Shown here one piece after another: positions 1 through 64,000 of a DNA stretch of 64,000 nt. Positions within the stretch are counted from its first letter, which is position 1. Each line of letters begins with the position of its first letter. The translations under genes were made by a program, and so were the position numbers. This stretch comes from an uncultured Spirochaetota bacterium (lineage in GTDB: Bacteria; Spirochaetota; Brevinematia; Brevinematales; JAOACQ01). A model generated the notes under the pieces. The model was given only the letters and a program-made list of their open reading frames with translations, was not told where the DNA came from and did no database searches. The stretch lies in the NCBI GenBank assembly GCA_963783575.1, contig CAWAOD010000004.1, positions 1-64,000 on the forward strand, written 5' to 3'.

Positions 1-411
1 AAGGTCGGCGATGTTGAGGGAATGATGAATTTCTGTATACCCTATATCACAATCGAGCCGATTATTTCAAAACTGTCGGCGCAGTTCTGGTATTCCAGCA
101 TCAGAAAAGGGACATCGTCCGAAAATTTGAATCTGATCAAGGAGCAGATATCGGATGTTCCGATTGATGTTATTGTCAAATTAAGTGAAACGGAACTTAA
201 TTTCAATGAAATTGCAGCAATAAGACAGGGCGATGTAATCCGCTTGAAAGATTCGACAAAATCCGATGTTGATGTTTTAATCGGCGATGGAGTAAAATTC
301 AAAGGCAAACCTGGCGTTATCGGCAAAAGGAGAGCCATTCAGGTTAAGGAAGTGCTTTCCACAATAACGGAGGATATGCTCCAGGATATTTTAATGGGTG
401 ATGAAGGATAA
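1..411 (+). CDS. fliM: Flagellar motor switch protein FliM, C-terminal part (5'-truncated by window edge)
   Basis: GMMNFCIPYITIEPI motif plus SpoA/FliMN_C domain; directly upstream of fliY. Confidence 0.92.
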   Translation, partial: KVGDVEGMMNFCIPYITIEPIISKLSAQFWYSSIRKGTSSENLNLIKEQISDVPIDVIVKLSETELNFNEIAAIRQGDVIRLKDSTKSDVDVLIGDGVKFKGKPGVIGKRRAIQVKEVLSTITEDMLQDILMGDEG

Positions 412-580
412 AATTAGTTGCTAGTCAGAGGCTGATTTACCTGATATTTTAGTATTAAAAAAGAAATGGCTTTTAGATATATAAATTTTATTTTTCCGTT
501 TATGAAATTATTTTTTTACCGATAATTTTAAAATATATTATATTTAATGATTTAAAAGTTGATGTTTTATATTTTATGAG

Positions 581-610
581 TGTCATCCTGAGCGGAGTCG
601 AAGGATGACA
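581..610. repeat. REP-like palindrome tgtcatcctgagcggagtcgaaggatgaca
   Basis: TGTCATCCT/AGGATGACA stem around CTGAGCGGAGTCGAAG; related motifs at the IS target 13164/14877 and at 37571-37616. Confidence 0.65.
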
Positions 611-670
611 ATGTTATTATATTAGCGAAAGACAGCTAGTGGATAGCGGCTAAATGACAGGAGGAAACTT

Positions 671-1744
671 ATGAGTGACGGAACTCTTTCACAAGATGAA
701 ATAGATGCGTTATTGCAGGGTACCGATGAATTGATGACGGAAAACATGGGGACAACATCTTCTACAGGTTTTGAAACCGGTAAAAGCGTTTCAAGCGAAG
801 CTCTTTCGGAAAGTGATAAAGCTAATATGGGAGAATTATTAAGAGAGATCGGACAGGCTCAGGCTACAGCTCTTTCGACGCTTACCGGGACAAACTGTAC
901 ATTCAGCTCGCCATTTATAGATTCCGGACAGCTAGAGGTTTTAAAGAAAGATATAAAAGGCAAGGTTCTGGTTGCAAAGATCAATCTTACAGGCGGTGTT
1001 AACGGCGAATGGGTATATATCGTTCCCGAAAAAAGCGTCCTGACTATTACCAATATATTGATAGGCCAGGAAGGTAATAATGAAGTTACCGATCTGGTGA
1101 AAAACACTTTCGGCGAAGTCATAACACAGACAACCGGATCAATGGCCGGTATATTATCTGAAAAACTCGGGAAACAGATAACACCTGGTATGCCAGCCAT
1201 CGACTTTCTTAACGACACATCTCCGGTCAACGTATCCGGCGGGCAGTTTATTGCGCGCATGAATTATGTATTTAATATTCAGGATAAAGGAAGCGCTAAA
1301 TTTTACGCGTTTGTTCCGTTAAGTCTTGTAAGAACTATCTCAGGCTCTTATTCAATGATTAAATCAAGTGTGACGCCACAATACGGCGGGGGCGCTCCGC
1401 AGGGTCCCGGCGTACCTATAAAGTCGGTTGGATTTGAACCATTGCAGGTTGGTGTGGCATCGGAAGCCATGGGCAACATAGCTCTGCTTCTTGATGTCCC
1501 TATGCGAGTCACAGTTGAACTGGGCCGTACAAAAATGACGATAAAGGAAATTCTTGGGCTTGGTGAAGGATCCATCATAGAACTTGATAAACTTGCAGGC
1601 GAACCTGTAGATATTCTTGTGAACGACAAATTGATAGCCCAGGGAGAAGTTGTTGTCATTGACGAAAACTTCGCCGTACGTGTTACAAAAATCGTCAGCC
1701 CGATGGAGAGAATTTTTGATAACCAGGGAGATTCTAAATTTTAA
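671..1744 (+). CDS. fliY: Flagellar motor switch protein FliY/FliN (CheC-like plus SpoA domain)
   Basis: LSQDEIDALL N-terminus; C-terminal LLLDVPMRVTVELG...GEVVVIDENFAVRVT; GGAGG RBS. Confidence 0.9.
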   Translation: MSDGTLSQDEIDALLQGTDELMTENMGTTSSTGFETGKSVSSEALSESDKANMGELLREIGQAQATALSTLTGTNCTFSSPFIDSGQLEVLKKDIKGKVLVAKINLTGGVNGEWVYIVPEKSVLTITNILIGQEGNNEVTDLVKNTFGEVITQTTGSMAGILSEKLGKQITPGMPAIDFLNDTSPVNVSGGQFIARMNYVFNIQDKGSAKFYAFVPLSLVRTISGSYSMIKSSVTPQYGGGAPQGPGVPIKSVGFEPLQVGVASEAMGNIALLLDVPMRVTVELGRTKMTIKEILGLGEGSIIELDKLAGEPVDILVNDKLIAQGEVVVIDENFAVRVTKIVSPMERIFDNQGDSKF

Positions 1745-1779
1745 GCTGTATAACAGTATCAATATTTTAGAAATATACC

Positions 1780-1808
1780 AGGGCGGGATAAAAACCCGCC
1801 CTTTATTA
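1780..1808 (+). terminator. Rho-independent terminator after fliY
   Basis: agggcggg-ataaaaa-cccgccct followed by T-rich tail. Confidence 0.8.
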
Positions 1809-1910
1809 TTAGCTGTATTTCATATATTCCATATCATGAATTAATGGTTTTTAATAATAGCGGGAAATCAAATTTATTTTATTTTCCATCGTATTTCTTT
1901 GCGGGCCGAT

Positions 1911-2588
1911 TTAATTTAAAATCCTTTTTTCAATTATTTCATTCAAATTACTTACTATATAATCAGGAATTGCATTCGTTTGATTTTCTTTATTATATCT
2001 ATTAAGCCAAACCGATTTAATTTTATAATTATTAGCGCCGGTAATATCAATAGCGAGTGAATCACCAATAAGTATAACTTCAGCTGGTTTAAGATTTAAT
2101 TTATTCAATGCATAATCAAATATTTCTCTTCCGGGCTTATAGGATCGAGAATCTTCACTTGTTATAATATCATTAACTTTAATTTTATGATAATTTATGG
2201 CTTCATATAAATCGGCATTATCAATATTTGATATAAGGGCAAAAGGAATATTCAACTTACTAATAAATTCATTAGTATCATTGAATAATCCCGGCTTCTT
2301 CCAATGTTCAAAAAGAATATTACTTAAATATCCGGGATTTTCATTTGAATTAAAATAAGCTAATGTATCCCGAATAGATAATATTTCCAATTCCCGCTGA
2401 GTTTTATAATTGTCACCGTAACTATTTTCAAAATACAGTTTAAATTTATTCCACCAATATTTTGCTATAAAAGCTTTACTTATTTTTGAATTTAAAGAAG
2501 ATAAGATTATATTACAAATATTGTCAATAATATCATCATCTTCATGGACTAAGGTACCATAAAAATCAAGTAATAAACTTTTAATCAT
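1911..2588 (-). CDS. HAD-superfamily hydrolase
   Basis: LLDFYGTL motif I, KP motif III, IGDSLAID motif IV. Confidence 0.88.
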   Translation of the reverse strand: MIKSLLLDFYGTLVHEDDDIIDNICNIILSSLNSKISKAFIAKYWWNKFKLYFENSYGDNYKTQRELEILSIRDTLAYFNSNENPGYLSNILFEHWKKPGLFNDTNEFISKLNIPFALISNIDNADLYEAINYHKIKVNDIITSEDSRSYKPGREIFDYALNKLNLKPAEVILIGDSLAIDITGANNYKIKSVWLNRYNKENQTNAIPDYIVSNLNEIIEKRILN

Positions 2589-2628
2589 AATTTAAACCTT
2601 TTTTATAAAATAATTGCCCATAAATTAC

Positions 2629-2700
2629 GTACAACGGTTATACCGCCGTATTTGCATGCCTTAACGCCGATACGGAGGGCGAGTAAAGCAGATTTATTAT
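2629..2700 (-). repeat. Degenerate attC-like remnant (GTTGTAC core on the minus strand, upstream of the HAD gene)
   Basis: Same CGTACAAC core as at 7082, 17976 and 21348, followed by GC-rich partial stems. Confidence 0.5.
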
Positions 2701-2725
2701 TAGAAATATTCAAAGAATACAATAT

Positions 2726-3673
2726 TTACCCAAATAATGTTAATTTTGAACAAAAATCCTCAAACATTAAACGTATATCCAAGCCGGTATAAACACGAAT
2801 ATTACGTCCCGAAGAATTTATTTCATATAAACCCGAATCATTAATTTTTGGAGCGGATTTTAATATGTATTTGCTTGAGGAGGAATCTGCATTAAAAGAA
2901 GATTGTAAAGCCGTTAGAAGAACCAGCGGACTGTCTCCTAAAATATATGTTTCACCAAGTAGTAAATTACTTTTTTGCGTTAATTTCATCACACTTTCGA
3001 TTTTATTTACCAGGTATTTACCGATTTTTCCTTTAGGTTTTACCCTCAGAAGCAATTCCGAATAGGAAATAACCGCCTGTCTGTATGCGTTTCTCGGAAC
3101 CTGCCATAAAGGAATACCGGAAACATTAAAAATGACCTGCCCGGCTTTTATATCAATACCTAAATTATATTCCAGGCTTGTATATCCCGGGGGCGGCAGC
3201 GCCAAATCGGAATATTCGGGCCCGCCTATCCATACTAAAATCAAACGTTCGGCAATTTTAGGTTCCATAAGATAAGCGCTAGCGATATTTGTCAATCCTG
3301 CGCCGCAAGCTATGTACAATGGTAAATCAGTATCTTTTCTCATCGCTTCCAGAACAATCGCTTTTGCTCCATCGGAAATTTCCGGGGTTTTGAGATCCGA
3401 TAATCCCGAATTTGATCCTTCATAAACCGGAAACTTTTTTTGTAATTTCATAATTTTCAATATTTCATTCACTATTTTACAAGCATTTGCCGCCGTCTCA
3501 ACGGCATCAAAAAAACCGCCGGGCAGAAAACGCGCCCCGATTATTCCCTTGATTTCAACCGAAGGAGATAAAACATGGTGCACAAGTTGAAATAATCCAT
3601 CGGGATCTCCTCCAAAATCATTGTCAATAATCAATCGAATACGGGGTTTGACAGTTTGCCGAATGTTTCTCAT
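2726..3673 (-). CDS. Nucleoside hydrolase-family protein
   Basis: IIDNDFGGDPDG N-terminal motif; EYN and LGDSP motifs. Confidence 0.8.
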   Translation of the reverse strand: MRNIRQTVKPRIRLIIDNDFGGDPDGLFQLVHHVLSPSVEIKGIIGARFLPGGFFDAVETAANACKIVNEILKIMKLQKKFPVYEGSNSGLSDLKTPEISDGAKAIVLEAMRKDTDLPLYIACGAGLTNIASAYLMEPKIAERLILVWIGGPEYSDLALPPPGYTSLEYNLGIDIKAGQVIFNVSGIPLWQVPRNAYRQAVISYSELLLRVKPKGKIGKYLVNKIESVMKLTQKSNLLLGETYILGDSPLVLLTALQSSFNADSSSSKYILKSAPKINDSGLYEINSSGRNIRVYTGLDIRLMFEDFCSKLTLFG

Positions 3674-3694
3674 AAAATTTCCTTTTAATATAAA

Positions 3695-4250
3695 TCATTT
3701 TTGTATCTCTTTTACAATAAATCTACCTTTTTCAATTGAATAATCTATAGAATTATTTATACCATTTTTAAGTATTTTTCTTTTTGTTTTTATATATTCC
3801 CGCTTAATCTTTTCATTTTCTTCTAATAATTTCTTAAAATATAAGAGTTCTTTAACCTCTTTCGAATAATTCGGAACAACATGAATATGAGTTCTAAATA
3901 ATCTATTGGAATATTTAAATGCCCCAGTCCTCATAGGTCTTTCTTCCGGAAACGGATCTCTTGTAATTTGTTTTTGAAATCCTGATTTTTCAAGTTTGGA
4001 TTTTATCAATTCTAATTCCTCATTTGTTTTATAAGTGATAAGAAATATCAATGATTCCTTTTCCATCACAACCTGGAATAGAAGTACTTCCAATATGATG
4101 AATGGTAATTTTTGTAAGTTCAATTTTTATAAAATTCATTAAATATTCCGCTACTTCCGGATAAATAGGATCATATTGTATCAATTTTGCAGGTTGTTCT
4201 TCATATTTTTCGATTTTACAATCCATTTCTATGTCCTGATTTCCCATCAA
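3695..4250 (-). pseudogene. GrpB/UPF0157 nucleotidyltransferase, split by a frameshift near 4040
   Basis: HIGSTSIPG..GKGIIDI in ORF 4029-4250 continues into the HIHVV...EYIKTK ORF 3695-4123. Confidence 0.8.
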
Positions 4251-4269
4251 ATTATTTTCAATATATATA

Positions 4270-4355
4270 TCATCCGGAAAAAATAAAATTTTTTGGAACC
4301 GGATGGAGCGGAAAACTGCTTTCGTAATTAGACTTTTCCTATATAGCTGTTGTAA
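4270..4355 (-). repeat. Truncated attC-like site downstream of the toxin gene
   Basis: GTTGTAA at 4349-4355, 15 bp beyond the toxin stop; adjacent hairpins catccgg..ccggatg and ggaaaa..ttttcc. Confidence 0.55.
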
Positions 4356-4370
4356 GAAGGGCTTGGCCTA

Positions 4371-4709
4371 TTAAAAATCTTTCTTTATTAATCTGTCAAA
4401 TATTATATCTTCAATATTCCTTCTACCATCAATTACTGCAAGTATATAAATATCAAGCTTATCAATCTTGTAAAATATTCTCCATGGATTATCTATTATT
4501 TCTCGATATTGAGTGATATTTAATAATTCCAATTCAGGAATTACTCGCCCTTTATTTGGCATAAATTGTAAATCATCAACTTTCAAAATAATTCGTTTGT
4601 AAATCTGATTTGCTCTTTCAAATCCATCCTTAATTATAAAATCTATGATGCTATTCAAATCTCGCTCTGCAGGTTTTGTCCATTTTACATTGTATTCTAA
4701 ATTATCCAT
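4371..4709 (-). CDS. RelE/ParE-family toxin
   Basis: VKWTKPAERDL...MPNKGRVIPE...WRIFY...DGRRN; overlaps the antitoxin gene. Confidence 0.85.
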   Translation of the reverse strand: MDNLEYNVKWTKPAERDLNSIIDFIIKDGFERANQIYKRIILKVDDLQFMPNKGRVIPELELLNITQYREIIDNPWRIFYKIDKLDIYILAVIDGRRNIEDIIFDRLIKKDF

Positions 4710-4992
4710 TATTTTCAGCTAAGATTTTCATTTTTTGATTCATCTGTTTTTTCAATTCTTCATGTGAAATATAATTTTCATTTTTTATTTCCTGCTCACT
4801 TTCATTTATAAGTTTTAAAATTGAAATAGCATTAATAAGATTTTCATAGCTATCTGTATCAATAATAACTGCTTTTGCATGTCCTTTTTGTGTAATAAAA
4901 ATTGGTCTATGATTAGAATTTACTTGTTTCAAAATATCAGCAGTATGTGATTTGATGAATGAGATTGGTTTTACATCTTCTTTCAATTTCAT
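4702..4992 (-). CDS. Phd/YefM-family antitoxin
   Basis: KPISFIK...RPIFITQKG; own promoter TTGACA-17-TACTAT at about 5017-5045. Confidence 0.88.
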   Translation of the reverse strand: MKLKEDVKPISFIKSHTADILKQVNSNHRPIFITQKGHAKAVIIDTDSYENLINAISILKLINESEQEIKNENYISHEELKKQMNQKMKILAENNG

Positions 4993-5088
4993 AAATTACT
5001 TCTCCTCAGTGCATATATAGTACCAAAATAAGACTAATTTGTCAAATTAATTATATGCGGGTCCGACCTCAAGACATAGGTAACAATT

Positions 5089-5162
5089 CCAGACAGATCA
5101 AAAAAATCAAACTGTTTGGGGATGGAGGATTATTACCTGAAATTAACTTTTTCTACATGGCC
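5089..5162. mobile_element. Orphan right end of the IS1182 element at 21595-23285
   Basis: Near-identical to 23211-23285, ends ctttttctacatggcc, and is again followed by GTTGTACG. Confidence 0.85.
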
Positions 5163-5230
5163 GTTGTACGCTGAAAGTGCACGCGATGTTGGTTGTTCAA
5201 GCGAACCACGGATGGTGAGCTTGAAATTGT

Positions 5231-5902
5231 TTAATTAATTACTTTCTTTATAAAATGGTTAATATAATTTTCAATTAAAGAACTTAAATTTTTTAGGTAT
5301 AGTTGGTATTTTAAGACTTCATATTCGGATAAACCAGGATCGAGATCTTGATGAATTATCAAGTGTCTTTTTTGTAAAATACTATCTAGAATATTAATAT
5401 CAATTTTTTTACCTTCAAAAATATCTTTACCTTCAATCTGCAAAAACAAGTCAATTAATTCTTGTGACCCGGTTTTTCCTATTGGATATTTTGTTTTTAT
5501 CATAAAAGTTGATTGATTTAAATTAGGACTAAAGTGACTTCCTAAGATTTCAATATATTTTTTTATTTTTTCATATTTTGATTGATCGTAAGCTTCATAA
5601 TTAGTTAGTAATTTATCCAATTTTTGTTCAGCGATAAATAATTTAAGAGAATTTAATTTTATAAAATGAGGAAATTTAGTATAGTTCAAATTATTAGATG
5701 TAATATAGTCTTGAAATTCTTTAAGTATGCTTTCTACAAATACTTGAAAACGAGTAACCATTAATGTAACCGCTAATTTTAAGAATAATGTTCTATTATC
5801 AATATTATCTTCTCTTTCTTCATTTTCAGCATATTTAACGAGTGTATCAACTGCAAGTAAAGATATTATAAATTCATTCTTTGACTCACTTAAAAATGCC
5901 AT
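5231..5902 (-). CDS. HEPN-domain protein (MAE_28990/RiboL-PSP-like), putative RNase
   Basis: Rx4H motif KRHLIIH and N-terminal FQVFVE helix; ATG at 5902 overlaps the DUF262 stop. Confidence 0.7.
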   Translation of the reverse strand: MAFLSESKNEFIISLLAVDTLVKYAENEEREDNIDNRTLFLKLAVTLMVTRFQVFVESILKEFQDYITSNNLNYTKFPHFIKLNSLKLFIAEQKLDKLLTNYEAYDQSKYEKIKKYIEILGSHFSPNLNQSTFMIKTKYPIGKTGSQELIDLFLQIEGKDIFEGKKIDINILDSILQKRHLIIHQDLDPGLSEYEVLKYQLYLKNLSSLIENYINHFIKKVIN

Positions 5903-6986
5903 AATTAATTTCCTCAAACCATAACTTTAATCTCGTTTTGATACTTTCATGATCTGATGTTCTTTTTAATATAGCTTCGAAAAATAATGGGTTGTTTACT
6001 AATTTATCTCTTGCTTTAATAATTAAGTCTTTTTTTGATTTTATTTTATTTTTATCTAATCTAGAAAAACTTATTAAAACACAATCCCCATATGCTTTAT
6101 TAATCAAAGTTGAATTTGATGTTGGAAGTCTTAATCCTAGTTCATTACCAAATACAATTTCAATTTTCTCAAAGGTTTCATTAATTAAATTTTCATATTC
6201 AGAAATTTTCTTTTCATCAATATCTTTATTTCTATCCATAAAATCATTTAAAAATGATTTTAAGCTACCACCATAATTATTAATCGAATAATTGCCATTC
6301 TTTCTTACAAATCCCTCATTAAAAGCCAAAAATCTTATTAAAAATTCTATATCAAGAAATCTATCATGAGGCTTTTTTTGATTAAGTAATTTTAATATTA
6401 ATTTTGTTTCAACCATACTTTTTAATTTTGTATTAAGCAATCCTCTATATAAACAATTACGTAATTCTTGATTGTTAAGTGATACAGCACCTCTATTTAA
6501 CCTCATAAAAATATCATATTTAATATCAGGATGGCTATCTTTTTTTATTACATTTATTCTTAGTAGTCCATCTTTAAATAAATCTCTTGGTTTTTGTGGT
6601 AAATCTTTGAATTTTTTTCCATCAAGTTCTTTAATAATTTCAAGTTTTTTAAGGTTATATTCATTTTGATAATAATTTCTTATTGCTAATAATCTTTGTA
6701 AACCATCAACAACAAGCCATTTCCCATTTTCTTCTTCAGAAAAATATAAGGGTGGAATAGGAACATTCATAATAAGAGATTCAATTAATAGAGAACATTT
6801 GTCATCTGTCCAAACTTTATTTCTTTGAAATGGAACCTCAAGAATAATTTTTGGACTTTCTCCAGACATTAATGACCAAATATAATCGACTGAATAATCA
6901 TAAGAAGCTGTTTCAAGTTTTCTTTTTTCTTTAGGAATATCACGTATATTATCTTCTTCATCTAAAAAAGTCTTTTCTTTTTCCAT
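5886..6986 (-). CDS. DUF262 (ParB/GmrS-like) domain protein
   Basis: FQR..VW, DGLQRL and FMRLNRG motifs; ATG at 6986 with GAGAGGA RBS. Confidence 0.9.
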   Translation of the reverse strand: MEKEKTFLDEEDNIRDIPKEKRKLETASYDYSVDYIWSLMSGESPKIILEVPFQRNKVWTDDKCSLLIESLIMNVPIPPLYFSEEENGKWLVVDGLQRLLAIRNYYQNEYNLKKLEIIKELDGKKFKDLPQKPRDLFKDGLLRINVIKKDSHPDIKYDIFMRLNRGAVSLNNQELRNCLYRGLLNTKLKSMVETKLILKLLNQKKPHDRFLDIEFLIRFLAFNEGFVRKNGNYSINNYGGSLKSFLNDFMDRNKDIDEKKISEYENLINETFEKIEIVFGNELGLRLPTSNSTLINKAYGDCVLISFSRLDKNKIKSKKDLIIKARDKLVNNPLFFEAILKRTSDHESIKTRLKLWFEEINYGIFK

Positions 6987-7082
6987 AAATAATCCTCTCA
7001 ATTTCCAAATCTAATATAAATTAATATAGCGAGGCCAAGGATGGCTGAGCATTTAATTTTCTAGCTTGCGCGCACTTTTTGC

Positions 7083-7116
7083 GTACAACTCAGTATATAC
7101 ACATTGCGTATATTAC
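7083..7116 (-). promoter_or_regulatory. attI-like site of array A
   Basis: AAC-tcagtatatac..cgtatattac matches AAC-tcgatatatac..cgtatattac at the head of array B. Confidence 0.55.
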
Positions 7117-7182
7117 TCAAAGTTTATAGTGATATATACAACAATTACAAAACTTCAATATTGATTCATACAAATTTAAAAG

Positions 7183-7244
7183 TCTTCCGATCAACGGATA
7201 GACATATTTTCATTATAGCATTTTAATTTATTGGTTGTCAAGAA
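7183..7244 (-). promoter_or_regulatory. Cassette promoter (Pc-like) and conserved leader of array A
   Basis: TTGACA (7241-7236), 18 bp, TGcTATAAT (-10 at 7217-7212) pointing into the array; block conserved at 27210-27266. Confidence 0.75.
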
Positions 7245-7381
7245 CAAAAACCTGAACAGCCGGCCATAAACAGAAGGAATTAGTAGTTTAAGCATTCAAT
7301 TAATTATAAAAGAATCGTTTATAAATCTCCCGGCTGTTCTTTTTTACAAGATTTACGGGATAATACAGCGTAGGAAGAATG

Positions 7382-7515
7382 TTACTTTTGCGAGCTGGCA
7401 GGATGCCAGCGTTCCCGCAGATCTGTCCGAAGCACGGATGCGAGTTACGGAGGGACGCAAAAGTCACATTCTTACGAAGCGTTCTTCCCGTCAATACCCC
7501 GCCCTCTCGGGCGTA
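7382..7515 (+). repeat. GC-rich structured intergenic element with several GGA-loop hairpins
   Basis: Outer stem acttttgcg/cgcaaaagt encloses gctggcAGGAtgccagc and gcACGGAtgc; ccgccc..gggcg hairpin at 7499. Confidence 0.45.
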
Positions 7516-7591
7516 ATTTCTCCCGAACATGATCAGAAAAAAAGCAACCTTTTGGAAGGAAAGTATGAAAACATCGTTTTCCGGAATTTTG

Positions 7592-8869
7592 CTACCCCTT
7601 GTTCCTCTTCTGATACCATCTTGCCAGGTTGATAAGAAGCGACGGAAGCACAATTCTTTCGGTGATATTATTATAACGAACGGTCTGCAACAGATTGCCG
7701 ATATCGGAAACAATTTCATGTATTTCTCCGGTATGCGTATTCGGAATGATTCTTAACGAGAGCTTTTTATATTCTTTGTCGATAAATTCCGTGTAATCGG
7801 ATTTACGGATATATTCCTGGCGGGCAAGGTGAAGATTTCTGTAAAATTCTATCAATTCCTGCATAAACAGCAAAGACAATTTATTATTTTCCTCGGAAGT
7901 GATTTCTTCAATAAAAGAAAATATTTCGGTTTCATACTGGATCTTTGGCGCTATCCTGCTGAAAAAATCTATAACCCTGTCCCTTTTTTTTTGAGTATAA
8001 TGATAAATACCGTCTTCCATATAATCAACCGTATTGAAGAAATTTCCTTTAATTTCAGCGCCGAATATTTTCTTAAGTATTGACGGAGAAAGCTTATTCA
8101 TTTTTATGATGACAGAGCGCGACAAAATTGTCGGCAGTATGTTGTCGATGCTGTTTGCGGTAAGGATAATGATGCTTCTATCTGAAGGCTCTTCGAACAG
8201 TTTCAGGCCGGAGTTTTGAGCTTCCTCCGTTGCATTTTCAAAATTTCCGATGACGCTGACTTTATAATCATACTGTGATTTCAGAGAATTGAAAGCTATC
8301 AAATCACGGACGAAATCTATCGGGATACGTTCTTTTTTTGAGACTTCATCCGATACTATTATGCAGTTTTCAACAAATGCAGTATTTCCAGACATTTCTT
8401 CAATAAATTTTCCGTTGATCAAAATCTCTTCCAGATCATTCCTGAAGTCAGCTATCCCATATGCCTCGGATTTACTTCCTTTCTGTTGACCGGCCTTTTT
8501 GATTTTTTTTAATTTAATGGAGCTTTTACCGGTCTCGTTATATGCGATGGAATTGGATATTCTTCCCAAGAGGTAGTAAAAATACTCAACGGCTTTATTA
8601 TGGAGCGCCTCTACGTTGATATTGTTTATAAAAAATCGTGTTTTCAATGAAAAATCATCATTACGGTAAAATTTAAAATCTGCGGATAAGAAGGGATTTT
8701 TATTCAGAATGTCTCTTGCAAAATCGGCGGCAAGCGAGAATTTCCCGGTTCCCTTATCGCCGAGAAGTATAAGAGTCCGTCCGCGGGTTTGTTCCCGGCG
8801 TATTTTTTCAAGGATCGCGGCGGCCTGGTCCTGGCCGATAATCCCGTTCATAACTGCATTTTCACCCAT
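7592..8869 (-). CDS. holB: DNA polymerase III delta-prime-like AAA+ clamp-loader subunit, with a long insertion
   Basis: IIGQD, GDKGTGK, EAQNSGLKLFEEP, ILPTILSRS. Confidence 0.75.
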   Translation of the reverse strand: MGENAVMNGIIGQDQAAAILEKIRREQTRGRTLILLGDKGTGKFSLAADFARDILNKNPFLSADFKFYRNDDFSLKTRFFINNINVEALHNKAVEYFYYLLGRISNSIAYNETGKSSIKLKKIKKAGQQKGSKSEAYGIADFRNDLEEILINGKFIEEMSGNTAFVENCIIVSDEVSKKERIPIDFVRDLIAFNSLKSQYDYKVSVIGNFENATEEAQNSGLKLFEEPSDRSIIILTANSIDNILPTILSRSVIIKMNKLSPSILKKIFGAEIKGNFFNTVDYMEDGIYHYTQKKRDRVIDFFSRIAPKIQYETEIFSFIEEITSEENNKLSLLFMQELIEFYRNLHLARQEYIRKSDYTEFIDKEYKKLSLRIIPNTHTGEIHEIVSDIGNLLQTVRYNNITERIVLPSLLINLARWYQKRNKG

Positions 8870-8883
8870 ATTGAAATATCCCC

Positions 8884-11175
8884 TTAATCGGAAGACGGTT
8901 TGATATCGATGAGATTCAGCCTGACCTCTTCAACTCCCTGGTATTTATTAATCTCAGGTGATACGACAAGATCGAAAAGCAAAGTCTTTTCTCCCGGGCA
9001 ATTCAGCAAACCCTTCATTTTCTGGGCCCAGTTCCATCCGATGACAGGGATATCCTTTCCGTTTTTTGATATGTTCATCAATGAATGGCTGTTGTTCTTC
9101 CCGATTTCCCTGAACGCCGATATCTTAGCTTTTTTGACTATCAGTTTCGGGACCTCGTTACCGTTACCGGTCGGCTCGAGGATGTTTTCAAGATACCTTA
9201 TCATACTTAGCGTCAAATCATCAGTATTGTCCAGAACAGCGTCTATTGAAATTTCATCCTTAAAATCTTCCGGGTTGAATTGCTCCATATACTCCAGCAG
9301 CCTTGCTTTAAACTGTTCCAGATTATCCGACTTTATTATAAATCCCCCGGCCGACTTATGGCCTCCGAATTGTTCCATCAGATCGGAGGTATACTCAAGC
9401 ATTTTCATAACATCAAATCCAAAAACTGCGCGCACCGATCCGCTCGACATCTTTCCGTCAATTGAGATTATTACAGCCGGAAGCTGGAACTGGATGGAAA
9501 GCCGGTTGGCCAAAAGGCCTGTCGTACCTCGTGTAAATTCCTCCGATGATATGAAAATCAGCTTGTTTTTAACGATAGTCTCCTGATCCAGGAATTTATT
9601 GACTATCCCTACTCCGTCATCCACAACGCCTTTCCGGGTATTATCCTTATTCAGAATTTCCTGGACAAGCTCCTCGGCTTCCTTAATTTTATTGGATATA
9701 AGGAGCTCTACACTGAAACTCGCGTCACCGATCCTCCCCGGCGAATTCAGAAGCGGGGAAATGTTCCAGCTTATTTCCCTGCTTGTTATCTTTTCGGTGT
9801 TAAGATTGACCGCCCTAACAAGAAGAATCAGGCCTATTGAAGAATGGGCGATAAGACGGAGCCCTGTTTTTACAATCGTCCTGTTTTCGCCTGTAAGCGG
9901 CATTATATCGGCTATTGTTCCGATAGCGGCCAGCGGAAGGAATTCGAAATATTGCTCCATAAGCTTATTTGTCCTTCCAATGATAAGCCTTCGGTAAACC
10001 TCAGCGCAGAGTTCGCTGTCGGCGACGCTCCGGTGAAGAAAAGCCGGATTGATATAAACACCAAGGTTCTGGCCAATCGTGACAAGTTTATAATCGTTTG
10101 CCTTTTTCAGCATAACCCTGGCCATTTTTAACGTATCTTCCACAGGGTTGGTCAGAGTTACCTGTAAAATCTTTTTAAGATAATTATTGATAAATTTTAA
10201 ATCGAATTCGATGATATTATGGCCGATGATTTTCCTGTCACCGATAAAATTCAAGAATTTTTCAAGCGCTTCCCGGATCGGAATGCCGTCTTTTTCAAGC
10301 ATCTCATTTGTAAGGCCGTTTAACGCGGTAACTTCAGCGCAGACAGGCGTTGAACATTTTATCAGAGACTGAAATTCATCTATTTTAATGCCGTTTTTTA
10401 TCTTTACCGCGCCGATTTCTATAATCTCATCCTTTGTCGGATTCAAGCCCGTTGTTTCGATATCCAGAAAAACGATCTCAAGATTATGATAATCATTGAG
10501 AACATATTTTTCCGACAAAGCGCAGACAAGCTTAAAAGCGACCGAAGACCCGCAGAGCGTGCGGTACGGATAAAAGTCATCATGCATCTTAGGATTGATT
10601 ATGGCGTAAGCTTTTGGAATTACTTCCCTCGGTTCATGATGGTCGGTTATTATTATATCCAGCCCTAATGAATTGGCATACTCAATTTCCTCAACCGATG
10701 AAATCCCGCAATCAACAGTAATAACAAGATTGAACTCATTCATTGCGGCCCAGCTTATAACCTCCTTTGATATTCCGTAATTCTCAAGCCCTTCGGGAAC
10801 CCGGTACACGACATTGGCATCCATTTTTTGAAAAAACTTATAAAGAATTGCGGTCGCGGTAACGCCGTCAACATCCTTATCGCCGAAAATCAAAATTCCC
10901 TGTTTTTCCTGCAGGGCTTTTTCAATCCTGGATATCGCTTTTTCCATATCTTTAAAATAAAACGGTGAATGGAGATTCAAAACAGACGGCTTGGTATATT
11001 CCTGAACTGCCTCGAAGGTGTTTATCCCCCGGTTGATGAGGATGGATGTAATAAATTCGGGATAATGGAACCGGTCCATAAGCGAATCGAGAATCTTCCT
11101 GTCCGGCCTGGGTATATTCCATATCTTTTCAATATTGAAAATACCCTGAACCGGCTGATCTATTTCTTTAGCCAT
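8884..11175 (-). CDS. recJ: ssDNA exonuclease RecJ with an inserted DEDDh/DnaQ-like domain
   Basis: GDKDVDG, ITVDCG, TDHH, TIADIMPL, GGH motifs; internal LDIETTG/GHNIIEFD/HRSVAD. Confidence 0.9.
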   Translation of the reverse strand: MAKEIDQPVQGIFNIEKIWNIPRPDRKILDSLMDRFHYPEFITSILINRGINTFEAVQEYTKPSVLNLHSPFYFKDMEKAISRIEKALQEKQGILIFGDKDVDGVTATAILYKFFQKMDANVVYRVPEGLENYGISKEVISWAAMNEFNLVITVDCGISSVEEIEYANSLGLDIIITDHHEPREVIPKAYAIINPKMHDDFYPYRTLCGSSVAFKLVCALSEKYVLNDYHNLEIVFLDIETTGLNPTKDEIIEIGAVKIKNGIKIDEFQSLIKCSTPVCAEVTALNGLTNEMLEKDGIPIREALEKFLNFIGDRKIIGHNIIEFDLKFINNYLKKILQVTLTNPVEDTLKMARVMLKKANDYKLVTIGQNLGVYINPAFLHRSVADSELCAEVYRRLIIGRTNKLMEQYFEFLPLAAIGTIADIMPLTGENRTIVKTGLRLIAHSSIGLILLVRAVNLNTEKITSREISWNISPLLNSPGRIGDASFSVELLISNKIKEAEELVQEILNKDNTRKGVVDDGVGIVNKFLDQETIVKNKLIFISSEEFTRGTTGLLANRLSIQFQLPAVIISIDGKMSSGSVRAVFGFDVMKMLEYTSDLMEQFGGHKSAGGFIIKSDNLEQFKARLLEYMEQFNPEDFKDEISIDAVLDNTDDLTLSMIRYLENILEPTGNGNEVPKLIVKKAKISAFREIGKNNSHSLMNISKNGKDIPVIGWNWAQKMKGLLNCPGEKTLLFDLVVSPEINKYQGVEEVRLNLIDIKPSSD

Positions 11176-11186
11176 TTTGCCTCCAT

Positions 11187-11335
11187 GGGTTCACTGAAAA
11201 ATGAGTTAAAATTTGAAAACTATAACCAACCTTTTTTAATTGCATTTATAACTCATTGTTATAAAATAGGATATGACACCAATAGAATACTGTTTATTAA
11301 ACTTTTTAAGTTTTATGCTGATTTTCAGTGAACCC
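11187..11335. mobile_element. 149-bp MITE, copy 1
   Basis: TIR gggttcactgaaaa/ttttcagtgaaccc; 6-bp direct repeat CTCCAT; second copy at 27433. Confidence 0.9.
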
Positions 11336-11374
11336 CTCCATGGTAAAACAGCCGGGAAAGATTCATCCCGGTTT

Positions 11375-12301
11375 CTATTTTTCAAGTACAAGCGAGAGCA
11401 GTGCCATTCTTATAAATAAACCGTTATGAGCCTGACGAAAATAAGCCGCCCTCGGATCGCTGTCAACCTCATATTTTATTTCATCAACCCTTGGGAGCGG
11501 ATGCATCACAATTGAATTTTTTGATAAACAGTTCATTATGTTATTATCGATTATATAAATTCCCTTTGTTTTTTCATATTCTTCCATGCTTGAGAATCTT
11601 TCACGCTGAATCCTTGTTTGATAAATTACGTCAACTTTTGCGGCGACTTCTTCAAGACTGTCGGATTCCTCAAAATATACCCCATGCTTTTTCAGATGTT
11701 CTTTGATGTCTTCTTTCATTCTCACATTCGGTGGCGCCACGAAATAGATTTTAATATTCCGGTATTTTGTCAGCAGATACGCCAAGGATCGGACAGTCCT
11801 TCCGTTTGCAAGGTCTCCGACCATGGCAATCGAAATATCATCTATCCTGCCTATTTCTTTATCAATCGTGAAAAGATCCAGTAATGCCTGCGTTGGGTGC
11901 TGACCCGTGCCATCCCCGGCGTTGATAACAGGGACCTGTGAGACTAGACTTGCCTGCCTGGCGGCGCCAGTTTCGAAATGACGTATGACAATCACATCCC
12001 CGTATCCGTTCAGGACACGGATAGTGTCCTCAAGCGTTTCACCCTTTGCCGCGGATGAAAAGCTTGCCGCGTTTTCAGTAGAAATAACGCTGCCTCCAAG
12101 CTTTATCATAGCAGATTCGAACGATAGACGGGTTCTTGTAGAAGGTTCGTAAAAAAGAGTGATAAGGATTTTGTTTTTAAGAACGGTTATTTCCTGGGAG
12201 CGCTTTTCCATCAATCTTGCCGTTTCAAAGATGTTATCCAGGTCTTCCCGGGAAAACTGCTGTGATTCAATGATATGATGCAATTTCATAGCATTCTCCA
12301 T
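11375..12301 (-). CDS. pyrB: Aspartate carbamoyltransferase catalytic subunit
   Basis: FYEPSTRTRLSFE, HPTQALLD, MHPLPR. Confidence 0.96.
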   Translation of the reverse strand: MENAMKLHHIIESQQFSREDLDNIFETARLMEKRSQEITVLKNKILITLFYEPSTRTRLSFESAMIKLGGSVISTENAASFSSAAKGETLEDTIRVLNGYGDVIVIRHFETGAARQASLVSQVPVINAGDGTGQHPTQALLDLFTIDKEIGRIDDISIAMVGDLANGRTVRSLAYLLTKYRNIKIYFVAPPNVRMKEDIKEHLKKHGVYFEESDSLEEVAAKVDVIYQTRIQRERFSSMEEYEKTKGIYIIDNNIMNCLSKNSIVMHPLPRVDEIKYEVDSDPRAAYFRQAHNGLFIRMALLSLVLEK

Positions 12302-12720
12302 TTTTAATTTTTTCTAAATCCGTCTAAGTTTCAGAAATATACCCCAGGATAGAAATTTATTGTATTAAATACTTAATGATCTCCAGAATTTACGAATTGT
12401 AAATATTATAACTTAAAAATGGAATATTTTGAAGTTTTAGTTTAAAAACAATTTTTTATGAAAATGCAGGATTTTTTCTGGAATTTACCGGAACAGTTGT
12501 TCTTTAAATAAAACAGTTTTGTATGGTTAAAAACAGGAGAATGTTGCCATCCAGCCAGGCAATGGGGCTTTCATACCTTCTTTCTTGACAGCAGGAAATA
12601 AGGTGCAAAGAAAGAACCGCCCCTGAAAATACTATCGTTTTTTCCCTTTCATAAAACTTTTACATTATCATTTTGTAAATATTTCCAATACTAAATATAT
12701 TAATTTTCTAATAATTGTCT

Positions 12721-13008
12721 TTATCTGTCAAATCGAAAAAAGGTTTGATCGAAAAATAATGCTATTAAAATAAAATTTAAGCTAAACCCTAGAAAAATGA
12801 ATAATGTCCTTAAATTTAACTTAAATTCATACTTAAGAATAAGAAGAATGAATAGGCTGATTAATAAAAGTAATAATCCAAATATAGTGTTACCGATATG
12901 TGTGGAAAAAATAGCGTTCATTGGTTTTAGATTTTCAAGATATTTTGTCGGATAAGTTTGTTTCATTATAGAACTAAACATAAAAATTTTCAATTCAATT
13001 TGACTCAT
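12721..13008 (-). pseudogene. Small membrane-protein ORF or gene remnant
   Basis: Two hydrophobic segments, no clear RBS or family. Confidence 0.3.
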
Positions 13009-13174
13009 CAGGTTCTTTTCAAACCATAGTTACCGTAAAGCCTCGGTAATGTGGCTTTCACACTTTTTTTGAATGATCAAAAGAAAAAGTGTGCCATGGT
13101 GTTGTTATTCCAAATTTTATAAACGATTCTTAAAGAGCCTCAATTTGCAGTCCTAGCGGCGATCCCTTCGTCAA

Positions 13175-14865
13175 CAGACTGTGTGAAAACTCAGTAAAAT
13201 TTTATAGTAAAATCGATTAATTATACAAAAACTCCATTTTTTGATATATTTTTCAAGCTAAAAAAATCTTAGTTTAAAAAATCTATCCGAATACGATAAA
13301 CGATGGTTTATTAGCATCAAACCAGAGTCATAAGTCTCTTTATTCCCAATATATTCAATACTTTTATTAAATTATGAATGAATCCTGCCAAACTGGATTC
13401 CGTCAGAACGCCATCCTTTCCCTTCATTAAAAAATAACTGTAACCCATATTCCTTTTTATCGATCCAAATGGATGTTCACATATCTCTTTCCTTTTCTCT
13501 ATGATCTTTTTCCCGGCTTCAGAACGAATTTTCCTCTTGAAGTTCTCAATTTCTTCTTTTCTAACTGGTACTTTGATACTTCGTCCTTCCACGCTTTCAG
13601 TACACTTATTTCTTACTTCACATTGGCTGCATAAGCCGCACTTGTACCTGACTATCTCTTTTCCTCCATTGACCTTCTCTACTTTTTTCCCATTTCTCAC
13701 TAATGGGTTTCCCTCCGGACAATAATAAACATTTTGTCCCGGATCATATTTGAATTTATCAACCTGGTATTCTTCAGCAGGTACTCCTTTATTATCTTCT
13801 TTGCCTCGAATCCTTGCCTTATGTCCGTCATCCGGATTCGGCATATATACGTTATGTCCCTTATCTATACATTCCAGTATCTGCGGTTCGCTGTAATAAC
13901 CGGCATCCGATACTTTGACCGTTTCAGTCTCTACCTTAAGCTCGTCCTTTATTTCTTCTACTCGGTCACACATTCCTGCCATCTGTTTGATATCATTGTT
14001 TTCATTCGTCACATCAATCACCACAATCAGTTTATTCGCATCATCTACTGCCATCTGCAGATTATATGCAATGTCGGATTTCCCTTTATCATTCATAAAC
14101 CGGCTTTCCGGGTCATTTGAATAATATTTCTCCATTTCAGGATTTCCCTCAAAAATCTTTTTAATAGCCTCAACTTTATCCTTTTTTGTTTTCATTTTCT
14201 TTAAACGTTCCGCTATCTTTCCGGAAAGAAATTCAAATTCATTCTTTTCTTCCTTATCGTTCTTATCCATCTCGTTCAAATATTCTTCGATCTTTTGATC
14301 TATTCTATGTATGATTTCTTCTATGTTTTTCCTATGATAAACATTGTTATTGTGGTTTTGCGCACTGATCTTGGTTCCATCAATTCCAACAACGTCAAAT
14401 GATAAAAGCCCGGCTTTATGACATATCTTCAAAAATTCTCTGAATATCGACTGTATTCCCTTCTTATTATCTTTCCTGAAGTCGGCAATCGTCTTGAAAT
14501 CCGGCGCTAGTCGTCCAGTCAGCCACATCAACTCTGTGTTTCTTCGGCACTCTCTCTCTAATTTCCTGCTTGTCCTGATTTTATTCAAATATCCGTAAAT
14601 ATAGATTTTTAAAAGTATTTCGGATTTATATGAACTTCTGCCGGTTGATGCTTCTTTTACTTTAAAACCAACTCCTTTCATATTTAGCTTATCAACAAAA
14701 ATATCTATAAACCTTACCGGATCTTCTTCTCCTAACAGATCTTCCAGTGTTTCATTGAACAGAACTATCTGATCCCTTGATTCTCCCTCAATATGCTTCA
14801 TCTTTTACTCCGATTATTTTTGTTCTAATAATTATAGCATATTTACTGTGTTTTCACACAGTCTG
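13175..14865 (-). mobile_element. IS1182-family element
   Basis: Perfect 16-bp IR cagactgtgtgaaaac; CAA direct repeat; inserted in a cccttcgtcaagctcaggg REP-like motif. Confidence 0.92.
13317..14801 (-). CDS. IS1182-family transposase
   Basis: LLKIYIYGY, SRKLERE, PDFKTIADFR, IDGTK, DAGY, EHPFGSIK. Confidence 0.93.
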   Translation of the reverse strand: MKHIEGESRDQIVLFNETLEDLLGEEDPVRFIDIFVDKLNMKGVGFKVKEASTGRSSYKSEILLKIYIYGYLNKIRTSRKLERECRRNTELMWLTGRLAPDFKTIADFRKDNKKGIQSIFREFLKICHKAGLLSFDVVGIDGTKISAQNHNNNVYHRKNIEEIIHRIDQKIEEYLNEMDKNDKEEKNEFEFLSGKIAERLKKMKTKKDKVEAIKKIFEGNPEMEKYYSNDPESRFMNDKGKSDIAYNLQMAVDDANKLIVVIDVTNENNDIKQMAGMCDRVEEIKDELKVETETVKVSDAGYYSEPQILECIDKGHNVYMPNPDDGHKARIRGKEDNKGVPAEEYQVDKFKYDPGQNVYYCPEGNPLVRNGKKVEKVNGGKEIVRYKCGLCSQCEVRNKCTESVEGRSIKVPVRKEEIENFKRKIRSEAGKKIIEKRKEICEHPFGSIKRNMGYSYFLMKGKDGVLTESSLAGFIHNLIKVLNILGIKRLMTLV

Positions 14866-14973
14866 CAAGCTCAGGGCAGGCGAAATACGAACAGATCGAT
14901 TTATATGCCACCAATGATTATAAACTAAAACACCTCGTGAAGATATTCAGCTTATCTGGGGAATTATTAACAA

Positions 14974-15092
14974 GTTAGCCGCCTAAACCTCCAACAGTAC
15001 CTATTTTGACTTTTCCGGCTCGCTTGTAATTGGCAATAATCACTCCGCTTTGTTTAATAGAACTCTATATTAATGTAAATGCTGCCGGAATC
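14974..15092 (-). pseudogene. 3' remnant of a RibD-C/DHFR-like cassette gene ending in an R'' site
   Basis: Reads IPAAFTLI*SSIKQSGVIIANYKRAGKVKIGTVGGLGG*, paralogous to 15693-16286; stop TAA lies inside GGCTAAC. Confidence 0.75.
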
Positions 15093-15125
15093 GTATCACA
15101 AAGATCTATCGTTTTAGTTATGCAC

Positions 15126-15681
15126 TCATTTTTTTGTCGGCTCGTAGTAAAGAGCTACTGCACTACAACCAAATGTTTTTGTTTTTAAGAGTTGAAGATT
15201 AACTCTATCCTTGACGTTTTTAAATAATGGCAAGCCGCTTCCTAAAATAATTGGCTGAACGTCAAGCTGGTATTCATCAATTAAGTCAAATTGCGTTAAG
15301 GCTACTATTAAACTTGGGCTGCCAACTAAAATGTTTTTACCCGCTTGTCGCTTGAGTTCTAAAACATCTTCTTTAATGACTTCCTTTTCCAATTTTGTAT
15401 TTTTCCAATCAACATTTTTCAGCGTTCGTGAAAAAACAATCTTTGAAATATTGTCTATTAATACAGCAAATTCATCTGTTGGTTTGTTACCAGTAGGATT
15501 TTTTACCACAGATGGCCAATAACTTTCCATAAGCTGAAATGTTATCCTTCCAAAATATAATGGTGTCTGCGTTACTAAATAGCTCATTGTAATGTTGAAG
15601 TATTTCATCATCTGCAATCATTGCCGTGTGGTCGCAAAACCCGTCCAATGTCATATTGATTGCTGCAATTAGTTTTCTCAT
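15126..15681 (-). pseudogene. RibD-C/DHFR-like protein, frameshifted; followed by R'' site GCATAAC (15117-15123)
   Basis: MRKLIAAINMTLDG in one frame continues as FGRITFQLM...PIILGSG in another. Confidence 0.82.
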
Positions 15682-15692
15682 TTTATTTCTTC

Positions 15693-16286
15693 TTAAGCTC
15701 CAATAGTACCTGTCTTGACTTTTCCGGCTTGTTTGTAATTAGCAATAATCACTCCACTTGGTGTAACCGAACTTTCTATTAATGAAAATGCCGCCGGGAT
15801 CACGCCATTGATAAATAATTTTTTTCCTTTACCAAGAGTCAACGGGTAAATTTTGAGCCAGAGTTCATCCACTAAATCATTCTTAAGTAGCAGCTGGATG
15901 AGCTTAGCACTGCCCCAAACTTTAATGTCGGAGCCTTTTGAATTTTTGAGTTTTTCGATATCTGCCAAGCTTTTGAGGAAAACTGTGTTTTTCCAATCTG
16001 ACTTTTTCATGGTCTTGGACATGACGTATTTTGTGACATCATTGATACCTGGCCATCCATTTTCATGCTCTGGCCAGTAGGAGGCAAAAATCTCAAATGT
16101 TTTTCTGCCCAAAAGAAGGTCTGCAGGTTTCATCTGTTTTTCCATGACCTTACCAATAACATCGTCACCATAAGGCGCAACCCAACCGCCATATTTGAAA
16201 CCGCCTGATGTATCTTCCTCAGGTGCCCCAGGTGCTTGCATTACTCCATCTAGTGTAATCATTGATATGACGATTATTTTTCTCAT
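15693..16286 (-). CDS. RibD-C/dihydrofolate reductase-like protein
   Basis: MITLDGVMQAPG, LLGRKTF, LVDEL..PLTLGKG. Confidence 0.9.
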   Translation of the reverse strand: MRKIIVISMITLDGVMQAPGAPEEDTSGGFKYGGWVAPYGDDVIGKVMEKQMKPADLLLGRKTFEIFASYWPEHENGWPGINDVTKYVMSKTMKKSDWKNTVFLKSLADIEKLKNSKGSDIKVWGSAKLIQLLLKNDLVDELWLKIYPLTLGKGKKLFINGVIPAAFSLIESSVTPSGVIIANYKQAGKVKTGTIGA

Positions 16287-16532
16287 GTCCCGCCTCCTTC
16301 GTTAAAATTACATCCTCAAATGTTTAATGTCTAAAAACATTTTATCATTATCCTATTTTATTAAACCGTCTTTAGGTCAATTAATAAATACTTTAAGAAT
16401 TCTTTTTAATCAAGTAATTCAAACAAAATATTTACCAATAATCAACTAACCGAAAAATATAGCGCGATTTCATATCGTTTCTTTCGCCAGGACGGTGAAA
16501 CTATTTGCTATTATTAAGCCCACAAGTATTCC

Positions 16533-16616
16533 GTTTAACGGTACGTCCGAGTAGAGAAATCAGTATTGGTAGTGTCCTCTTAGCTTTGCGCAGCTCAGCT
16601 TGAACACCAGTTAGGC
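16533..16616 (-). repeat. attC-like site, 84 bp, with a classical-type first half
   Basis: Minus strand GCCTAAC-tggtg-TTCAAGC ... GTTAAAC. Confidence 0.6.
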
Positions 16617-16647
16617 CGCAGAGTGCTGTTGCGGCCTATAACCCTGC

Positions 16648-17034
16648 TTATTGGCCGGCCGGCGGTTGCCACAGTTCTACTTTGTTTCCTTCCGGATCGA
16701 TGACCCATGCAAACTTTCCATAATCGGATTCATCAATCTTTTCGAGAACGTTACAGCCTTCTTCTCGCAAGGCTTTGACCAATCCCTGAAGGTCTTCTAC
16801 TCTATAGTTGACCATGAAAGGAGCAGAGCTCGGAGCAAAGTGCTCGCTTTCTTGCGGATCGATCAACCACGCAGTTGTACCTGCAACAGGCTTGTCCTCG
16901 GCGTCGGTCCAATCGAAGGCAGCTCCGCCCCATTCTTGGACATCGATTCCTAGGTGCCGCTTATACCAAGCCTGTAGCGCCGGAGCAATCTTGGCCTTGA
17001 AGAAGATGCCGCCAATACCAGTGACTCGTTTCAT
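16648..17034 (-). CDS. VOC/glyoxalase-family protein, GC-rich
   Basis: MKRVTGIGGIFF...YGKFAWVIDPEGNKVELW. Confidence 0.9.
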   Translation of the reverse strand: MKRVTGIGGIFFKAKIAPALQAWYKRHLGIDVQEWGGAAFDWTDAEDKPVAGTTAWLIDPQESEHFAPSSAPFMVNYRVEDLQGLVKALREEGCNVLEKIDESDYGKFAWVIDPEGNKVELWQPPAGQ

Positions 17035-17344
17035 GAGACCTCCTATTTTGATATACTATTTATTGAATCTTCCATAATTTTATTCATCTGTATGTCTTCT
17101 TCAGAAACACTGGCTACAGTATCATCTCCTCTTTACTTGGGCATTTTTTTAGTACAGCTTAATAATAAATTTAACATCGAAACAAACATAATTATAAATC
17201 TTTTTCATCTTTACTCCATAATAAGAAGCATCATCTTTGTTTTAAAAAACTCATCATAGTCAATTAAATCCATATCATTAATACTTTCTGGAATATAATT
17301 CCTCTCCATGCTTTTTTTTGCAAATAATACCAAAGGGGGATAAT

Positions 17345-17710
17345 TTACAATCTTCTTTCTTCCATTAAAGCAAATATATTTTCATCCATATCCTTGAAAA
17401 AGGCTAGCCAGATTTCTTTATCATTGTATTTGGCTGTAAAATGCGGTTCTCTTATTGTTTTTACGCCTTTGTTTTTAATTTTCTCAAACTCGGAATTAAT
17501 TTCGTTTACCATAAAATATATTATCATTCCGAAAGGCTTTTTTTGATCCGATTCATTTTTACCGAGCATCAATCTTATTCCGTTTAAATCAAAAAGGGCA
17601 ACATTATTATCATGGAAAAGGTATTTCAATCCGATCGTATCCCTGTAAAATAACATCGATTTCTCGATATTAGAAACCGTTATTGCAATCTGGCCGATTT
17701 TGTCTATCAT
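17345..17710 (-). CDS. VOC/glyoxalase-family protein
   Basis: IGQIAITV..FYRDTIGL...AFFKDMDENIFAL. Confidence 0.88.
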   Translation of the reverse strand: MIDKIGQIAITVSNIEKSMLFYRDTIGLKYLFHDNNVALFDLNGIRLMLGKNESDQKKPFGMIIYFMVNEINSEFEKIKNKGVKTIREPHFTAKYNDKEIWLAFFKDMDENIFALMEERRL

Positions 17711-17799
17711 AATGCTCTCCTTATTTATTTAAAATTAATAATCCACTTTAAAAAAGTCAATGGTTTTATTTCTTTAGTGTATTGAGAAAAAGGCTTTTT

Positions 17800-17940
17800 A
17801 GATTTTTGACATTTGGATTACACCAAGCTATCAAGTAGCCTATTGGATAACCTTGATATAATGAATCAATTAAATCTCTTACTTTTGAAGCATCCCAGAC
17901 AAAAGGTCCTTGTATTTCTGGAATTATGAAATTGCCTTGA
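17800..17940 (-). pseudogene. N-terminal remnant of a DUF262 gene
   Basis: [29 protein letters not shown]. Confidence 0.75.
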
Positions 17941-18185
17941 AGGATGGCGGCTTTATAATAAAGCACCGCACATGGCGTACAACGTGAAGTGTAAACATCG
18001 TTTGCCGGTGCGATCATAGGGAGCATTGGCATGTGTTTTTGCTCTGCAAAAACCATTACAAAGGCAAATGTGGAAATGTCAAGAGTTTTTCCCATACCTG
18101 TACTCGGGTAATTTCCCACCCCTTCCACAAGAGTTTTTCCCATACCTTCCACGGGAGTTTTTCCCATAGGAGGAGGCAAGAATGG

Positions 18186-18935
18186 TTACTCAACCTCCTT
18201 ATTCAAATTTTGTATTCTGTAAGATTCTCCGCTCAAGTTATAAATATTTGAATGATGTAAAAGCCTGTCCAGAAGAGCTGTTGTCATAATCGGGTCTCCC
18301 ATCATTTCAGCCCAATCCTGAAATCCCTTATTCGATGTTATCACTATCGATGTCTTTTCATACAATTCACTTACAAGACTAAAGAATAGATTTGCCTCCT
18401 TCTTTTCGATAGGTGTGTAACCTATCTCATCAATGATTAATAAGTGTGACTTCATCATCCGGTTCAGCCTGAAAGAAGAACTTCTCTGGATGTCCGTTGT
18501 TTTAAGAAACTTAATGAGAGTAGTCATCCTTTCAAAGCAGACAATATATCCCTTTTCAACTGCCCGGATTCCGATACTAATTGACAGATGCGTTTTCCCC
18601 AGCCCCGGAGACCCAAAGAACAACAGGTTATGATGATTATCAATCCAGCGGAAATCCAATAACTGTGAAACATCCATTTTAGATATTCCATTCACTTTTT
18701 CAAAATTAAAACCTTCCACATCTTTGCGGACTGGGAAATGTGCTCCTGCCATATTCCGCTGAAAACGTTTTTCCACTCTATAATTCAATTCCAGAGAAAG
18801 CAGCCTCTGCAAAAAACTCAGATAAGACTCTTTCGCCTTTTCAGCCTCGCCGATTTCATCGTCAATCCGTTTAATCATCCCCTTCAACCCGAGAGTTGCA
18901 AGCTGCGTTATGATTTGTTCTCTTATCTTCAACAT
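18186..18935 (-). CDS. istB: IS21 helper ATPase IstB
   Basis: GSPGLGKT, LLIIDEIGY, TSN, ALLDRLLHH. Confidence 0.95.
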   Translation of the reverse strand: MLKIREQIITQLATLGLKGMIKRIDDEIGEAEKAKESYLSFLQRLLSLELNYRVEKRFQRNMAGAHFPVRKDVEGFNFEKVNGISKMDVSQLLDFRWIDNHHNLLFFGSPGLGKTHLSISIGIRAVEKGYIVCFERMTTLIKFLKTTDIQRSSSFRLNRMMKSHLLIIDEIGYTPIEKKEANLFFSLVSELYEKTSIVITSNKGFQDWAEMMGDPIMTTALLDRLLHHSNIYNLSGESYRIQNLNKEVE

Positions 18936-20482
18936 TGCCGGCCCCCAATGGAACTACAGAGTCTCTGGTATTTCCCGATGTCTGATTTGGCTACTTCCAG
19001 ATAGTGTTCAGGATTCATAAGTGGCCTGACTATCTTTTCTACATTCATAGGTATTTCTAAATGTTCTATTTTCAGACAGTTCCGGTAATTATCCCATAAA
19101 TCCTTCATTGAGTAACTATCATTATCCAGACAGTTTGAGATCGCTTGTGTCAGCTTATCTGTATCAATTATCTTGTCCCTGAAGTATTTTCTTCCGGAAA
19201 GACATTGGTCCCTTACATAACGATTGAACTTCCTGAAATTACATTCAAGAAAATCCTTCCAGCCGGGAATATCAAAGTACCCGCTTACTTCTTCTTTCAA
19301 TAACTGCACAGTCTTTCCCATTTCCCGGATCATTGCCCTGTTGGTTACAATCTGCCCCGGAATCACTGAAAGCCGGTATTCGGCGATTTGCTCACCCGTA
19401 ATCCTGTCAAAGACAAAAAGCAGGCTGTCAGTTTTGTAAATGTCAACCGAACCGTTCCTGTATTTTTCAGGTATATCATACTGGCTTGTGCCCACAGCGA
19501 TCCGGCATTTGTCACTCACACTGCGAGCTTCCCTTGCACCGATCCTGTCCTTACGGAATATAGAATTCCTGACCGGCCGGAGATATGGCCTTTCCGTTTC
19601 AATCTCTATCAGCGGTATTTTCATGGTTGCCTGGGATATTCTCCCGTTGGCTTTTCTTTCCAGCCATTTCAACAGGCTTTCATCTGCTTCCAATAAACTG
19701 TTGAACTCCCTGACCGCAAAAAAACTATACTTGATGAATTTGGCCACATTTTCGATCTTTCCCTTGCTTTCCGGGTCTGAAGGCCGGCATACATACAATT
19801 TAAGACCCATTTCATCTTTGAAATACTGAAAGTCTTTCGTGTAGATGATATCGCCGGAGTTCTCACTCACAACCATCGTGCAGTCCTGATCGATGACAAG
19901 TTCCTGCGGTATCCCGCTCATATATGCGAAACAGTCCAATAGATGATTGATCAGGTCTTCTGTCCGGAATGGCCTCTCCTGGAGGGCCGCATACTTAAAA
20001 CGACTGGCGGATAACACCGCGGCAAATATGTAATACCTTCTGCCATATCTGTCGGTATATTGACCGAAATCAAGCTGGAGCTGCTTTCCATATGGCATGT
20101 CCGGCACTTTTGTGTAATACCGGCGCTTTTCATTCAAGGTAAGCTGCCCGCTTTCAATCAGGTAATGTACGAAATTCCTCATCGTATTTTCATTCGCCGG
20201 AAGTTTGCCTTTTACCTCCAATAAATAGTCATACAAAGCAGACATATTCAGCCGGATGTAATCATTCTTTGCATATACTTTCAATATGTCTGTTTTTATT
20301 CCTTCGAATTCTTTTTCACGGAAAGAGAATTCCATCAGGCTTTTCTGGTATTCGGAATCGTTCATAGCCCAATATTTTCGGACTGTCTTAATATCTATTG
20401 ACAGTTCCCGGGATACACCATTTTTACTTTTCCCCAAAAGTTTCAGTTTTTTTATGTCCTGATACATAATATTTTTCACCAT
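18929..20482 (-). CDS. istA: IS21 transposase IstA
   Basis: QLDFG, PQELVID, PESKGKIE. Confidence 0.94.
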   Translation of the reverse strand: MVKNIMYQDIKKLKLLGKSKNGVSRELSIDIKTVRKYWAMNDSEYQKSLMEFSFREKEFEGIKTDILKVYAKNDYIRLNMSALYDYLLEVKGKLPANENTMRNFVHYLIESGQLTLNEKRRYYTKVPDMPYGKQLQLDFGQYTDRYGRRYYIFAAVLSASRFKYAALQERPFRTEDLINHLLDCFAYMSGIPQELVIDQDCTMVVSENSGDIIYTKDFQYFKDEMGLKLYVCRPSDPESKGKIENVAKFIKYSFFAVREFNSLLEADESLLKWLERKANGRISQATMKIPLIEIETERPYLRPVRNSIFRKDRIGAREARSVSDKCRIAVGTSQYDIPEKYRNGSVDIYKTDSLLFVFDRITGEQIAEYRLSVIPGQIVTNRAMIREMGKTVQLLKEEVSGYFDIPGWKDFLECNFRKFNRYVRDQCLSGRKYFRDKIIDTDKLTQAISNCLDNDSYSMKDLWDNYRNCLKIEHLEIPMNVEKIVRPLMNPEHYLEVAKSDIGKYQRLCSSIGGRQC

Positions 20483-20762
20483 TCCTGCCTTCCTTTAATG
20501 AATTTTCATTAAAGGTAATCTTCAAGCCTCTCTATGGGAAATCTGTTTGTGACAGGTATGGGAATTTCATTTATTGCTACCCTGGTAAATTAGTTTATCA
20601 TTTCCAAAATGTGCCGAAGGCCAAAGGGGCGACAAAGCGCTTACACTGGGTTGTACGCCGTTGCTTGTCGATTATTAAATAATTTTTACCACTAACCACG
20701 ATGGGGAGTTGATAATTGACTATTCATTCAAATTTGAATACATTATATTAAGGAGGATGATT

Positions 20763-21227
20763 ATGTCAATAATTGTTGATTTCAAAAAAGTATCCAAGGT
20801 TGGTCTAGAATCTTCCCCTGTATCAGAAGCGCTTGCCGGTTTGCGCGCTAATGAATCCCGATTCTTAAAGAACAAATTCAATCATGATTTTTCAGTAAAA
20901 GCTGCAAGCGAAAGCCAAGACACTTTAGACTATGTAAACCGAATTCTGAAAAACGAAAGAGATATTGAGATCGTTTCAAAACCTCTTGAGACCTCATTAT
21001 TTCAAGTGGGGAACATCAAATATGCTTATGTTTTCTATGAGAATGGCCTTGGGATAAACGTTATGTATACGATTGATGATCCCAAGAAGCGAGCTGTAGG
21101 TTTTAAACTTTCAGAAGGGATGGAAGTACCAAAAGAATTAGAAGGAAAATTTAGGTTTGCAAGGCAAAAGTCTAAACTGGCTGGAGCTATTCGTGGTTCA
21201 TTTTTAGTGATTAAGGGAGATTATTAG
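20763..21227 (+). CDS. Conserved hypothetical protein, inverted inside cassette B3 (20650-21355)
   Basis: AGGAGG RBS, own TTGACT-17-TACATT promoter; 154 aa with LAGLRANE and KRAVGFKLS motifs. Confidence 0.75.
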   Translation: MSIIVDFKKVSKVGLESSPVSEALAGLRANESRFLKNKFNHDFSVKAASESQDTLDYVNRILKNERDIEIVSKPLETSLFQVGNIKYAYVFYENGLGINVMYTIDDPKKRAVGFKLSEGMEVPKELEGKFRFARQKSKLAGAIRGSFLVIKGDY

Positions 21228-21348
21228 GATTGGTATGATCTATAGAATATTTAACAGATTATAACTCACAAATAATAAATCAATTATCCACACTAATTCT
21301 TCAGATGTCGGATTAAAGAAAAATATAAATTTCTGGTTGAGCAAAGAC

Positions 21349-21594
21349 GTACAACGTTGCAGCCATAAGAATCCCACAAGCCTTAGAGCTAGCCCCGCGC
21401 GCTTAGGCTTGCAAATGTGGTGAGCCCGTAAACAATGATTTCTATTTTATTAATCATCATAGTCAATTTGAACTCCTTCCTCTTTATCAAAAAGTAAATA
21501 CGGGCGAACCCGAGGAGCGCAGGAAAAACTTTTTCTTCTTCTCCGTTATGCCCCGAAAAGTTTTTTCGAGCACCGAAGAGTTATAGCCGCGGTT
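21349..21594 (-). repeat. Long attC-like site (about 250 bp), copy 1
   Basis: Highly similar to 25734-25985; AAC...tatagccgcgGTT ends. Confidence 0.82.
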
Positions 21595-23285
21595 GAGCCT
21601 GTAGAAAAAGTCCGTCATTCATGTACAGAATATCGTATATACTTTAAAATATATTGGAAATAAAATCAAGAGGTAAAAGCAATTATGGCAAGATATAAGA
21701 AAGTTAATTACGATCAAATGGAACTCATTCCTGTATCATTCGACGAGCAGATAATTCCCGGAACCTTCGAATATACATTGAGCTTTCTTGTCGACAATAA
21801 AATTGATCTTAAAATCTTTGAGAATAAGTATAAGAACGACGCTACCGGTGCCCCGGCTTATAATCCGTGGGTTATGCTGAAGATAATACTCTACAGCTAT
21901 TCCCGCGGTATTTTTACATCACGTGAAATCGAGTATTTGTGTAAAACGAATATTATAGCCAAAGCCCTTTCTGCCAATTCAATACCGCACTTTACTTCCA
22001 TCGCCGATTTTGTATCATCGATGAAAAATGAGATAAATAACGTTTTCCTGAATATATTAATGGTTTGTGACGAACTGAACCTCATAGGCGGTGACATGTT
22101 CGCGCTGGACGGGTGTAAATTATCATCGAATGCATCGAAGGAATGGAGCGGAACATTTAAGGATTTGAGGAAGAAAAAAAGAGAAGCTGGAAAACCTGGT
22201 TAAGGAAATGCTTGATGAACATGAAAAGCGTGATCAGGATGGCGGTTTTCCTGAGAAGAAGAAGGAAAAGGATCTTGCAAGAATTGAAAAAATTTTAAAG
22301 AAAGCGGAAAAGATAGAAAAGTTTCTGGAAAGTGAAAAACCCAAAGACAAGGCACGGCATGGCGAAAAACAGTCCAATGTCACTGACAACGAGAGTGCGA
22401 AAATAAAGAGTTCACATGGTGTTATCCAGGGCTACAACGGACTTTCTGTAGTGGATTCGAAATATCAGGTTGTGGTATATCCGGAAGCTTTCGGCAGCGG
22501 GTCGGAAGGAGAATTCCTAAAAGGCATGGTCCGTAAAACAAAAGTAATGATGGGAAATCTGGGAAAAGATATAAGCGGTGGGATAGTTCTGGCGGACACC
22601 AATTATTTCAGTGCCCTGTGATACCGGATAATCATTTCCGTAAGCGGGATGCACGTTTCAGGGATATGGACAGGTTCAAACCTGCAAAGAAAGGACAATA
22701 TACAATTGATGATTTTCAATATGATCCGGAAAATAATGTTTATATATGCAAAAAAGGAGAGGAACTCAGGTTCAGATATAACCATACTGTTAATCATATT
22801 ACATACGCGAAATATATCTGCCGGTTATCGGCCTGCCGTAATTGTCCGTTCCGGAAAGACTGCTTAAAAAAGGAGACGACAAAATACCGCACATTGCAAA
22901 GGCCGTTAAATGCAGATAACAGACATTACTCGGATGAGATGAAAAAGTTCATAGACAAACCTGAAGGCAGAAAGCTTTATGCGAAAAGAATGGCTATAGT
23001 TGAGCCTGTATTCGGTAATATCAGGGCATGTAAAGGTATGGATCGATTTACGTTGAGGGGAAAGGGAAAAGTGAATATTCAATGGGTATTATATAATACT
23101 GTGCACAATATCGGGAAAATTCAGGTCTATGGAGGTATATAATGGCATAGTGATGGAATAAAAACAGTTTTGCCGGTAAATTCAGCCCGGTTTTATAAAA
23201 ATAAAGTAATTCCAGACAGATCAAAAAAAACAAACTGTTTGGGAATGTAGGATTATTACCTGAAATTAACTTTTTCTACATGGCC
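21595..23285 (+). mobile_element. IS1182-family element inserted at the GTT core
   Basis: IR tgtagaaaaagt/actttttctaca; GTT(G) duplicated on both sides. Confidence 0.88.
21685..23142 (+). pseudogene. IS1182 transposase in three pieces
   Basis: MLKIILYSY/LDGCK, GYNG/ADTNY and VEPVFGNI motifs split across ORFs 21685, 22208 and 22618. Confidence 0.88.
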
Positions 23286-23701
23286 GTTGTACGAAGGGCA
23301 CGACATATTATAAAAACCGCCACGGACGGCGGATATTAATTTATATGCTATAAAATTATTCTAATGAATTATTATTAATTACAAAATTATTTAGAATTTG
23401 TAATAGACTTTTTTGACCACAAAATTGTATTCCTTTTTTTAGGTAATATAAATGATAACCTGGTTTAACTAACTTACTGAATACTAGGAAATAAAGGTCT
23501 TGTTTAGAATAAAATTTGATTAATTCATTAAAAACTTCTGAATATAATTTAAAATAACCAATTTCACATAAAGCGCATAAAGAATAGATTGCTTTATTAG
23601 ATAAAGAATTTGTTATTTTGTCAGTAATTTCATTTTGAACATCATTATAAGATTCTTTTTCGAATCTATTAACAAAGTCTAAATATAATATTAAATAATT
23701 A

Positions 23702-25565
23702 GTGCCTGAACGGAAACTCCAATTTTAAAAAATTTCTAAATCAAAAGCTCAGTTATGCTATTTTCCTGATTACAAAAATTTTTCCTGAAACAAAACTTAT
23801 TAAATACTTTGCACCGTATCTAAGAATTAATACAAAAAAAACCAAAATATAACATTTTAAAAGCTTATGGGCAGACTATACCCTTAGATATCAAATTAGC
23901 CGGAAAATCTATGCTGCCTTCATAATTTTCTTTTTTCCCGGGAGGCGTGCCTCTCTTTCCTGCCTCTTTATCTCTTTCTGCACAAGGATATGTCCCATAA
24001 TCTGAATGTTCCTGGCGACAAAAGACAAACTGACATACCTCTTAAACCCAACTATTCCATGGTCAAGGCATCTGTCCAAACCATGATTTTCCATGGCGCT
24101 GATCCCTGACTCCACAGCTCTATGTGCCCGTTTTGCCACCCGGTACTCCTCTGTTTTTTCCCGCTCCTTTTCATCAATCGTTAGCTTGCCTTTCCTTGTC
24201 ATAATCAGTTTATCCACCATTTTTCCCAGTTTGCTCTTGTTTTCAGGACTGTAAAATCCTTTATCATAGCTCACCTGTCTGATGTTATTAAATACAGAAA
24301 TAGTTTCTTCCATAATACTAACTGCCACCGCTTCGTCAGTCTTCTTTTCCATAACCATGTGATTAAGCATAAAACCAAACTGATCCTGCACCACACAAAC
24401 CCGGACTCCAAGTTCCTGTGGTACTCCGGCTTTTCCTTTACTGATCCACTCTGTATGAGGCTCGAAAATCGAAAATATTTTCTCTTCGTGATGGATAACC
24501 TCACCTTTCAGTACCCGTCTGTTGACTTGATCCATCAGCTTTAGAGCCAGCCTAATATAATGTTCTAATGTCATTTCCAATGGTATATTTGTAACCATCT
24601 TTAGAGAATCTGTTACTTTCAAGAGAATATTTTCGATATCCTTGAGATAATTCCTGTATTCCTTTTTTATCCGTTTGTCACTTTTACCTATCTTTACTTG
24701 ATCTTTTGAAGTCGATCGTTTCAGCCTTTGTATGCTCATAACTTTTTTTTTAAGCTTCCCGATAGTATGTTTCCCCTGGCGAAAACCTGTTAGACCTGCA
24801 TTTTTAAAGAATCCGACTATACCTGTAATTACCTTTCTCATGGCATCAAACAGAAGACTGATATCTGTCGGGAAATGAACGTCTGTTTCAACAACAAAGG
24901 AATCAACCTTCACTTTTAAACCTTTTTTTGCTTTTTCCCCAATAAGATCGTGGCCGGCTTTAACAACCACTTCATTAATCTTTGATAGTATTTCAGGAGT
25001 GAATAGAGAAATGTTCTCCCTGAGTGTCTGCAAAGCATATCTATCGACAGTAAACTCAGTTTTGCCAAGCATCTGCCTTATAGCTTTGTGATTATTCGCC
25101 TGATCCTGGAGTTTGTCATAGTCCCAGTTGCAATTCAATCGCAGCATTCCCATCACAAAGATTTCCCATATACTCATCCCCTTTCTTCCGATTCTTTTCT
25201 TTTTTTTATCTGGTATCATTTCCTCAAATATCTTGAATATTTTGTCCTTGATTTCAGGATTGCAATATATATATTTCAGGCCCATAAGCAGCTTTGGAAC
25301 CTCGTCACGGCAAGTTAAATCAATCACTATTTCACTGATATCAACTTCACCGATCTTTTTCTGTACTTCTTCGTTTTGTCTCATAAATTTTTCCTCGAAG
25401 ATTTAAAAAATTATATTTTTGTCGGGTTGATGCATGTCCATATCTGATAATATATTATAGCATTTTTATTCGGTTTTGTATTGCTTTTTTATTCAAATCT
25501 TCAATTTTATTTTATGCCATAATTCCCTTGCTAGTACTGCATTATCTGTATTTCCGTTCAGACAC
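23702..25565 (-). mobile_element. IS5-like/ISNCY insertion sequence
   Basis: IR gtgYctgaacggaaa; 6-bp direct repeat TAATTA. Confidence 0.88.
23909..25384 (-). CDS. DDE transposase (IS5-like/ISNCY)
   Basis: VDSFVVETDVHFPTD, YDKGFYS, RAVESGIS. Confidence 0.9.
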   Translation of the reverse strand: MRQNEEVQKKIGEVDISEIVIDLTCRDEVPKLLMGLKYIYCNPEIKDKIFKIFEEMIPDKKKKRIGRKGMSIWEIFVMGMLRLNCNWDYDKLQDQANNHKAIRQMLGKTEFTVDRYALQTLRENISLFTPEILSKINEVVVKAGHDLIGEKAKKGLKVKVDSFVVETDVHFPTDISLLFDAMRKVITGIVGFFKNAGLTGFRQGKHTIGKLKKKVMSIQRLKRSTSKDQVKIGKSDKRIKKEYRNYLKDIENILLKVTDSLKMVTNIPLEMTLEHYIRLALKLMDQVNRRVLKGEVIHHEEKIFSIFEPHTEWISKGKAGVPQELGVRVCVVQDQFGFMLNHMVMEKKTDEAVAVSIMEETISVFNNIRQVSYDKGFYSPENKSKLGKMVDKLIMTRKGKLTIDEKEREKTEEYRVAKRAHRAVESGISAMENHGLDRCLDHGIVGFKRYVSLSFVARNIQIMGHILVQKEIKRQEREARLPGKKKIMKAA

Positions 25566-25733
25566 TAATTAATTGAACTTGCTGAACCTTCATTGATATT
25601 AACATGAACAGAACTTCGGGCTTGTACTACTATACCGTCAGAGACTTCTATTTCTAACATAATCACCTCTCTATGATTTTTCAATCAAAAATATTTTCAG
25701 TTAACTTGTTTTAATTAACCCAGCAACGATTGC

Positions 25734-25985
25734 GTTTAACGGTGCGGCTATACGACATTTGCAAGCCTTAGCACCAGCCCCGCGCGCTTAGGCTTGCAAA
25801 TGTGGTGAGCCCGTAAACAATGATTTCTATTTTATTAATCATCATAGTAAATTTGAACTCCTTCCTCTTTATCAAAAAGTAAATACGGACGAACCCGAGG
25901 AGCGCAGGAAAAACTTTTCTCTTTCTCCTCCGTTACGCCCTGAAAAGTTTTTTCGAGCACCGGAGTGATATAGCCGCGGTTAAGT
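25734..25985 (-). repeat. Long attC-like site (252 bp), copy 2, intact
   Basis: Minus strand ACTTAAC (RYYYAAC) ... GTTAAAC (GTTRRRY); terminal stem aaccgcggctata/tatagccgcaccgtt; internal hairpins. Confidence 0.85.
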
Positions 25986-26846
25986 GAAGTGTTTGCCATG
26001 TATTCTAAACATTTTTGTATCAATAATAAACTCAAATCCAGTTACTTTCAACCAGCTATTAATGCCTGTAATTAGCACAAAAATGATTTCAATATAATAA
26101 GATAATAATTTAGTATTTATTTTATAATATTTAAGACATTTTACTAAGTTATATTTGGGTATATCTCCAAAATCATCAACAATAAATTCATCTTTTGACA
26201 AATGTTTTAATAAAATATATCGATCAGGAAATTCTTTATTTTCTGGATTCATATCTTTTCCACTTTCTAATTTATAACCTTGTGCAACTTCATGTGTGTC
26301 GATATACAATTCATTTATTTTTTGTGCAGAATCAAGTTCTCTCAAACATTTTAAAACACTTATTATAGCAATAATTTGTTCATCTTCCATTTTTTCAAGA
26401 ATAAATGGATTTTTTAATAATTCTTGCAAAGCTTTTTCACTTATCTCCCAATGCTTAAAAACTTGAAAACCTAGATATTTGTTAGTACTAAGTTGATTTT
26501 CTAATATTTCTTTCTTTAATGAAAGAAAATTATTGATAGCTTTACTTGAGAATTCTTTCTTTTCTAATGAATACACGATTTTTTGAAGTTGATTTAATAC
26601 TGAAAGAAATTCACGATCTACAAGCATTTTAGCATAATCAATAATTTCTTTATTCAATTTTTTATGAGAGAACGATTTTACTGTTTCATAAAAAAAATAT
26701 AGTAAAGGTATAGCAATAAAAGCTGTAGCAATGTTAATAATTAAATCATGTAATTTTATATTAAGAGAAGATAGAAAATATAATATAAAACCAATAATTA
26801 AAGCAACAAGATATGGCAATGTTTTTAATAATATTTTTTTAAACAT
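25980..26846 (-). CDS. Hypothetical protein with two N-terminal TM helices; first cassette (B1) of array B
   Basis: 288 aa from ATG 26846; stop TAA lies within the R'' site; very AT-rich. Confidence 0.75.
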   Translation of the reverse strand: MFKKILLKTLPYLVALIIGFILYFLSSLNIKLHDLIINIATAFIAIPLLYFFYETVKSFSHKKLNKEIIDYAKMLVDREFLSVLNQLQKIVYSLEKKEFSSKAINNFLSLKKEILENQLSTNKYLGFQVFKHWEISEKALQELLKNPFILEKMEDEQIIAIISVLKCLRELDSAQKINELYIDTHEVAQGYKLESGKDMNPENKEFPDRYILLKHLSKDEFIVDDFGDIPKYNLVKCLKYYKINTKLLSYYIEIIFVLITGINSWLKVTGFEFIIDTKMFRIHGKHFT

Positions 26847-26883
26847 TAATTTATTCCTATTAATAAAAAACGGCAAACATTTC

Positions 26884-26925
26884 ACTTAACTCGATATATA
26901 CGAAGTTTACTTCGTATATTACCCC
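26884..26925 (-). promoter_or_regulatory. attI-like site of array B
   Basis: GTTAAGT core next to palindrome atatacgaagt-tt-acttcgtatat; homologous to 7083-7116. Confidence 0.55.
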
Positions 26926-27209
26926 TAAAAACCTGTTTTTTACGAAGTAATTAATAAATATTGTTTATAAAAAATCAGCGGACTTTGTATATCCATAATT
27001 GCTTTATTACTAACATAAGTGTAAATCTCTGTATTTTTAATGCTTTTAAACAATAGTTCTTATTATATCGTAAATCAGTTTTGTAATTTAAACATTATAT
27101 TATAACATAGTTGATCCGGAATAGTATCACCCATAAGGGGGGATATGGATAATCAAACTTTTAATGATTATAATGTTATACAATTATTAAACCGCAAAAA
27201 CACTTAAAT

Positions 27210-27266
27210 TCTTCCGGTCAACGGACATAAATATTTTTAGCATTTTAATTTAATGAGTGTCAAGAA
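27210..27266 (-). promoter_or_regulatory. Conserved leader and promoter of array B
   Basis: TTGACA (27263-27258), 18 bp, TGcTAAAAA; tcttccggtcaacgga box shared with 7183. Confidence 0.65.
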
Positions 27267-27432
27267 TCATTTTATAAACAGACATAACCTCTCTTCCACC
27301 AACAGGTGACTTTTGTAAATATTCAGAACAACCAGTCAATAACCAAAAAGAACCGGTGAATATAAGTTAATATTGAGCATAAAAGAATTGTTTTAATTAG
27401 GAGTGAAGCCAAGTAACAATGGGAGCAAGGAC

Positions 27433-27581
27433 GGGTTCACTGAAAAATGAGTTAAAATTTGAAAACTATAACCAACCGTTTCTAATTGCATTTATAACTC
27501 ATTGTTATAAAATAGGATAGGACACTAATAAAATACTGTTTATTAAACATTTTAAGATTTATGCTGATTTTCAATGAACCC
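27433..27581. mobile_element. 149-bp MITE, copy 2
   Basis: Near-identical to 11187-11335; flanks AAGGAC/AAGTAC. Confidence 0.88.
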
Positions 27582-27620
27582 AAGTACGCTCATTGAGTCA
27601 ACCCTATAATCACATAGCCA

Positions 27621-27894
27621 GCCGAACGTTAGTTCGGCACCGCAACGGTTGCGCAAAGATTCACGAGATAGTAAAGCAGAGATGAAGTGTCCTTTTTGAG
27701 AGCGAATTGGAGGAGCGCCAAGCCGATCTGTACGGAATAAAATTCCGTTTGAAACACGGATGTGAGTTAAAGGCGGGCAAAACCAAGTAACATAGGGAAC
27801 AGACTGTTCCATGAAATCTACTTTAGCACATCAACTGTGGCGAACTCCGTTCGCCAAACGCAACGATTGCGCAAATGACCCGCCCCTTGGGCGG
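27621..27894. repeat. Two copies of a multi-hairpin intergenic repeat
   Basis: gccgaac..gttcggc plus cgcaacgRttgcgcaaa (plus ccgccc..gggcgg); recurs at 63894-63969. Confidence 0.6.
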
Positions 27895-28050
27895 CACTTT
27901 CCTGATGGTCTTAGGAAGAAAGGAAGTATTACTCCCTTTTTTATAAAAGAGAACAGTATACAAATGATTGAGTTTATCCCCGGATTGATGTATAATATTA
28001 CCTAAAATTTTCTTTAAGTCATTAAATAAGATTTTATTGAGGAGCACTTT

Positions 28051-30156
28051 ATGACCAAGATCGATGTTGAGAAATCAAAAAAAGCAGGTGATTATATCAG
28101 GTATCTGTCGCTTTTTAGCATAGAAAACGCCAAGTCCGGCCACCCCGGTTTACCGCTGGGTTGCGCAGATATAGGTGTTCTTCTTTACAGATATATTTTA
28201 AGGTATAATACGGCCGAACAAATATGGATAAACAGGGACCGCTTTATCTTATCGGCCGGACATGGCTCAATGTTCCTTTATTCACTTTTGCATTGCGCCG
28301 GTTACAAAATACGCCTTTCCGATCTTGCCAATTTCAGGCAGCTTGACAGCATCACTCCAGGCCACCCTGAATATGATCCCGAACTTGGGATTGAAACGAC
28401 AACCGGCCCGCTTGCCCAGGGTTTTGCGAACTCTGTCGGTGCTGCTATTGAGGGAAAAATGCTTGCCGCCAAGTTCAACCGCGAGAAATTTCCGATTTTT
28501 GATTATAATGTTTATACGCTGATGGGCGACGGCTGTAATATGGAAGGATTGAGCTATGAAGCCGGATCTCTTGCAGGCCATCTCGGACTTGACAATCTGA
28601 TAGCCATTTACGATTCGAATAAAATATCAATAGACGGTTCGACGGATATTACTTTTACCGAAGACGTGGGAAAAAGGTACGAAGCTTTCGGATGGTTTGT
28701 AGAGTATTGCGATGCCTGCGAAGTTGAAGATATGTTACAGAAGTTTAATAAGCTGAAATCCTTAAAAGGGAAGCCTAAAATATTAATTGTTAAAACCACC
28801 ATCGGATTCGGGCTGAACAAGTCAAAAGGAACTGCAAAGATCCATGGTTCAGCGGCGGGAATTGATGAAATAGTCTATTTTATCCAGAACTCCAGGGTAA
28901 AAAGGCTGTTTGAAAAAAATTACGGAAACGATATTGTTGAGAATTTTGATAAATTAAAAGAGCTTTGTTTAAAAAATATTTCTGAAAAAACATTGCCTGT
29001 TGAAAGTAAAGAAGATACCGCTTTCATACAGGAAAGCAATACGGAAAATAAAATCGTATACGATGCCTGGAAAAAGATGATGGAAGATTACCAAAAAATC
29101 TATCCTTCCGAGTTCAAGGAATTGAGCCGGTATCAAACCTCCCAGGTACCAACCACACTTAAAGAAAAACTTCTGCATTATAAAGAGGAAAAAGCCGATG
29201 CAACAAGGAATATTTCGGGAAGAGTACTCGGCATATGTGCCGATGAAATTCCGCAGATTGTCGGGGGGTCGGCCGATCTTGTCGAGTCTACAAAAGCAAC
29301 GGTAAAATCATCAAAATATATTACAAGAGACGATTTCAGCGGGAGGAATATCGCTTTCGGTGTCAGGGAGCATTCAATGGGCTCTATCTGCAACGGTCTT
29401 GCCCTCAGCGGCATGCTTTTACCATTTTCATCAACATTCTTTACCTTTTTTGATTATATGAAACCTTCGGTTCGCCTGTCTGCCATTATGAAAATCAAGC
29501 ATCTTTTTATTTTTACTCATGACTCGATATATGTCGGCGAGGATGGACCTACCCATCAGCCTATAGAGCATTTGAACGCTTTGCGTCTTATCCCCGGGAT
29601 TTACACATTCAGGCCTGCAAATGATGCCGAAACCGCATTTAGCTACCTGTATTATTTCGATGAAATGAAGGGACCGATGGCGCTTATTTGCTCGCGGCAG
29701 AATATGCCGGACAGCGCTTATAAGTTTGATAAAGACCGTAAGAAATATTATGGCGATTTTAAAAAGGGCGCTTATATTATTTACGAGACCGATAAAGATA
29801 CGAAACCCGGTATAATTCTTTCCGCTTCCGGATCGGAAGTCGGCCTGGCAATTGACTGCGCGAAACTTATTGAAGAGAGAAATAAATCCAATGTCAGGGT
29901 CGTCAGTATTCCCTGTCTTGAATTATTCAATGAGAGCGGCAAAAATTATAAAGATTCGATTCTTGGTAATGGAGATGTACCTCTTGTTTTCATTGAAACC
30001 GCTTCGCACAGGGGAGTGAGCCTCTTCTATGATAAAGCGATGACTTTAATTGACATAGAACAATTCGGATATTCAGGCCCCGGAAATAAAGTTGCCGCCA
30101 AGCTTGGTTTTACCCCTGACGGTATTTATGATAAAATCAAGGACCTTTTAAAATAA
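28051..30156 (+). CDS. tkt: Transketolase
   Basis: SGHPG, RDRFILSAGH, GDGCNMEG, GVREH, THDSIYVGEDGPTHQP. Confidence 0.96.
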   Translation: MTKIDVEKSKKAGDYIRYLSLFSIENAKSGHPGLPLGCADIGVLLYRYILRYNTAEQIWINRDRFILSAGHGSMFLYSLLHCAGYKIRLSDLANFRQLDSITPGHPEYDPELGIETTTGPLAQGFANSVGAAIEGKMLAAKFNREKFPIFDYNVYTLMGDGCNMEGLSYEAGSLAGHLGLDNLIAIYDSNKISIDGSTDITFTEDVGKRYEAFGWFVEYCDACEVEDMLQKFNKLKSLKGKPKILIVKTTIGFGLNKSKGTAKIHGSAAGIDEIVYFIQNSRVKRLFEKNYGNDIVENFDKLKELCLKNISEKTLPVESKEDTAFIQESNTENKIVYDAWKKMMEDYQKIYPSEFKELSRYQTSQVPTTLKEKLLHYKEEKADATRNISGRVLGICADEIPQIVGGSADLVESTKATVKSSKYITRDDFSGRNIAFGVREHSMGSICNGLALSGMLLPFSSTFFTFFDYMKPSVRLSAIMKIKHLFIFTHDSIYVGEDGPTHQPIEHLNALRLIPGIYTFRPANDAETAFSYLYYFDEMKGPMALICSRQNMPDSAYKFDKDRKKYYGDFKKGAYIIYETDKDTKPGIILSASGSEVGLAIDCAKLIEERNKSNVRVVSIPCLELFNESGKNYKDSILGNGDVPLVFIETASHRGVSLFYDKAMTLIDIEQFGYSGPGNKVAAKLGFTPDGIYDKIKDLLK

Positions 30157-30172
30157 TAATTCTGCAATATCA

Positions 30173-30208
30173 AAAAAAAAGCGCCGGTTAAAACCGGCGC
30201 TTTTTTTA
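30173..30208 (+). terminator. Rho-independent (bidirectional) terminator
   Basis: A-run, gcgccggtt-a-aaccggcgc stem, T-run. Confidence 0.9.
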
Positions 30209-30289
30209 TCAAACTGCCCAAAACTTTGTAAAAAAACTGTCGTTTGTATATACTTTTATTGAATTTATTTTTCTGGATTTGGAGGTCTT

Positions 30290-31786
30290 ATGCTTAAAGA
30301 AATCGATCTCTCGGTGAGACTTGAAGCCGCGGAATATAAAAAGATTATGCCTGACCTTGAATTGAGAATTGGCGAACTTCAGAGGCTTGCCAGGGATTTT
30401 AATATTCCGATCCTCATTATTTTTGAGGGCCTGGAAGCTAGCGGAAAAGGAACTCTTATCAATAAGCTCATCATGCCTCTTGACCCTAGAGGCTTTAAGG
30501 TATACTCAACCCTTCCTCCGAATAATGATGAAAAGCTGAGGCCTTTTTTATGGCGTTTCTGGATAAAAACTCCCGCGAAGGGGAGGATTGTTATATTTGA
30601 CAGGAGCTGGTACCAGAGACTTCTTATCGATCTCGCCGGAAAGATAATAAAAAAATATGACACCGCAGCATCCATTTATGATATAAAAGCATTTGAAAGG
30701 CAGTTAATTGAAAGCGGCTATCTTCTGATTAAATTCTGGCTCCATATCAGCAGGGAAGAACAGGCTTCCAGGCTTTTAAAACTGGAGGAGAAAAAATCGA
30801 CGGCATGGAGAGTCACAAAAGAAGACTGGGCTGTTAACCGTAAATATGAAAAATACCAAACTGCGATTGAAGAAATAATTGAGAAAACCGGGACATCTCA
30901 ATCTCCCTGGAATATAATCGAAGCTGATGACGAAAGATATGCAACGGTTAAAATATTCAATAAAACCATAGAAATTATTGAAAAAAGGATTAAAAACAAG
31001 GTTGAAAATGAGTTAGGCATGGATAATCATAATAAAGTAGCAGTTCAAAGAGCAGAAATAATTTCTTCATTTCTTGATAAAGTGGATTTATCCAGAAATG
31101 CGACAAAAGATGATTATGAAAAAAGGATTGGCAAATACCAGAAAAAATTCAGGGAAATCGAATATGAGATCTATACAAAAAGAATCCCGGTTATAATTGT
31201 CTTTGAAGGATGGGATGCGGCAGGTAAGGGCGGCTGTATTAAAAGACTGACCCGCAACCTTGACCCGAGAGGATATGAGGTTATCCCGGTCGGGCCTCCG
31301 GGAGATACAGATAAGACGCATCATTATTTGTGGCGTTTCTGGAATACAATCCCGAAAGGCGGGCATATCGGTATTTATGACCGCTCCTGGTACGGTAGGG
31401 TGCTTGTTGAAAGAGTTGAAAATCTTTGTTCCGCCCGTGACTGGAAAAGAGCATATAAAGAGATCAATGAGTTTGAGGAACACCTGTCAAACAGCGGTTA
31501 TGTGATTATAAAGTTCTGGCTTCATATTGATAAAGACGAACAGCTTAAAAGATTTCAGAGCAGGGAAAACGATCCCTACAAGAAATGGAAAATTACTGAT
31601 GAAGATTACCGGAATAGAAAATCCTGGGATCTATACTATCAGGCTGTGGATGAGATGATATACCGCACCGATACGATTCATGCGCCCTGGGTCATAGTTG
31701 AATCGAATTCCAAATATTATTCGAGATTAAAGGTTATGAAAACAGTGATAGAAACGGTACAGAACCGGATTAAACTGGGAAGTTAG
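30290..31786 (+). CDS. pap: Two-domain PPK2 (polyphosphate:AMP phosphotransferase)
   Basis: Tandem FEG..A.GKG, DPRG and DRSWY motifs. Confidence 0.88.
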   Translation: MLKEIDLSVRLEAAEYKKIMPDLELRIGELQRLARDFNIPILIIFEGLEASGKGTLINKLIMPLDPRGFKVYSTLPPNNDEKLRPFLWRFWIKTPAKGRIVIFDRSWYQRLLIDLAGKIIKKYDTAASIYDIKAFERQLIESGYLLIKFWLHISREEQASRLLKLEEKKSTAWRVTKEDWAVNRKYEKYQTAIEEIIEKTGTSQSPWNIIEADDERYATVKIFNKTIEIIEKRIKNKVENELGMDNHNKVAVQRAEIISSFLDKVDLSRNATKDDYEKRIGKYQKKFREIEYEIYTKRIPVIIVFEGWDAAGKGGCIKRLTRNLDPRGYEVIPVGPPGDTDKTHHYLWRFWNTIPKGGHIGIYDRSWYGRVLVERVENLCSARDWKRAYKEINEFEEHLSNSGYVIIKFWLHIDKDEQLKRFQSRENDPYKKWKITDEDYRNRKSWDLYYQAVDEMIYRTDTIHAPWVIVESNSKYYSRLKVMKTVIETVQNRIKLGS

Positions 31787-31887
31787 TCGGTCAATCATCA
31801 GTGAATTAGTCGAAAATCGATTAGTCAGATAGAGAATATCATCAGTTATCGGCTAGCCGGTTGACAAACTAATAAAGGAGGGATTAT

Positions 31888-32346
31888 ATGGAAATTAAAA
31901 TCACCAGCCCTGCTTTTTCAGAAGGTGGAATTATACCGGCAAATTATTCTTACAACCATGAAAATATATCCCCGCCGCTTGATTGGACAAACGTTCCGGC
32001 TGAAACTAAAAGCATTGCCCTGATCTGTAATGATCCCGACGCGCCTGGCGGATCATGGATCCATTGGGTAATTTATAACATTCCTGCCTGGACCGGAAGC
32101 CTGCCGGAAAAAATACCCCAGGGCAAAGTCCTGGAAAAAGGTATCAAGCAGGGCATTAATGATTTCCGGAACATAGGATATGACGGGCCATCTCCGCCAA
32201 GCGGCACTCACCGCTATGTGTTTACCATATACGCACTGGATATGCAGATTCCTCTAGAGGCAGGCGCAACTGAAGCCCAGCTGATAAAAGCTACGACCGG
32301 CCATATTCTTTCTCAAGGCCAGCTTACAGGTAAATACAAAAAATAA
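31888..32346 (+). CDS. YbhB/YbcL (PEBP/Raf kinase inhibitor-like) protein
   Basis: DPDAP..WIHW, GPSPPSGTHRY. Confidence 0.92.
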   Translation: MEIKITSPAFSEGGIIPANYSYNHENISPPLDWTNVPAETKSIALICNDPDAPGGSWIHWVIYNIPAWTGSLPEKIPQGKVLEKGIKQGINDFRNIGYDGPSPPSGTHRYVFTIYALDMQIPLEAGATEAQLIKATTGHILSQGQLTGKYKK

Positions 32347-32477
32347 AAGTATTGTTAAACAAATTATTTATTCAACAAACCTAAGGTAATTGTTCCCGGT
32401 CAAGCAGCCTGATAGTGAAATTTTTATCCGATGTTTCCTGATTTTTTTCAATTCCTGCCGATGATAAATTATAATAA

Positions 32478-34289
32478 ATGTATCAAAAATTAATTCGGAA
32501 AGGGATATTTATGCGGGAGAATCAAAAACTCAGCAGGACATATTGGTTCAGTTCTCTGATTATAGTGGTTGTATTGGGGATTTCACTCGGCACATTGTTT
32601 ATATTCAGTGAATTTATAGTATATACAGAAAGAATTAAAAACATTGAAAATTCATATTTGTCAAGCCGTGAATCAATGCTCCGCAGGGAAGCTGAAAGAA
32701 TAACCGAATTTATAAAAACTGAAGAAGAATTTGAAATAGTAAAGCATTCAATTGCAACCGATAAAGCTGAGGCAATTGCATATATAAAGAATATAAAATT
32801 CGATAATGGGGGCTATGTTTTTATCACCGATACAAACAGTAAAATTATCATACATCCTGAGGCTTACTTTATCGGTAAAAAACTTAATGAAATAACCGAT
32901 GACGGCGGTAAAAACATAGGTGATGAAATCCTTAAGACAGCCGGTAAAAAAAATGGAGGGTTCATTCAATATCAATGGAAAAGTGAAGATTTGAAAAAAT
33001 CATCATTACATCTTACTTATATTACAATGATCAGGGAATGGAACTGGATTGTAGGGGCAACTGTTCCGGTTGAATCGACGGATAAACTTATAAAACAAGA
33101 CAAAGCCTTATTAAATCAAAATATAATTGAAAGAATATTATTAATTATAACCATACTTGTTTTATTTATAATTATTGCAACAGTCTGGTTTTTTCAATTA
33201 TCGCAAAGGATTAAAAAAGAGCTGAATATATTCATCGAATTTTTTAAAAATTTATCCGGTACTCATAAGAATATAGATAAGAATGATCTGTCTTTCAGTG
33301 AAATACTGGAATTAGCGGATTACGCAAATCAGATGAATCATGATATACTTCAGAAAACCAGGATACTCAATAAAGAAATTCAGGAAAGAAGACAGATTCA
33401 GGAAGAATTGACAAAACTCTCTCAGGCGGTTCATCAGAGTCCGACAATAGTCATGATAACCGATTTAAAAGGCAGGATTGAATATGTCAATCCGAAGTTT
33501 ACGGAGATTACCGGGTTCAGTTATGAAGAAGCCGTCGGTAAGACTCCTGTTATACTCAATTCCGGTTTAAATCCTCCCGAATTCTACCAGGATATGTGGA
33601 AAACCATCCTCAGCGGAAAGGAATGGAAAGGCGAATTCTATAACAAGAAAAAAAACGGCGAACTATACTGGGAGATCGGCGCCATTTCGGCAATCCGAAA
33701 TACAAGGGGAAAAATTACACATTTTCTTAAAGTATCTGATGATCTGAGTGAAAGGAAACGTCTTGAACAGAATCTGGAGTATATGGCTCGTCATGATATG
33801 CTTACCGAACTGCCCAACAGGGTTCTATTCCATGACCGTTTAAATCTGGCAATAAAAAGGGCGCATAGAACGAAAAGAATTGTAGCAGTGCTGATTCTTG
33901 ACCTTGATAATTTTAAAACCGTCAATGATACACTCGGCCATGATGCCGGAGATGTTCTTTTAAAGTTGGCCGTAAAACGTTTTATAAAATATATCCGTGA
34001 AGGGGATACTGCGTCGAGAATGGGCGGCGACGAGTTCAATTTTATTATCAATGACCTGGCAACAATTGAAGACCTGAAAAAAATTGTGGTAAGAATGCTT
34101 GAATCATTCCGGAAACCTTTTATTATCCATGGGAATACGGTCAACATTACCGCAAGCATAGGAATTTCGCTCTATCCCGGAGACGGAGAAGATATAGAAA
34201 ACCTTGTCAAAAACTGCGATATTGCACTTTATCGTGTGAAGGAAAGCGGAAAGAACAATTACCGGTTTTTTAACAATTTTTACAATTGA
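32478..34289 (+). CDS. Diguanylate cyclase (Cache, TM, PAS, GGDEF)
   Basis: Periplasmic Cache, PAS (YVNPKFTEITG), HDMLTELPNR, SRMGGDEF. Confidence 0.92.
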   Translation: MYQKLIRKGIFMRENQKLSRTYWFSSLIIVVVLGISLGTLFIFSEFIVYTERIKNIENSYLSSRESMLRREAERITEFIKTEEEFEIVKHSIATDKAEAIAYIKNIKFDNGGYVFITDTNSKIIIHPEAYFIGKKLNEITDDGGKNIGDEILKTAGKKNGGFIQYQWKSEDLKKSSLHLTYITMIREWNWIVGATVPVESTDKLIKQDKALLNQNIIERILLIITILVLFIIIATVWFFQLSQRIKKELNIFIEFFKNLSGTHKNIDKNDLSFSEILELADYANQMNHDILQKTRILNKEIQERRQIQEELTKLSQAVHQSPTIVMITDLKGRIEYVNPKFTEITGFSYEEAVGKTPVILNSGLNPPEFYQDMWKTILSGKEWKGEFYNKKKNGELYWEIGAISAIRNTRGKITHFLKVSDDLSERKRLEQNLEYMARHDMLTELPNRVLFHDRLNLAIKRAHRTKRIVAVLILDLDNFKTVNDTLGHDAGDVLLKLAVKRFIKYIREGDTASRMGGDEFNFIINDLATIEDLKKIVVRMLESFRKPFIIHGNTVNITASIGISLYPGDGEDIENLVKNCDIALYRVKESGKNNYRFFNNFYN

Positions 34290-34449
34290 TGCACTTCATA
34301 GCTTCCATTCTTTCTGTAAAAAACACGAATTTCACGGAAAGGAAGTTGAGAAGGTTTATAAAAAAGAAAATAATGTTTGTTTAATATTATTGTTGACATA
34401 GTTATCTTCAATGCTTACAATTAATTTATATAAAATTTAGAGGATATTT

Positions 34450-34683
34450 ATGAAGGTATTGAATTACAGGATAATTTTACGGAAAGAACCGGAAGGAGGC
34501 TATACGGTTGTTGTTCCTTCCCTGCCCGGATGTGTTACTTACGGGAACAACATTGAGGAAGCGATAAAAATGTCAAAAGAAGCGATAGAACTTTATATTG
34601 AAAGCTTACATAATCATGGAGAAGAAATACCTTCGGAAGAAAACACCCTGGAATATAATGTAATGGTTGATACATATGTCTAA
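34450..34683 (+). CDS. hicB: HicB-family antitoxin (short)
   Basis: EGGYTVVVPSLPGCVTYG. Confidence 0.9.
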   Translation: MKVLNYRIILRKEPEGGYTVVVPSLPGCVTYGNNIEEAIKMSKEAIELYIESLHNHGEEIPSEENTLEYNVMVDTYV

Positions 34684-34891
34684 AATTCCGGCATTTGAGC
34701 CGTCTGAAATTATAAAGATATTAGAAAAAAATGGATTTATTCTCGACCGGACAAAAGGGAGCCATCATATTTACTACCACCCTGAAACTAAAAAGAGGGC
34801 AGTGGTACCGTTCCATAAAAAAGACCTGCCAAAAGGAACTTTACTCGAAATTTTAAAACAAGCAGGTTTAGATAAAGAAGATTTATTCTAA
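34676..34891 (+). CDS. hicA: HicA-family toxin
   Basis: GF...KGSH...VVPFH..LPKGTL..ILKQAG. Confidence 0.9.
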   Translation: MSKIPAFEPSEIIKILEKNGFILDRTKGSHHIYYHPETKKRAVVPFHKKDLPKGTLLEILKQAGLDKEDLF

Positions 34892-35082
34892 TGTGATACC
34901 CGCTTTACATAGAAAAATTTTTAATCAGAGCCGCTATACCTTTAGCATGCATTTTCATCCCATACAAATTCGCTCAATGTCTTTTGAAAAGATAAATTTG
35001 AATTAGCTTATATAATATGATATAATAATTATAATCTGATAACTGGCACTCACTGATAAAGTATTTTTATCATAATATTTTA

Positions 35083-35992
35083 TTGGAGGCCGTGATGAAG
35101 ATAGTATTTACACTTCTGATGATAATTTCCCTATCGCAAATTTATTCCCCCTGCTTTTCTGAAGAAAACAAAATTAGAATAGTAGTGTTTGACCTTGACG
35201 CTAAATCTTCCGAGATTTCTCAGGATGAGGTTGTGACATTAAGCGACTATATGCGGAACACGTTCATAAACACAGGTATTTTTGAGGTCATATCGCGGGA
35301 ACAATTAAATAAGGTGATTGAAGAAGAGAAACTCCAGATGACCGGATTGACTTCGGAATCAAACGCGATCGAGACTCGGTAAAATCCTGAACGTCAAGAA
35401 CGGCATAGCCGGAACCATCGGTAAATTCGGGGAAACATATGTAATAAATATACAACTGCTTGATCTGGAAACGGGTAAATATATAACCGCCGAATCTATA
35501 GAAGCGGAAAATAAAAAAGAGGCTTTGAAGCAGATTAAAGAGAAGGTCAGTATAATCGCTCAAAAGGTATCGGGGAAAACCCAGCCTGAAACCAATGTTA
35601 TAAAAGAGGAAAAGAAAAGTATCCCCATCGAAAAACCAAAACCTGTAATATCCGGCTTGAATATTTTCGGATACATCCTGATTATAGCGGGCGCCGGAGG
35701 TATCGGAACAGGGTATTATTTTGACACTTTAGCGGTAAATAATTTTAATGAAGCCAAAACTGATTATATGGCTTATACTAACGCGACATCCGATTCCGGC
35801 AGTAAATGGAACGCCTATAAATCCAAGCTGGATGAAACAGCGCAGGACCTGAATATCAGAAATATCTGCTACATATCGGGCGGTATCTCGGCAGGCCTCG
35901 GGATTATCTTTGCCCTTATTCCGTCAAATTTCGGGCAAAACACAGGAATTATCATTCTGCCTAATTATTTCGCGTTCAGATATAAATTCTAA
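35083..35992 (+). pseudogene. CsgG/HfaB-like exported protein with C-terminal membrane segments, frameshifted near 35374
   Basis: FEVISREQLNKVIEE frame continues as LGKILNVK..GTIGKFG into ORF 35525-35992. Confidence 0.7.
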
Positions 35993-36003
35993 GGGGGTAA
36001 AAT

Positions 36004-37497
36004 ATGCTTAAAAAATATATAATTTCCATTTTTATTGGGGCGGTTTTATTCATAAATTGCTGCAGCAATATTGATACGAACCAGTATTTGAGCAGTAACA
36101 GCAGCGTAAGCAATTATTCGACCCCGGTGAACAGCAGTTCGATTATATCTTCTTTAAGTTCATCTTTTAGTTCTCACAGTAGTTCAAGCACATCTTCAAG
36201 TTCTTCTTCAATTTTTCAATTCACAATCACAGCGAATGCCGGAGTAAACGGATCTATCAGTCCGAACGGCAGCGTTTCAGTAAATCAGGGTTCAAACCAG
36301 GGCTTCATTATAACACCCAATACAGGATATCAGGTTAGTAATGTAACTATTGACGGAATAAGCATGGGTGTTGTAACTTCATATACATTTACTAATGTGC
36401 AGATAAACCACAGTATCAACGCTATTTTCAAAATAATTCAATACACAATCACGGTGAGTGCTGGTGCAGGCGGCTCAATCAGTCCATCTGGCATTGTGAC
36501 TGTAAACTATGGTACAAACCAGAGCTTCACGATAACACCCAATAACGGCTATCAGGTTAGCAATGTAACGGTTGACGGAATAAGCTTGGGTACTGTAACT
36601 TCATATACATTTACCAATGTGCAGACAAACCGCAGCATCAGTGCGACATTTATAGTCGGTGATTACATTTCTGCTAACATTGGTACTTTAAAACCTATTC
36701 CCTCCGGCACCTTTCAGCGTGATTCCTCGGCTAGCGATATCAGTTCGGTATCAGCTTTCTATATGAGCAGATATGATATAACCAGGGCACAATATTCTAA
36801 TGTGATAGGGTCTGATCCTAGCCAAATAAGTTGTTCTACAGGTACCTCTGATCCGGTTCAAGAAGTTAACTGGTATATGGCTCTTGTATTCTGCAACAAA
36901 CTGAGTATGCTAGAAGGTTTGACACCGGTTTACACCATCAGCGGCAGTACTGATCCTACCACATGGGGAGCAATACCGACTTCAGAAAATGATGCAACTT
37001 GGGATGCTGTAACAGCAAATTGGAGTGCAAACGGTTACCGTCTGCCTACTGAGATGGAATATATGTGGGCGGATATGGGAGCCACAAATGATGCCCTTAG
37101 CGGCGATATAGTTGGGGGTGTCAATACAGGCGGTTACGCCAAGGGCTATGCGGGCAGTACAGAAGCGGGAGGCGCCCAAGTGAATATTACTAGCTATGCC
37201 TGGCTAGGTAACAATGCAAACAATACAACCCATCCTGTAGGGATTTTATTGCCTAACGAACTCGGTCTGTACGACATGAGTGGGAATGCATGGCATTGGT
37301 GCTGGGATTGGTATGCGGAATATCCCTCGGGATTACTTACGGATTATCGAGGCGCGGCTTCGAGTGTGTTCCGCGACTCACGCGGGGGCTGTTTTGCCGG
37401 CATTACGTCTACCGCTTCAGTTGCTAACCGTGCCGATACCTACCCATACTACCAGGATCGCGGTATCGGATTACGAGTTGTTCGCTCCTCTTTTTGA
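36004..37497 (+). CDS. Lipoprotein: Ser-rich linker, two InlB-B-like repeats, FGE-sulfatase/CLec domain
   Basis: LFINC lipobox; 74-aa tandem repeat; GYRLPTEME, NELGLYDMSGN, GLRVVR. Confidence 0.88.
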   Translation: MLKKYIISIFIGAVLFINCCSNIDTNQYLSSNSSVSNYSTPVNSSSIISSLSSSFSSHSSSSTSSSSSSIFQFTITANAGVNGSISPNGSVSVNQGSNQGFIITPNTGYQVSNVTIDGISMGVVTSYTFTNVQINHSINAIFKIIQYTITVSAGAGGSISPSGIVTVNYGTNQSFTITPNNGYQVSNVTVDGISLGTVTSYTFTNVQTNRSISATFIVGDYISANIGTLKPIPSGTFQRDSSASDISSVSAFYMSRYDITRAQYSNVIGSDPSQISCSTGTSDPVQEVNWYMALVFCNKLSMLEGLTPVYTISGSTDPTTWGAIPTSENDATWDAVTANWSANGYRLPTEMEYMWADMGATNDALSGDIVGGVNTGGYAKGYAGSTEAGGAQVNITSYAWLGNNANNTTHPVGILLPNELGLYDMSGNAWHWCWDWYAEYPSGLLTDYRGAASSVFRDSRGGCFAGITSTASVANRADTYPYYQDRGIGLRVVRSSF

Positions 37498-37937
37498 TAT
37501 AATTAAATATTATGTGATTGAGGAACTATCATTAGGTGAGTGGAATAAATTTTAAAATGCCTTGTGCCGGTGCCTTCGATACAAAATTTTGCTAAAGCAA
37601 AATTTCACTCAGGCATCGGAGGCTGGCGATTGAATTGCTACCCGCAGCATTAGCGCCATTTCTGATTTAGCTTTTATTTGGTTAAAAAGAAATCTCAATA
37701 GTAAAATTATTGTTATTCCTGTGAAATAAAAAAGTAAATGTTTAATTCATTTCACGGCAGGATGCCGTGACCGACGCATAAAGCCAGGGATGGCGACATA
37801 AGGAGGCTATTATAATTAGATTTCTTTAATTAAAAAACTTGAATAACAACACCTCGATACAGAAAGACAGCTTCACATGAAATGGCGTTAATGCGGAGGG
37901 GTGACTTTTCTTTTTGGTACTTTTTCTTTTGGTCAAT

Positions 37938-39663
37938 TTGTCTGTCGAAAAATCCGAAAATATGATATAATAGTTAGTTGCAAAATTAAAGAGGGGAAAG
38001 ACAATGGCGAGATATAAGAGAGGAAATCTAGACCAGGGAGAATTGTTAGCCATCAATTTGCAGGAACAATTCGATGAATACAGCCGTGAAGTCCTTCTAA
38101 AAAAGTTTGTGGCGAAATACATTGATATACAAAGGTTTGATAAATATTATTCCAATGATGAAACAGGGCGGAAAGGGAAACATCCTCAAGATGTTATATC
38201 TGCGATTCTCTATGGTTATTTGCAAGGAATCCATTCCAGCCGCAAGGTAGAAAATCTTCTCAGAACCCACATAGGATTTATGTATGTATCAAACCGTCTT
38301 AGCATAGATCATTCAAAGCTTTGCGATTTTAAAATCCAGTTTGATGATGAAATTACAAATCTGTTTGCGACAATTCTTTTTTTATTAAATAACATAGGAG
38401 AGATTGATTGGGATGTAGTTGTGGGGGACGGAACGAAAATCAAAGCCAATGCATCAAAGTCAAAGACGATGACCGGGGAAAGAGCCGACAAAGTGATGAG
38501 AACTTACCGCAAAATGGCAACCAAAGTAGTTAAAAGGAGTTTGGAGACGGATGAGAAACTAAATCGTGGTGAATTGGAAGAAGAAAAGTATATGGCTGAA
38601 AAAAAGTGTATAGAACGTCAGGAAAAGCTTTACAACAGAGTGATGGAACAGGTGGAAGTTTATCAAAAGATGCTTGAAGAAGAAAGATTAAAAGAAGGAG
38701 ACAAAACCATTACAGGTAAAGATCATTATAATTTAACCGATCCTGACAGCTCTCTTACATTGGGACCTGACAAGAGCGGATATATTCAGGGATATAATAT
38801 AAGAATGATGATCAGTAACAATGACATAATACTAAGCTGTGAAAACGATAAATTGAATGAGAAATACAGTGCGAAACCCATGATCGAGGAAGTGGAAAAG
38901 CTTAAAGAGGAATTGGGGGTAAAGCAGGAAAGTAAGTACCTGCTGGATTCGGGATTTCAAAATATGACGGACATTCTGGAAATGGAAGAAAAAGGATTGG
39001 ATTGCTATATTGATGTAAAAGAGAGAGATTTTGGGAAAGAGGTACAAAAGAGAAAGAATTTTGAAATCATAAAAGGTGATAACAGAGAGTATCGGTTAAA
39101 GTGTTGTGGTGGATTAAAAACAAAAGGATACATTGATGATAAAAGAGGCAAAATCCACTTTTTCTTTAACCGATCTCAATGTGAAGGATGCAATAAATAT
39201 CAGGAATGTTACTCAAGGATCAATCCAAAAAGAAATCAAAAGACTGTAAATTTCAATCTGTTTGAGTTAGAGAACAGAAAGGAAATCGACAGTTATCTGA
39301 ATAAATTGAGAAGCGATGAAGGACAAAAGATATACAGCAAGAGAATTGGAAAGGAACACAATTTTGCCAACCTTAAAACACAGAAAGATTTTTCTCAAAC
39401 CTATTATCGTGGAAAAGAAAAAGTAGAAATGGACTGGCTCTGGAATTCCACATCACATAATTTGGGAAAATATTTTCAGGCAGTAATATGTAAAGGATTG
39501 AGTATATGAGGATGATATAAAATGGTACAGGAGTGTAATTATGTAATTTAAGCTATAATAAATTGTATATGAGATTAATTTTCGGATATCCTAGAAATCA
39601 AATGTGATATCCGAATGTTATAGAAAATCGCTTTTTCTCTTTTTATAGTTTTTCGACAGACAA
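37938..39663 (+). mobile_element. IS1182-like element
   Basis: 15-bp IR ttgtctgtcgaaaaa; CAAT direct repeat. Confidence 0.9.
38004..39509 (+). CDS. IS1182-like transposase
   Basis: ILYGY..SSRKVE, GDGTKIKANAS, QGYN, LDSGF, EHNFANLK. Confidence 0.88.
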   Translation: MARYKRGNLDQGELLAINLQEQFDEYSREVLLKKFVAKYIDIQRFDKYYSNDETGRKGKHPQDVISAILYGYLQGIHSSRKVENLLRTHIGFMYVSNRLSIDHSKLCDFKIQFDDEITNLFATILFLLNNIGEIDWDVVVGDGTKIKANASKSKTMTGERADKVMRTYRKMATKVVKRSLETDEKLNRGELEEEKYMAEKKCIERQEKLYNRVMEQVEVYQKMLEEERLKEGDKTITGKDHYNLTDPDSSLTLGPDKSGYIQGYNIRMMISNNDIILSCENDKLNEKYSAKPMIEEVEKLKEELGVKQESKYLLDSGFQNMTDILEMEEKGLDCYIDVKERDFGKEVQKRKNFEIIKGDNREYRLKCCGGLKTKGYIDDKRGKIHFFFNRSQCEGCNKYQECYSRINPKRNQKTVNFNLFELENRKEIDSYLNKLRSDEGQKIYSKRIGKEHNFANLKTQKDFSQTYYRGKEKVEMDWLWNSTSHNLGKYFQAVICKGLSI

Positions 39664-39817
39664 CAATCAAAAGAAAAAGTACGAAAGCTACTTTGCCGCG
39701 GCTCTGCGGCATTAAAAATTTATTTTTGACAATTTTAATGTGCTATAATAAACTTCCGGTGTTTAGATCAATAGTCCGGAAAAAATAATAATTTATTTTT
39801 TATTAAGGAGAAAATAA

Positions 39818-40516
39818 GTGGAGAAATCGGTTTCAGATTTTGTGTTAATGAAAAATACCCTGCTTTTCGATTTGTTTCATACTTTAACCTCTTTGGAATC
39901 CGCCTGGTCCGTTGGTCCATCTACATCCGAGCTGCTTGGTGTCGGCAAAGAAGCCTGGAATGAACAGCTGCTTGAAAAATCTAAAGAAAGGCTGACCGGG
40001 CAGGAGAATGACCCTTTTATTATTATAAAGAAAATGGCGCATGCAATCAATCCTGATATTCCGGTTGATTTAATAAAAAAAGCGGCTCAAAGCAGAATAT
40101 CAAGATTCGAAGGAGCCCTGATAAATATTCCGGAAAATAATATAAATACTTTAAAAACACTTAAATCTATGAATAAAAAGATCGGTTTAATAAGTAATGC
40201 TGATGTTACCGAAAAATCCGGCTGGAAGAAATCGCCCATAGCAAAATATTTTGACAGTGTCGTATTTTCTTGCGATGCCGGCCTTGTAAAACCCGGCAGG
40301 GAAATTTTTGAATATAGTTTAAAAGAATTGAATGCAAAACCGGAAGATGCCGTTTTTATAGGAGACGGCGGATCGAATGAGCTTTACGGCGCAAAACAGG
40401 CCGGACTTTCGACAATTATGATTACCGGCATTATCAAAGAAATTTGGCCGGATAAAATAGAATCAGGAAAAAAATATGCGGATTATGTCATCGAAAATTT
40501 AGACGAATTAATATAG
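39818..40516 (+). CDS. HAD-superfamily hydrolase
   Basis: LFDLFHTL, ISN, KP, FIGDGGSNE. Confidence 0.88.
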   Translation: MEKSVSDFVLMKNTLLFDLFHTLTSLESAWSVGPSTSELLGVGKEAWNEQLLEKSKERLTGQENDPFIIIKKMAHAINPDIPVDLIKKAAQSRISRFEGALINIPENNINTLKTLKSMNKKIGLISNADVTEKSGWKKSPIAKYFDSVVFSCDAGLVKPGREIFEYSLKELNAKPEDAVFIGDGGSNELYGAKQAGLSTIMITGIIKEIWPDKIESGKKYADYVIENLDELI

Positions 40517-40578
40517 CTCTTCTATACCTTGACCATAATACCGATTTTACTTATATTAGAATTATTCGGGAGGTAAAT

Positions 40579-41478
40579 ATGGATAATTCTATGCTGGGTA
40601 AAATTTGCTTGATAACCGGTGCCAACTCCGGGATCGGGTTTGAAACCGCTTTGGGGATTGCTAACAAAGGGGCTTCAGTTGTTCTGGCATGCCGCAGTGA
40701 AGAAAAAGGGAAAGACGCGCTTGATAAGATTAAAAAAATAACAGGTAATTTATCGGTTGATATGGTGACTGTAGATCTTTCCAGCCAGAGTTCAATAAGG
40801 AAATTCGCAGGTGATTTTCAGTCAAAGTATAAAAGTTTGCATATTCTTATCAATAACGCCGGTGGTATAAACGGTAAAAAAGAATATACCGAGGACGGCT
40901 TTGAAATGACCTTTGCAATTAATTACCTTGCGCCGTATCTTCTTACAAGACTGCTTCTTCCGGTTTTAATTTCAAGCGCTCCGTCCAGGATCATCAATGT
41001 ATCCTCAGGAGCTCATTTTATGGGGCGTATCGATTTCAGCAACCTTCAGGGTGAAAAGAGTTATGGCGTTATGAACTCATATGGGAATGCAAAGCTAGCC
41101 CTGATACTCTTTACGCATGAACTGTCAAAAAGGCTTGATGGAACTGGAGTTACTGTTAACAGCCTTCATCCGGGTTTTGTCAACACAAATTTCGGAGGTT
41201 CCGAGAAAGGTTTGGTACATCTTGGAATAAACATAGCAAAATCATTTGCCATATCTCCAAAAGAAGGAGCAAAAACATCGATTTATCTGGCATCATCGCC
41301 TGAAGTTGAAAAAATTAACGGCAAATACTTTGAGAAATCTCATCTGTCCGGTTCCTCAACAGCGTCTTATAATGAAGAAACAGCAAAAAAATTATGGGAG
41401 ACCAGTGAAAAACTATTAAAACTTGAAGGTGTTTCAGTAACGGGCGGGCATTTTGAGACAATGAGGAATTCGGTGTAA
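40579..41478 (+). CDS. Short-chain dehydrogenase/reductase (retinol-DH-like)
   Basis: TGANSGIG, NNAG, YGNAK, LHPG. Confidence 0.92.
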   Translation: MDNSMLGKICLITGANSGIGFETALGIANKGASVVLACRSEEKGKDALDKIKKITGNLSVDMVTVDLSSQSSIRKFAGDFQSKYKSLHILINNAGGINGKKEYTEDGFEMTFAINYLAPYLLTRLLLPVLISSAPSRIINVSSGAHFMGRIDFSNLQGEKSYGVMNSYGNAKLALILFTHELSKRLDGTGVTVNSLHPGFVNTNFGGSEKGLVHLGINIAKSFAISPKEGAKTSIYLASSPEVEKINGKYFEKSHLSGSSTASYNEETAKKLWETSEKLLKLEGVSVTGGHFETMRNSV

Positions 41479-41485
41479 TGCAGTT

Positions 41486-42022
41486 ATGACTAATTCCAGA
41501 AAAGTTAAAATATTTATTGCATCAAGTTTAGACGGGTTTATAGCAGAGGAGGACGGCAATATAAGCTGGCTAAATACTGTTGAAAAAGAAGATGAAGATT
41601 ACGGTTATGGTGATTTTATCAAAACAATCGATATTGTAATAACCGGAAGAAAAACATATGATAAAATTATAAGTATTGATCCGGATTATAATTATTTTGG
41701 TAAGAATTGTTTTGTTCTTTCACGCGAAACAAAGGGTAAAAACGGGAATATAATATTTTATAACGACGATCCGTATAAATTGGTGGAAAAGTTAAAAAAA
41801 GAGAGCGGTAAGGATATCTATGTTGACGGCGGTTCGGAAATTATTATGGAACTCAGGAAATACAATCTGATTGATGAGTATATCATATCGATTATTCCGG
41901 TACTTTTAGGTAAGGGCGTAAAGCTGTTTGCGGACGCTGGCTTTATTGAGAATTTGATATTCGGGTATGTTAAAAGTTATTCATCCGGGTTGGTTCAAAT
42001 AAAATATATTGTAAATAAATAG
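41486..42022 (+). CDS. RibD-C/DHFR-like protein
   Basis: IASSLDGFIA, GRKTY, LIDEYIISIIPVLLGKG. Confidence 0.9.
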   Translation: MTNSRKVKIFIASSLDGFIAEEDGNISWLNTVEKEDEDYGYGDFIKTIDIVITGRKTYDKIISIDPDYNYFGKNCFVLSRETKGKNGNIIFYNDDPYKLVEKLKKESGKDIYVDGGSEIIMELRKYNLIDEYIISIIPVLLGKGVKLFADAGFIENLIFGYVKSYSSGLVQIKYIVNK

Positions 42023-42031
42023 GGAGTTTAT

Positions 42032-42727
42032 ATGAACGGTTACCGGCTGTTCCTGGAATCAGGACCCAGGCATAAAACAACAATGGTTCATGTTACATCA
42101 CTACTAGGCTGTATTTCAAAAGGACCGACAACAGAGATCGCTGTTGAAAAAACAAAACCTGCAATAAAAATATTTGCCGATTTCTTTAATAAAAACGGTG
42201 AAAATATCGAATTTGATGAGAATGGTAAAATGGAAATTATTGAGCATATCACCGAAGGGTATTTCCTGGGCCAGGGAAGCCCTTCCGTAGTTTTCAGTTC
42301 GGATTATGATGATCTTAATAAAAGCGAGCTTGATAACTATTTAAAAAGGTTAAATATCATAAAATTAAGTATTGCTGAATATATAAGGGAAAAAACTGAG
42401 GAAGAACTGTATGCCAGATTGTCCGAGAATTCAAGGTCAATCCATGAAATTTTGATGCATATGACGGCAAGCGAACTGAATTATTTAAACGGATTTTATT
42501 CAAAAACCCGGATTGTGGATGAGGCAATGGAAAATATGAAAAAAAGAGCTGGAAACATAACGGGACATTTTTTAAAAATAGATTATGAAATTGAAAAATA
42601 TATAAAAGACAATTATGATGAAAAAAATAAATATCTTATTAAGCGCGGCCATGAAGAATGGACACTTAGAAAAATCATAAGGAGAATGCTTGAACATGGC
42701 GGGAACATCTTATGGAAATATCAATAA
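42032..42727 (+). CDS. HicB-like N-terminus fused to a DinB-like four-helix domain; possible frameshift near the 3' end
   Basis: LLGCISKG; SIHEILMHM; WTLRKIIRRMLEH, with REHL continuing in another frame. Confidence 0.55.
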   Translation: MNGYRLFLESGPRHKTTMVHVTSLLGCISKGPTTEIAVEKTKPAIKIFADFFNKNGENIEFDENGKMEIIEHITEGYFLGQGSPSVVFSSDYDDLNKSELDNYLKRLNIIKLSIAEYIREKTEEELYARLSENSRSIHEILMHMTASELNYLNGFYSKTRIVDEAMENMKKRAGNITGHFLKIDYEIEKYIKDNYDEKNKYLIKRGHEEWTLRKIIRRMLEHGGNILWKYQ

Positions 42728-42755
42728 AAACAGGCAGGCCGATCATGAATGAATT

Positions 42756-42870
42756 TACAGATCTGTACAGATAAAATCGTACAGATAAAATCGTACAGAT
42801 AATATCTGTTGATGAAATCAAGCTTTTTTATCAATAAAAACAATCTGTATTGTTATAATAAAACAATCTG
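42756..42870. repeat. 14-bp tandem repeat (three copies) and ACAGAT/ATCTGT boxes upstream of aspC
   Basis: gtacagataaWatc at 42765, 42779, 42793; aaaacaatctgt twice. Confidence 0.7.
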
Positions 42871-42954
42871 TTTCAAAGTTTTGACAATGATGATTATTGC
42901 CTTTAAAATAATAATCCGGTAAGTATAATATTCCCGGTTTTCACAGAGGTAATT

Positions 42955-44142
42955 ATGATTGAATTTGCAAACAGGGTAAAAAAACTTGAAGCATCCGCAA
43001 CTCTTACTATAGCTGCGAAAGCGAAAGAAATGATAAAAAATGGAATTGACGTCATTTCACTTGCCGCGGGAGAACCTGATTGGGATCCGCCCTATGAAGC
43101 CAAGGAAGCTTCCATGACTGCCGTTAGAGACGGCAACGGACATTATACCGAAAATTCGGGAATGCCGGAACTCAAAAAACTGGTTGCCCAAAAACTTTCT
43201 ACTGAAAATAACCTGGAGCTCAATGAAAAGAATATTATTATTACCGATGGGGCGAAGTTCGGCATATATTTGACTCTGCAGGCTCTTATCAATGAAGGAG
43301 ATGAGGTCATTGTCATATCGCCCTACTGGGTTAGCTATGTTGAGCAGATCAAACTTGCGGGCGGTATTCCAAGAATTATCAACGCTACTGAAGATGAAGG
43401 ATTTAAAATTGATACGGAAGACCTTGAAAGGCATATTACATCAAGGGTCAGGGGAATAATTTTGAACTATCCCTCCAATCCGACCGGGGTATTGTATTCT
43501 GAGGAAGAACTCAGATTTATCGGCGAGTTAGCCGTAAAGAAAGATATTTTTATAATAAGCGATGAAATTTATGAATATTTTAACTACACGGGAAAGCATG
43601 TCTCTATTGCTTCATTATCTCCAAAGATTTTTAACAATATTATTACAATAAACGGGTTTTCAAAAGCATATTCGATTCCCGGCTGGAGGGTCGGCTATGC
43701 TGCCGCCAGGGAAGATTTAATAAAAAAACTCGATGAAATTCAGAGTCATTCAACATCAAACCCTAACAATATTGCGCAGCTTGCTTGCATTGCTTGTTTG
43801 AAGGAATCAGGGAATTACACCGCCAAGATGGTCTCTGAATTTAAAGAAAGAAGGGATTACATTGTCAATGCCCTGAACTCGATTCATGGATTCAGATGCC
43901 AGAATCCAGACGGGGCATTTTATGTTTTTCCCAATATTCAATACTACCTGGCAAAAGAAGTCGGGGGCCAGGTTCCGACAAACTCAATAGAATTTTCAAG
44001 GATTCTACTGGAGAAGGCTCATATTTCCGTGGTTCCCGGAAGCGCTTTCGGCCTTGAAGGTTATATCAGGCTTTCGTTTACCCAACCCGTGAGCAGGCTG
44101 CAGGAAGCCGTCAAAAGAATATTATCGATTCTTGATAAATAA
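42955..44142 (+). CDS. aspC: Aspartate (class I/II PLP) aminotransferase
   Basis: AGEPD, NYPSNPTG, SDEIY, GFSKAYSIPGWRVG. Confidence 0.9.
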   Translation: MIEFANRVKKLEASATLTIAAKAKEMIKNGIDVISLAAGEPDWDPPYEAKEASMTAVRDGNGHYTENSGMPELKKLVAQKLSTENNLELNEKNIIITDGAKFGIYLTLQALINEGDEVIVISPYWVSYVEQIKLAGGIPRIINATEDEGFKIDTEDLERHITSRVRGIILNYPSNPTGVLYSEEELRFIGELAVKKDIFIISDEIYEYFNYTGKHVSIASLSPKIFNNIITINGFSKAYSIPGWRVGYAAAREDLIKKLDEIQSHSTSNPNNIAQLACIACLKESGNYTAKMVSEFKERRDYIVNALNSIHGFRCQNPDGAFYVFPNIQYYLAKEVGGQVPTNSIEFSRILLEKAHISVVPGSAFGLEGYIRLSFTQPVSRLQEAVKRILSILDK

Positions 44143-44165
44143 TCTTTAAGAGAGGTTAATAATTT

Positions 44166-44675
44166 ATGACTAAAGAAGTCTGCGGTTTTGAAATCGGTTT
44201 TTTAAAACAGATAAAAGATCTTTTGATAGCCACAAAGATTGAGGAATTGGAGATAGAAGAAGGTCAGAACCGCTATATAAGGGTTTCCAGAAAAAAATCT
44301 AGGGATAGCAATGCGCAGCAGCCCTACCTTCAGTCTGCTCAGGCGGCAATACCTTTAATGAATCCTCCTTCCAACCAGCCTGTTCAAATAATCACCCCGG
44401 CAAAGCAGGTAAATCCTTATGATGATGAAAAAAAGTTTTTCAGAATCAAATCACCTGTTATCGGGACTTTTTACGGCACTCCCTCACCGGAATCGCCGCC
44501 ATATGTGAAAGTCGGAGATGTTGTATCTGAAGATACCACAGTCTGCATTGTCGAGGCAATGAAAGTTATGAATGAGATAAAAGCTGACATTAAAGGCAGG
44601 ATTGTTGAGATTCTCAAATCAAACGGAAACCCTGTCCAGACAAAAGATCCCCTGTTTATCGTAGAAATAATTTAG
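44166..44675 (+). CDS. accB: Biotin carboxyl carrier protein
   Basis: [17 protein letters not shown]. Confidence 0.9.
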
Positions 44676-44945
44676 AAAATCCATTGAATGCAATGCTTGA
44701 TATTTCCGGAATTGCAAATCTAATCAGTGTCTTGATTTCTAAATTAACTTATTGTAAAAATACTAAAAATCAATTTATTAATTATTGATTTTTTTGTATT
44801 TTTACCTGAGGTTAATTATAATTTCTCCTACCGTGACCGAAAAACAATTATTTCTCCAGCCGATAATTCTATTAATCAATTTTCTATGATGAGTAATTAA
44901 TTAAATTCTTGATTTGTAAGATTTCTATTTACAAAAGGAGATTTT

Positions 44946-47900
44946 ATGAAAAATGAAAAAAAAAGAATACCCTTTGAATTAGCTTTAATCATCAATATCA
45001 TATTAATTATACCGGTAATTTTATCTATTTTTAGAAGGGAAAGGTCCATTCAGGAAACGCTATGGCAAATCATTATCCTGCTGTTAGCCGGCGCTGCTTG
45101 GACTATTCTTGCGATGATATTCAGCAAGCTGATCACTATAAAATGGGGAAATTTCCTGAAAGGATGGGTTTTATTTCAAATTTTCACCATTATTTGCGAA
45201 TATATTTTATTGGGTAATTATATCATTGCCGTATTTATTGTATTTTCAATTCTAACCGTTGCCGGAATAATAATATTTATATTATTTGATAAACTCTGGG
45301 ATCTGTCTTTCGATTTTACCTTTATTAAATTTGCTTATACAAGCCTGGTAAAAATAAGCGGCTTTTTCCGGAGAAAAAAAGATATAAAACTTTTAAAAAT
45401 CCCATATTTTCTTATGATCATCATTTCCCTGGCGCTGATCATTTCCGACCTTGTTTTTCATTACATGCATGACAGGGTTATTTTGCAAACATTCTTTCTG
45501 TTATTATTGTTGATTGTTGCCGGTGCGGCATGCACACTGGCCGCTATGACAGCCAGCCGCCTAATCACAAACAGGTGGGGCAACTTGTTAAAAGGATGGC
45601 CGGTATTTCAAATCCTTACCGGCATTTATTTTTATCTTGTTTTAATTAACGATAATTTTCTGAGAACAATATTTTTTATTATTCTGTTCATCCTCGGCCT
45701 TTTTCTTTTTATCCAGTACGGCAGTCTATGGAGATACGGTTTTGATAAAACCATACTGGAAACAATAAAACAAGAGACTTTCCAACCAGTATTTACAGCC
45801 GAGAAAAATGCCGGTATTAAGTCCATTAATATTTTTGATACAATCATAAATGGAATCGGGAATATTTTAAGGCTGAAACAATGGAAAATCATCCTGCCGG
45901 GACTTGCCGTTATAATTATTCTGGCGGGCGGAGCATGGATGTTTTTTAAAATATTCACTGTTAACGTAATTAGCTATACACCGAAGAATACGGTACCTTT
46001 AAAAACAGAGATCAGGATCAATTTATCGGAAGAAGTATTCGTGTCCGGCAAAGCGGCTGAGGAATTAATTAAGGAAAATTTAACGGAATATTCTAATGTT
46101 GGAATTATCTCAAATATTATTTTTATTAAACCTGAAACCGGGATTATCAGGACTGAACCGGATGTCAAAGGTTCCTGTCGGCTTGAAGACAGCCGGACAC
46201 TTATTTTTACGCCTGAAGAAGAACTCAACCCGTCTTCAAAATATACCGTCTTTTTTAATCCTCAATGGCTATTTAAAAAAGGTAAGGTGATACTTGGCAA
46301 AAGTTATTCTTTTAATACTCCAAAATTTGAAATAACCGGTATCCGTATGTTTTTTAATTATGATTCCATAAATAATCTGGAAAAGGAAATAGTCGGGGAA
46401 ATCAATTTTAATGCACCAGTAAACATAGAAGAACTAAGAAAAAATACCACTCTGGATATTAATGAGAAGCCCTTCAAATTTAATATTGAGTCGGCTAATA
46501 TCCCGACCCGCTTCTATATTAAATCCGATAAACTGGAAAGACAGAAAACAGCGGTGAATATCCACTTGTCAATTAATAAAAATCTTCAGTGCATTCATGG
46601 CGGTCAGCCCCTTGGTAAAAAAATTGAGCAAACGATCACCCTCGCAGAAAAAGAGAAATTAAAAGTCATAGATGCCAAAACATGGCCTGTATCCGGAAAT
46701 ACTTATATTGCTCTACTATTTAATCAGCCGGTATCTGCCGAACAAATAAAAAAACATGTTTCTATACATCCTGAAACGAATGAAAGCGTACCCTATTCGG
46801 TAGAAACCGAATACTGTTATGCAGTATTTAAGGCAGAATTTTTGCCTAACAAAAAATATAAGATAAATGTGGAGAAAGAAATACTTTCAGCCGGTGGGGC
46901 GGAAATGAAAGAGGATTTTAACTACAATGTTTTTATAAAAGACATATACCCTGATGTCGGATTCAGTTCGGAAGGAAATATCTTGGCGGTTAACGGTAAT
47001 ATGGATCTTGAATTCAGCACAATCAACCTGGACCGGTTTCGTGTCAGGGTTGATAAAATATACCGGAACAATCTGGTTTATTATCTTCATAAAACTCATG
47101 GCTTTGAATTTGTCAAACCATTAATGCTAAAGACATTTGAGGTTGAAGGCGGAACTCTGAATGAAAGGGCGCAGCATTATATTAATTTAAAAAAATTCCA
47201 TAATATTGAGTATAAAGGGCTTTATAAAATCACTTTATCCGATCCGAAATCCGGGGAAGTATATTATGATGAGGATGAAAATAACGTTAATAGATATACT
47301 AAATCAAAAACAATATTATGCACGGATCTTGGAATTATTGCCAAACAATCCGGGAAAGATCTATATGTTCAAATATATTCTATTTTACAGCTCGAACCCG
47401 TTGCTGATGTGACAGTCAATCTGGTCAGCTCCGACAACCAGGTTATCAGATCAAAAAAAACAGACAATACAGGGAAAATTGTTTTTGAGAACTGGCAGGA
47501 AGAAGGCAATGAAAAATTTCATCCGTTTATCTTATTAGCTGAAAAAGGGGAAGATTTATCATACCTTCAGTTTTCAAGGTCGATGAAAGATCAGTCCAGG
47601 TTTGATACCGGCGGAAAAATGCTTTCAAGGAATGAAATGCAGGCATATTTGACACCGGATAGGGGTGTTTACAGGCCCGGTGAAAAGGCAAACATCACGG
47701 CAATAGTAAGGAACGGCAATTTATCCCTGCCGGCTTCCGTTGATGTAAATCTTGAAGTCAATGATCCGACAGGCCTGAAATTTACTTCTTACCGGAAAAC
47801 AATACCGGGTAATGGATTGATTTCTTTTGATATTAATTTTCCTTCTTATGCAAAAACAGGTGAATATGAGGCAGTTTTAAAAATTGGGGACAGTATTACT

Positions 47901-50900
47901 CTGGGACAGACATCTCTTAAGGTCGAGGAATTTATCCCGGATAAAATAACAACTGACATTAAAGCGCAGGAAAAACATACTAACGCGAATTTGCCTCTGG
48001 TATTCCAGGTTAAAGGAATCCAGCTTTTCGGACCACCAGCCTCCGGAAACAGGGTCAGAACACAAGTAAAATTTATTCCGCGTGAATTTTCCCATCCTTC
48101 ATTTGAAGGTTATAACTTTACCGATATCGATAGAAAATATGAGCAGGAAATCTTTGATCTGGGAGAAGACAAACTGGATGATCAGGGGACAAAAGAATAC
48201 AGCCTGGATATTCCCAAGTCAATACTGCCTCCGTCAGCTCTCTATGCGCAGATTTATGCAGAAGTATATGATGAAGGCGGCAGGCCTGTTAATACTATGA
48301 AGACCGTATCCATAGACCCTTACCCGGTTTATTTTGGAATTAAAGCAAATAAGCAGGATATATATTATGTGAATGAACCGATAGATTTATCTCTTGTAGC
48401 AATTGATTCTCAGGGTATATTTCAGAAAAAGGAAGGAGTAAATTTCTTTGTCAAGCACAGGGTTTATTACTCGATTCTGAGGAAATATGGACAAAAATTC
48501 AGTTATGACAGCCAGCCTTATGAAGAGCCCTTCATACAGACAAATTTAAACATAAATAAGGAAACCAACTACCGGTTCATACCAAAAGCGCCTGGGTATT
48601 ATTATGTCTATTTCGGTGACAATGAAGCTATGCGCTCATCTATTGCAGTTTATGTGCAGGGCCCGGGTATGGAAACCGTCGATCAAACGATACCGGAAAA
48701 TCTAAGTATATCAATGAATAAAGAAAAGTATGACGCGGGCGATACCGCTTCGGCAACAATCCGGTCCACGATCCCCGGAAAGCTGTTCTTTTATGTCGAG
48801 CGTGAAAAGGTATTATATTCCAGAACAGTGGATTTGGTTGATAATAAGGCAACCATTACTTTCCCTATCCAGGCAGACTATATACCAAATGCATATATAA
48901 GCGCCTATGTTATCCGCAAACCGGATGAAAAATTAAAAGAGTTGCCGATGAGCGCTTTAGGTATAAAAACCCTTACTGTGAATCCCGGAAATAAAAACAT
49001 GCCCCTGGAGATTGAATCTCAGGATCAAACCCGGTCCGACAAGGGACTGGACATAAAGTTAAAACTTCAAACTGCTTCCTCAGGATGCGGTGTGGTTGTC
49101 GCGGCTGTTGATGAAGGGATTCTGCAAATTACACAGTTTAAAACCCCGGATCCTTTCAATTTCTTTTATACTAAAAGAGTCTCTGGAAACACATTTATAC
49201 TCCATATTTGATTCAATTCTTCCGGATATAAAAGCTGTAAAAGAAGCAATCGGAGGCGATGAGGGGGATTATGACCTGTCCAGGAGGCATATAAATCCTG
49301 AAGCCGCTAAGCGTGTCAAATCCGTAGCTTTATATTCCGGCATTTTAAAACCTGATAAAAATGGAATAGTTAGCTATCATTTTGATATTCCTCAATTTAA
49401 CGGGAAACTCCGTTTAATGGCCATCTCGACAGATGGGGACAGGTTCGGATCGGCATCAAAATATGTCATAGTTTCAGATCCGATAATATTGAGTTATTCA
49501 TTACCCAGAATTATGGCGCCGAATGATTCCATAGAGCTTCCGGTTAAAGTCTTCAACCAGGTAGGGGTGAAAGCAAAAATTAGCGTAAAACTCAGCCTGG
49601 AAGGTCCTGTTAGGATTAAGGGAAATCGGGTTCAGGAGGTTCTTTTACCGCAAAAAGGTCAGCAGGAATTGATTTATTATATTACAGCCTTGAGCAATAT
49701 AGGAAAAGCCGTGTTCCGGTTTGATGCCGAAGGCGGTAATGAAACCGCCAGCAGTAGTGCTGAATTGGCGGTAAGGCCGGCCAGAACTATTGAGACACTT
49801 TATAAATATGGAGAAATTGCGCCCTACCAGGAGAAAAAATTTTCAATTCCCGAAGGATACCTGCCAACCGGGCAAAAACTGAGATTATCCGCTTCTCCGC
49901 GGGAAATAGTCCGTTTTCTCGGCGCAATGGAATATCTCATTCATTATCCTTATGGATGTTCCGAACAGACTGCGTCATCGGCATTCCCACTTTTATATTT
50001 CCAGGATCTGGCCGATATGACCGGTTACTTTAATAAGCAATCTGTGACTACAGGATATTATATTCAGGAAGCGATAAAAAAACTGGAGGATATGGCTCTG
50101 CCTAACGGTGAGTTTTCAATATGGCCGGGCGGTAATGATTATTTTCATTATAATTCTCTTTATGTTTCCCACTTTCTTCTGGAAGCCTCCCGAATGGGTT
50201 TTGAAGTAAATCCGGGAGTTATATCGGCTTGTAAAAAATTGATCGGTTTGAATGCTCCGGAAAATAGAGCCAGATTGGATAGACGCAATATGAATGAAAC
50301 CGAATCAATAGGAAATGATCCTTATATACTTTATCTTCGCGCTTTAATAGGAGAACCGGATCGGGAGAGTATGGATTATCTCAGGTTAAACAAACTCAAT
50401 GAATTGAACTATGTTGACAGATGCCGCCTTGCTTCCTCTTATGCTCTTTCCGGCGACAAAAATAATGCTCTTTCTGTTCTGCCGTCCTCTTATCTTCTTA
50501 AATATTTTCCCCGATCTACAGGCGGGGATTATGATTCCATCGTCAAACGGTTATCTATTTATCTTATGGCAATATGCGATATAAACCCGGATGATCCCAG
50601 GAAAATGGAACTAGCCATCGAAATCGAGAAAAATGTGAATAACGGTTATTTCGGTACAACTCATGATAATGTACTTGCTCTTATAGCGCTTTCAAGAGCT
50701 CTTGAAAAGAGCAACAGCCGGGACATCAATGCCGGTTTATTTTTGAACAATACACCGCTAATTGATATAAATCCCGGGCAAAATGTTTTTGAAGCGACAA
50801 ATTTATCGGGAAAAACATTAAGCCTGACAAACCGGTCCGGTAATTCATTATTTTACAATTTATATACTGAAGGAATACCGCGGGAAGTATTTGTTAAACC

Positions 50901-51339
50901 TCAAAATCAGGGCCTGGAAATTAAAAGGCAGTATCTTGATAAAACAGGAAAACCGCTTAATTTGACCGGGGTAGTACAGGGCGAACTTGCGGTCGTTACT
51001 ATAACTGTTAAAACTATTAAGCCTCTGGATAATCTGGTAATAGTGGACCTGCTGCCGGCCGGTTTTGAAATAGAAAATCCCCGTCTGAATTCACGCGGGC
51101 AGCTGAATTGGACCCCTCCATATAATTGGAAGGGCGCTTATGAGGACATCCGGGATGACAGATTGCTCCTCTTTACCGGCGCTTTAAACGGCGAATATTC
51201 TTATTCTTATACCGTCAGGGCCGTTACTCCCGGTGAATATATTATTCCACAGGTATACGCGGAGGCAATGTATGATCCTGAAGTATTTGCCGTTGGAGAA
51301 AAACAAGGAAAACTGAATGTTGTCAGGAATAGCCGGTAA
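44946..51339 (+). CDS. Bacterial alpha-2-macroglobulin with polytopic N-terminus; one frameshift near 49175
   Basis: DRGVYRPGE, VEEF, AAVDEGIL, thioester YPYGCSEQ, AEAMY; adjacent to pbpC. Confidence 0.88.
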
Positions 51340-53680
51340 AATAAAGAGATTTTCACATTATAATTTATTCAAATTGTTATGTACAGTACTTTTGATTCCA
51401 GTCGGTTTATTTGTTATCTTTATATTTTTGAACATTTTATTCCCTCTTCAGAGGGATCGTCTGGAAAAAGATTTCTCAATGGTTTTTACGGACCGTAACG
51501 GCAGTCTACTTAGGATTACACTCTCGGAAAGTGAGAAATACAGAATCAAGCTTCCGTTGAAGGATATTTCTCCTTATCTTGTAAAAGGAATCCTGGAATA
51601 TGAAGACCGTTATTTTTATTTTCATCCCGGTGTAAATCCCATATCTTTTATGAGGGCGTTCTATCAGAATATTAGTAAGGGCAGGATTGTATCCGGCGCT
51701 TCCACTATTACCATGCAGATTGCCAGAATGCTCTTTAACCGTCCGAGAAACCCGGCATCCAAATTCATTGAAATCTTTAATGCGTTTCAATTGGAATTTA
51801 CATATTCAAAAAAGGAGTTGCTGGAAATATATCTCAATTTGATACCGATGGGAGGAAATATTGAAGGTGTTGGAGCCGCCTCTTATTTATACTTCGGAAA
51901 ACCGGCGTATGATCTAAGTTTTTCGGAAGCCTGCATACTGATCGGTTTGCCTAAAAATCCTAATCAAAACCGTCCTGATAAAAATTATTATAAAATAATA
52001 AATTATATCGCGAGAGTGGCTTTGAAAATAGCCGGCCATAACGGCCTGCCGGAACAAATAAATACGGACTGGTTGTTAAAATCATCATTCCATTATGTTA
52101 ATCCCTTCCGTTGTCAGCATCTACTTGAAGCCAAAAAACACAAAAAATCTTCGTTTATCCACCGGATGACAATAGACATGAATATTCAAAATTTTTGTGA
52201 ATCTTTACTTCAAAGATTTCATCAGGCTGATTTGAAAAAAGGAATCTATAATGGCGCGATTATCGTTCTGGATAATTATACGCATGAAGTTTTAGCCTAT
52301 GTCGGTTCTCCCGACTATTTTGACTTAACTCATGGCGGACAGGTGAACGGCGCTTGCATTTTACGATCTCCCGGCTCCGCTTTGAAGCCTTTTATTTATG
52401 CGCTGGCAATGGAAAAAGGCCTGGTTACCCCGCAGTCAATAGTTTATGATATCCCGAAAATATATGAAGACCGCTTTTCCCCGGTAAATTATGATAAAAA
52501 AGCCAACGGACTGCTTACTGTCGAAGATGCCCTGATCCATTCCCTTAATATTCCTGCAGTCAGGACTGAAATGGAATTGAAGAATAATGGGCTTGGTAAT
52601 TTTTTAAAACAATTGTTCCCCGAAAGACGGGACTTTGTCGACCAGGCCGGATTAACCCTTGCTATCGGAGGCTTTCCAATCCGGCTGGAAGAAATCACCA
52701 TGCTTTATTCAACTCTTGCCAATGGAGGTGAGCTCTACCCTCTCATTTATGAATTGGATGAAAAAACGAATTTAAGCAGTATGGGCAGAAATATTCTTGA
52801 TCCGAGGGCTTGCTATATAATTTCAGAGATTCTTTCTTCTTATCACAGGCCGGATATGCCTTATTCCTGGGACTTCGCCCCGCATCTGGCGAAAGTGGCA
52901 TTAAAAACAGGCACTTCTTTTGGCCTCCGGGACGCCTGGTGCATCGGTTATAATAAGAAATACACAATCGGTATCTGGATGGGCAATGTAAATGCACAGG
53001 GTTCGTCTTATCTTATAGGGGCAGAAATCGCTGCACCGGTTATGATAGGTGTTTTTGATTTCCTTACACGCAATTCCGATGCCTGGTTTGAAAAACCTGA
53101 AGGCGTCGGGATTCGTAAAGTATGCGCTGTAAGCGGTGAAAAGGCTTCACCTGATTGCAAATATGTAAAGGATGATTATTATATTAAAGGAATATCTTCC
53201 GAAAAATTATGTTCCATTCATAAGAGGATCTGGATCAGGAAAAAAGACGGGCTGGAAGTCTGTCCTTACTGCATGAATTCAAATTCTGACCAATACTCCA
53301 GTAAAGTCATGGAAGTTTGGCCCATAGAAGCCGTATCATTTCTCCGCTCAACAGGCAGAAAAATCGAGAGGATTCCTCCTCATAACCCGGACTGTCCGCA
53401 CATTTCGGCTCAGAACAAACCGCATATTATAAGTATCAGCGAGGGGACCGTTTTTATTATTGACGCTTCCGCTTCCTGTGAAAATCAGTTAATACCTCTC
53501 AAAGTCCAGACGGCTCAGGATGCTGATAAGGTTTTCTGGTTTGCCGGAGGGAAATTCCTGACAAATACCGGACCGGATGAGACGGTGTTCTATAAACCCG
53601 ATATCGGAAATATCAAACTATCTGTAATGGATTCCAGGGGAAGAAGCGATAGTGTAACGATTCTTGTAAAGAAGAAATGA
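51317..53680 (+). CDS. pbpC: Penicillin-binding protein 1C
   Basis: YEDRYFYFHPG, GASTITMQ, SPGSALKP, SLN, KTGTS; BiPBP_C tail. Confidence 0.93.
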   Translation: MLSGIAGKIKRFSHYNLFKLLCTVLLIPVGLFVIFIFLNILFPLQRDRLEKDFSMVFTDRNGSLLRITLSESEKYRIKLPLKDISPYLVKGILEYEDRYFYFHPGVNPISFMRAFYQNISKGRIVSGASTITMQIARMLFNRPRNPASKFIEIFNAFQLEFTYSKKELLEIYLNLIPMGGNIEGVGAASYLYFGKPAYDLSFSEACILIGLPKNPNQNRPDKNYYKIINYIARVALKIAGHNGLPEQINTDWLLKSSFHYVNPFRCQHLLEAKKHKKSSFIHRMTIDMNIQNFCESLLQRFHQADLKKGIYNGAIIVLDNYTHEVLAYVGSPDYFDLTHGGQVNGACILRSPGSALKPFIYALAMEKGLVTPQSIVYDIPKIYEDRFSPVNYDKKANGLLTVEDALIHSLNIPAVRTEMELKNNGLGNFLKQLFPERRDFVDQAGLTLAIGGFPIRLEEITMLYSTLANGGELYPLIYELDEKTNLSSMGRNILDPRACYIISEILSSYHRPDMPYSWDFAPHLAKVALKTGTSFGLRDAWCIGYNKKYTIGIWMGNVNAQGSSYLIGAEIAAPVMIGVFDFLTRNSDAWFEKPEGVGIRKVCAVSGEKASPDCKYVKDDYYIKGISSEKLCSIHKRIWIRKKDGLEVCPYCMNSNSDQYSSKVMEVWPIEAVSFLRSTGRKIERIPPHNPDCPHISAQNKPHIISISEGTVFIIDASASCENQLIPLKVQTAQDADKVFWFAGGKFLTNTGPDETVFYKPDIGNIKLSVMDSRGRSDSVTILVKKK

Positions 53681-53681
53681 T

Positions 53682-54755
53682 ATGAAACAGTTTTTTATTC
53701 TTACTTTAATCATTATTAGCGGCTGTAGCGGTGATCTTACAATACATTTAAAAATATTCGATAAGCGGCCTTTTATTAAAATTACCGCCCCGCATGGTAT
53801 TAATATTATAAACGGTATTCATTTTTATCAGGTTAAGGAAATAAACCTTGAGATACAAAATATATTTGAAAGTTATTTTATTACATCAAAAAATATCTCT
53901 GAACCTCTTTCAGTTTTATCTGATATTCCTGTTAAAAAATATTACGGATCTTTAACGGTTTCAAAAAGAAACGGCTTATTTTATCTTTTAAATAGGGTTT
54001 CGGAAAAACATTATCTGGCTTCAGTCGTGGGCAGTGAATTGAATAGTGATTTTCCACCGGAAGCCTGCAAAGCTCAGGCTGTTGCATCCAGAACATTATT
54101 GTATTATTTAAATCAGAATAATATCGAATTGAATGATCTATCCAGCGTATATCAGGCATACCGCGGAGCTGAATTCGAGAATCCGGATATAATTTATGCG
54201 GTTGAAGCGGTAAAGGGGAAACTCCTTCATTATAAGAGGAAACTATTTTTCCCCTATTTTCATTCCACATGCGGAGGTTATCTTCTTCCCCCGGATCAAA
54301 AACGAGGGATTTCCGCGGGGATTTACCCGGGTTTGACGGAAATAAAAAGAGATGAATTTAATGGCGGGATCAATTGTATCAATTCACCATATTTTCATTG
54401 GGAAACAACCTTAATGTTAAAGGATATTGAAAAATCCACCAGGATTATGCCGGTATATTCCATTTCATTGAAAAAAACAGCAGATGGATGGGTTAAGGAT
54501 GTTGAAATAACAAGTAAGAGCAATATCATTCAAACTGCTTATCAATTTATAAATGGAACCCGCCAGAAGACTTCCATGGGTATTCTCAGTTTTTATTTTA
54601 AAGTCCATCAAACAGGCAGCACCTTTTATTTTGAAGGGTACGGTTTCGGGCATCATTCCGGAATGTGCCAGTGGGGAGCCCGTGGATTAGCAAAGAAAGG
54701 TATGGATTATACTGAAATCTTGAAATTCTACTATCCGGGCACGGAAATTTATTAA
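53682..54755 (+). CDS. SpoIID/LytB-domain lytic transglycosylase
   Basis: YLASVVGSE, KAQAVASRT, FHSTCGG, GFGHHSGMCQWGA. Confidence 0.9.
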   Translation: MKQFFILTLIIISGCSGDLTIHLKIFDKRPFIKITAPHGINIINGIHFYQVKEINLEIQNIFESYFITSKNISEPLSVLSDIPVKKYYGSLTVSKRNGLFYLLNRVSEKHYLASVVGSELNSDFPPEACKAQAVASRTLLYYLNQNNIELNDLSSVYQAYRGAEFENPDIIYAVEAVKGKLLHYKRKLFFPYFHSTCGGYLLPPDQKRGISAGIYPGLTEIKRDEFNGGINCINSPYFHWETTLMLKDIEKSTRIMPVYSISLKKTADGWVKDVEITSKSNIIQTAYQFINGTRQKTSMGILSFYFKVHQTGSTFYFEGYGFGHHSGMCQWGARGLAKKGMDYTEILKFYYPGTEIY

Positions 54756-54880
54756 ATAAAGATCCTCGAGGCAGAGCTCGGGATAAACTCAACATAGCTA
54801 TCGCAATTTTGTTGCGTAAGGAATCAAAACCTGGTCCTGGCGGCAGACAGGCTGAACTAAAGGGCACGCTTGTTAAATAG

Positions 54881-54915
54881 AAAAACCCCGCTTTAAAAAG
54901 CGGGGTTTTATTTTA
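54881..54915. terminator. Bidirectional terminator between spoIID and ppdK
   Basis: aaaaccccgcttt/aaagcggggtttt. Confidence 0.88.
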
Positions 54916-54929
54916 AAAAGTTTTAACTT

Positions 54930-57623
54930 TTACTTTTTTACCTGGTCTTCTATTACAGCCTGGGCTGCGGCAAGCCTTGCAATCGGTACCCTGAAAGGAG
55001 AGCAGGAAACATAGTTCATTCCGACTCTATGGCAGAATTTGACTGACTTAAGCTCTCCGCCATGTTCTCCGCAGATTCCGACTTCAAGATCTTTACGCGT
55101 GCTTCTTCCTTTTTCTATGCCCATTTTAACAAGTAGTCCTACGCCGTTTTGATCGAGGGACTGGAAGGGATCATCTTTGAATATGCCTGCTTTCTTTTCA
55201 TCCACATAATCCGGTAAAAATCTTCCGGCATCATCCCTTGACATTCCAAGCGTCATCTGGGTAAGATCGTTTGTCCCGAAAGAGAAGAATTCGGCTACTT
55301 CCGCGATCTGATCGGCAAGAAGAGCTGCCCTTGGAACTTCGATCATTGTTCCGACAAGATATTTTACCTTCTGGCCTGTTTTCTTAATGATTTCATCGGC
55401 AACTTTTCTTGTCCTTTCCTCAAGAATCTTGAGTTCTTTTCTGTCAATCACAAGAGGATGCATAATTTCCGGTTCGACTTTGATTCCCGCTTTGGCGCAT
55501 TCGCAAGCGGCTTCAATTATTGCAGTTACCTGCATATCTAGAATTTCAGGGTAGGTAATGCATAATCTGCATCCACGGTGGCCGAGCATCGGATTTGCTT
55601 CGTGGAGCTGTTCGACTCTAAGTTTAACCTTTTCAAAAGGAACGCCGATTTTTTGCGCGAGTTCCCTCTGTTTGGGTTCGTCATGCGGTACAAACTCATG
55701 GAGCGGCGGGTCGATAAGACGAATTGTAACAGGCAGGCCGTCCATTTCCTTGAAAATTCCGCTGAAATCGGCTCTCTGGAACGGCAGAAGTTTGGCAAGC
55801 GCTTTTTTTCTTTCTTCAACAGTATCTGCCACTATCATCTCCTGGATCGCTTCCCTTCTTTCCTCCGTATCAAAGAACATATGCTCTGTCCTGCAGAGAC
55901 CTATGCCCTGGGCGCCGAGTTCTCTCGCATGCTTAGCGTCATAAGGAGTATCGGCATTAGTTCGGACTTTGAGCTTTCTGACTTCGTCGGCCCAGCTCAT
56001 CAAAGTATTGTAAGATTCGGGAAGCTGCGGCTTTATAAGTTTCAAAGCCGTCATATATACATCGCCGGACGATCCGTTCAAAGTTATCTCATCGCCTTCC
56101 TTAACTACCTTATCGCCTACTCTGAATAATTTTTTAGTGTAATCTATATCAAGCTTTTCACACCCGACAATACAGCATTTCCCCCAGCCTCTGGCAACAA
56201 CAGCGGCGTGCGATGTTTTACCGCCGGTGGCTGTTAAAATACCGGCAGCGGCATGCATTCCGCCAACATCTTCAGGAGAAGTTTCTTTTCTTACAAGTAT
56301 GACCTTTTCTCCTCTTTCCGCCCACTCTTCAGCGTCTTTAGCATTAAATACAACTCTGCCAGAAGCGGCGCCCGGTACCGCGTCGATCCCCTGTACAAGG
56401 AAGTTCTTTTTTAAAGCTTCTTTCTGTGACGGGTCGATTACAGGGTAGAATATGCCTTCGATATCTTTATCCTTGATTCTCATGATAGCCTGTTCTTTTG
56501 TTATCAGGCTTTCTTTTACCATATCAACAGCGATCTTGAAAGCCGCAAACGGAGACCTTTTACCGGTCCGGCACTGAAGCATATAGAGCTTTCCTTCTTC
56601 CACTGTAAACTCAAGGTCCTGCATTTCTTTATAGTGGTGCTCAAGGGTTTTTCTCACTTCAACAAGCTGCTTGTAAGCCTTGGCATCGGCTTTTTCGAAA
56701 TCCGAAAGCTTAATTGGAGTCCGGATACCTGCAACGACATCCTCGCCCTGGGCGTTTATCAGATAATCGCCGTAGAATACATTGTCTCCGCTGTTCGGAT
56801 CTCTTGTAAAGCAGACCCCGGTGCCGGAAGTGTCGCCCATATTGCCGAAGACCATCTGCACAACATTTACTGCGGTTCCGATTACGCCCTGGATTTTTTC
56901 AACTTTTCTGTAAGTCACAGCCTTATCGGCCATCCATGAACCGAAAACAGCGCCGATTGCCCCCCAGAGCTGTTCTTTCGGATCTTGGGGAAAATCTTTC
57001 CCGATTTCCTTTTTATAAAGATCTTTAAAGACCTTTATCAATTCCTGAAGCTCTTCCGCGTCGACATCGGTATCGTTCACTTTCTTATCTGCGGAAAAAT
57101 TCAGTCTTTTCCTGGTTTTGTCATTTTTAATCTTATCGAATGCATGATCGAATTTCTCGCGTTCGATCCCCATCGCTGTTGAACCGTACATCATAATGAA
57201 TCTTCTGTACGCATCCATTGCAAACCGCTTATTGCCTGTCTTTTTTGCAAGGCCTTCAACGGATTTGTCGGTTAAACCGAGATTGAGGATGGTTTCCATC
57301 ATACCCGGCATGGAAATGGGAGCGCCTGAACGGACAGAAACAAGCAGGGGATCGTTCGGATCTCCGAGCTTTTTAGCGACAACTTTTTCAAGCCTTGCAA
57401 GATGTTCTTCCACTTCTTTGTCAAGACCTTCCGGATATTTTTTGCCGTTTTTATAAAATAAATCGCAAACTTCCGTGGTAATGGTGAATCCACCCGGAAC
57501 CGGAAGTCCGATAGCCGTCATTTCGGCAAGCCCAGCTCCTTTCCCGCCCAGAAGCTCCTTCATTGCGCCGTCACCTTCGGCTTTTCCACCGCCGAAGAAA
57601 TAGACATACTTACTCTTTGACAT
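54930..57623 (-). CDS. ppdK: Pyruvate, phosphate dikinase
   Basis: LLGGKGAGL, VSVRSGA, GGKTSHAAVVAR, CRTEHMF, GTNDLTQ, ICGEHGG. Confidence 0.97.
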   Translation of the reverse strand: MSKSKYVYFFGGGKAEGDGAMKELLGGKGAGLAEMTAIGLPVPGGFTITTEVCDLFYKNGKKYPEGLDKEVEEHLARLEKVVAKKLGDPNDPLLVSVRSGAPISMPGMMETILNLGLTDKSVEGLAKKTGNKRFAMDAYRRFIMMYGSTAMGIEREKFDHAFDKIKNDKTRKRLNFSADKKVNDTDVDAEELQELIKVFKDLYKKEIGKDFPQDPKEQLWGAIGAVFGSWMADKAVTYRKVEKIQGVIGTAVNVVQMVFGNMGDTSGTGVCFTRDPNSGDNVFYGDYLINAQGEDVVAGIRTPIKLSDFEKADAKAYKQLVEVRKTLEHHYKEMQDLEFTVEEGKLYMLQCRTGKRSPFAAFKIAVDMVKESLITKEQAIMRIKDKDIEGIFYPVIDPSQKEALKKNFLVQGIDAVPGAASGRVVFNAKDAEEWAERGEKVILVRKETSPEDVGGMHAAAGILTATGGKTSHAAVVARGWGKCCIVGCEKLDIDYTKKLFRVGDKVVKEGDEITLNGSSGDVYMTALKLIKPQLPESYNTLMSWADEVRKLKVRTNADTPYDAKHARELGAQGIGLCRTEHMFFDTEERREAIQEMIVADTVEERKKALAKLLPFQRADFSGIFKEMDGLPVTIRLIDPPLHEFVPHDEPKQRELAQKIGVPFEKVKLRVEQLHEANPMLGHRGCRLCITYPEILDMQVTAIIEAACECAKAGIKVEPEIMHPLVIDRKELKILEERTRKVADEIIKKTGQKVKYLVGTMIEVPRAALLADQIAEVAEFFSFGTNDLTQMTLGMSRDDAGRFLPDYVDEKKAGIFKDDPFQSLDQNGVGLLVKMGIEKGRSTRKDLEVGICGEHGGELKSVKFCHRVGMNYVSCSPFRVPIARLAAAQAVIEDQVKK

Positions 57624-57763
57624 ATCTCTATAACCTCCAAAATTTTAATCTATAGTATATTTTATAAACTCTTCTTTATTTTAAAGTAAAAACGCAATTT
57701 TTGCAATATTATTTTGATGGGATTTACAGTACAACAAAGAAAATAGAATGATAAGAATATTAA

Positions 57764-58141
57764 TCAGTCAATAAAATCAACACTTTTAAGCATAGGATAA
57801 TGTTTTTTATTAAGTGTCCACAATTTTAAATTATTAATTATAGCGGCGGAACAGATTATTGCGTCTAAAATAGTTACATTATGAGATTTTGAAAATTGAT
57901 TTACAAAATAACCCGCAGTTTCTCCGATATTTTTATCTATTCCGATACAGTTTAAAGAATCAATAAAAATGGATGTTTTTATCTTTTCATTTTCCCGTAT
58001 GCCGGCGAATATCTCAGAAATCTGGACAGGAGTAATGAATAGTAATCCGTTAGCATCCAAAACAATCTGCTTAAACCTTTTTATAATTTTTTCATTACCT
58101 CTAAAAATCCATATTAAAATATCGGTGTCGATCATTATCAT
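57764..58141 (-). CDS. vapC: PIN-domain VapC toxin
   Basis: IDTDILI, SEIFAG, DAIIC, WTLNKKHY. Confidence 0.9.
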   Translation of the reverse strand: MIMIDTDILIWIFRGNEKIIKRFKQIVLDANGLLFITPVQISEIFAGIRENEKIKTSIFIDSLNCIGIDKNIGETAGYFVNQFSKSHNVTILDAIICSAAIINNLKLWTLNKKHYPMLKSVDFID

Positions 58142-58371
58142 ATTGTCCTATCCCGCCTTTTGTCTTCAATATATTCATTGACATTGAAATCAAGATCTTT
58201 CCAGATGCCTGAAACTTCATCAACATTTTTTATGATGTCTTCAATTTTTAATTTCATTTTACCCTTTAAACTTTCCCTGATTAATTCTGAAATCGATTTT
58301 TTTTCTATTTCACTTTCCTTTTCTAGATATTCATAAGTCGCTTCATCTATATATATCTGGGTTCTTTTCAT
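58138..58371 (-). CDS. vapB: CopG/RHH antitoxin
   Basis: MKRTQIYI...SISELIRE; overlaps vapC. Confidence 0.85.
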   Translation of the reverse strand: MKRTQIYIDEATYEYLEKESEIEKKSISELIRESLKGKMKLKIEDIIKNVDEVSGIWKDLDFNVNEYIEDKRRDRTI

Positions 58372-58445
58372 TAAAAAACTCCTTTAATGTATACATACAT
58401 CATTATAAATCATAATTTATATTATTTCAAAATTAATTCATAAAT

Positions 58446-58546
58446 GATTCCACTCTAAAAAGCCATTTTTTTAGAAAATTCACTATTGGAAAATATAGAG
58501 TTACAATACTCAAAATTGCTATTTTTAGCCTTTTTAGAGTGGACTC
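58446..58546. mobile_element. 101-bp MITE
   Basis: TIR gattccactctaaaaag/ctttttagagtggactc; 6-bp direct repeat ATAAAT. Confidence 0.82.
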
Positions 58547-58576
58547 ATAAATATTAGCTGAAATTAAAATTCTGAA

Positions 58577-60353
58577 TTATTTTTTGCGTTTAAGCACTAA
58601 AACTATAGTATCGTCCGAGAATTCTTCACTTCCGACAAACTCGATAAGATCATTTATCAAACTCATAATTATTTGCTGGGAGGTTCCAATCGGGACATTT
58701 TTAATCGATTCAAGAACCCGGTCCGGTCCGTATTCCTCACCGTTTTTGTTTATGCTTTTAATGAAGCCGGCGGAGAACATAACAATAAAATCATCACGGT
58801 TCATGCTCGAAACTGAGGGTTTTATATTCATTTTGCGATTCACCGATTTTCATACCCAGAACCGGGCCCTTTATATCTATATCGTTATATTTTATTATAC
58901 CTGTGCTGTTTTCCGCCGCATCCCTGTAATATATATCGTTATAATCCGCATTAACATACTCAAGCCTTTCTTCTTTTATCCTCAGCATTATTCCGGTTCC
59001 ATAATACTCCGTTTTCCCAAGTTCATCAGCCAGGGAATCATTTATATTCTGGAGAATTTTCCCCAGGACATTCTTATGTGCCTGTTTAAAGTTTTCATTC
59101 ACAAGGGAATCTAGTAAAAGCGCAACAAGAGCCGAAGAAATTCCTTTCCCGGATATGCTGAACAGCCATAATCCGCTCGGATTCCGGTTTTCCATATAAT
59201 AATTATAAAATACACATGATATTTCCGATTTCGGCTTAAAATAATATGCAAGGTCCCAATCATCCATGGCCGGTATTTTTTGAGGGTAAACCAGGCGCTG
59301 CAATTTACCTGCAATCAATAGATCCTGACCTGTCTTTTTATGAAAATCCTTTATTTTTTGTGCGGAATTTTCCAGATGATCCATTAAAATATTAAACCGC
59401 ATCCCGATTGTCGAAATGTCATCTTTACAGCGTAGCTTATTAACCTTACAGCTTTCGCAGTCTTTGACTTCACCGGCTATGATGTGCGGACAGGACACCC
59501 CATTGCCGAAAATTTCGGCCGGAGAACCGAATTCGTATGAACAGTTTTCATCAAAATTATCATACATCCGGCAGTCTTTTTTTTCACAGTTTTTAACGGA
59601 AGAACAGGCAATTTTTGATAAAGGGAACCTGGCCGCAAGATTGCCGTTCATTATATCTTCAAGCACGCTGAATAAGCGGTCTGCCGGGGCTGAAATTGTC
59701 CGGAATAAAAGTAATGCCGCGCAAATTATTATTAGAATAATAGACAATGTGTATATTATTGCGGAGGATATTATCCTGCCTGATAATATTTCTGCTTTTT
59801 TTCGATTAAAATCGGCAAAGTTGTTCCAAATTTTATCAATTTTAGCGGTTGAATCTAATAAATCATTGAATTGCCCTATAAGATATTGATCGCTCATTAT
59901 CAGTTTTTTCTCATCCGGGTTTTTGGTTTGTTTAACGGAAAAACCGATGATGCTGACATGGAACTTATCAAGCAAACCAAGTAAATCCCGGCCTTCATTG
60001 CTTTCAATAAAACTTGAAATATTGCTTATTTTTAAGAAAATTAAATTCCATTGCTTTTTACCCTCGGATAGAAAATTTCCATTTTCTATATTGATTTTAT
60101 TCTGAAAGGATTCAAAATCCTGTACGTTTGTTTTCCAGATAAAAAAACTATCTGAATGGTCTGCTTTAACGATTAAGATTTCCTCCGTAAAAAACTTTAA
60201 ATTATTCCATTTTGCAAGAGCGGATATTGACATTCGGGCATTTTCACCGTATTTATTTATTTTTGTTAATGAAAGAAAAACCATAATAATCGTACCGGCA
60301 GGAATAATGAGCATTAATAATGCAACCCAGAAAAGTTTTTTAAATATTTTCAT
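58577..60353 (-). CDS. Membrane sensor with HAMP, Cys-rich insert and degenerate SpoIIE/PP2C domain; frameshift near 58808
   Basis: Two TM helices; AGKLQ..P, SGKG, NKNGEEYG and SDDT motifs across two frames. Confidence 0.75.
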
Positions 60354-60539
60354 AAAAAGCCTCTCTTTAAATTTGATAAAATTTTGGATTTTGTTAAATA
60401 TTTATTAATTTTATCGGCATCATTGGATACTTATGTAAAGAGATCAAAAATACCAAGCGAATCCTGAAATTAAATTCATTCTGCAATAATGCCAGGTGTT
60501 ATACGTCTATAAAAAGAGATCTTAATCCGGGAGGATAGT

Positions 60540-61551
60540 ATGGAAATTGTTAAAGTTATTGGAATAATTATTTCGTTTATTGCAGGCTTAATACTGGTTA
60601 TTCTCGGCTGTACTTCCGTCTGGAATATTATTGAATTTAAAAAATGGCATTCTCAACCTGCAGCGACCGGAAAAATTATTAATTCGGGAGACCTTTTACT
60701 TTATATAAGAATAAAAGGAATTGGCAGCCCGGCTGTTGTCATAGTTCCGGGGCTTGGGAACTCCTCAACCGAATGGTGGAAAATCCAGGATGAATTGTCA
60801 AAATTTACCAGAGTCTTTACATATGACCGCTCAGGTTATGGCTTGAGCTGCGCAATTCCAGATAATGGCGTTCAAATTACAGCTAAGATAAGGGCAGAGG
60901 AACGTACATGCCCTGTTAAGCAATGCAGGGATTCAATCTCCTTATATTCTGGCCGGCCATTCATACGGAGGATTGATTATTGCTGAATTTGCGGCCATGT
61001 ACCCGGGAGAAACCGCCGGGGTGGTTCTTGTTGATGCCGTTCCGGCGGGGAATAATAAATTTAAGGAGAAAATCAATGCCGGGGTTTATCGTTCATTTGT
61101 TGATAAAACATCTATGATAAAAATAATGAATATAGCCGGGCAACTGGGTTTAATCAGATTATTCCAGCTTGTTCCTTATAATCTTCCCACTGATTTAAGG
61201 CAGGCCGTAGTTGAACATTTATCATCCCCTTATCTGGCAGGTACAGTTTTAAATGAAAATGAGAATCTTGGAAAAAGCATTTCCGAATTCAAGAAAATAA
61301 GGAATAACTTCCCGGATGTCCCATTACAGGTTATATGCAGGACGCCGGAAATATCAGTTGAATGGATGACAAATAAAGGAATTTCTTATGAAGAAGCCGT
61401 TAAAGTCGAAAATTTGTGGCAGGATTTGTCAAAGGATTACCTGAAACTTTCAACTAAAAGCAAATGGATATTGGCTGAAAAATCAGGACATTCGATTCAT
61501 CTTGACAGGCCGGAGATTGTGATTGATGCTATTAAGGAATTAATTCGCTGA
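60540..61551 (+). pseudogene. Membrane-anchored alpha/beta hydrolase, frameshifted near 60905
   Basis: PGLG, YDRSGYG, then GHSYGG in the frame of ORF 60973; SGHSIHLDRP. Confidence 0.82.
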
Positions 61552-62007
61552 AGACGAGATCTTTTATAAAATTCTAATGGAACATCTTTATTCCCAAGGT
61601 TTCTGCAACATTTTACAGAACTAACATTCGGCGGGTTTTATTATAGGGGAGTTTTTCTTGGTGTCATATTCCTAAGTATACTTGGCTGGTAGAATATTGT
61701 AAAAAATCTGGGCTTATGGAATGGAATAATGACATTTATTTGTAGTGAATTGTAAAAGACAGATTTCTCACTGAAATTTCTCGTTTTGTGAGCTGACCAT
61801 AATAGAGAATAAAATCGACATGGATGGCAAAAATTTATCATTGTGAAAACATCCTATTTCCACAAATACAAATTTGACATAATCCTATCGCTGTTTTATC
61901 ATCTTTTGATATAAAGTAAGAAAAAATAGTTGAAAAAATGTATCTATCGGCTAAATGGAAGCTACTGATTTTTTAAAGGAAACTTTTTATATTGAGAGGA
62001 GGTTCCG

Positions 62008-62478
62008 ATGAAAAGAACTCTTATGCTCAATTTAGTTGTTTTTGCTTTGATGGCCGTATCTTTAATCAGCGGCTGTGGAGTAAGCGGAAAATCGTTTGTA
62101 AAGGTTGATCAAATCGAAAACAACAAAGGGCTTGTTTATTTATATCGGCCTTATGTTTACGAGGGACTAGTTCCAATGGGAACGGCCAATATTATGGGAT
62201 GGGAGAAATTCCCTATATCAGCTAATGGTAAGTTTATTGGTAATGTTCTAAACGGAGGATATTACTACATATTCTTAGATCCGGGAACTACAGTATTCAC
62301 AATGCCATATGGTCCCGATATAATTAGCAATACGGTGGAGATAAAACCAAGGGAAACATATTATTTAAAATGCCGGATGGTCGAAGCTCTTGTATCGGAA
62401 TGGCCATCAATAGATTCTGTTACAGAAGCTGTAGCCATGCCCGATATTAAAAAATGTAAATTGATCGTAAAAGATTAA
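62008..62478 (+). CDS. DUF2846-like lipoprotein
   Basis: ISGC lipobox, GLVYLYRP, NGGY, ETYYLK. Confidence 0.75.
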   Translation: MKRTLMLNLVVFALMAVSLISGCGVSGKSFVKVDQIENNKGLVYLYRPYVYEGLVPMGTANIMGWEKFPISANGKFIGNVLNGGYYYIFLDPGTTVFTMPYGPDIISNTVEIKPRETYYLKCRMVEALVSEWPSIDSVTEAVAMPDIKKCKLIVKD

Positions 62479-62746
62479 TTTTTGGTTCAAAGACTAATCA
62501 CTTGTAACTACAGAACTGCCTTAATAATGCGATAGATTACCTTACTGATGTCTATGCCGATGTAGCAGTTTTAATGGTATGCAGTAATGCTATTGAAAAT
62601 CTTGCCAATCTGGCCTAATACCAACAAAGCTGCAATCAGATGCAAAATAGCTCTACTCTCTTTTTATGCATATTATCACATACATGGTCATCAATTCCTT
62701 AAATAATTCGGGAAATGGTACGATGCTGCCCGCGGCTGGCCAATCC

Positions 62747-63172
62747 TTATTTCCAAATCGCTAAAATTCCGCCATATAATGCATAGGTAATGAGGTATAA
62801 TACATTATTAATGACCAATACTACTGATTTTCGTCCTTCAAACCGTGTGTTCAAGCTATGGGTTAATGCAAAAGTAAACCAGGCAACCAATCCAACCAAT
62901 GCTCCTGTCATGAAATCATTCACTTTTAAGCTGTGGATAAAAACTTGCAATCCATAGGACAAAATGAATGTGGCTAATAGACCCCCAGCCATCAATAAAG
63001 GCATAGCCTTTTTATCCTCTTCACTCATTTCTTTCTTGTTTGGGTCCATTCCAACTCCCAATTGCCATGCTTTAAACCATGGAACCATGGGTGAATAATA
63101 GAGCCAACTCAGGACAAAATTAGCTAAACCAATAACAATTAAGGGCAAAACTGAAACAGTAAAATCTAACAT
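62747..63172 (-). CDS. DUF1761-like membrane protein
   Basis: LSWLYYSP..FKAW; four TM helices; FEGR. Confidence 0.75.
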   Translation of the reverse strand: MLDFTVSVLPLIVIGLANFVLSWLYYSPMVPWFKAWQLGVGMDPNKKEMSEEDKKAMPLLMAGGLLATFILSYGLQVFIHSLKVNDFMTGALVGLVAWFTFALTHSLNTRFEGRKSVVLVINNVLYLITYALYGGILAIWK

Positions 63173-63893
63173 AATACTCCTCCTGTAAATATTATAATCC
63201 GAAGCAAAGTTGTGTAATTTTTTTCAACATCTATTTCTCTTGATTTTCATTAACTCTAAATTTAACAATCCTTTTAATTAATGCTATTGGCAGCGGTTGA
63301 TCATAAGGAAATTGGACGGTTCCACGCCCGCTTTGTTTGTATTCCTTTAATTCATTTAGGACTTTTGATACTGTCGCTTACCCAGCTTATATTAAAAATT
63401 TAGTGATGGCATCATTTTTTGTCAAGGTACTTTTGAAAATATATTATTTGTGAATTCCTTATGAAATATTTCCACTGGATGTCTTGTTTAGCCTATTTTA
63501 AAATCAATCAGGCTACATCCAAAAACTGCTTTAAATATAATTTTAAAAAACATTTTTTGAAATAACTGAACTCTTTTTCCATCTTACGAGAGCTTCTAAG
63601 AACCCCTGGCCCATATAAACCAAGATTGTAAATAGTTGAAAAATAAACAGGCAGGGGTACGATCAAAAGGAACAGAAGTCTGATGACTTGACGGTTAAGA
63701 ACCATTTTGTAAACGGACATCTATAAAACTGATAGTTAAACAAAATTACCCGGAACAGCCGGCCAATAACCACAAAGAATCGATGATCTCAAATTATTAT
63801 TAACTGTAAAAGAACAGTTTTAATCAATATTGAAACCAAGTAGCCATGGGCACAAGGACTGTGCCATGATATCCGCCCAATTTGTCTCAACTA

Positions 63894-63969
63894 GCCGAAC
63901 GAAAGTTCGGCAGCAACACGATGTTGCACAGCGTAATGATTGCGCAAATGGCCACCGCCCCTCGGGCGG
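63894..63969. repeat. Multi-hairpin repeat, third copy
   Basis: Same three-hairpin order as 27839-27894. Confidence 0.6.
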
Positions 63970-64000
63970 AATTTTCGATATTCTTCCAATATAAAAATGA

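Follow-up and report, generated by a model that had tools for sequence, protein, structure and literature searches.

Mobile elements of two kinds are described as targeting the attC sites of integron cassettes. Extracts from PMC7923331 and PMC3001079 place group IIC-attC introns in the R'' box on the attC bottom strand, at the consensus TTGT/T and against cassette transcription, where they part the gene from its attC. The IS1111-attC group, which includes ISPa21 and ISPst6, comprises attC-specialised insertion sequences situated near the 5' end, antisense to the array (extracts from PMC3001079). The sites themselves depend on their fold more than on their sequence (extracts from PMC5027507 and PMC2811028), and inverted, co-oriented integrases are known in Treponema (an extract from PMC4889954). 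Insertion sequences of the IS1182 family, among them IS1272/TnSha1 of staphylococci, encode a DUF772 and DDE transposase of about 500 aa, end in short terminal inverted repeats and prefer palindromic targets; part of PMC5678879 credits the palindrome-targeting members to Siguier et al.

Here we analyse a window of 64,000 nucleotides, the whole stretch of DNA studied, from an uncultured Spirochaetota bacterium, in which an IS1182-family element occupies an attC-like site. A sequence-only reading of the window had pointed to the target habits above and had proposed an IS1182 element that is specific for the attC core and locks cassettes in place. In the literature searched we found no published description of this habit.

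Results

Like members of the IS1182 family, the element in the window (Table 1) has terminal inverted repeats, here of 17 bp, and a short target duplication, the 3-bp GTT, which was checked against empty paralogous sites. It is 91% identical (1531/1680 columns) to an intact copy on contig C16, the only one of nine stretches examined to keep the whole 494-aa transposase frame. The transposase of that copy (P0001) passes the IS1182 family model NF033551 with a score of 278.6 against a cut-off of 270, and the DUF772 and DDE_Tnp_1_6 domains were found in the transposase pieces of the window. Residues D142, D234, D301 and E449, candidates for the DDE catalytic residues, are invariant among 68 homologues; sequence search returned no related solved structure. 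The element had first been read as lying at the cassette boundary with GTT(G) duplicated. GTT does stand on both sides; the additional G falls away, because the left G belongs to the element and the fourth base on the right varies, three of the 17 copies having A or C there, and a 4-bp duplication was accordingly rejected.

Table 1 Features of the window discussed in the text.
Feature	Position	Strand	Remarks
Right-end IS stub at R'' of the second array's first cassette	5085..5162	+	Rest of IS and attC deleted
Cassette with GmrSD_N and RiboL-PSP-HEPN genes	5163..7089	-	Start and end complementary
attI-like array head	7087..7111	-	Motif recurs after integrase-like gene on C5
Occupied attC-like site, 242 bp	21353..21594	-	R'' 21592-21594, R' 21353-21355; paralog of empty site 25738-25981
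GTT, left copy of 3-bp target duplication	21592..21594	+	R'' triplet, attC side
IS1182-family insertion sequence	21595..23285	+	1691 bp; antisense to cassette array; ends and flanks, DUF772, DDE_Tnp_1_6
Left terminal inverted repeat of IS	21595..21611	+	First four bases complete new RYYYAAC box, cassette strand
Transposase gene in three pieces	21685..23142	+	172, 137, 174 aa; four indels vs intact copy
Right terminal inverted repeat of IS	23269..23285	+	14/17 match to left repeat
GTT, right copy of 3-bp target duplication	23286..23288	+	R'' triplet, cassette side
Empty attC-like site, same family	25738..25981	-	Single GTT; empty-site control
attI-like head (variant) of array holding full IS	26888..26912	-	–

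The flanks of all copies in this genome were tabulated, as the sequence-only reading had suggested. All nine left ends and all 17 right ends lie at GTT, a triplet that accounts for 1.5% (about 149,300) of the 9.8 million positions when both strands are counted; against this background, GTT at the ends is more than chance. Two looser ends depart from this, one with a changed triplet and one offset by a base. As a control, family A, another IS1182 family of this genome with a different palindrome, has none of its 36 left ends at GTT; family C, also a control, lies in another context. Complete attC-like hairpins stand at 7/9 left ends, the other two (C10:86278 and C16:115956) being without the partner arm. 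A gene-less element of 109 bp with the same ends as the IS was found at the same position.

The occupied GTT belongs to the inverse core R'', of which it is the triplet on the bottom strand (AAC after the gene stop), and the insertion is antisense to the cassette genes. Among the matches listed, the arrays on C4, C5, C9, C10 and C16 have their cassette genes on the strand opposite to the IS, with stops just before the site; junctions on C13 and on parts of C5 and C12 were covered separately. Of 27 R' arms, chosen by eye out of 62 pairs, none is occupied, although R' does not differ from R'' in triplet, L-box sequence or downstream bases; position weights for this comparison came from 11 empty sites. 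Insertion at the crossover core R' is thus rejected for this genome. The proposed specificity for attC is supported here and in relatives, with the correction that the core is R'' and not the crossover R'. A genome-wide hairpin scan gave 167 hits, mostly chance, and was dropped.

The attC-like sites have the box arrangement RYYYAAC...GTTRRRY: AAC and GTT are invariant, the L boxes pair and the R' arm has the longer spacer, by 2 nt. Several carry bulged bases on the R'' arm, and the outer four bases of the R boxes often depart from RYYY. They lie in arrays of one-gene cassettes behind attI-like heads and measure 152-245 bp, above the published 57-141 bp (PMC5027507). After insertion the attC remains contiguous, the left end of the IS providing a consensus RYYYAAC. 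In predicted folding, the seven occupied sites fall within the range of 13 empty ones, and enforcing the R box costs 0-5.7 kcal/mol in occupied sites vs 0-6.9 kcal/mol in empty sites. Hairpin scores at most single sites were not better than that of the best shuffled partner. With the attC contiguous, the box rebuilt and the predicted fold in the range of empty sites, a locking of cassettes by the insertion itself is not supported; immobilisation was observed only where secondary deletions had followed.

One such deletion is seen at 5089-5162. This piece agrees with the right-hand terminal 74 bp of the IS at 71/74 positions, the next 8 bases are shared as well, and the match reaches back to 5085. 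This right-end copy does adjoin GTT in a different array and cassette, as had been noticed from the letters alone. It is the stub left by deletion in an insertion: the adjoining cassette (minus strand, 7089 to 5163) begins and ends in sequences that are complementary, and the attC and all else of the IS have been lost. Many cassette ends carry IS stubs without attC.

The copies are mosaic, with four gametes in 786/1776 distant site pairs vs 29/340 near pairs, and are therefore not independent insertion events. On C5 and C9 a 4156-bp unit of cassette plus IS, which begins with the R' triplet, is preceded by different attC sites. The attC sites downstream of the unit differ too, so that recombination between IS copies accounts for it no less well than movement by an integrase. 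None of the sequencing runs listed was an RNA run, the best share being 0.21; in the two of four runs that were searched, neither an excised circle nor its joint was found.

The best integrase hit of this genome scores 100.5 bits against the TIGR02249 cut-off of 265, is frameshifted and has no IntI-specific patch, and thus does not qualify as an IntI. An intact counterpart in the related genome G011 also has no IntI insertion, judged by eye against the IntI patch motif. The integrases of G331 and G379 pass, with 384 and 380 bits, and it is there that the R' clade of the IS occurs.

Among 102 related loci, 86 had both ends called; 60/86 are flanked by GTT/GTT or AAC/AAC and 26/86 by other bases, 19 of the latter in one clade. 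At 54-88% identity all nine whole copies have GTT/GTT, seven of them at attC-like hairpins, and transposases of 41-88% identity show the pattern again. The arm used goes with the branches of the transposase tree: R' in sense orientation in a clade found beside true integron integrases, R'' antisense in ours, R'' sense in its sister, and other targets in one clade. The target sequences differ widely between lineages; the position at the hairpin foot is constant. Two rules for calling the arm, by bulge and by gene direction, agree at all 15 sites called by both; they were set after the data had been seen, and many loci are kin. In G011 one copy has landed within a gene and another at the terminus of an older IS, so a complete attC hairpin is not there in every case, and a second, distant IS1182 of that genome also uses two non-attC look-alike sites. 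A plasmid collection yielded matches in 3 of 72,556 records, at 36-49%, and a scan of a genome collection with a single protein yielded 2 loci.

Discussion

We consider it probable that this IS1182-family element, inserted antisense at the R'' AAC/GTT triplet of attC with a 3-bp GTT duplication, finds its target as the triplet at the foot of a hairpin and travels in the cassette. The DDE transposase likely locates this triplet on the folded attC, recognising the geometry of the hairpin (a short spacer and an arm with bulged bases) together with the triplet, across which it would make a staggered 3-nt cut. As the hairpin and a consensus R'' box survive the insertion, the occupied attC would go on recombining with the IS inside the cassette; the IS sits on the arm that the integrase does not cut and so likely rides along. 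The gain for the IS would be a landing site that is neutral, repeated and mobile. The cost to the array is secondary: copies in the same direction recombine with one another, and deletions take away attC, with stubs such as 5089-5162 remaining.

It is rather unlikely that the transposase instead reads a motif in duplex DNA, such as a GTT with L''-box-like bases at a set distance, attC being a target only by carrying it. The use of half-sites, of a site in a gene and of a position in tandem with an older IS end would suit this explanation, as would the look-alike sites of the distant IS1182 in G011 and the fact that the R' and R'' arms here differ mainly by spacer length. However, the genome has 198-1140 occurrences of loose local motifs, which far outnumber the attC sites holding the IS, the targets of the clade vary in sequence but remain at hairpin feet, and half-sites can be later deletions.

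We hold it improbable that the host directs the choice, the transposase following a bound integrase or single-stranded DNA at the replication fork, either of which would fix arm and orientation. In five genomes examined the arm does parallel the integrase type, R' with true IntI (G331, G379) and R'' with the patch-less kind (G000, G011, G176). Yet attC of canonical appearance (L068, L070, L071, L087) are also occupied at R'', arm choice tracks the transposase tree, and the best integrase hit of this genome is broken. The GC skew was too slight to tell the leading from the lagging strand and so to reveal a strand bias. Least credible of all is a loosely GTT-specific insertion whose attC copies are survivors of selection and array duplication, or whose occupied sites are dead and persist by locking: the mosaic, non-independent copies and the attC-less stubs would fit it, but intergenic GTT is abundant while none of the 27 equally neutral R' arms is used, the occupied cassettes and attC families vary among copies, and the pattern recurs in distant transposases.

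It is possible, though we put it forward tentatively, that a widespread IS1182 lineage reads the folded attC as the integrase does, has switched arm and orientation, rebuilds the R box each time and is moved by integrases, including a patch-less type with long attC. If true, the lineage would represent a structure-targeted, sequence-tolerant DNA insertion enzyme. Sister lineages with different arms make the reading of a DNA hairpin by a DDE transposase testable through domain and target swaps. The element further accounts for one way in which arrays decay, and annotation of cassettes can go astray where a 1.7-kb insert separates a gene from its attC.

Compared with integrons and CALINs that have a co-oriented integrase, the arrays share the attI-like head, one-gene cassettes with complementary ends and hairpins bulged on the R'' arm; they differ in their longer attC and in an integrase without the IntI patch, below the TIGR02249 cut-off. 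Family, domains, terminal repeats and the preference for palindromes are those of IS1182. IS1272 replaces a stem-loop without duplication, whereas here the hairpin, an attC, is kept and 3 bp are duplicated at its foot, so replacement of that type is rejected. The IS1111-attC elements are similarly attC-specialised and antisense, but they are IS110/IS1111 DEDD recombinases, another protein family, and this identity is rejected for our element, which has no DEDD domain. IS110/IS1111 transposition is guided by bridge RNA; here, in 14/15 elements, the longest word shared with the target does not exceed that in shuffles, and Rfam gave no match, which gives guide-RNA targeting no support. Group IIC-attC introns have the same box, strand and orientation and likewise part gene from attC; they differ as RNA retroelements with a reverse transcriptase and neither terminal repeats nor target duplication, and this identity is rejected as well, reverse transcriptase and ribozyme not having been found. 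Beside these two, attC-specialised elements would gain a third, unrelated class, built on a DDE enzyme that is not RNA-guided and converging on the triplet used by the group IIC-attC introns.

Target site of the IS

Copies of the window's IS1182-family element (hereafter the IS) were collected in its genome from end sequence alone. GTT directly precedes 9/9 left ends and directly follows 17/17 right ends, its background frequency being 1.5% of positions. As the base beyond the right-hand GTT varies, the target duplication is 3 bp: the sequence-only reading, in which the IS adjoins GTT on both sides with GTT(G) duplicated, was right about the flanks and the triplet, not about the fourth base. 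A looser scan gave a few further ends amid many chance matches, including one with an altered triplet and one shifted by one base. Complete hairpins of 155-244 bp occur at seven of nine left ends, with a single GTT in their empty paralogues, and the near arm alone at two; one of the nine is a 109-bp element without a gene, at the same position. Two further IS1182 families, A and C, serve as controls within the genome, and 0/36 left ends of family A lie at GTT. The targeting of GTT at attC by this IS1182 element is real and specific.

In the window copy the transposase gene is split into three pieces that carry DUF772 and DDE domains. Nine stretches of the genome were examined, and one of them keeps the whole 494-aa frame; this intact protein exceeds the NCBIfam IS1182 cut-off.

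Features of the window and of related loci (G000, genome under study; G011, another genome; C, contig)
Feature	Location	Description
IS1182-family IS	window 21595-23285	17-bp inverted repeats, 14 positions matching; GTT flank on each side
IS right-end stub	window 5089-5162	71/74 positions identical to last 74 bp of the IS; same eight bases follow
IS1182 family A	window 13175-14865	36 copies in genome; inserts at short repeated palindrome
IS1182 family C	window 37937-39664	purine/pyrimidine hairpin; context of its own
Phd/YefM-ParE toxin-antitoxin pair	window 4371-4992	end of first array; joined to the stub by a short piece resembling another IS's end
IS21 element	window 18071-20606	interrupts a cassette of the same array as ISNCY
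ISNCY element	window 23690-25570	interrupts a cassette; four near-identical copies in genome
Tyrosine recombinase without IntI insertion	G000:C5:457129-458250; G011:C2:46684-47746 (loci L139, L182)	heads co-oriented cassette arrays
Repeated junctions	G000:C13:203400-214100; C12:23300-25260	R'', 45-80 bp IS right-end stub, shared spacer, attI-like arm
Transposase-less element	G000:C10:83731-86278	left- and right-end IS pieces around three passenger genes; GTT both sides
Chimeric attC	G000:C5:472170-472321	R'' arm of one family, R' arm of another

Which attC arm is used

On C5, the integrase-like gene, an attI-like head and the cassettes follow in this order on one strand; the same type of head opens arrays on C9, C16 and two in the window. 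Among the arrays listed (that on C13 and portions of those on C5 and C12 represented by their junctions), cassette genes are antisense to the IS and stop just short of it. Most of the 14 cassettes listed start with sequence complementary to the end adjoining the IS, the exceptions being the window segment with the ISNCY element and a cassette common to C5 and C9. Seen from the IS, the far arm has the extra spacer bases and the near arm the bulged ones, which is the asymmetry of an attC bottom strand followed from R' to R'' (PMC5027507, partial text). From this asymmetry, gene direction and complementary ends, the occupied site is R'', the inverse core. No IS end occurs at 27 R' (crossover core) arms of the genome, chosen by eye out of 62 candidate pairs. 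The earlier proposal of attC-core targeting thus keeps its specificity, with the core corrected to R'' on cassette anatomy, spacer/bulge asymmetry and the empty R' arms.

Related elements

Matches occur in 2/60 related genomes and 10/400 within the phylum. In G001 and G011 (54-88% identity), all nine whole copies have GTT/GTT flanks; seven lie at attC-like hairpins, one on an older IS's end and one within a gene. We compared 102 loci, including the 80 best matches among 567 loci from metagenomes, with ends assigned by repeat motif and flanks playing no part. Where both ends were called (86 loci), flanks were GTT/GTT at 52, AAC/AAC at 8 and other at 26; attC targeting is supported in relatives as in the genome itself.

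In a FastTree phylogeny built from 90 proteins (duplicates and fragments, 15 loci, omitted; deep branching order without resolution), flank types group by clade. With arm rules and clade lists fixed after data inspection, and some loci duplicates or from one genome, clade X (support 1.00) has R' called at 21/29 GTT sites by one or both of the arm rules, bulge arm and gene direction, and R'' at none; the clade of the window IS has R'' at 12/15 sites and a single R', called only by gene direction. Wherever both rules decide (15 sites), their calls agree. Two single-contig genomes with true IntI (384 and 380 bits) carry clade X elements at R' of textbook attC, sense to the cassettes. The sister group of the window IS clade has AAC on both sides; genes on the IS strand end 16-35 nt before AAC in 4/4 long-flank loci, with a full partner arm in one. 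Its site is R'' with the IS flipped. Another clade (22 loci) has other triplets in 19/20.

G011 also holds a second, distant family of 488-aa transposases (L185, L186, L183, L189; 23% identity to P0001, the intact transposase of the C16 copy) with similar ends; its members are inserted in the same attC sites, antisense and 4 nt into the R'' spacer, and two copies (L190, L191) lie at look-alike sequences outside attC.

Mechanism

We favour, as fairly probable, a DDE transposase acting on folded attC: it would cut the triplet at the hairpin foot with a 3-nt stagger, and hairpin asymmetry would determine which arm is taken. That the transposase reads duplex sequence is unlikely: the use of half-sites and off-targets speaks for it, the hundreds of unused motif matches and the varied targets against it. 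Host help in targeting seems quite improbable, and selection alone very unlikely. Guide-RNA-type targeting has no support, 14/15 elements having no guide-like match to their target.

Effect on attC and cassette movement

The attC remains contiguous after insertion, and the IS left end turns its R'' into consensus RYYYAAC. The predicted folding cost of imposing the R box is 0-5.7 kcal/mol for seven occupied versus 0-6.9 kcal/mol for 13 empty sites; removing the IS in silico makes three sites better and four worse. Integrases tolerate sequence change at the R'' box (PMC2811028, in the part available). On these grounds, locking of cassettes by the insertion itself, as had been suggested, would not be expected.

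A 4156-bp cassette-plus-IS unit that begins at the R' triplet is present on both C5 and C9; the attC site ahead of it differs between the two, and so does the attC downstream. The IS copies are mosaic (four gametes in 786/1776 distant versus 29/340 near site pairs). Mosaicism and differing downstream attC show that IS-by-IS recombination operates among copies. At least 11 junctions, the window stub among them, retain a right-end piece only, and attC is lost there.

Right-end stubs are commoner than left-end stubs. The repeated C13/C12 junctions lack an attC hairpin, and the GTT of their attI-like arm is often mutated; they resemble cassettes of the delta-attI type (PMC12901181, as far as its accessible text goes). 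The chimeric attC has the R' arm of the family found behind the same cassette on C9, and this site could be the trace of a circular intermediate.

Host integrase system

The integrase-like gene of the genome carries a frameshift, scores far below the IntI cut-off and lacks the IntI insertion, judged by its motif; G011 has an intact gene of this type (353 aa, with several related copies). The arrays are integron-like by anatomy, yet the integrase does not qualify as IntI. Behind these recombinases the attC-like sites measure 152-245 bp, and the whole is possibly an atypical integron type.

Comparison with known systems

IS1182 at attC is not described in the literature searched, mostly open-access and judged largely from titles and abstracts, and an ISfinder entry is possible; the available portions of PMC9137128 and PMC3971601 do not mention it. 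IS1272 targets and replaces stem-loops (PMC5678879, excerpt), and IS1111-attC elements lie in antisense orientation close to the 5' end of attC (PMC3001079, excerpt). Group IIC-attC introns insert at R'' (TTGT/T, bottom strand; PMC7923331, partial text), the same place as the window IS.

Follow-up and report, generated by a model that had tools for sequence, protein, structure and literature searches.

The window analysed here, a 64,000-nucleotide stretch of contig C4 of an uncultured Brevinematales (Spirochaetota) genome, G000, carries two gene arrays, A and B, separated by holB-, recJ- and pyrB-like genes (7592-12301). Array A and its leader lie on the minus strand. The candidate Pc of leader A (7212..7241) reads TTGACA-18-TATAAT with an extended -10 TG and agrees with the consensus at 12 of 12 positions. 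An operator-like box, CCGTTGATCGG (7187..7197), is situated just past the predicted start and is followed by an attI-like site (7085..7139) that consists of the dyad ATATACG-N5-TGTATAT and then GA-GTT, with the crossover G at 7089. This site scores 32.8 bits and shares 44 of 53 bases with the site linked to the recombinase described below. Upstream lies a REP/MITE-like repeat mosaic (7252..7520), found in about 10-20 genome copies, many without a leader, and including an 85-base element (7254-7339) with GAACAGCCGG ends. The first cassette (5231..7001) encodes a defence-like pair, a GmrSD_N (DUF262) gene and a RiboL-PSP HEPN gene (Pfam), and its end carries a 9-base complement of the attI core. 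It is followed by an attC left end, CGTACAAC (5163-5170), and an 86-base IS1182-type end, the remaining attC being lost (5085..5170). Further along are genes for a bacterial type II toxin-antitoxin pair, a Phd/YefM antitoxin and a ParE toxin (4371..4992; Pfam), and distal genes for GrpB, a nucleoside hydrolase and a HAD hydrolase (1911..4123; Pfam) with eroded attC-like junctions recognised by eye.

Leader B, also on the minus strand, contains a candidate promoter with a degenerate -10 (27234..27263, TTGACA-18-TAAAAA), a shortened stretch before the box, the box CCGTTGACCGG (27214..27224), and an attI-like site (26887..26941) whose dyad has a 10-base centre and whose crossover G is at 26890. 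The site obtained 29.8 and 31.4 bits in two scorings and is identical to the recombinase-linked site at 32 of 53 bases. The long leader spacer (26964..27389, minus strand) is common to the leader on contig C13 (88% over 433 bases), and a 149-base MITE-like repeat (27433..27581), with about 20 genome copies, is 95% like positions 11187-11335. The first cassette gene of array B (25980..26885, minus strand, as are all features of this array) matches no Pfam family. Its complete 252-base attC (25734..25985) belongs to the genome's own long family, the same as in the recombinase's array; its bottom strand pairs both ends (z -4.98), and a 10-base complement of the attI core lies in this first attC. 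A second attC (21349..23293; left end ~23290, body 21349-21603) is split by a broken IS1182-like element, and an ISNCY transposase gene (23909..25384; NCBIfam) and an IS21 element with istA and istB (18186..20482; Pfam) are inserted in the array. The distal part comprises two glyoxalase/VOC and two RibD_C genes (15126..17710; Pfam) and a truncated short attC seen by eye (~16580-16620). An IS1182 transposase gene (13317..14801, minus strand) has 31 full copies in the genome.

The first-pass annotation had described a shared leader at the head of both arrays, and this observation was confirmed. Both attI-like sites start with AAC (7087-7089 and 26888-26890) followed by tc..tatatac...cgtatattac, and the block of about 60 bases farther out (7183-7244 and 27210-27266) is 80% identical over 66 bases (BLAST E 1.4e-9 in the 4.9-Mb genome). 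On the minus strand, it reads TTGACA(7241)-18-TATAAT(7212) in copy A and TTGACA-18-TAAAAA in copy B. The reported absence of an adjacent intI also holds, no tyrosine recombinase match being present on contig C4.

We defined the promoter block as TTGACA-18-TATAAT followed by CCGTTGRYCGG, and a profile search of the 4.9-Mb assembly identified 14 copies on 6 contigs. These copies scored 45-69 bits and the next-best match in G000 13 bits; the profile was built from the same 14 copies, which makes the scores circular and leaves the gap to the next match unaffected. CGTTG follows 13 of all 36 TTGACA-18-TATAAT sites in G000, and this linkage, the score gap and the BLAST E value rule out a chance match as the origin of the block. 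Both the -35 and the CGTTG of the box are invariant in 14/14 copies. Since the 4-pair stem in the box is broken in some copies while CGTTG is always kept, the box is more likely a sequence motif than a hairpin; of the earlier "hairpin box", the conserved box stands and the hairpin is weak. The box motif has 20 matches across G000, 11 at leaders and nine without a consensus promoter before them, which does not suggest a wider regulon, and every G000 match to the attI dyad with no more than one mismatch (8/8) is at an attI site. On these distributions, neither element resembles a genome-wide SOS box.

A T-box origin of the block was also rejected. An Rfam scan of four leaders gave a single match, at chance level, and no T-box (RF00230); the full stem I, T-box and antiterminator expected after the promoter are missing there, and the sole T-box match of the genome lies elsewhere. 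Scanning metagenomes with the block pattern returned 81 stretches, with 80 loci listed. Nine of the 16 loci tested are T-boxes, with the box motif forming their 5' start, and the 80 listed loci showed no attI or attC profile match and one trivial box-profile match.

The leader is not an IS end or a MITE, as it has neither terminal inverted repeats nor a fixed transposase link. A minority of blocks have an IS or another high-copy element in the 900 bases before them, these elements are of different kinds, and homology among repeat-free copies begins at the -35. Two partial RAYT-like Y1 transposase matches were found, neither flanked by the main upstream repeat. A crossover at TTGACA was likewise discarded, the needed G being at the -35 edge in 1/14 copies.

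A clear attI-like site accompanies 10 of the 14 blocks, and in G000 the attI profile gave 11 matches above 19 bits, namely these 10 leaders and the recombinase-linked site. The training set of the model took in G009:C75 and two box-less G000 sites, so that their scores are circular; G005:C57, two solo sites of G011 and G001:C10 were outside it. Comparison with the site behind the only array-linked recombinase of the genome revealed the match that the first-pass annotation had called for, two solo sites being identical to it at 51 of 53 bases. The distance from block to attI varies from 48 to 345 bases, which indicates separate modules; three weaker attI-like sites lack a promoter block and two blocks lack a clear attI.

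The attC sites conform to the pattern AAC-N5-L''...L'-N5-7-GTT, with the R''/R' and L''/L' repeats and foldable bottom strand of canonical integrons, and in one of three folds tested (the first attC on C5) the minimum-energy fold leaves the ends unpaired. A long attC lies within 3 kb on the same strand at 9/14 leaders, on the opposite strand at 0/14, and at 0.87% of random positions (n=20,000). At two further leaders, the attC left end is split by an IS. Hence 11 of the 14 leaders have an attC or an IS-split stub downstream, as expected of leaders that head cassette arrays and not of ones lying mostly away from cassettes; the other three show no attC evidence. Of the 39 long-attC features in G000, 17 lie behind boxed leaders, 12 behind the recombinase, and nine (eight on C10, one on C12) have no upstream attI. 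At least two attC with no integrase nearby, the definition of a CALIN, were found at array B and at the C16, C9:129k and C9:382k leaders, the others having one long-attC feature or stubs only.

Insertion signatures are present at several of these sites. An 8-10-base complement of the attI core occurs at the end of the first cassette at 5/14 leaders (5/10 with a clear attI) and at the recombinase-linked site, compared with 317 of 5,000 random GTT sites (6.3%); at these same places the canonical G-TT insertion pattern, complementary core plus inverse core, was recognised. For the other five clear attI sites, the search of cassette ends returned no core complement. Furthermore, a 2,243-base cassette, with one mismatch, is common to the recombinase's C5 array and a solo C9 array. 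The common block starts where two different attC have their CC-GTT crossover and ends in an IS copy; because the attC bodies differ beyond that copy, homologous recombination took part in the sharing.

The array-linked recombinase gene of G000 (C5:457129-458190), with same-strand cassettes behind it, is the only place where an attI adjoins an integrase gene as in a canonical integron; none of the 14 leaders has this arrangement. The gene carries two frameshifts in this assembly, and two DNA sequencing runs with small shares covered neither frameshift and contained no joints. The protein lacks the IntI insertion, the additional domain near patch III (query residues 251-276 against VchIntIA 181-248, or 25 vs 67 residues), its IntI-specific region being some 42 residues short of that of VchIntIA. 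The spacing from KDR to HxLRH is 61-62 residues in the 16 loci, of 28 in the phylum, that a motif search could measure. Neither G000 nor 30 relatives reached the TIGR02249 cut-off, and PF22823, precomputed on homologues, had no match in G000. The relative in G011 exceeded the cut-off of 220 for NF040815 (NCBIfam, archaeal XerA-like recombinases) with 237.7 bits and fell below that of 265 for TIGR02249 with 212.2, and the best structure matches were PDB 2a3v (VchIntIA) and then XerA. In profile scores and structure matches the enzyme resembles archaeal XerA-like recombinases and VchIntIA; it differs in an extra HARP-like N-terminal domain and in heading an attI and cassettes where a lone gene would be the rule. 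The IntI additional domain is held necessary for attC recombination, and its absence, together with the frameshifts, counts against service in trans by this enzyme. The G000 assembly is 89.85% complete, and another enzyme may therefore be absent from it.

Among 11 family genomes, four contain recombinase-less attI-like sites and the promoter block was found in none; the expectation of leaders in related genomes is therefore borne out for attI and not for the promoter. In G005, the recombinase-linked attI recurs as an exact copy of 67 bases, sited behind an unrelated gene and lacking a promoter block; this copy has a sharp edge at the upstream dyad and stands at the head of a block of two genes with an attC arm. 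In G011, a solo array and two recombinase-linked arrays have in common a 585-base first cassette (99.3%), ending at attC, and a 1,181-base cassette (99.7%), one cassette thus being present at two diverged attI. This genome has at least two recombinase loci; its copies on C1, C6 and C7, which together with 5.8 kb upstream are 99.7% identical, are probably haplotypes of one locus and were counted as such.

As read from the sequence, the site homology, downstream attC, core complementarity and common cassette suggest that the leaders are probably stand-alone cassette docking platforms served in trans by one distant recombinase. Each platform would combine a strong σ70 promoter, presumably active, with the short conserved box and an attI site. 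The C5 recombinase would have inserted cassettes at the solo attI in trans, spreading one cassette pool over about a dozen separately promoted arrays. The portable Pc-attI platform, or distributed integron, of the first-pass annotation is thereby supported in its site homology and attC, but the enzyme is not a canonical IntI, and block and attI are separate modules.

The leaders could instead be copies of a mobile promoter that multiplied through repeats, IS elements or homologous recombination, with attI and cassettes carried along and the solo sites unused since. We consider this unlikely. Reuse of promoters is documented in the available text of PMC3575422, and several block pairs (80-93% identical over 50-69 bases, before first genes unrelated by Pfam) fit the description of putative mobile promoters (at least 80% identity across at least 50 bases in front of genes that are unrelated). 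Block and attI can be separated, none of the 11 family genomes yielded the block, and about 8/14 leaders have in common MITE-like repeats on their upstream side, which are also present at places with no leader. Nevertheless, the first cassette differs at each leader, five with intact core complementarity, where co-duplication would give common ones; G011 has one cassette at two diverged attI; and the unit copied in G005 is attI alone.

Less probable still is that the leaders are relics of many complete integrons, each having lost its recombinase gene, and the arrays fossils. One of the routes by which CALINs have been proposed to arise is the loss of intI (PMC4889954, available text), G011 has more than one recombinase locus, and in relatives L037 and L039 a promoter-like TTGACA, seen by eye, lies between recombinase stop and attI, where a deletion would leave promoter plus attI. 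Against this, no recombinase remnants were found in the 900 bases upstream of each of the 14 blocks (best E 0.016), the block is absent from the C5 locus and from the recombinase loci of six relatives, and the G005 copy is sharply edged at the dyad. That mixed strains or a single variable locus wrongly assembled gave rise to the multiplicity, as 4.91% contamination of the assembly and the G011 haplotypes might suggest, is very improbable: the 14 leaders sit inside contigs of 238-743 kb behind different genes (holB-like, leuD-like, spore photoproduct lyase, SMC, cellulase, asd and others) and their common stretches are ~70-93% identical, not near 100%.

As for how the docking platforms spread, we favour, with somewhat less than even confidence, imprecise excision in which an attC is paired with a secondary or accessory site farther upstream, which would yield a circle with attI, with or without the promoter, that re-inserts at a genomic attG site. 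The Loot preprint (10.1101/2022.09.11.507474, available text) shows that cassettes insert at genomic attG sites and that excision takes place away from the point of insertion. Repeat- or IS-driven duplication is about as likely; the common upstream repeats of about half of the leaders could explain their spread without a recombinase. The network may be frozen in this strain, given the two frameshifts and the many attC split by IS.

Several features recall the "reverse" sedentary chromosomal integrons of Treponema as far as the available text of PMC3607928 and PMC4909258 describes them: a recombinase gene transcribed toward attI and cassettes, a GTT crossover, attC with AAC...GTT ends and core complementarity, and promoterless cassettes with TA and defence genes. 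Unlike sedentary chromosomal integrons, the recombinase here lacks the IntI insertion. The arrays also resemble CALINs and SALINs, attC clusters without a nearby integrase for which service by a distant integrase has been proposed (PMC4889954; 10.1101/2022.09.11.507474; available text). According to the available text of Cury 2016 (PMC4889954), attC is all that defines a CALIN, its genes are beyond the reach of Pc, and for most integrons no attI is known, so that a search for it is impossible. Here, in contrast, the arrays have their own repeated candidate promoter and an attI that is a homologue of the one beside the enzyme, so they could act as acceptors and not donors only. Likewise, putative mobile promoters (Nijveen, Matus-Garcia and van Passel; PMC3575422, available text) are homologous multi-copy promoter regions before unrelated genes, but the candidate promoter of the present arrays is tied to a recombination site and followed by cassette genes. 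Literature searches found no description of scattered promoter-attI docks with one distant recombinase. The usual description of an integron has one docking site, next to its enzyme. Standard tools would probably miss or under-call this system, as its enzyme falls below the IntI cut-off and its attC are far longer than the published range.

With one first position per integron, few cassettes can be strongly expressed at once. A dozen promoter-attI docks would lift this limit, allowing cassette capture and expression at many loci. Scattered docks also suggest how some CALINs may have arisen, in a form that can be tested, a question that the available text of Cury 2016 (PMC4889954) leaves open; some may carry an unrecognised attI, which cannot be searched for without a cognate sequence. 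Recombination of attC by an enzyme without the IntI insertion could be assayed readily with the long attC, the attI of both the solo and the linked kind, and an intact recombinase from a relative. More tentatively, and with rather more doubt than belief, the enzyme could represent a second, non-IntI integron class, Xer-like with a HARP-like domain and very long attC, that propagates its own docking site by excising attI, with or without promoter, in a circle and so seeding expression-ready arrays. If so, a single enzyme would serve a network of first positions that spans the genome, and many "CALINs" would in fact be unrecognised acceptor platforms with all their equipment.

The two attI-like starts (7087 and 26888) and the two 60-base blocks (7183-7244 and 27210-27266) that the first-pass annotation placed at the heads of cassette arrays A and B are present in the window. 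Both arrays lie on the minus strand, with holB-, recJ- and pyrB-like genes standing between them, and one flagellar protein of the window has relatives in 11 genomes, labelled Brevinematales, Spirochaetota or Spirochaetes. The two blocks, which combine a TTGACA-18-TATAAT promoter consensus (-10 degenerate in B, TAAAAA) with a CCGTTGRYCGG box, align over 66 bases at 80% identity. In the genome assembly (G000; 4.9 Mb, 18 contigs, completeness 89.85%), of which the window is C4:1-64000, a profile trained on the same copies that it scores recovered 14 blocks over six contigs at 45–69 bits, with the next match at 13 bits. TTGACA and CGTTG are unchanged in all 14, and divergence falls in the 20 bases 5' of the -35 sequence and past the box. 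The box, which could be an operator, resembles both the right end of G000 attC sites (CC-GTTGTACG) and the bases with which T-box leaders begin. The end of the sole T-box match of the genome contains a short tandem repeat, AGCTATGCTGATTAAATT, in about three copies (C16:256877-256950).

A TAT..GAGTT core lies within 500 bases of the block in 10 of these 14 boxed leaders and is degenerate in two more; at two a clear attI core is absent. In the attI-like site, GA-GTT comes after one or two dyads (ATATACG-N5-CGTATAT), and the crossover lies 48–345 bases 3' of the block. Three weaker attI-like sites lack the block (C13:214031, C14:80478 and C16:32447). Comparison with the one attI linked to a recombinase gene, on C5, revealed 51 of 53 identical positions at the solo sites C9:382288 and C5:114975, 44 of 53 at site A and 32 of 53 at site B.

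The proposal that these leaders head cassette arrays holds for most of the 14 copies: 9/14 leaders have the long attC typical of G000 on their own strand at a distance of up to 3 kb (opposite strand, 0/14; random positions, 0.87%), and two further leaders, that of array A included, have an attC stub, a left end that runs into an IS end. Among 39 long-attC features, 17 lie behind boxed leaders, 12 behind the recombinase, one behind a weak box-less site and nine behind none. No leader or attI was found upstream of C10:73167-86297 (eight features) or C12:24122-24378 (one); these may be IS-moved fragments, because an IS21 lies upstream of both. At five leaders the first cassette ends in a complement of the attI core (A, 9 bases; B, 10; C16, 9; C9:382k, 10; C13, 8), as it does at the recombinase-linked site (10 bases); of 5,000 random GTT sites, 317 reach a complement of 8 bases over a distance of 2 kb. 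Each leader has its own, different first cassette. Moreover, a two-gene cassette of 2,243 bases is common, with one mismatch, to the C5 array and a solo array on C9. Its start coincides with the crossover point in two distinct attC, and its end is an IS copy beyond which the attC bodies differ; therefore, ordinary recombination also acted. A small element that encodes a phage-type replication protein (PF05144; C9:628700-630600, positions 7459-9579 of locus L062) lies just beyond the array of the C9:632954 leader.

The attC features of 160–253 bases, with internal hairpins (window 25734-25985; C5:458726-479355), are far above the range of 57–141 given in the available text of PMC4909258. The left ends of attC are the insertion point of an IS1182-like element, which sits exactly at their AAC and has AAC on both sides, in the window (5085-5170 and 21349-23293) and on C5, C9, C10, C12, C13 and C16; nearly all junction matches (16 right-hand, 9 left-hand) lie at cassette ends. 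IS1111-attC is a group of attC-associated IS, and the present element, whose transposase scores 216.6 on NF033551 (cut-off 270), looks like an attC-targeting group outside IS1111. The window also carries nested REP/MITE-like repeats (7252-7520, 11187-11335 and 27326-27900; 10–20 copies each) with GAACAGCCGG ends, GGGTTCACTGAAAA ends and a GCCCGAGAGGGCGG hairpin, for which no mobilising enzyme was found, and two 222-base tandem copies, 78% alike (36210-36653), within gene 36004-37497.

The only array-heading recombinase-like gene in G000 (C5:457129-458190) is followed, after about 55 bases, by the attI and, on the same strand, by 12 long-attC features; the profile search found no block at this locus. 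The gene contains two frameshifts, each within a short homopolymer run. As a rough control, IS copies of the same assembly were aligned to one query copy each: 31 IS1182 (46,035 bases) and 13 IS630 copies (13,884 bases) were gap-free, while 12 of 13 istB and two of four ISNCY copies had gaps. The istB genes that were inspected are full length, and the frameshifts may therefore be real. Intact relatives (E 1e-30) occur in 5/11 family genomes and 0/19 other genomes of the order. The IntI insertion is missing from them (25 residues against 67 in VchIntIA), and their top NCBIfam match is the XerA-like NF040815, with TIGR02249 below cut-off. An AlphaFold model predicts a separate N-terminal beta-beta-alpha-beta-beta-alpha domain (mean pLDDT 88.4). 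Three of six scanned N-termini matched HARP below threshold (E 1e-4 to 3e-3); IntI4 and XerA lead the fold search, and the matches listed include no HARP structure. In the literature search on HARP with integrons, HARP was absent from the papers listed. The recombinase belongs to a large family, with 4,307 of 8,000 candidates matching at E 1e-60 and matches in 26 of 151 phylum genomes, and by eye a dyad-plus-GAGTT site also lies 3' of the recombinase in several distant genomes (G062, G045 and G101). Five tandem tyrosine recombinase gene pairs (about 450 and 350–370 residues), two of them apparently duplicates, occupy C5:3150-32400 and C15:6500-28000 of G000.

The block pattern was found in none of the 11 family genomes, and the attI model matched seven of them at E 0.05; at E 0.001 it had no match in 23 further genomes from the order. 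Four family genomes have sites for which the region retrieved contains no recombinase gene (G005:C57; G009:C75; G011 C2:2028k and C4:357k; G001:C10, weak). Thus, the solo attI is the trait shared with relatives, and the promoter block is specific to G000 in these searches. The G009 site, close to a contig end and part of the attI-model training set, is overlapped by TTGACT-17-TATAAT. On G011 C2, the first cassette of the solo array (585 bases) also occurs in one recombinase array (99.3%), and another of its cassettes (1,181 bases) recurs in the other recombinase array (99.7%). The G011 C4 site (L197, 357077-357640) comprises a solo attI-like site and one gene behind a short repeat, flanked by genes read as response regulator-like and sensor kinase-like.

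The candidate promoter would drive the first cassettes, and the C5 enzyme, or a copy missing from the assembly, would insert cassettes in trans. Leaders could have spread if recombination between an upstream site and an attC excised them and they then inserted at a new place. The G005:C57 site, an exact 67-base copy of that genome's own linked attI, has its left edge at G-TGATATACG of the upstream dyad; such an edge, at a G-T within a half dyad that resembles a binding site, is in keeping with excision and reinsertion. The available text of the Loot preprint (10.1101/2022.09.11.507474) describes how cassettes insert at attG sites of the genome and how excision can take place away from the insertion point, and that of 10.1101/2022.04.29.490043 describes secondary sites at which off-target rearrangements arise. 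The G000 events are too old for their edges to be informative, and MITE-like repeats are common to the upstream regions of about 8 of 14 leaders, so repeat-driven duplication is as plausible as excision and reinsertion.

As covered here, Treponema integrons (PMC3607928) have the gene orientation of the C5 locus but one attI per integron, against many leaders in G000. CALINs, defined by attC alone, have four proposed origins, one being insertion by an integron elsewhere (PMC4889954, in part), and are mobilisable in trans according to the text seen of 10.1101/2025.06.18.660453. The portions covered of PMC3146285, PMC9892861, PMC8618304 and 10.1101/2022.02.06.479319 contained no solo promoter-plus-attI heads, and searches that included orphan, solo, multiple or second attI listed no paper with this arrangement. 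The system appears undescribed in the literature searched, mainly outside subscription papers. The first-pass idea of a distributed integron is supported at the sequence level: the promoter consensus recurs, the attI sites are homologous, attC lie downstream, cores are complementary and cassettes are shared. The enzyme is not canonical. That a distributed cassette system exists in G000 is well supported; it would work like an integron, yet is no canonical member. In G011, the recombinase and the 5.8 kb upstream of it are 99.7% identical on three contigs (C1, C6 and C7; L203-L205), and the first cassettes of C6 and C7 differ. These contigs are probably haplotypes; if so, cassette shuffling would be ongoing in that population.

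Follow-up and report, generated by a model that had tools for sequence, protein, structure and literature searches.

A decayed integron-like cassette array in an uncultured Spirochaetota genome, probably loaded in trans behind an integrase-deleted platform

How does a row of gene cassettes come to lie behind an attI-like site that has no intact integrase gene beside it? This question is raised by positions 1-64000 of contig C4 (the window, 64,000 nucleotides) from an uncultured Spirochaetota bacterium, whose assembly comprises 4.9 Mb in 18 contigs and is 89.85% complete. A sequence-only reading had described an integron-like cassette array at 14974-27266 and proposed that it is served in trans. 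The array is real, as judged from its attI-like core, the complementary ends of its first cassette (B1), and a recurring attC-like site; insertion sequences (IS) account for 6091 of the 12,293 bp in this span. Below an upstream repeat, its parts follow one another on the minus strand, from the promoter module (27263) to the glyoxalase and RibD_C genes of the tail.

27433..27581, no strand assigned: MITE-like repeat, 149 bp, inserted upstream of the platform, with about 20 copies in the genome
27205..27263, minus strand: promoter module of the TTGACA-N18-TATAAT..TCCGTTGACCGG family, its -10 box mutated to TAAAAA in this copy
27099..27107, minus strand: extended -10-like motif TGTTATAAT, as read from the sequence
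26976..27059, minus strand: integrase gene 3' relic (..TEIYTYVS..IQSPL), common to the sister platform on contig C13
26888..26919, minus strand: attI-like site, a 10-bp inverted repeat followed by ATCGAG^TT, with the crossover at 26890
25979..26890, minus strand: cassette B1, 912 bp, intact, ends complementary at 18 of 20 positions with an A/C mismatch at position 11
25738..25981, minus strand: attC1, 244 bp from AAC to GTT (252 bp with the 7-nt boxes), whose outer stem has 9 bp and whose branched interior measures about 210 nt
25566..25740, minus strand: B2a, 5' stub of a cassette without a matching end, unlike the homologue of B2b on contig C10
23702..25565, minus strand: ISNCY element, 1864 bp, of a type flanked by TAATTA in three of four copies
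23286..23701, minus strand: B2b, 3' third of another cassette, with TACAAC (R'') at its end
21595..23285, no strand assigned: IS1182-family element, 1691 bp, with a frameshifted transposase gene on the plus strand that matches NF033551 in pieces
21353..21594, minus strand: attC2, 242 bp (250 bp with boxes), 94% identical to attC1 over 223 nt, right arm decayed
20650..21355, minus strand: cassette B3, 706 bp, ends complementary at 15 of 20 positions
20607..20652, minus strand: left half of attC3
18071..20606, minus strand: IS21 element (istA, istB), 2536 bp, inside attC3
17981..18070, minus strand: right half of attC3, with the R' GTT at 17983
17766..17983, minus strand: B4, truncated start of a cassette with a GmrSD_N fragment, without a matching end (12 of 20)
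14974..17710, minus strand: tail with two genes of the glyoxalase fold, two RibD_C genes, and a partial duplicate of 110 bp

The G^TT core at the head of the array, CGTATATATCGAG^TT, is identical to the core that follows an integrase gene on contig C5 and is also found in relatives, in agreement with the earlier assignment of this site as attI-like. By sequence, an attI with a G^TT crossover is thus present. The core is preceded by a perfect 10-bp inverted repeat (26919-26896; hairpin z, -3.9). The statement that no tyrosine recombinase is encoded in the 64 kb holds for intact genes; however, the segment 27059-26976 is the 3' end of an integrase gene. This relic scores 21 bits, compared with 6.8 bits for the best of 900 shuffled frames, and shares 62% identity over 29 amino acids with the integrase of a relative and 54% with that of C5. 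The window platform is a deleted integron that keeps a relic of its integrase; it did not start out as a site lacking an integrase. Behind the promoter module, a candidate 5' integrase relic seemed credible on visual inspection and was rejected, as its score is below those of shuffled sequences. The promoter claimed upstream of the array is a copy of a module found 12 times in the genome; the -10 sequence TATAAT is perfect in 11 of these copies, but the window copy is the sole damaged one, and a promoter scan called no minus-strand promoters in 26800-28060. The motif TGTTATAAT is a possible candidate for an alternative cassette promoter.

Cassette B1 has the extent originally given to it (26890-25979). 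Its gene (26846-25980) encodes a protein of 288 amino acids, with the stop codon within ACTTAAC, as had been noted. This protein belongs to an uncharacterised family of 123 homologues, with a Pfam domain in none of the 120 that were listed, and is found in the protein atlas in unnamed clusters only. Among the four cassette starts in the window, B1 alone has a well-matched end; B3 pairs at 15 positions and the others at 11 or 12 of 20. The inverted gene ascribed to B3 is indeed present as an ORF of 155 amino acids (20763-21227, plus strand) with a ribosome-binding site, for which family searches found no family. B2 had been taken for a single cassette split by an IS, and in silico removal of the IS yields a frame of 144 amino acids, but its ends match at only 11 of 20 positions and the part after ISNCY comes from the gene of another cassette. 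From the end of the IS onward, B2b shares 52% identity with residues 294-416 of a 429-residue gene product in the array on C10. Judged from homology and ends, B2 is a chimera joined at ISNCY. As ISNCY prefers TAATTA, the seeming duplication of its target is no proof that it was simply inserted.

For the distal tail, R'' sites had been proposed at 16610, 15117, and 14974. The RYYYAAC pattern is fit by 16610 alone, so that the claim is not upheld: one match is seen in 14900-17985 versus 1.7 expected. The segment 16530-16620 folds no better than its shuffles (z of 0.5 to 0.65), and a genome-wide scan for end pairs listed none in the distal stretch at 17 or more of 20 positions, nor at 16 of 20 with the position-11 mismatch. 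The segment 16613-16537 is possibly a decayed junction, and cassette borders in the tail are not demonstrable. The second RibD_C gene is frameshifted. One of the glyoxalase genes, with 51% GC, gave zero matches in a comparison with plasmids.

The 252-bp attC after B1 and the second, 250-bp attC reported earlier are both found, the latter with its decayed arm, and the same is true of the attC split by IS21, the halves of which (47 and 89 nt) flank the element with a 5-bp duplication. The bottom-strand fold of attC1 has a z of -3.9, and copies of this site are present on seven contigs; searches for it elsewhere returned partial matches in genome G011 and one marginal match among 60 relatives. 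The attC-like sites of this genome measure 145-245 bp and have the R'' and R' triplets and paired inner arms expected of an integron. Their stem consists of an unbroken 9-10 bp, begins 1-2 nt past AAC, and has 2-3 extra bases on its right side; no single bulged base was seen in the aligned stem pairs. In nine attC sites, 95% of the outer-stem cells are paired, compared with 21-40% in slid controls, and two-sided changes are found at 7 of the 14 pairs, although the covariation test is inflated, as the sites were chosen by a detector that requires an 8-bp complement. The canonical attC anatomy, with a central spacer, extrahelical bases in the L box, and a variable terminal structure of 20-100 nt (as given in the accessible text of PMC4889954, versus about 210 nt here), is not found in these sites. 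An Rfam search of the window gave zero matches. A search of sequencing runs listed no RNA run, and for the best DNA run the fraction of words in common was 0.21.

The pairing of cassette ends can be followed through the genome at 39 candidate crossovers: 27 matches to a model of the attC right arm, 9 attI cores, and 3 manually added sites from the window. The model was built from nine seeds, themselves among the 39 sites, and gave 28 matches, one of which was dropped for having no GTT. A partner end that matches at 16 or more of 20 positions lies within 7 kb of 21 of these 39 crossovers, compared with a genome-wide background of 541 of 74,258 GTT triplets. The A/C mismatch at position 11 is present in 21 of the 21 matched-end crossovers.

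Searching the genome with IntI and phage-integrase HMMs, as the sequence-only reading had suggested, yields 15 PF00589 matches, of which the one at C5:457659 adjoins an array. This gene is the sole full-length integrase candidate in the assembly (G000); it points to the attI core shared with the window and to an array of about 25 kb behind it. It is frameshifted twice, with both breaks at runs of G and the second one preceding the catalytic tyrosine. The best TIGR02249 score in the genome is 100.5 bits versus a cut-off of 265. Full-frame orthologues with 48-61% identity are found in 5 of 11 same-family genomes, with four open-frame matches in G011. An attI-like motif lies 3' of the integrase gene in G002, G004, G005, and G011, which places an intact integrase next to attI, and G005 and G011 also have matched-end cassettes beside the integrase; no matched-end cassette was found downstream of the integrase of G009. 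The three homologues from Patescibacteria and Peregrinibacteria have other genes directly after them, and no attI-like motif was seen there on reading. The best match of the G011 orthologue among solved structures, by sequence, is Vibrio cholerae IntI4 (PDB 2A3V; E = 9e-41), with which it forms two aligned blocks, about 42 residues being absent in the I2 region. The resulting short spacing is also that of the C5 copy and of 104 of 106 measurable homologues, the two outliers being mis-anchored patterns. The IntI-specific I2 insertion is absent from this recombinase family.

The evidence for a source of cassettes outside the platforms comes from their comparison. Ten of the 12 promoter modules are followed, 116-413 nt downstream, by an attI-like core (up to 4 mismatches allowed, with no control for chance; at most 2 in 7 of the 10). 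No common 5' border is seen among the modules. The module was not found in metagenome contigs and gave one short weak match in 11 same-family genomes, and the strict attI pattern is found in 3 of 400 additional genomes from this phylum and in 3 metagenome loci. Three pairs of sister platforms are alike upstream of the crossover (88%, 92%, and 86%), the likeness ends at the G of G^TT, and the next 1.5 kb have nothing in common, making loading in trans likely. The platforms of the window and of C13, 88% alike over 433 nt, both carry the integrase 3' relic, suggesting that the integrase deletion preceded their different loading. A two-cassette block of 2638 bp, starting 2 nt before a G^TT crossover, is 99.85% identical between the integrase-linked array on C5 and the orphan array on C9. 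In G011, an orphan attI is followed by a first cassette 99.3% identical to that of an integrase-linked array, and further cassettes are shared by its array in different orders. A platform with relic and attI is present in G070, too. All in all, the array in the window probably stands behind one of about ten integrase-deleted platforms that were loaded in trans by a recombinase family without I2.

The sister platforms also bear on loading in cis, whereby each platform would be left over from a complete integron of its own, one that filled its own array and lost its integrase later, with nothing supplied in trans. The relics of the window, C13, and G070 fit this reading, as do the several integrase copies in G011 and the listing of integrase loss as an origin of CALINs in the accessible text of PMC4889954. 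However, platforms that have the same integrase-less spacer and differ beyond G^TT would then need identical independent deletions, and the near-identical C5/C9 block starts at a crossover, which makes loading in cis quite improbable. An account of the 244-bp units as dispersed hairpin repeats or MITEs (REP/BOX-like), with the array merely a hotspot for IS, could draw on the other dispersed intergenic hairpin repeats of this genome and on its two short Y1 transposase matches. It leaves unexplained the cassette-specific complementary ends with their fixed mismatch, the identity of the attI with the integrase-linked site, and the same layout beside the intact integrases of relatives, so that for these sites it is highly implausible and effectively refuted.

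Loading in trans is placed in the past because of the two frameshifts in the C5 recombinase. The proposal that the array is served in trans thus gains support from the different first cassettes of sister platforms and from the C5/C9 block as far as past service is concerned, but not for the present. A system that is still active, with an intact integrase somewhere in the sequence missing from the assembly or with C5 frameshifts that are mere assembly errors, appears rather unlikely. Such activity would agree with the incompleteness of the assembly, the position of both C5 breaks at G runs, and the recent look of the C5/C9 duplicate, but the arrays are heavily invaded by IS, as is seen in the span of the window array. 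Moreover, an open transposase frame in 31 of 31 full-length IS1182b copies and 64 ORFs of at least 1000 amino acids indicate that frameshift errors are rare in this assembly. Assembly error is therefore an unlikely cause of the C5 frameshifts, although repeats may polish better than unique DNA.

Among the insertion sequences, IS1182 has a particular relation to the attC-like sites. In the window, it lies between attC2 and its cassette, directly after the R'' AAC, and this AAC is duplicated. Throughout the family, AAC is found before 18 of 18 left ends and after 8 of 8 right ends, and a recognisable attC arm follows the right-end AAC in most copies. IS21, ISNCY, and a second IS1182 family were also considered as attC specific and rejected, as their flanks varied. 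Homologous recombination between near-identical IS1182 copies at equivalent positions might delete or swap blocks, and the different arms that follow the IS on C5 and C9 fit this. The window array is a decayed example.

A broader scheme, the chances of which appear about even, is that of a distributed integron. One I2-less recombinase, representing a second, undescribed type of integron, would serve about ten copy-pasted promoter-attI platforms across a chromosome and would read cassette hairpins of up to 245 bp by their fixed A/C mismatch rather than by extrahelical bases, with a dedicated IS1182 lineage parasitising the same sites and reshuffling the arrays. In the probable reading given above, that of past loading in trans, the two ends of an excised cassette, together with the attC arms, would fold into one long hairpin, marked by the mismatch at position 11 and an asymmetric loop of 2-3 nt instead of extrahelical bases, with G^TT as the point of its recombination. 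The platforms would stem from a deletion inside the integrase gene and subsequent duplication, and the duplicates would receive cassettes, or be rejoined, at G^TT through an enzyme whose gene lies elsewhere. At present, the array is likely frozen and undergoing erosion via IS insertion and IS-IS recombination, with IS1182 homing to R''.

Comparison with known systems places this array close to integrons but outside their definition. With canonical IntI integrons (class 1; V. cholerae IntI4), it shares the G^TT crossover and the stop codon in R''; however, those enzymes have I2, whereas the family described here lacks it and its cassette ends pair over about 20 bases. The insertion is described as needed for docking the extrahelical bases (accessible text of PMC7790495); in an integron-like subgroup it is not fully conserved, and the accessible part of that source does not describe arrays there (PMC8138268). 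Because both I2 and the canonical attC anatomy are absent, the array is not classed as a canonical integron: it appears to work like one, yet falls outside the class. The likeness to the Treponema denticola integron that had been pointed out extends to gene orientation, which is of the Treponema type, but not to the attC sites, which are 63-68 bp long in that species and 63-132 bp in Treponema integrons (PMC3607928, in part) versus 145-245 bp here; the integrase family of this genome lacks the IntI insertion. The accessible text of the same source treats attI as one per integron, in contrast to the approximately ten platforms and the I2-less integrase of this genome. The array resembles CALINs and SALINs in that its attC cluster has no integrase next to it, in that it may be used in trans, and in its IS-driven decay, and its three attC-like, albeit non-canonical, sites in 64 kb agree with the CALIN layout, in which two or more attC sites lie without an intI nearby. 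However, CALINs are defined regardless of attI and are described as severed from Pc (PMC4889954 and bioRxiv 10.1101/2022.09.11.507474, as far as accessible), whereas this array has its own attI-like site, promoter module, and integrase relic.

The locus combines I2-less arrays, orphan platforms, an attC-homing IS1182, very long attC sites, and the evidence for trans loading from sister platforms. A literature search, with most subscription journals outside its coverage, brought up no account of arrays that lack I2, of multiple orphan attI platforms, or of IS1182 homing to attC. IntegronFinder with IntI models would probably miss such a system. If an I2-less enzyme does shuffle these cassettes, the I2 helix would not be the sole means by which an integron can operate, and a class of gene-capture systems would escape surveys that ask for I2 or for short attC sites. 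Many docking sites would allow several captured genes to occupy the first position simultaneously, unlike one long array. The sister platforms and G011, with its intact enzymes, are natural substrates for a direct test. The insertion of IS1182 recalls the IS1111-attC group (as cited in the accessible text of PMC11187229), where an insertion sequence is also found at a fixed attC position; those elements belong to the RNA-guided IS110/IS1111 type, whereas the element described here is a DDE-type IS1182 (NF033551) with a 3-bp AAC duplication at R''.

The protein encoded by B1, the first cassette of array B (positions 25980 to 26846, minus strand), is a member of a conserved protein family, at least 123 strong; no Pfam domain was found among the 120 family members listed.

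Besides the platform of array B, the window contains a second orphan one, i.e., an integrase-less docking site, at positions 7241-4371 on the minus strand. Its components and three further features of the window are as follows:

7241-4371 region, minus strand: promoter module of the second platform, with a perfect -10 element
7089, minus strand: its attI site
Behind this attI, minus strand: 1927-bp cassette with GmrSD_N/NsnA-like and HEPN genes; its first and last 20 bases are complementary at 17 of 20 positions
At the R'' boundary after this cassette: left-end stub of IS1182
Downstream of the stub: Phd/ParE pair, terminating with a cassette-like TACAAC
8884-11175, minus strand: RecJ-like DHH protein into which an exonuclease domain of the RNase T type is inserted
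11187-11335 and 27433-27581: MITE-like repeat of 149 bp, about 20 copies genome-wide
13230-14880: second IS1182 family, 31 near-identical full-length copies genome-wide, not associated with attC sites

Elsewhere in the genome, contig C13 carries two attI-like cores that face each other across 4.5 kb, at 214027 (plus strand) and 218524 (minus strand), the former lying within an array, behind an IS1182 stub. In the metagenome locus L100 (positions 287 to 317), the same attI pattern is found directly 3' of the end of a non-integrase gene and is accompanied by a cassette-like start, an arrangement that probably represents another orphan platform. The genome also encodes paired tyrosine recombinases in five clusters (C5:3402-32380 and C15:6573-27747), which may be RIT-type elements.

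Follow-up and report, generated by a model that had tools for sequence, protein, structure and literature searches.

Integron recombination is considered to require both the additional domain of the IntI recombinase and an extrahelical G in its target, the two features on which detection tools have been built. The variable interior of att sites is usually treated as dispensable. In print, attC sites are put at a length of 57-141 bp (PMC5371416), and the larger canonical sites, such as the VCR of V. cholerae, are also described as having a branched terminal structure (PMC2727003). Short ORFs inside attC sites have been reported to raise downstream translation (PMC8876359, PMC11511950), and attC sites have been found to play a minor part in determining polarity within class 1 arrays (PMC11511950). 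Integrons themselves are reported to occur very rarely in Bacteroidetes and Firmicutes (PMC9024848), and the intergenic repeats of rAID-1, a system of Bacteroidales, were called "reminiscent of integrons" (bioRxiv 10.1101/471110).

The locus described here lies in a 64,000-nt stretch of an uncultured Spirochaetota genome (the window) and contains two copies of a repeat of about 240 bp. These repeats are very probably cassette recombination sites. Read from sequence, they are rather probably integron-like sites that are served by a recombinase without the IntI insert and that owe much of their length to a loop insert likely to relay translation. Lacking both the extrahelical G and the IntI-specific domain, they differ from canonical attC sites in kind, and their length is due largely to an AT-rich loop insert of about 70 nt, in which a ribosome-binding site and a short frame lie. 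The features of the window array are as follows.

26976..27050, minus strand: 3' remnant of the array's tyrosine recombinase gene, matching profile positions 335-359 of 370, with no open frame
26890..26930, minus strand: attI-like platform, ending in TATATCGA directly followed by GTT, with the crossover G at 26890
25979..26890, minus strand: body of cassette 1, with a 301-aa ORF (26885-25980) of no known family; G+C 23%
25738-25981 (AAC to GTT), minus strand: copy 2, an intact 244-bp site with the layout AAC-A-9-bp stem ... stem-ACC-GTT and three branches
25908..25954, minus strand: branch 1 of copy 2, an A/T stem with a purine-rich loop
25804..25895, minus strand: branch 2 of copy 2, closing the 70-nt AT-rich insert
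25768..25865, minus strand: putatively translated mini-frame of copy 2, with 25 codons (25845-25768) and a Shine-Dalgarno-like sequence (25865-25858)
25755..25803, minus strand: branch 3 of copy 2
23909..25384, minus strand: ISNCY transposase, interrupting the cassette after copy 2
21595..23285, plus strand: IS1182 at the AAC triplet of copy 1, with GTT on both sides of the insertion; the transposase is in three pieces
21353-21594 (AAC to GTT), minus strand: copy 1, a 242-bp site with a degenerate 3' arm, separated by IS1182 from its own cassette
21480-21473 and 21460-21389, minus strand: Shine-Dalgarno sequence and 23-codon frame of copy 1, retained in the decayed site
20650..21355, minus strand: cassette whose ORF (20709-21227, plus strand) runs against the array direction
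17981..20652, minus strand: third site of the same kind, about 140 bp, split by IS21
18071-20606: IS21 inside the third site, with a 5-bp duplication

The order is thus recombinase remnant, attI-like site, first cassette and copy 2. The remnant was found by a six-frame hmmsearch with a tyrosine recombinase alignment, at a domain E-value of 0.0017 that is weak taken alone; its position just upstream of the attI-like site mirrors that of the recombinase gene on C5. The 11-mer of the platform, which has 11 matches genome-wide, occurs in identical form behind that gene (C5:458246). The stop codon of cassette 1 lies inside the R'' box, and the start and end arms of the cassette are complementary at 19 of 21 positions. 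The arms flanking the ISNCY transposase do not match, and sequence has therefore probably been lost there. PADLOC returned matches for 6 of 16 array proteins.

The earlier note had picked out two highly similar repeats, and these are indeed present, 93.7% identical over 223 nt. Collection of all genomic copies gave 13 of full length (240-245 bp), including the two in the window, within cassette arrays; GTT is found in 13/13 and AAC in 11/13. Folding of copy 2 as DNA gave z-scores of -3.7 and -4.3, equalled by 0 of 200 shuffles, and the fold contains the outer stem together with all three branches. Copy 1 gave a z-score of -0.4, equalled by 65 of 200 shuffles, and an outer-stem probability of about 0 on both strands, because some 25 nt at its 21353 end are degenerate. 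The terminal stem and the acatttgcaagcct arm, which had been ascribed to both copies, belong to copy 2 and not to copy 1; the gcccgta/tacgggc sub-stem occurs in copy 2 with one mismatch. As RNA, the repeat also folds strongly (z -4.9). The cassette genes, an invariant GTT and the linkage of cassette to site agree in making the window's minus strand the top strand, and the strand as first read therefore has to be reversed. Nor do the sites form a separate length class: they stand at the upper end of a 130-245-bp series that shares three branches. A similar long branch 1 was seen in a 198-bp site of a relative, G005.

Across the copies within the genome, both sides changed in 9 of 18 pairs of branch 3, as three block variants, and covariation on both sides was absent from branches 1 and 2 (0 compensatory changes among 13 copies for branch 1). 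The branch 3 changes amount to two block swaps of a kind that could arise by template switching, without selection. A 29-nt motif of the insert had 0 matches in a metagenome scan; a 36-bp match to the insert lies at C16:32265, inside a decayed cassette.

Similar arrays occur elsewhere in the genome and in its relatives. Co-oriented genes with sites between them were found on C5, C10, C16, C9, C12, C13 and C4, and the array on C5 begins directly behind the co-oriented recombinase gene. A strict genome-wide motif scan found 19 sites; run on two shuffled genomes, it found 4 and 2. In the relative G011, one 162-bp site occurs eight times, always with the same cassette end upstream and with six different cassette starts downstream, so the site travels with the upstream cassette; across 22 distinct sites of this relative, the outer stem varies in sequence and keeps its pairing. 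Cassette ends form inverted repeats of about 20 bp that match at 273 of 340 positions (permutation mean 141, maximum 191 in 10,000). Position 11 of these arms matches in 0 of 20: it is a fixed A·C mismatch. In 20 of 20 pairs from 7 loci in other phyla, the cassette start likewise has A at this position. The junction maps between G and TT at the 3' end of the site.

The tyrosine recombinase has 26 residues between aligned blocks where VchIntIA has 68, and the IntI-specific domain is thus absent. The only near-complete recombinase gene of the genome is frameshifted, by mutation or assembly error, and a relative with intact enzymes shows shuffled cassette orders; in G011, open frames of the family run to 353-365 aa. 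Foldseek matches listed for the family were tyrosine recombinases only. Its extra N-terminal domain is weakly HARP-like: at E<=0.1, 20 of 39 rows matched, none of them above threshold. A HARP identity was dropped for that reason; Atlas hits scored below 0.9 and carried no names. The recombinase family was found in 36 of 81 genomes of a Bacteroidales sample. It also heads arrays of 56-71-bp sites, and the branches are therefore unlikely to be needed for recombination.

Recombination itself probably proceeds on a single strand. The recombinase would act on the folded bottom strand (the window's plus strand), and with no extrahelical G, strand choice could come from the uneven spacer together with position 11, which would give a G·T in the bottom strand but an A·C in the top and so serve as a strand cue. 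Long end arms may let the excised circle fold well, favouring insertion over excision. Core pairing probability was at least 0.91 in 9 of 10 circle forms, against 0.01-0.98 in the array; the circle form slightly favours the bottom strand, which is not consistently favoured in array context.

A surprising feature of the long sites is the mini-frame. A frame led by a Shine-Dalgarno sequence and ending 27–33 nt before the crossover occurs in 20 of 22 sites of at least 200 bp and in 0 of 24 shorter ones, by criteria fixed after the data were seen and with one family supplying 14 of the 20 positives. In copy 2, the stop lies 27 nt before the crossover GTT. Counted by insert type, six of eight carry the frame, in mostly unalignable inserts of 65-77 nt; the failing types are C10:82589 and the 204-bp type of G011, and a 192-bp site of G002 has an AT-rich insert without a mini-frame. 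Shuffled inserts met the criteria in 1.2-8.6% of cases across the six positive types, and reversed inserts in 0 of 9. A survey of 43 genomes of the class yielded no new complete site of at least 200 bp, and hence no out-of-sample confirmation. In 16 of 17 family members, 48 nt separate the Shine-Dalgarno sequence from the closing arm, whereas the stretch upstream is variable. Predicted accessibility of the Shine-Dalgarno sequence is uneven (0.04-0.83), most downstream cassettes have a ribosome-binding site of their own, and no terminator was found. A conserved peptide was considered and rejected, the mini-frame products being unlike one another. Ribosomes on the mini-frame could melt branch 3 and would cover RNA that is otherwise a long, untranslated, strongly folded gap between cassettes. 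The further role that the earlier note had suggested for the branches gained support for one loop only, and there the support is for a signal in translation, not for host-factor binding. Whether the mini-frame is translated and useful is, in our judgement, evenly poised.

The clearest challenge to that reading accepts the same cassette sites and takes the long interior to be neutral accretion, in which captured gene starts or filler collect in a tolerant loop and the mini-frames are idle. Captured gene starts would supply, at no cost, a Shine-Dalgarno sequence, a start and codons without stops, most substitutions in the frame are non-synonymous, insert-less short sites share arrays with long ones, and removal of a 65-bp terminal structure from a Vibrio site reportedly changed recombination less than 2.5-fold (PMC2727003). 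A single frame offers a stop at the observed position, however, and all six positive types use it, which would happen about once in 700 if they are independent; the inserts keep to their narrow length range while mostly defying alignment, the stop switches between TGA and TAA within one family, and length changes lie upstream of the start. We regard neutral accretion as fairly unlikely. An internal promoter in the AT-rich insert, re-starting transcription for distal cassettes, is improbable: the 218-bp and 204-bp types do have TATAAT and a plausible -35, and copy 2 has one weak match, but the best score, by the sigma-70 consensus only, beats shuffles (p<0.05) in 1 of 13 sites and in none of the 244-bp family, and matches around copy 2 are at chance (14 versus 11.6 ± 4.2).

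Other readings would change the identity of the site. Canonical attC with an unusually large terminal structure, its true IntI elsewhere or lost, would account for the AAC/GTT triplets, the gene-then-site order and an asymmetry located on the arms where attC has its own, and the nearest solved structure to the recombinase family is VchIntIA (PDB 2a3v). Yet TIGR02249 has no match over cut-off in the genome (main piece 160.8 bits versus 265, with a profile gap at 174-233), the conserved extrahelical G is absent, and other phyla pair the same site geometry with insert-less recombinases, so this reading is very improbable. A MITE or structured RNA inserting independently between genes, the alternative raised from the start, could explain 13 copies about 90% alike and the RNA fold; it is largely refuted, since the flanks are cassette-specific inverted arms rather than direct repeats, there is no target duplication, the copies are confined to arrays in one orientation relative to genes, the G011 site stays with its upstream cassette, and an Rfam search of the window gave 0 matches at the gathering score.

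The integron-like reading bears on what integron recombination requires. Arrays that lack the IntI domain and the extrahelical G, and whose cassette orders are nonetheless shuffled in a relative with intact enzymes, make that requirement directly testable. For strand choice, the position-11 mismatch is a candidate that is specific and can be mutated, the mini-frames give the variable att-site interior a concrete possible use, and the natural 130 to 245 bp series, with and without insert, provides a test of how arrays avoid silencing distal genes. A bolder and tentative proposal is that these arrays represent a second kind of integron, with folded sites that dispense with the IntI domain and extrahelical bases and are read instead through a long arm at the cassette end, marked by a fixed G·T wobble, and with a ribosome-relay module repeatedly acquired by the largest sites. 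It is conceivable, at the same tentative level, that such integrons span Spirochaetota, Bacteroidota, Bacillota, Nitrospirota and archaea, with each cassette setting the expression of the next.

Canonical attC arrays share with these the AAC/GTT triplets, the crossover between G and TT, gene-then-site cassettes and an attI beside a tyrosine recombinase. They differ in site length (57-141 bp there, 240-245 bp here), in spacer (3 nt there, 1 nt here) and in their conserved extrahelical G in the L box of the bottom strand, where here no base bulges except an A (T on the top strand), and C16:118828 and most G011 sites lack even that. Cassette-end arms of about 20 bp with a fixed mismatch are found here, and relative to VchIntIA the recombinase is about 42 residues short in the IntI domain and carries an additional domain at its N-terminus. 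The chromosomal integrons of Treponema, probably of the same phylum, likewise have an integrase transcribed towards attI and cassettes, with sites of 63-132 bp and a protruding G (PMC3607928); the sites here are longer and have no such G. A published precedent for these arrays is rAID-1, with a 5' XerD-family recombinase, at least two co-directional low-G+C genes and repeated intergenic sequences, defined by >44% identity to BF9343_RS08045 and carrying interbacterial immunity genes (bioRxiv 10.1101/471110). Its reported frequency (226 of 423 genomes) is near that in our Bacteroidales sample, and the two are likened by description and frequency; the description, as excerpted, concerns Bacteroidales only and gives neither a structure nor a length for the sites, and neither a crossover point nor a mini-frame. 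Finally, ORF-11 and ORF-17 of attI1 and the short ORFs of attC share the principle that translation, not the peptide, aids downstream cassettes, and are described as occasional and as acting by re-initiation (PMC8876359, PMC11511950), whereas the insert here is a dedicated one that brings its own Shine-Dalgarno sequence and recurs, in several unalignable forms, in nearly all long sites.

Two repeats of about 244 bp in the window, described in the earlier note as unusually long attC-like sites, appear from sequence comparison to be real cassette recombination sites that are attC-like in their working. Their high similarity was borne out, with 93.7% identity over 223 nt in the alignment. The genome with the window (4.9 Mb, 18 contigs), which its flagellar switch protein assigns probably to Spirochaetota, contains 13 full-length copies (240–245 bp) besides roughly a dozen incomplete copies, clustered between short co-oriented genes on contigs C5, C10, C16, C9, C12, C13, and C4. 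In the minus reading of the window, a gene ends just 5′ of the AAC end of a site and the next gene begins 3′ of the GTT end, and window minus is therefore the top strand. Among the full-length copies, the 3′ GTT is retained in 13/13 and the 5′ AAC in 11/13. The features concerned are as follows.

21353-21594, top strand minus: copy 1, AAC-to-GTT limits
25738-25981, top strand minus: copy 2, AAC-to-GTT limits
26890: crossover G of an attI-like platform, with the same closing 11-mer as the C5 platform
27050-26976: recombinase remnant upstream of the attI-like site at 26890 (domain E 0.0017)

The C5 array is headed by a tyrosine recombinase gene that is frameshifted and has the same orientation. 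Of the 11 genomic occurrences of the 11-mer closing its platform, five have a cassette end downstream that matches at 18–20 of 21 positions. Given this 11-mer at 26890 behind a recombinase remnant, copy 2 is thus the first-cassette site in a platform that has decayed. The genome contains no fewer than nine dispersed attI-like platforms (window 26890; C5:359000, 458246, and 114977; C9:382286 and 129773; C13:218524; C16:120156 and 32451) and a single near-complete recombinase gene, frameshifted; a relative's genome, G011, has four gene copies. Tandem tyrosine recombinase genes resembling RIT elements are also present, in five copies (C5:3150-4882, 14757-16489, and 30657-32404; C15:6549-8290 and 26267-28023).

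The branched fold proposed for both repeats holds for copy 2, where either strand folds well as DNA (z −4.3 and −3.7), but not for copy 1 (z −0.4, outer-stem probability about 0), because the low-coordinate end of the latter is degenerate. Across the 13 copies, the proposed structure leaves 96.5% of cells paired, versus 36–44% with slid partners; two-sided changes are almost confined to the third of the three branches (9/18 pairs, in three block variants). In 22 distinct G011 sites of 130–215 bp, the outer-stem sequence varies freely with pairing kept, most of these sites follow the three-branch plan, and most lack a bulge in the outer stem. Further sites in the window's genome measure 145–218 bp, and a second relative (G005) has a 198-bp site with a long first branch and no insert. 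Instead of a separate long attC class, as had been supposed, the 244-bp form is the three-branch plan shared with these shorter sites, plus an AT-rich insert of about 70 nt in the branch 2 loop.

Inverted arms of about 20 bp occur at both cassette ends. In 20 distinct cassettes from the two genomes (7 duplicates removed from 27 entries; no IS-occupied ends or gaps >2.6 kb in G011 included), the arms match at 273/340 positions, whereas permutations average 141 and reach at most 191. Position 11 matches in 0/20; it is A at the start and, in 18, C at the end, the bottom-strand pair being G·T. In other phyla, where 7 of 37 loci supplied 20 pairs of consecutive sites, it is A at the start in 20/20 and never matches. 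One 162-bp site occurs 8 times in G011, with one cassette end upstream and 6 different starts downstream, and two further sites each keep a constant upstream cassette while the downstream cassette changes. The unit is therefore a cassette together with its following 3′ site, joined at G|TT; repeat misassembly could produce some cassette orders, but not the sharp boundary. Cassettes with a gene opposed to the array were also seen (window 20709-21227, plus strand; C10:79256-79723), and these could invert via the end arms.

Judging from canonical integrons and the folding, the recombination substrate is most likely the folded bottom strand, with the recombinase most likely contacting the end arm and inner stem across an uneven spacer and cleaving at the triplet. 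In modelled excised circles, the core pairing probability is ≥0.91 in 9/10 cases on either strand, compared with 0.01–0.98 in the array; such folding would favour insertion and make arrays stable.

The recombinase family has 26 residues in a region where IntI has 68 (comparison with VchIntIA). This region is called necessary for integron recombination in PMC9668308 and PMC4889954, and the insertion is not fully conserved within the integron-like subgroup of PMC8138268. A conserved extrahelical G, given as a strand-choice determinant in attC in the available text of PMC2727003, is absent from the 13 copies and the 22 distinct G011 sites. On these two counts, the repeats fall outside attC proper. 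The recombinase has an additional N-terminal domain with a confident fold prediction and a weak HARP match, and relatives at 80 loci come from Bacteroidota, Bacillota, Nitrospirota, Ignavibacteriota, Spirochaetota, and archaea. Scanning for hairpins downstream of relatives gave 100 matches in 279 kb, with spacers 1/5, 2/5, and 3/5 leading, and upstream 65 scattered matches in 499 kb. Clear sites downstream of the relatives are 56–151 bp; since short, simple sites serve the same family, the branches are unlikely to be needed for recombination. Clear arrays or sites occur at L034, L027, L030, and L041 (Bacillota), L042 (archaeon), L018 (Nitrospirota), and L046 (Ignavibacteriota), all in groups reported nearly free of integrons.

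Within the insert, a Shine-Dalgarno-like sequence and start codon open a mini-frame of 23–27 codons that crosses branch 3; in 13/13 copies, its stop lies 27 or 33 nt short of the crossover. Criteria chosen after inspection of the data (Shine-Dalgarno match ≥4, ≥15 codons, stop at −40 to −20) were passed by 20/22 sites ≥200 bp versus 0/24 shorter ones; 14 of the 20 positives come from a single family, and one positive, of 212 bp in G011, lacks an AT-rich insert. By insert type, 6/8 pass, with 1.2–8.6% of dinucleotide shuffles passing; the two failing types are related to passing ones, and most pairs of types align no better than shuffles. A stop in the required window is available in one frame only, which 6/6 positive types use. 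Besides the late choice of criteria, three findings count against the mini-frame: a 192-bp site lacks it despite an AT-rich insert, predicted Shine-Dalgarno accessibility is uneven, and 43 genomes of the class yielded no new complete site ≥200 bp for testing the criteria. The peptides have nothing in common, so translation itself, not the peptide, would be the purpose. The transcript-sense RNA has a folding energy of −85.5 kcal/mol. Short attC-borne ORFs reportedly lift a block on translation downstream (PMC8876359, citing a 2009 paper), an untranslated 3′ stretch gave fourfold lower downstream expression, and attC deletion mattered in a minority of cassettes (both PMC11511950). At C16:32200-32460 (minus), a decayed cassette behind an attI-like site contains 36 bp that are 94% like the long-site insert, either its source or a remnant.

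BLAST located 8 left ends of this IS1182, every one directly against a site's AAC triplet, and GTT comes next at 19/19 right ends, nearly all with a cassette-type arm; G011 shows the same pattern. IS1182 lies at AAC in one orientation (e.g., window 21595-23285 and 5085-5163; G011 loci L118-L131), and such an insertion separated copy 1 from its cassette. Orphan IS1182 right ends mark deletions. IS21 lies within several sites (window 18071-20606; C9:124998-127560; C10:73162; C13:210400; C5:112650); one arm of branch 1 resembles the end of IS21, with a short IS21-end stretch in that branch of the C10:78993 copy. A two-gene unit at window 5231-7001 (minus), GmrSD_N (PADLOC matches NsnA and PD-T4-2_A) plus RiboL-PSP HEPN, runs up to an orphan IS1182 end that carries a cassette arm and so is probably cassette-borne defence. 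Other array genes with PADLOC matches lie at C9:179246-180139 and C5:469521-472079 and 468593-469162 (PDC-S14, strong; PbeA-like helicase; ankyrin protein). In the C5, C9, C10, C12, and C13 arrays, several gene pairs look by eye like toxin-antitoxin systems. A G+C-richer glyoxalase gene (window 16530-17034, minus) is followed by what resembles the opening half of a canonical attC, fused to the 3′ part of a site of the local kind; the gene was possibly imported from a canonical integron.

In mostly open-access papers, largely their titles and abstract openings, the site geometry, position-11 mismatch, such site length, long-site inserts, and IS1182 targeting are not described. The repeats are a lengthened form of sites in a platform about which little has been written, and carry a candidate translation module open to testing. 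The layout of the arrays is the same as that of rAID-1 of Bacteroidales in 10.1101/471110, and the recombinase family is present in 36/81 sampled Bacteroidales genomes. Treponema integrons (PMC3607928) share the orientation of these arrays, but carry the protruding G and sites of 63–132 bp.
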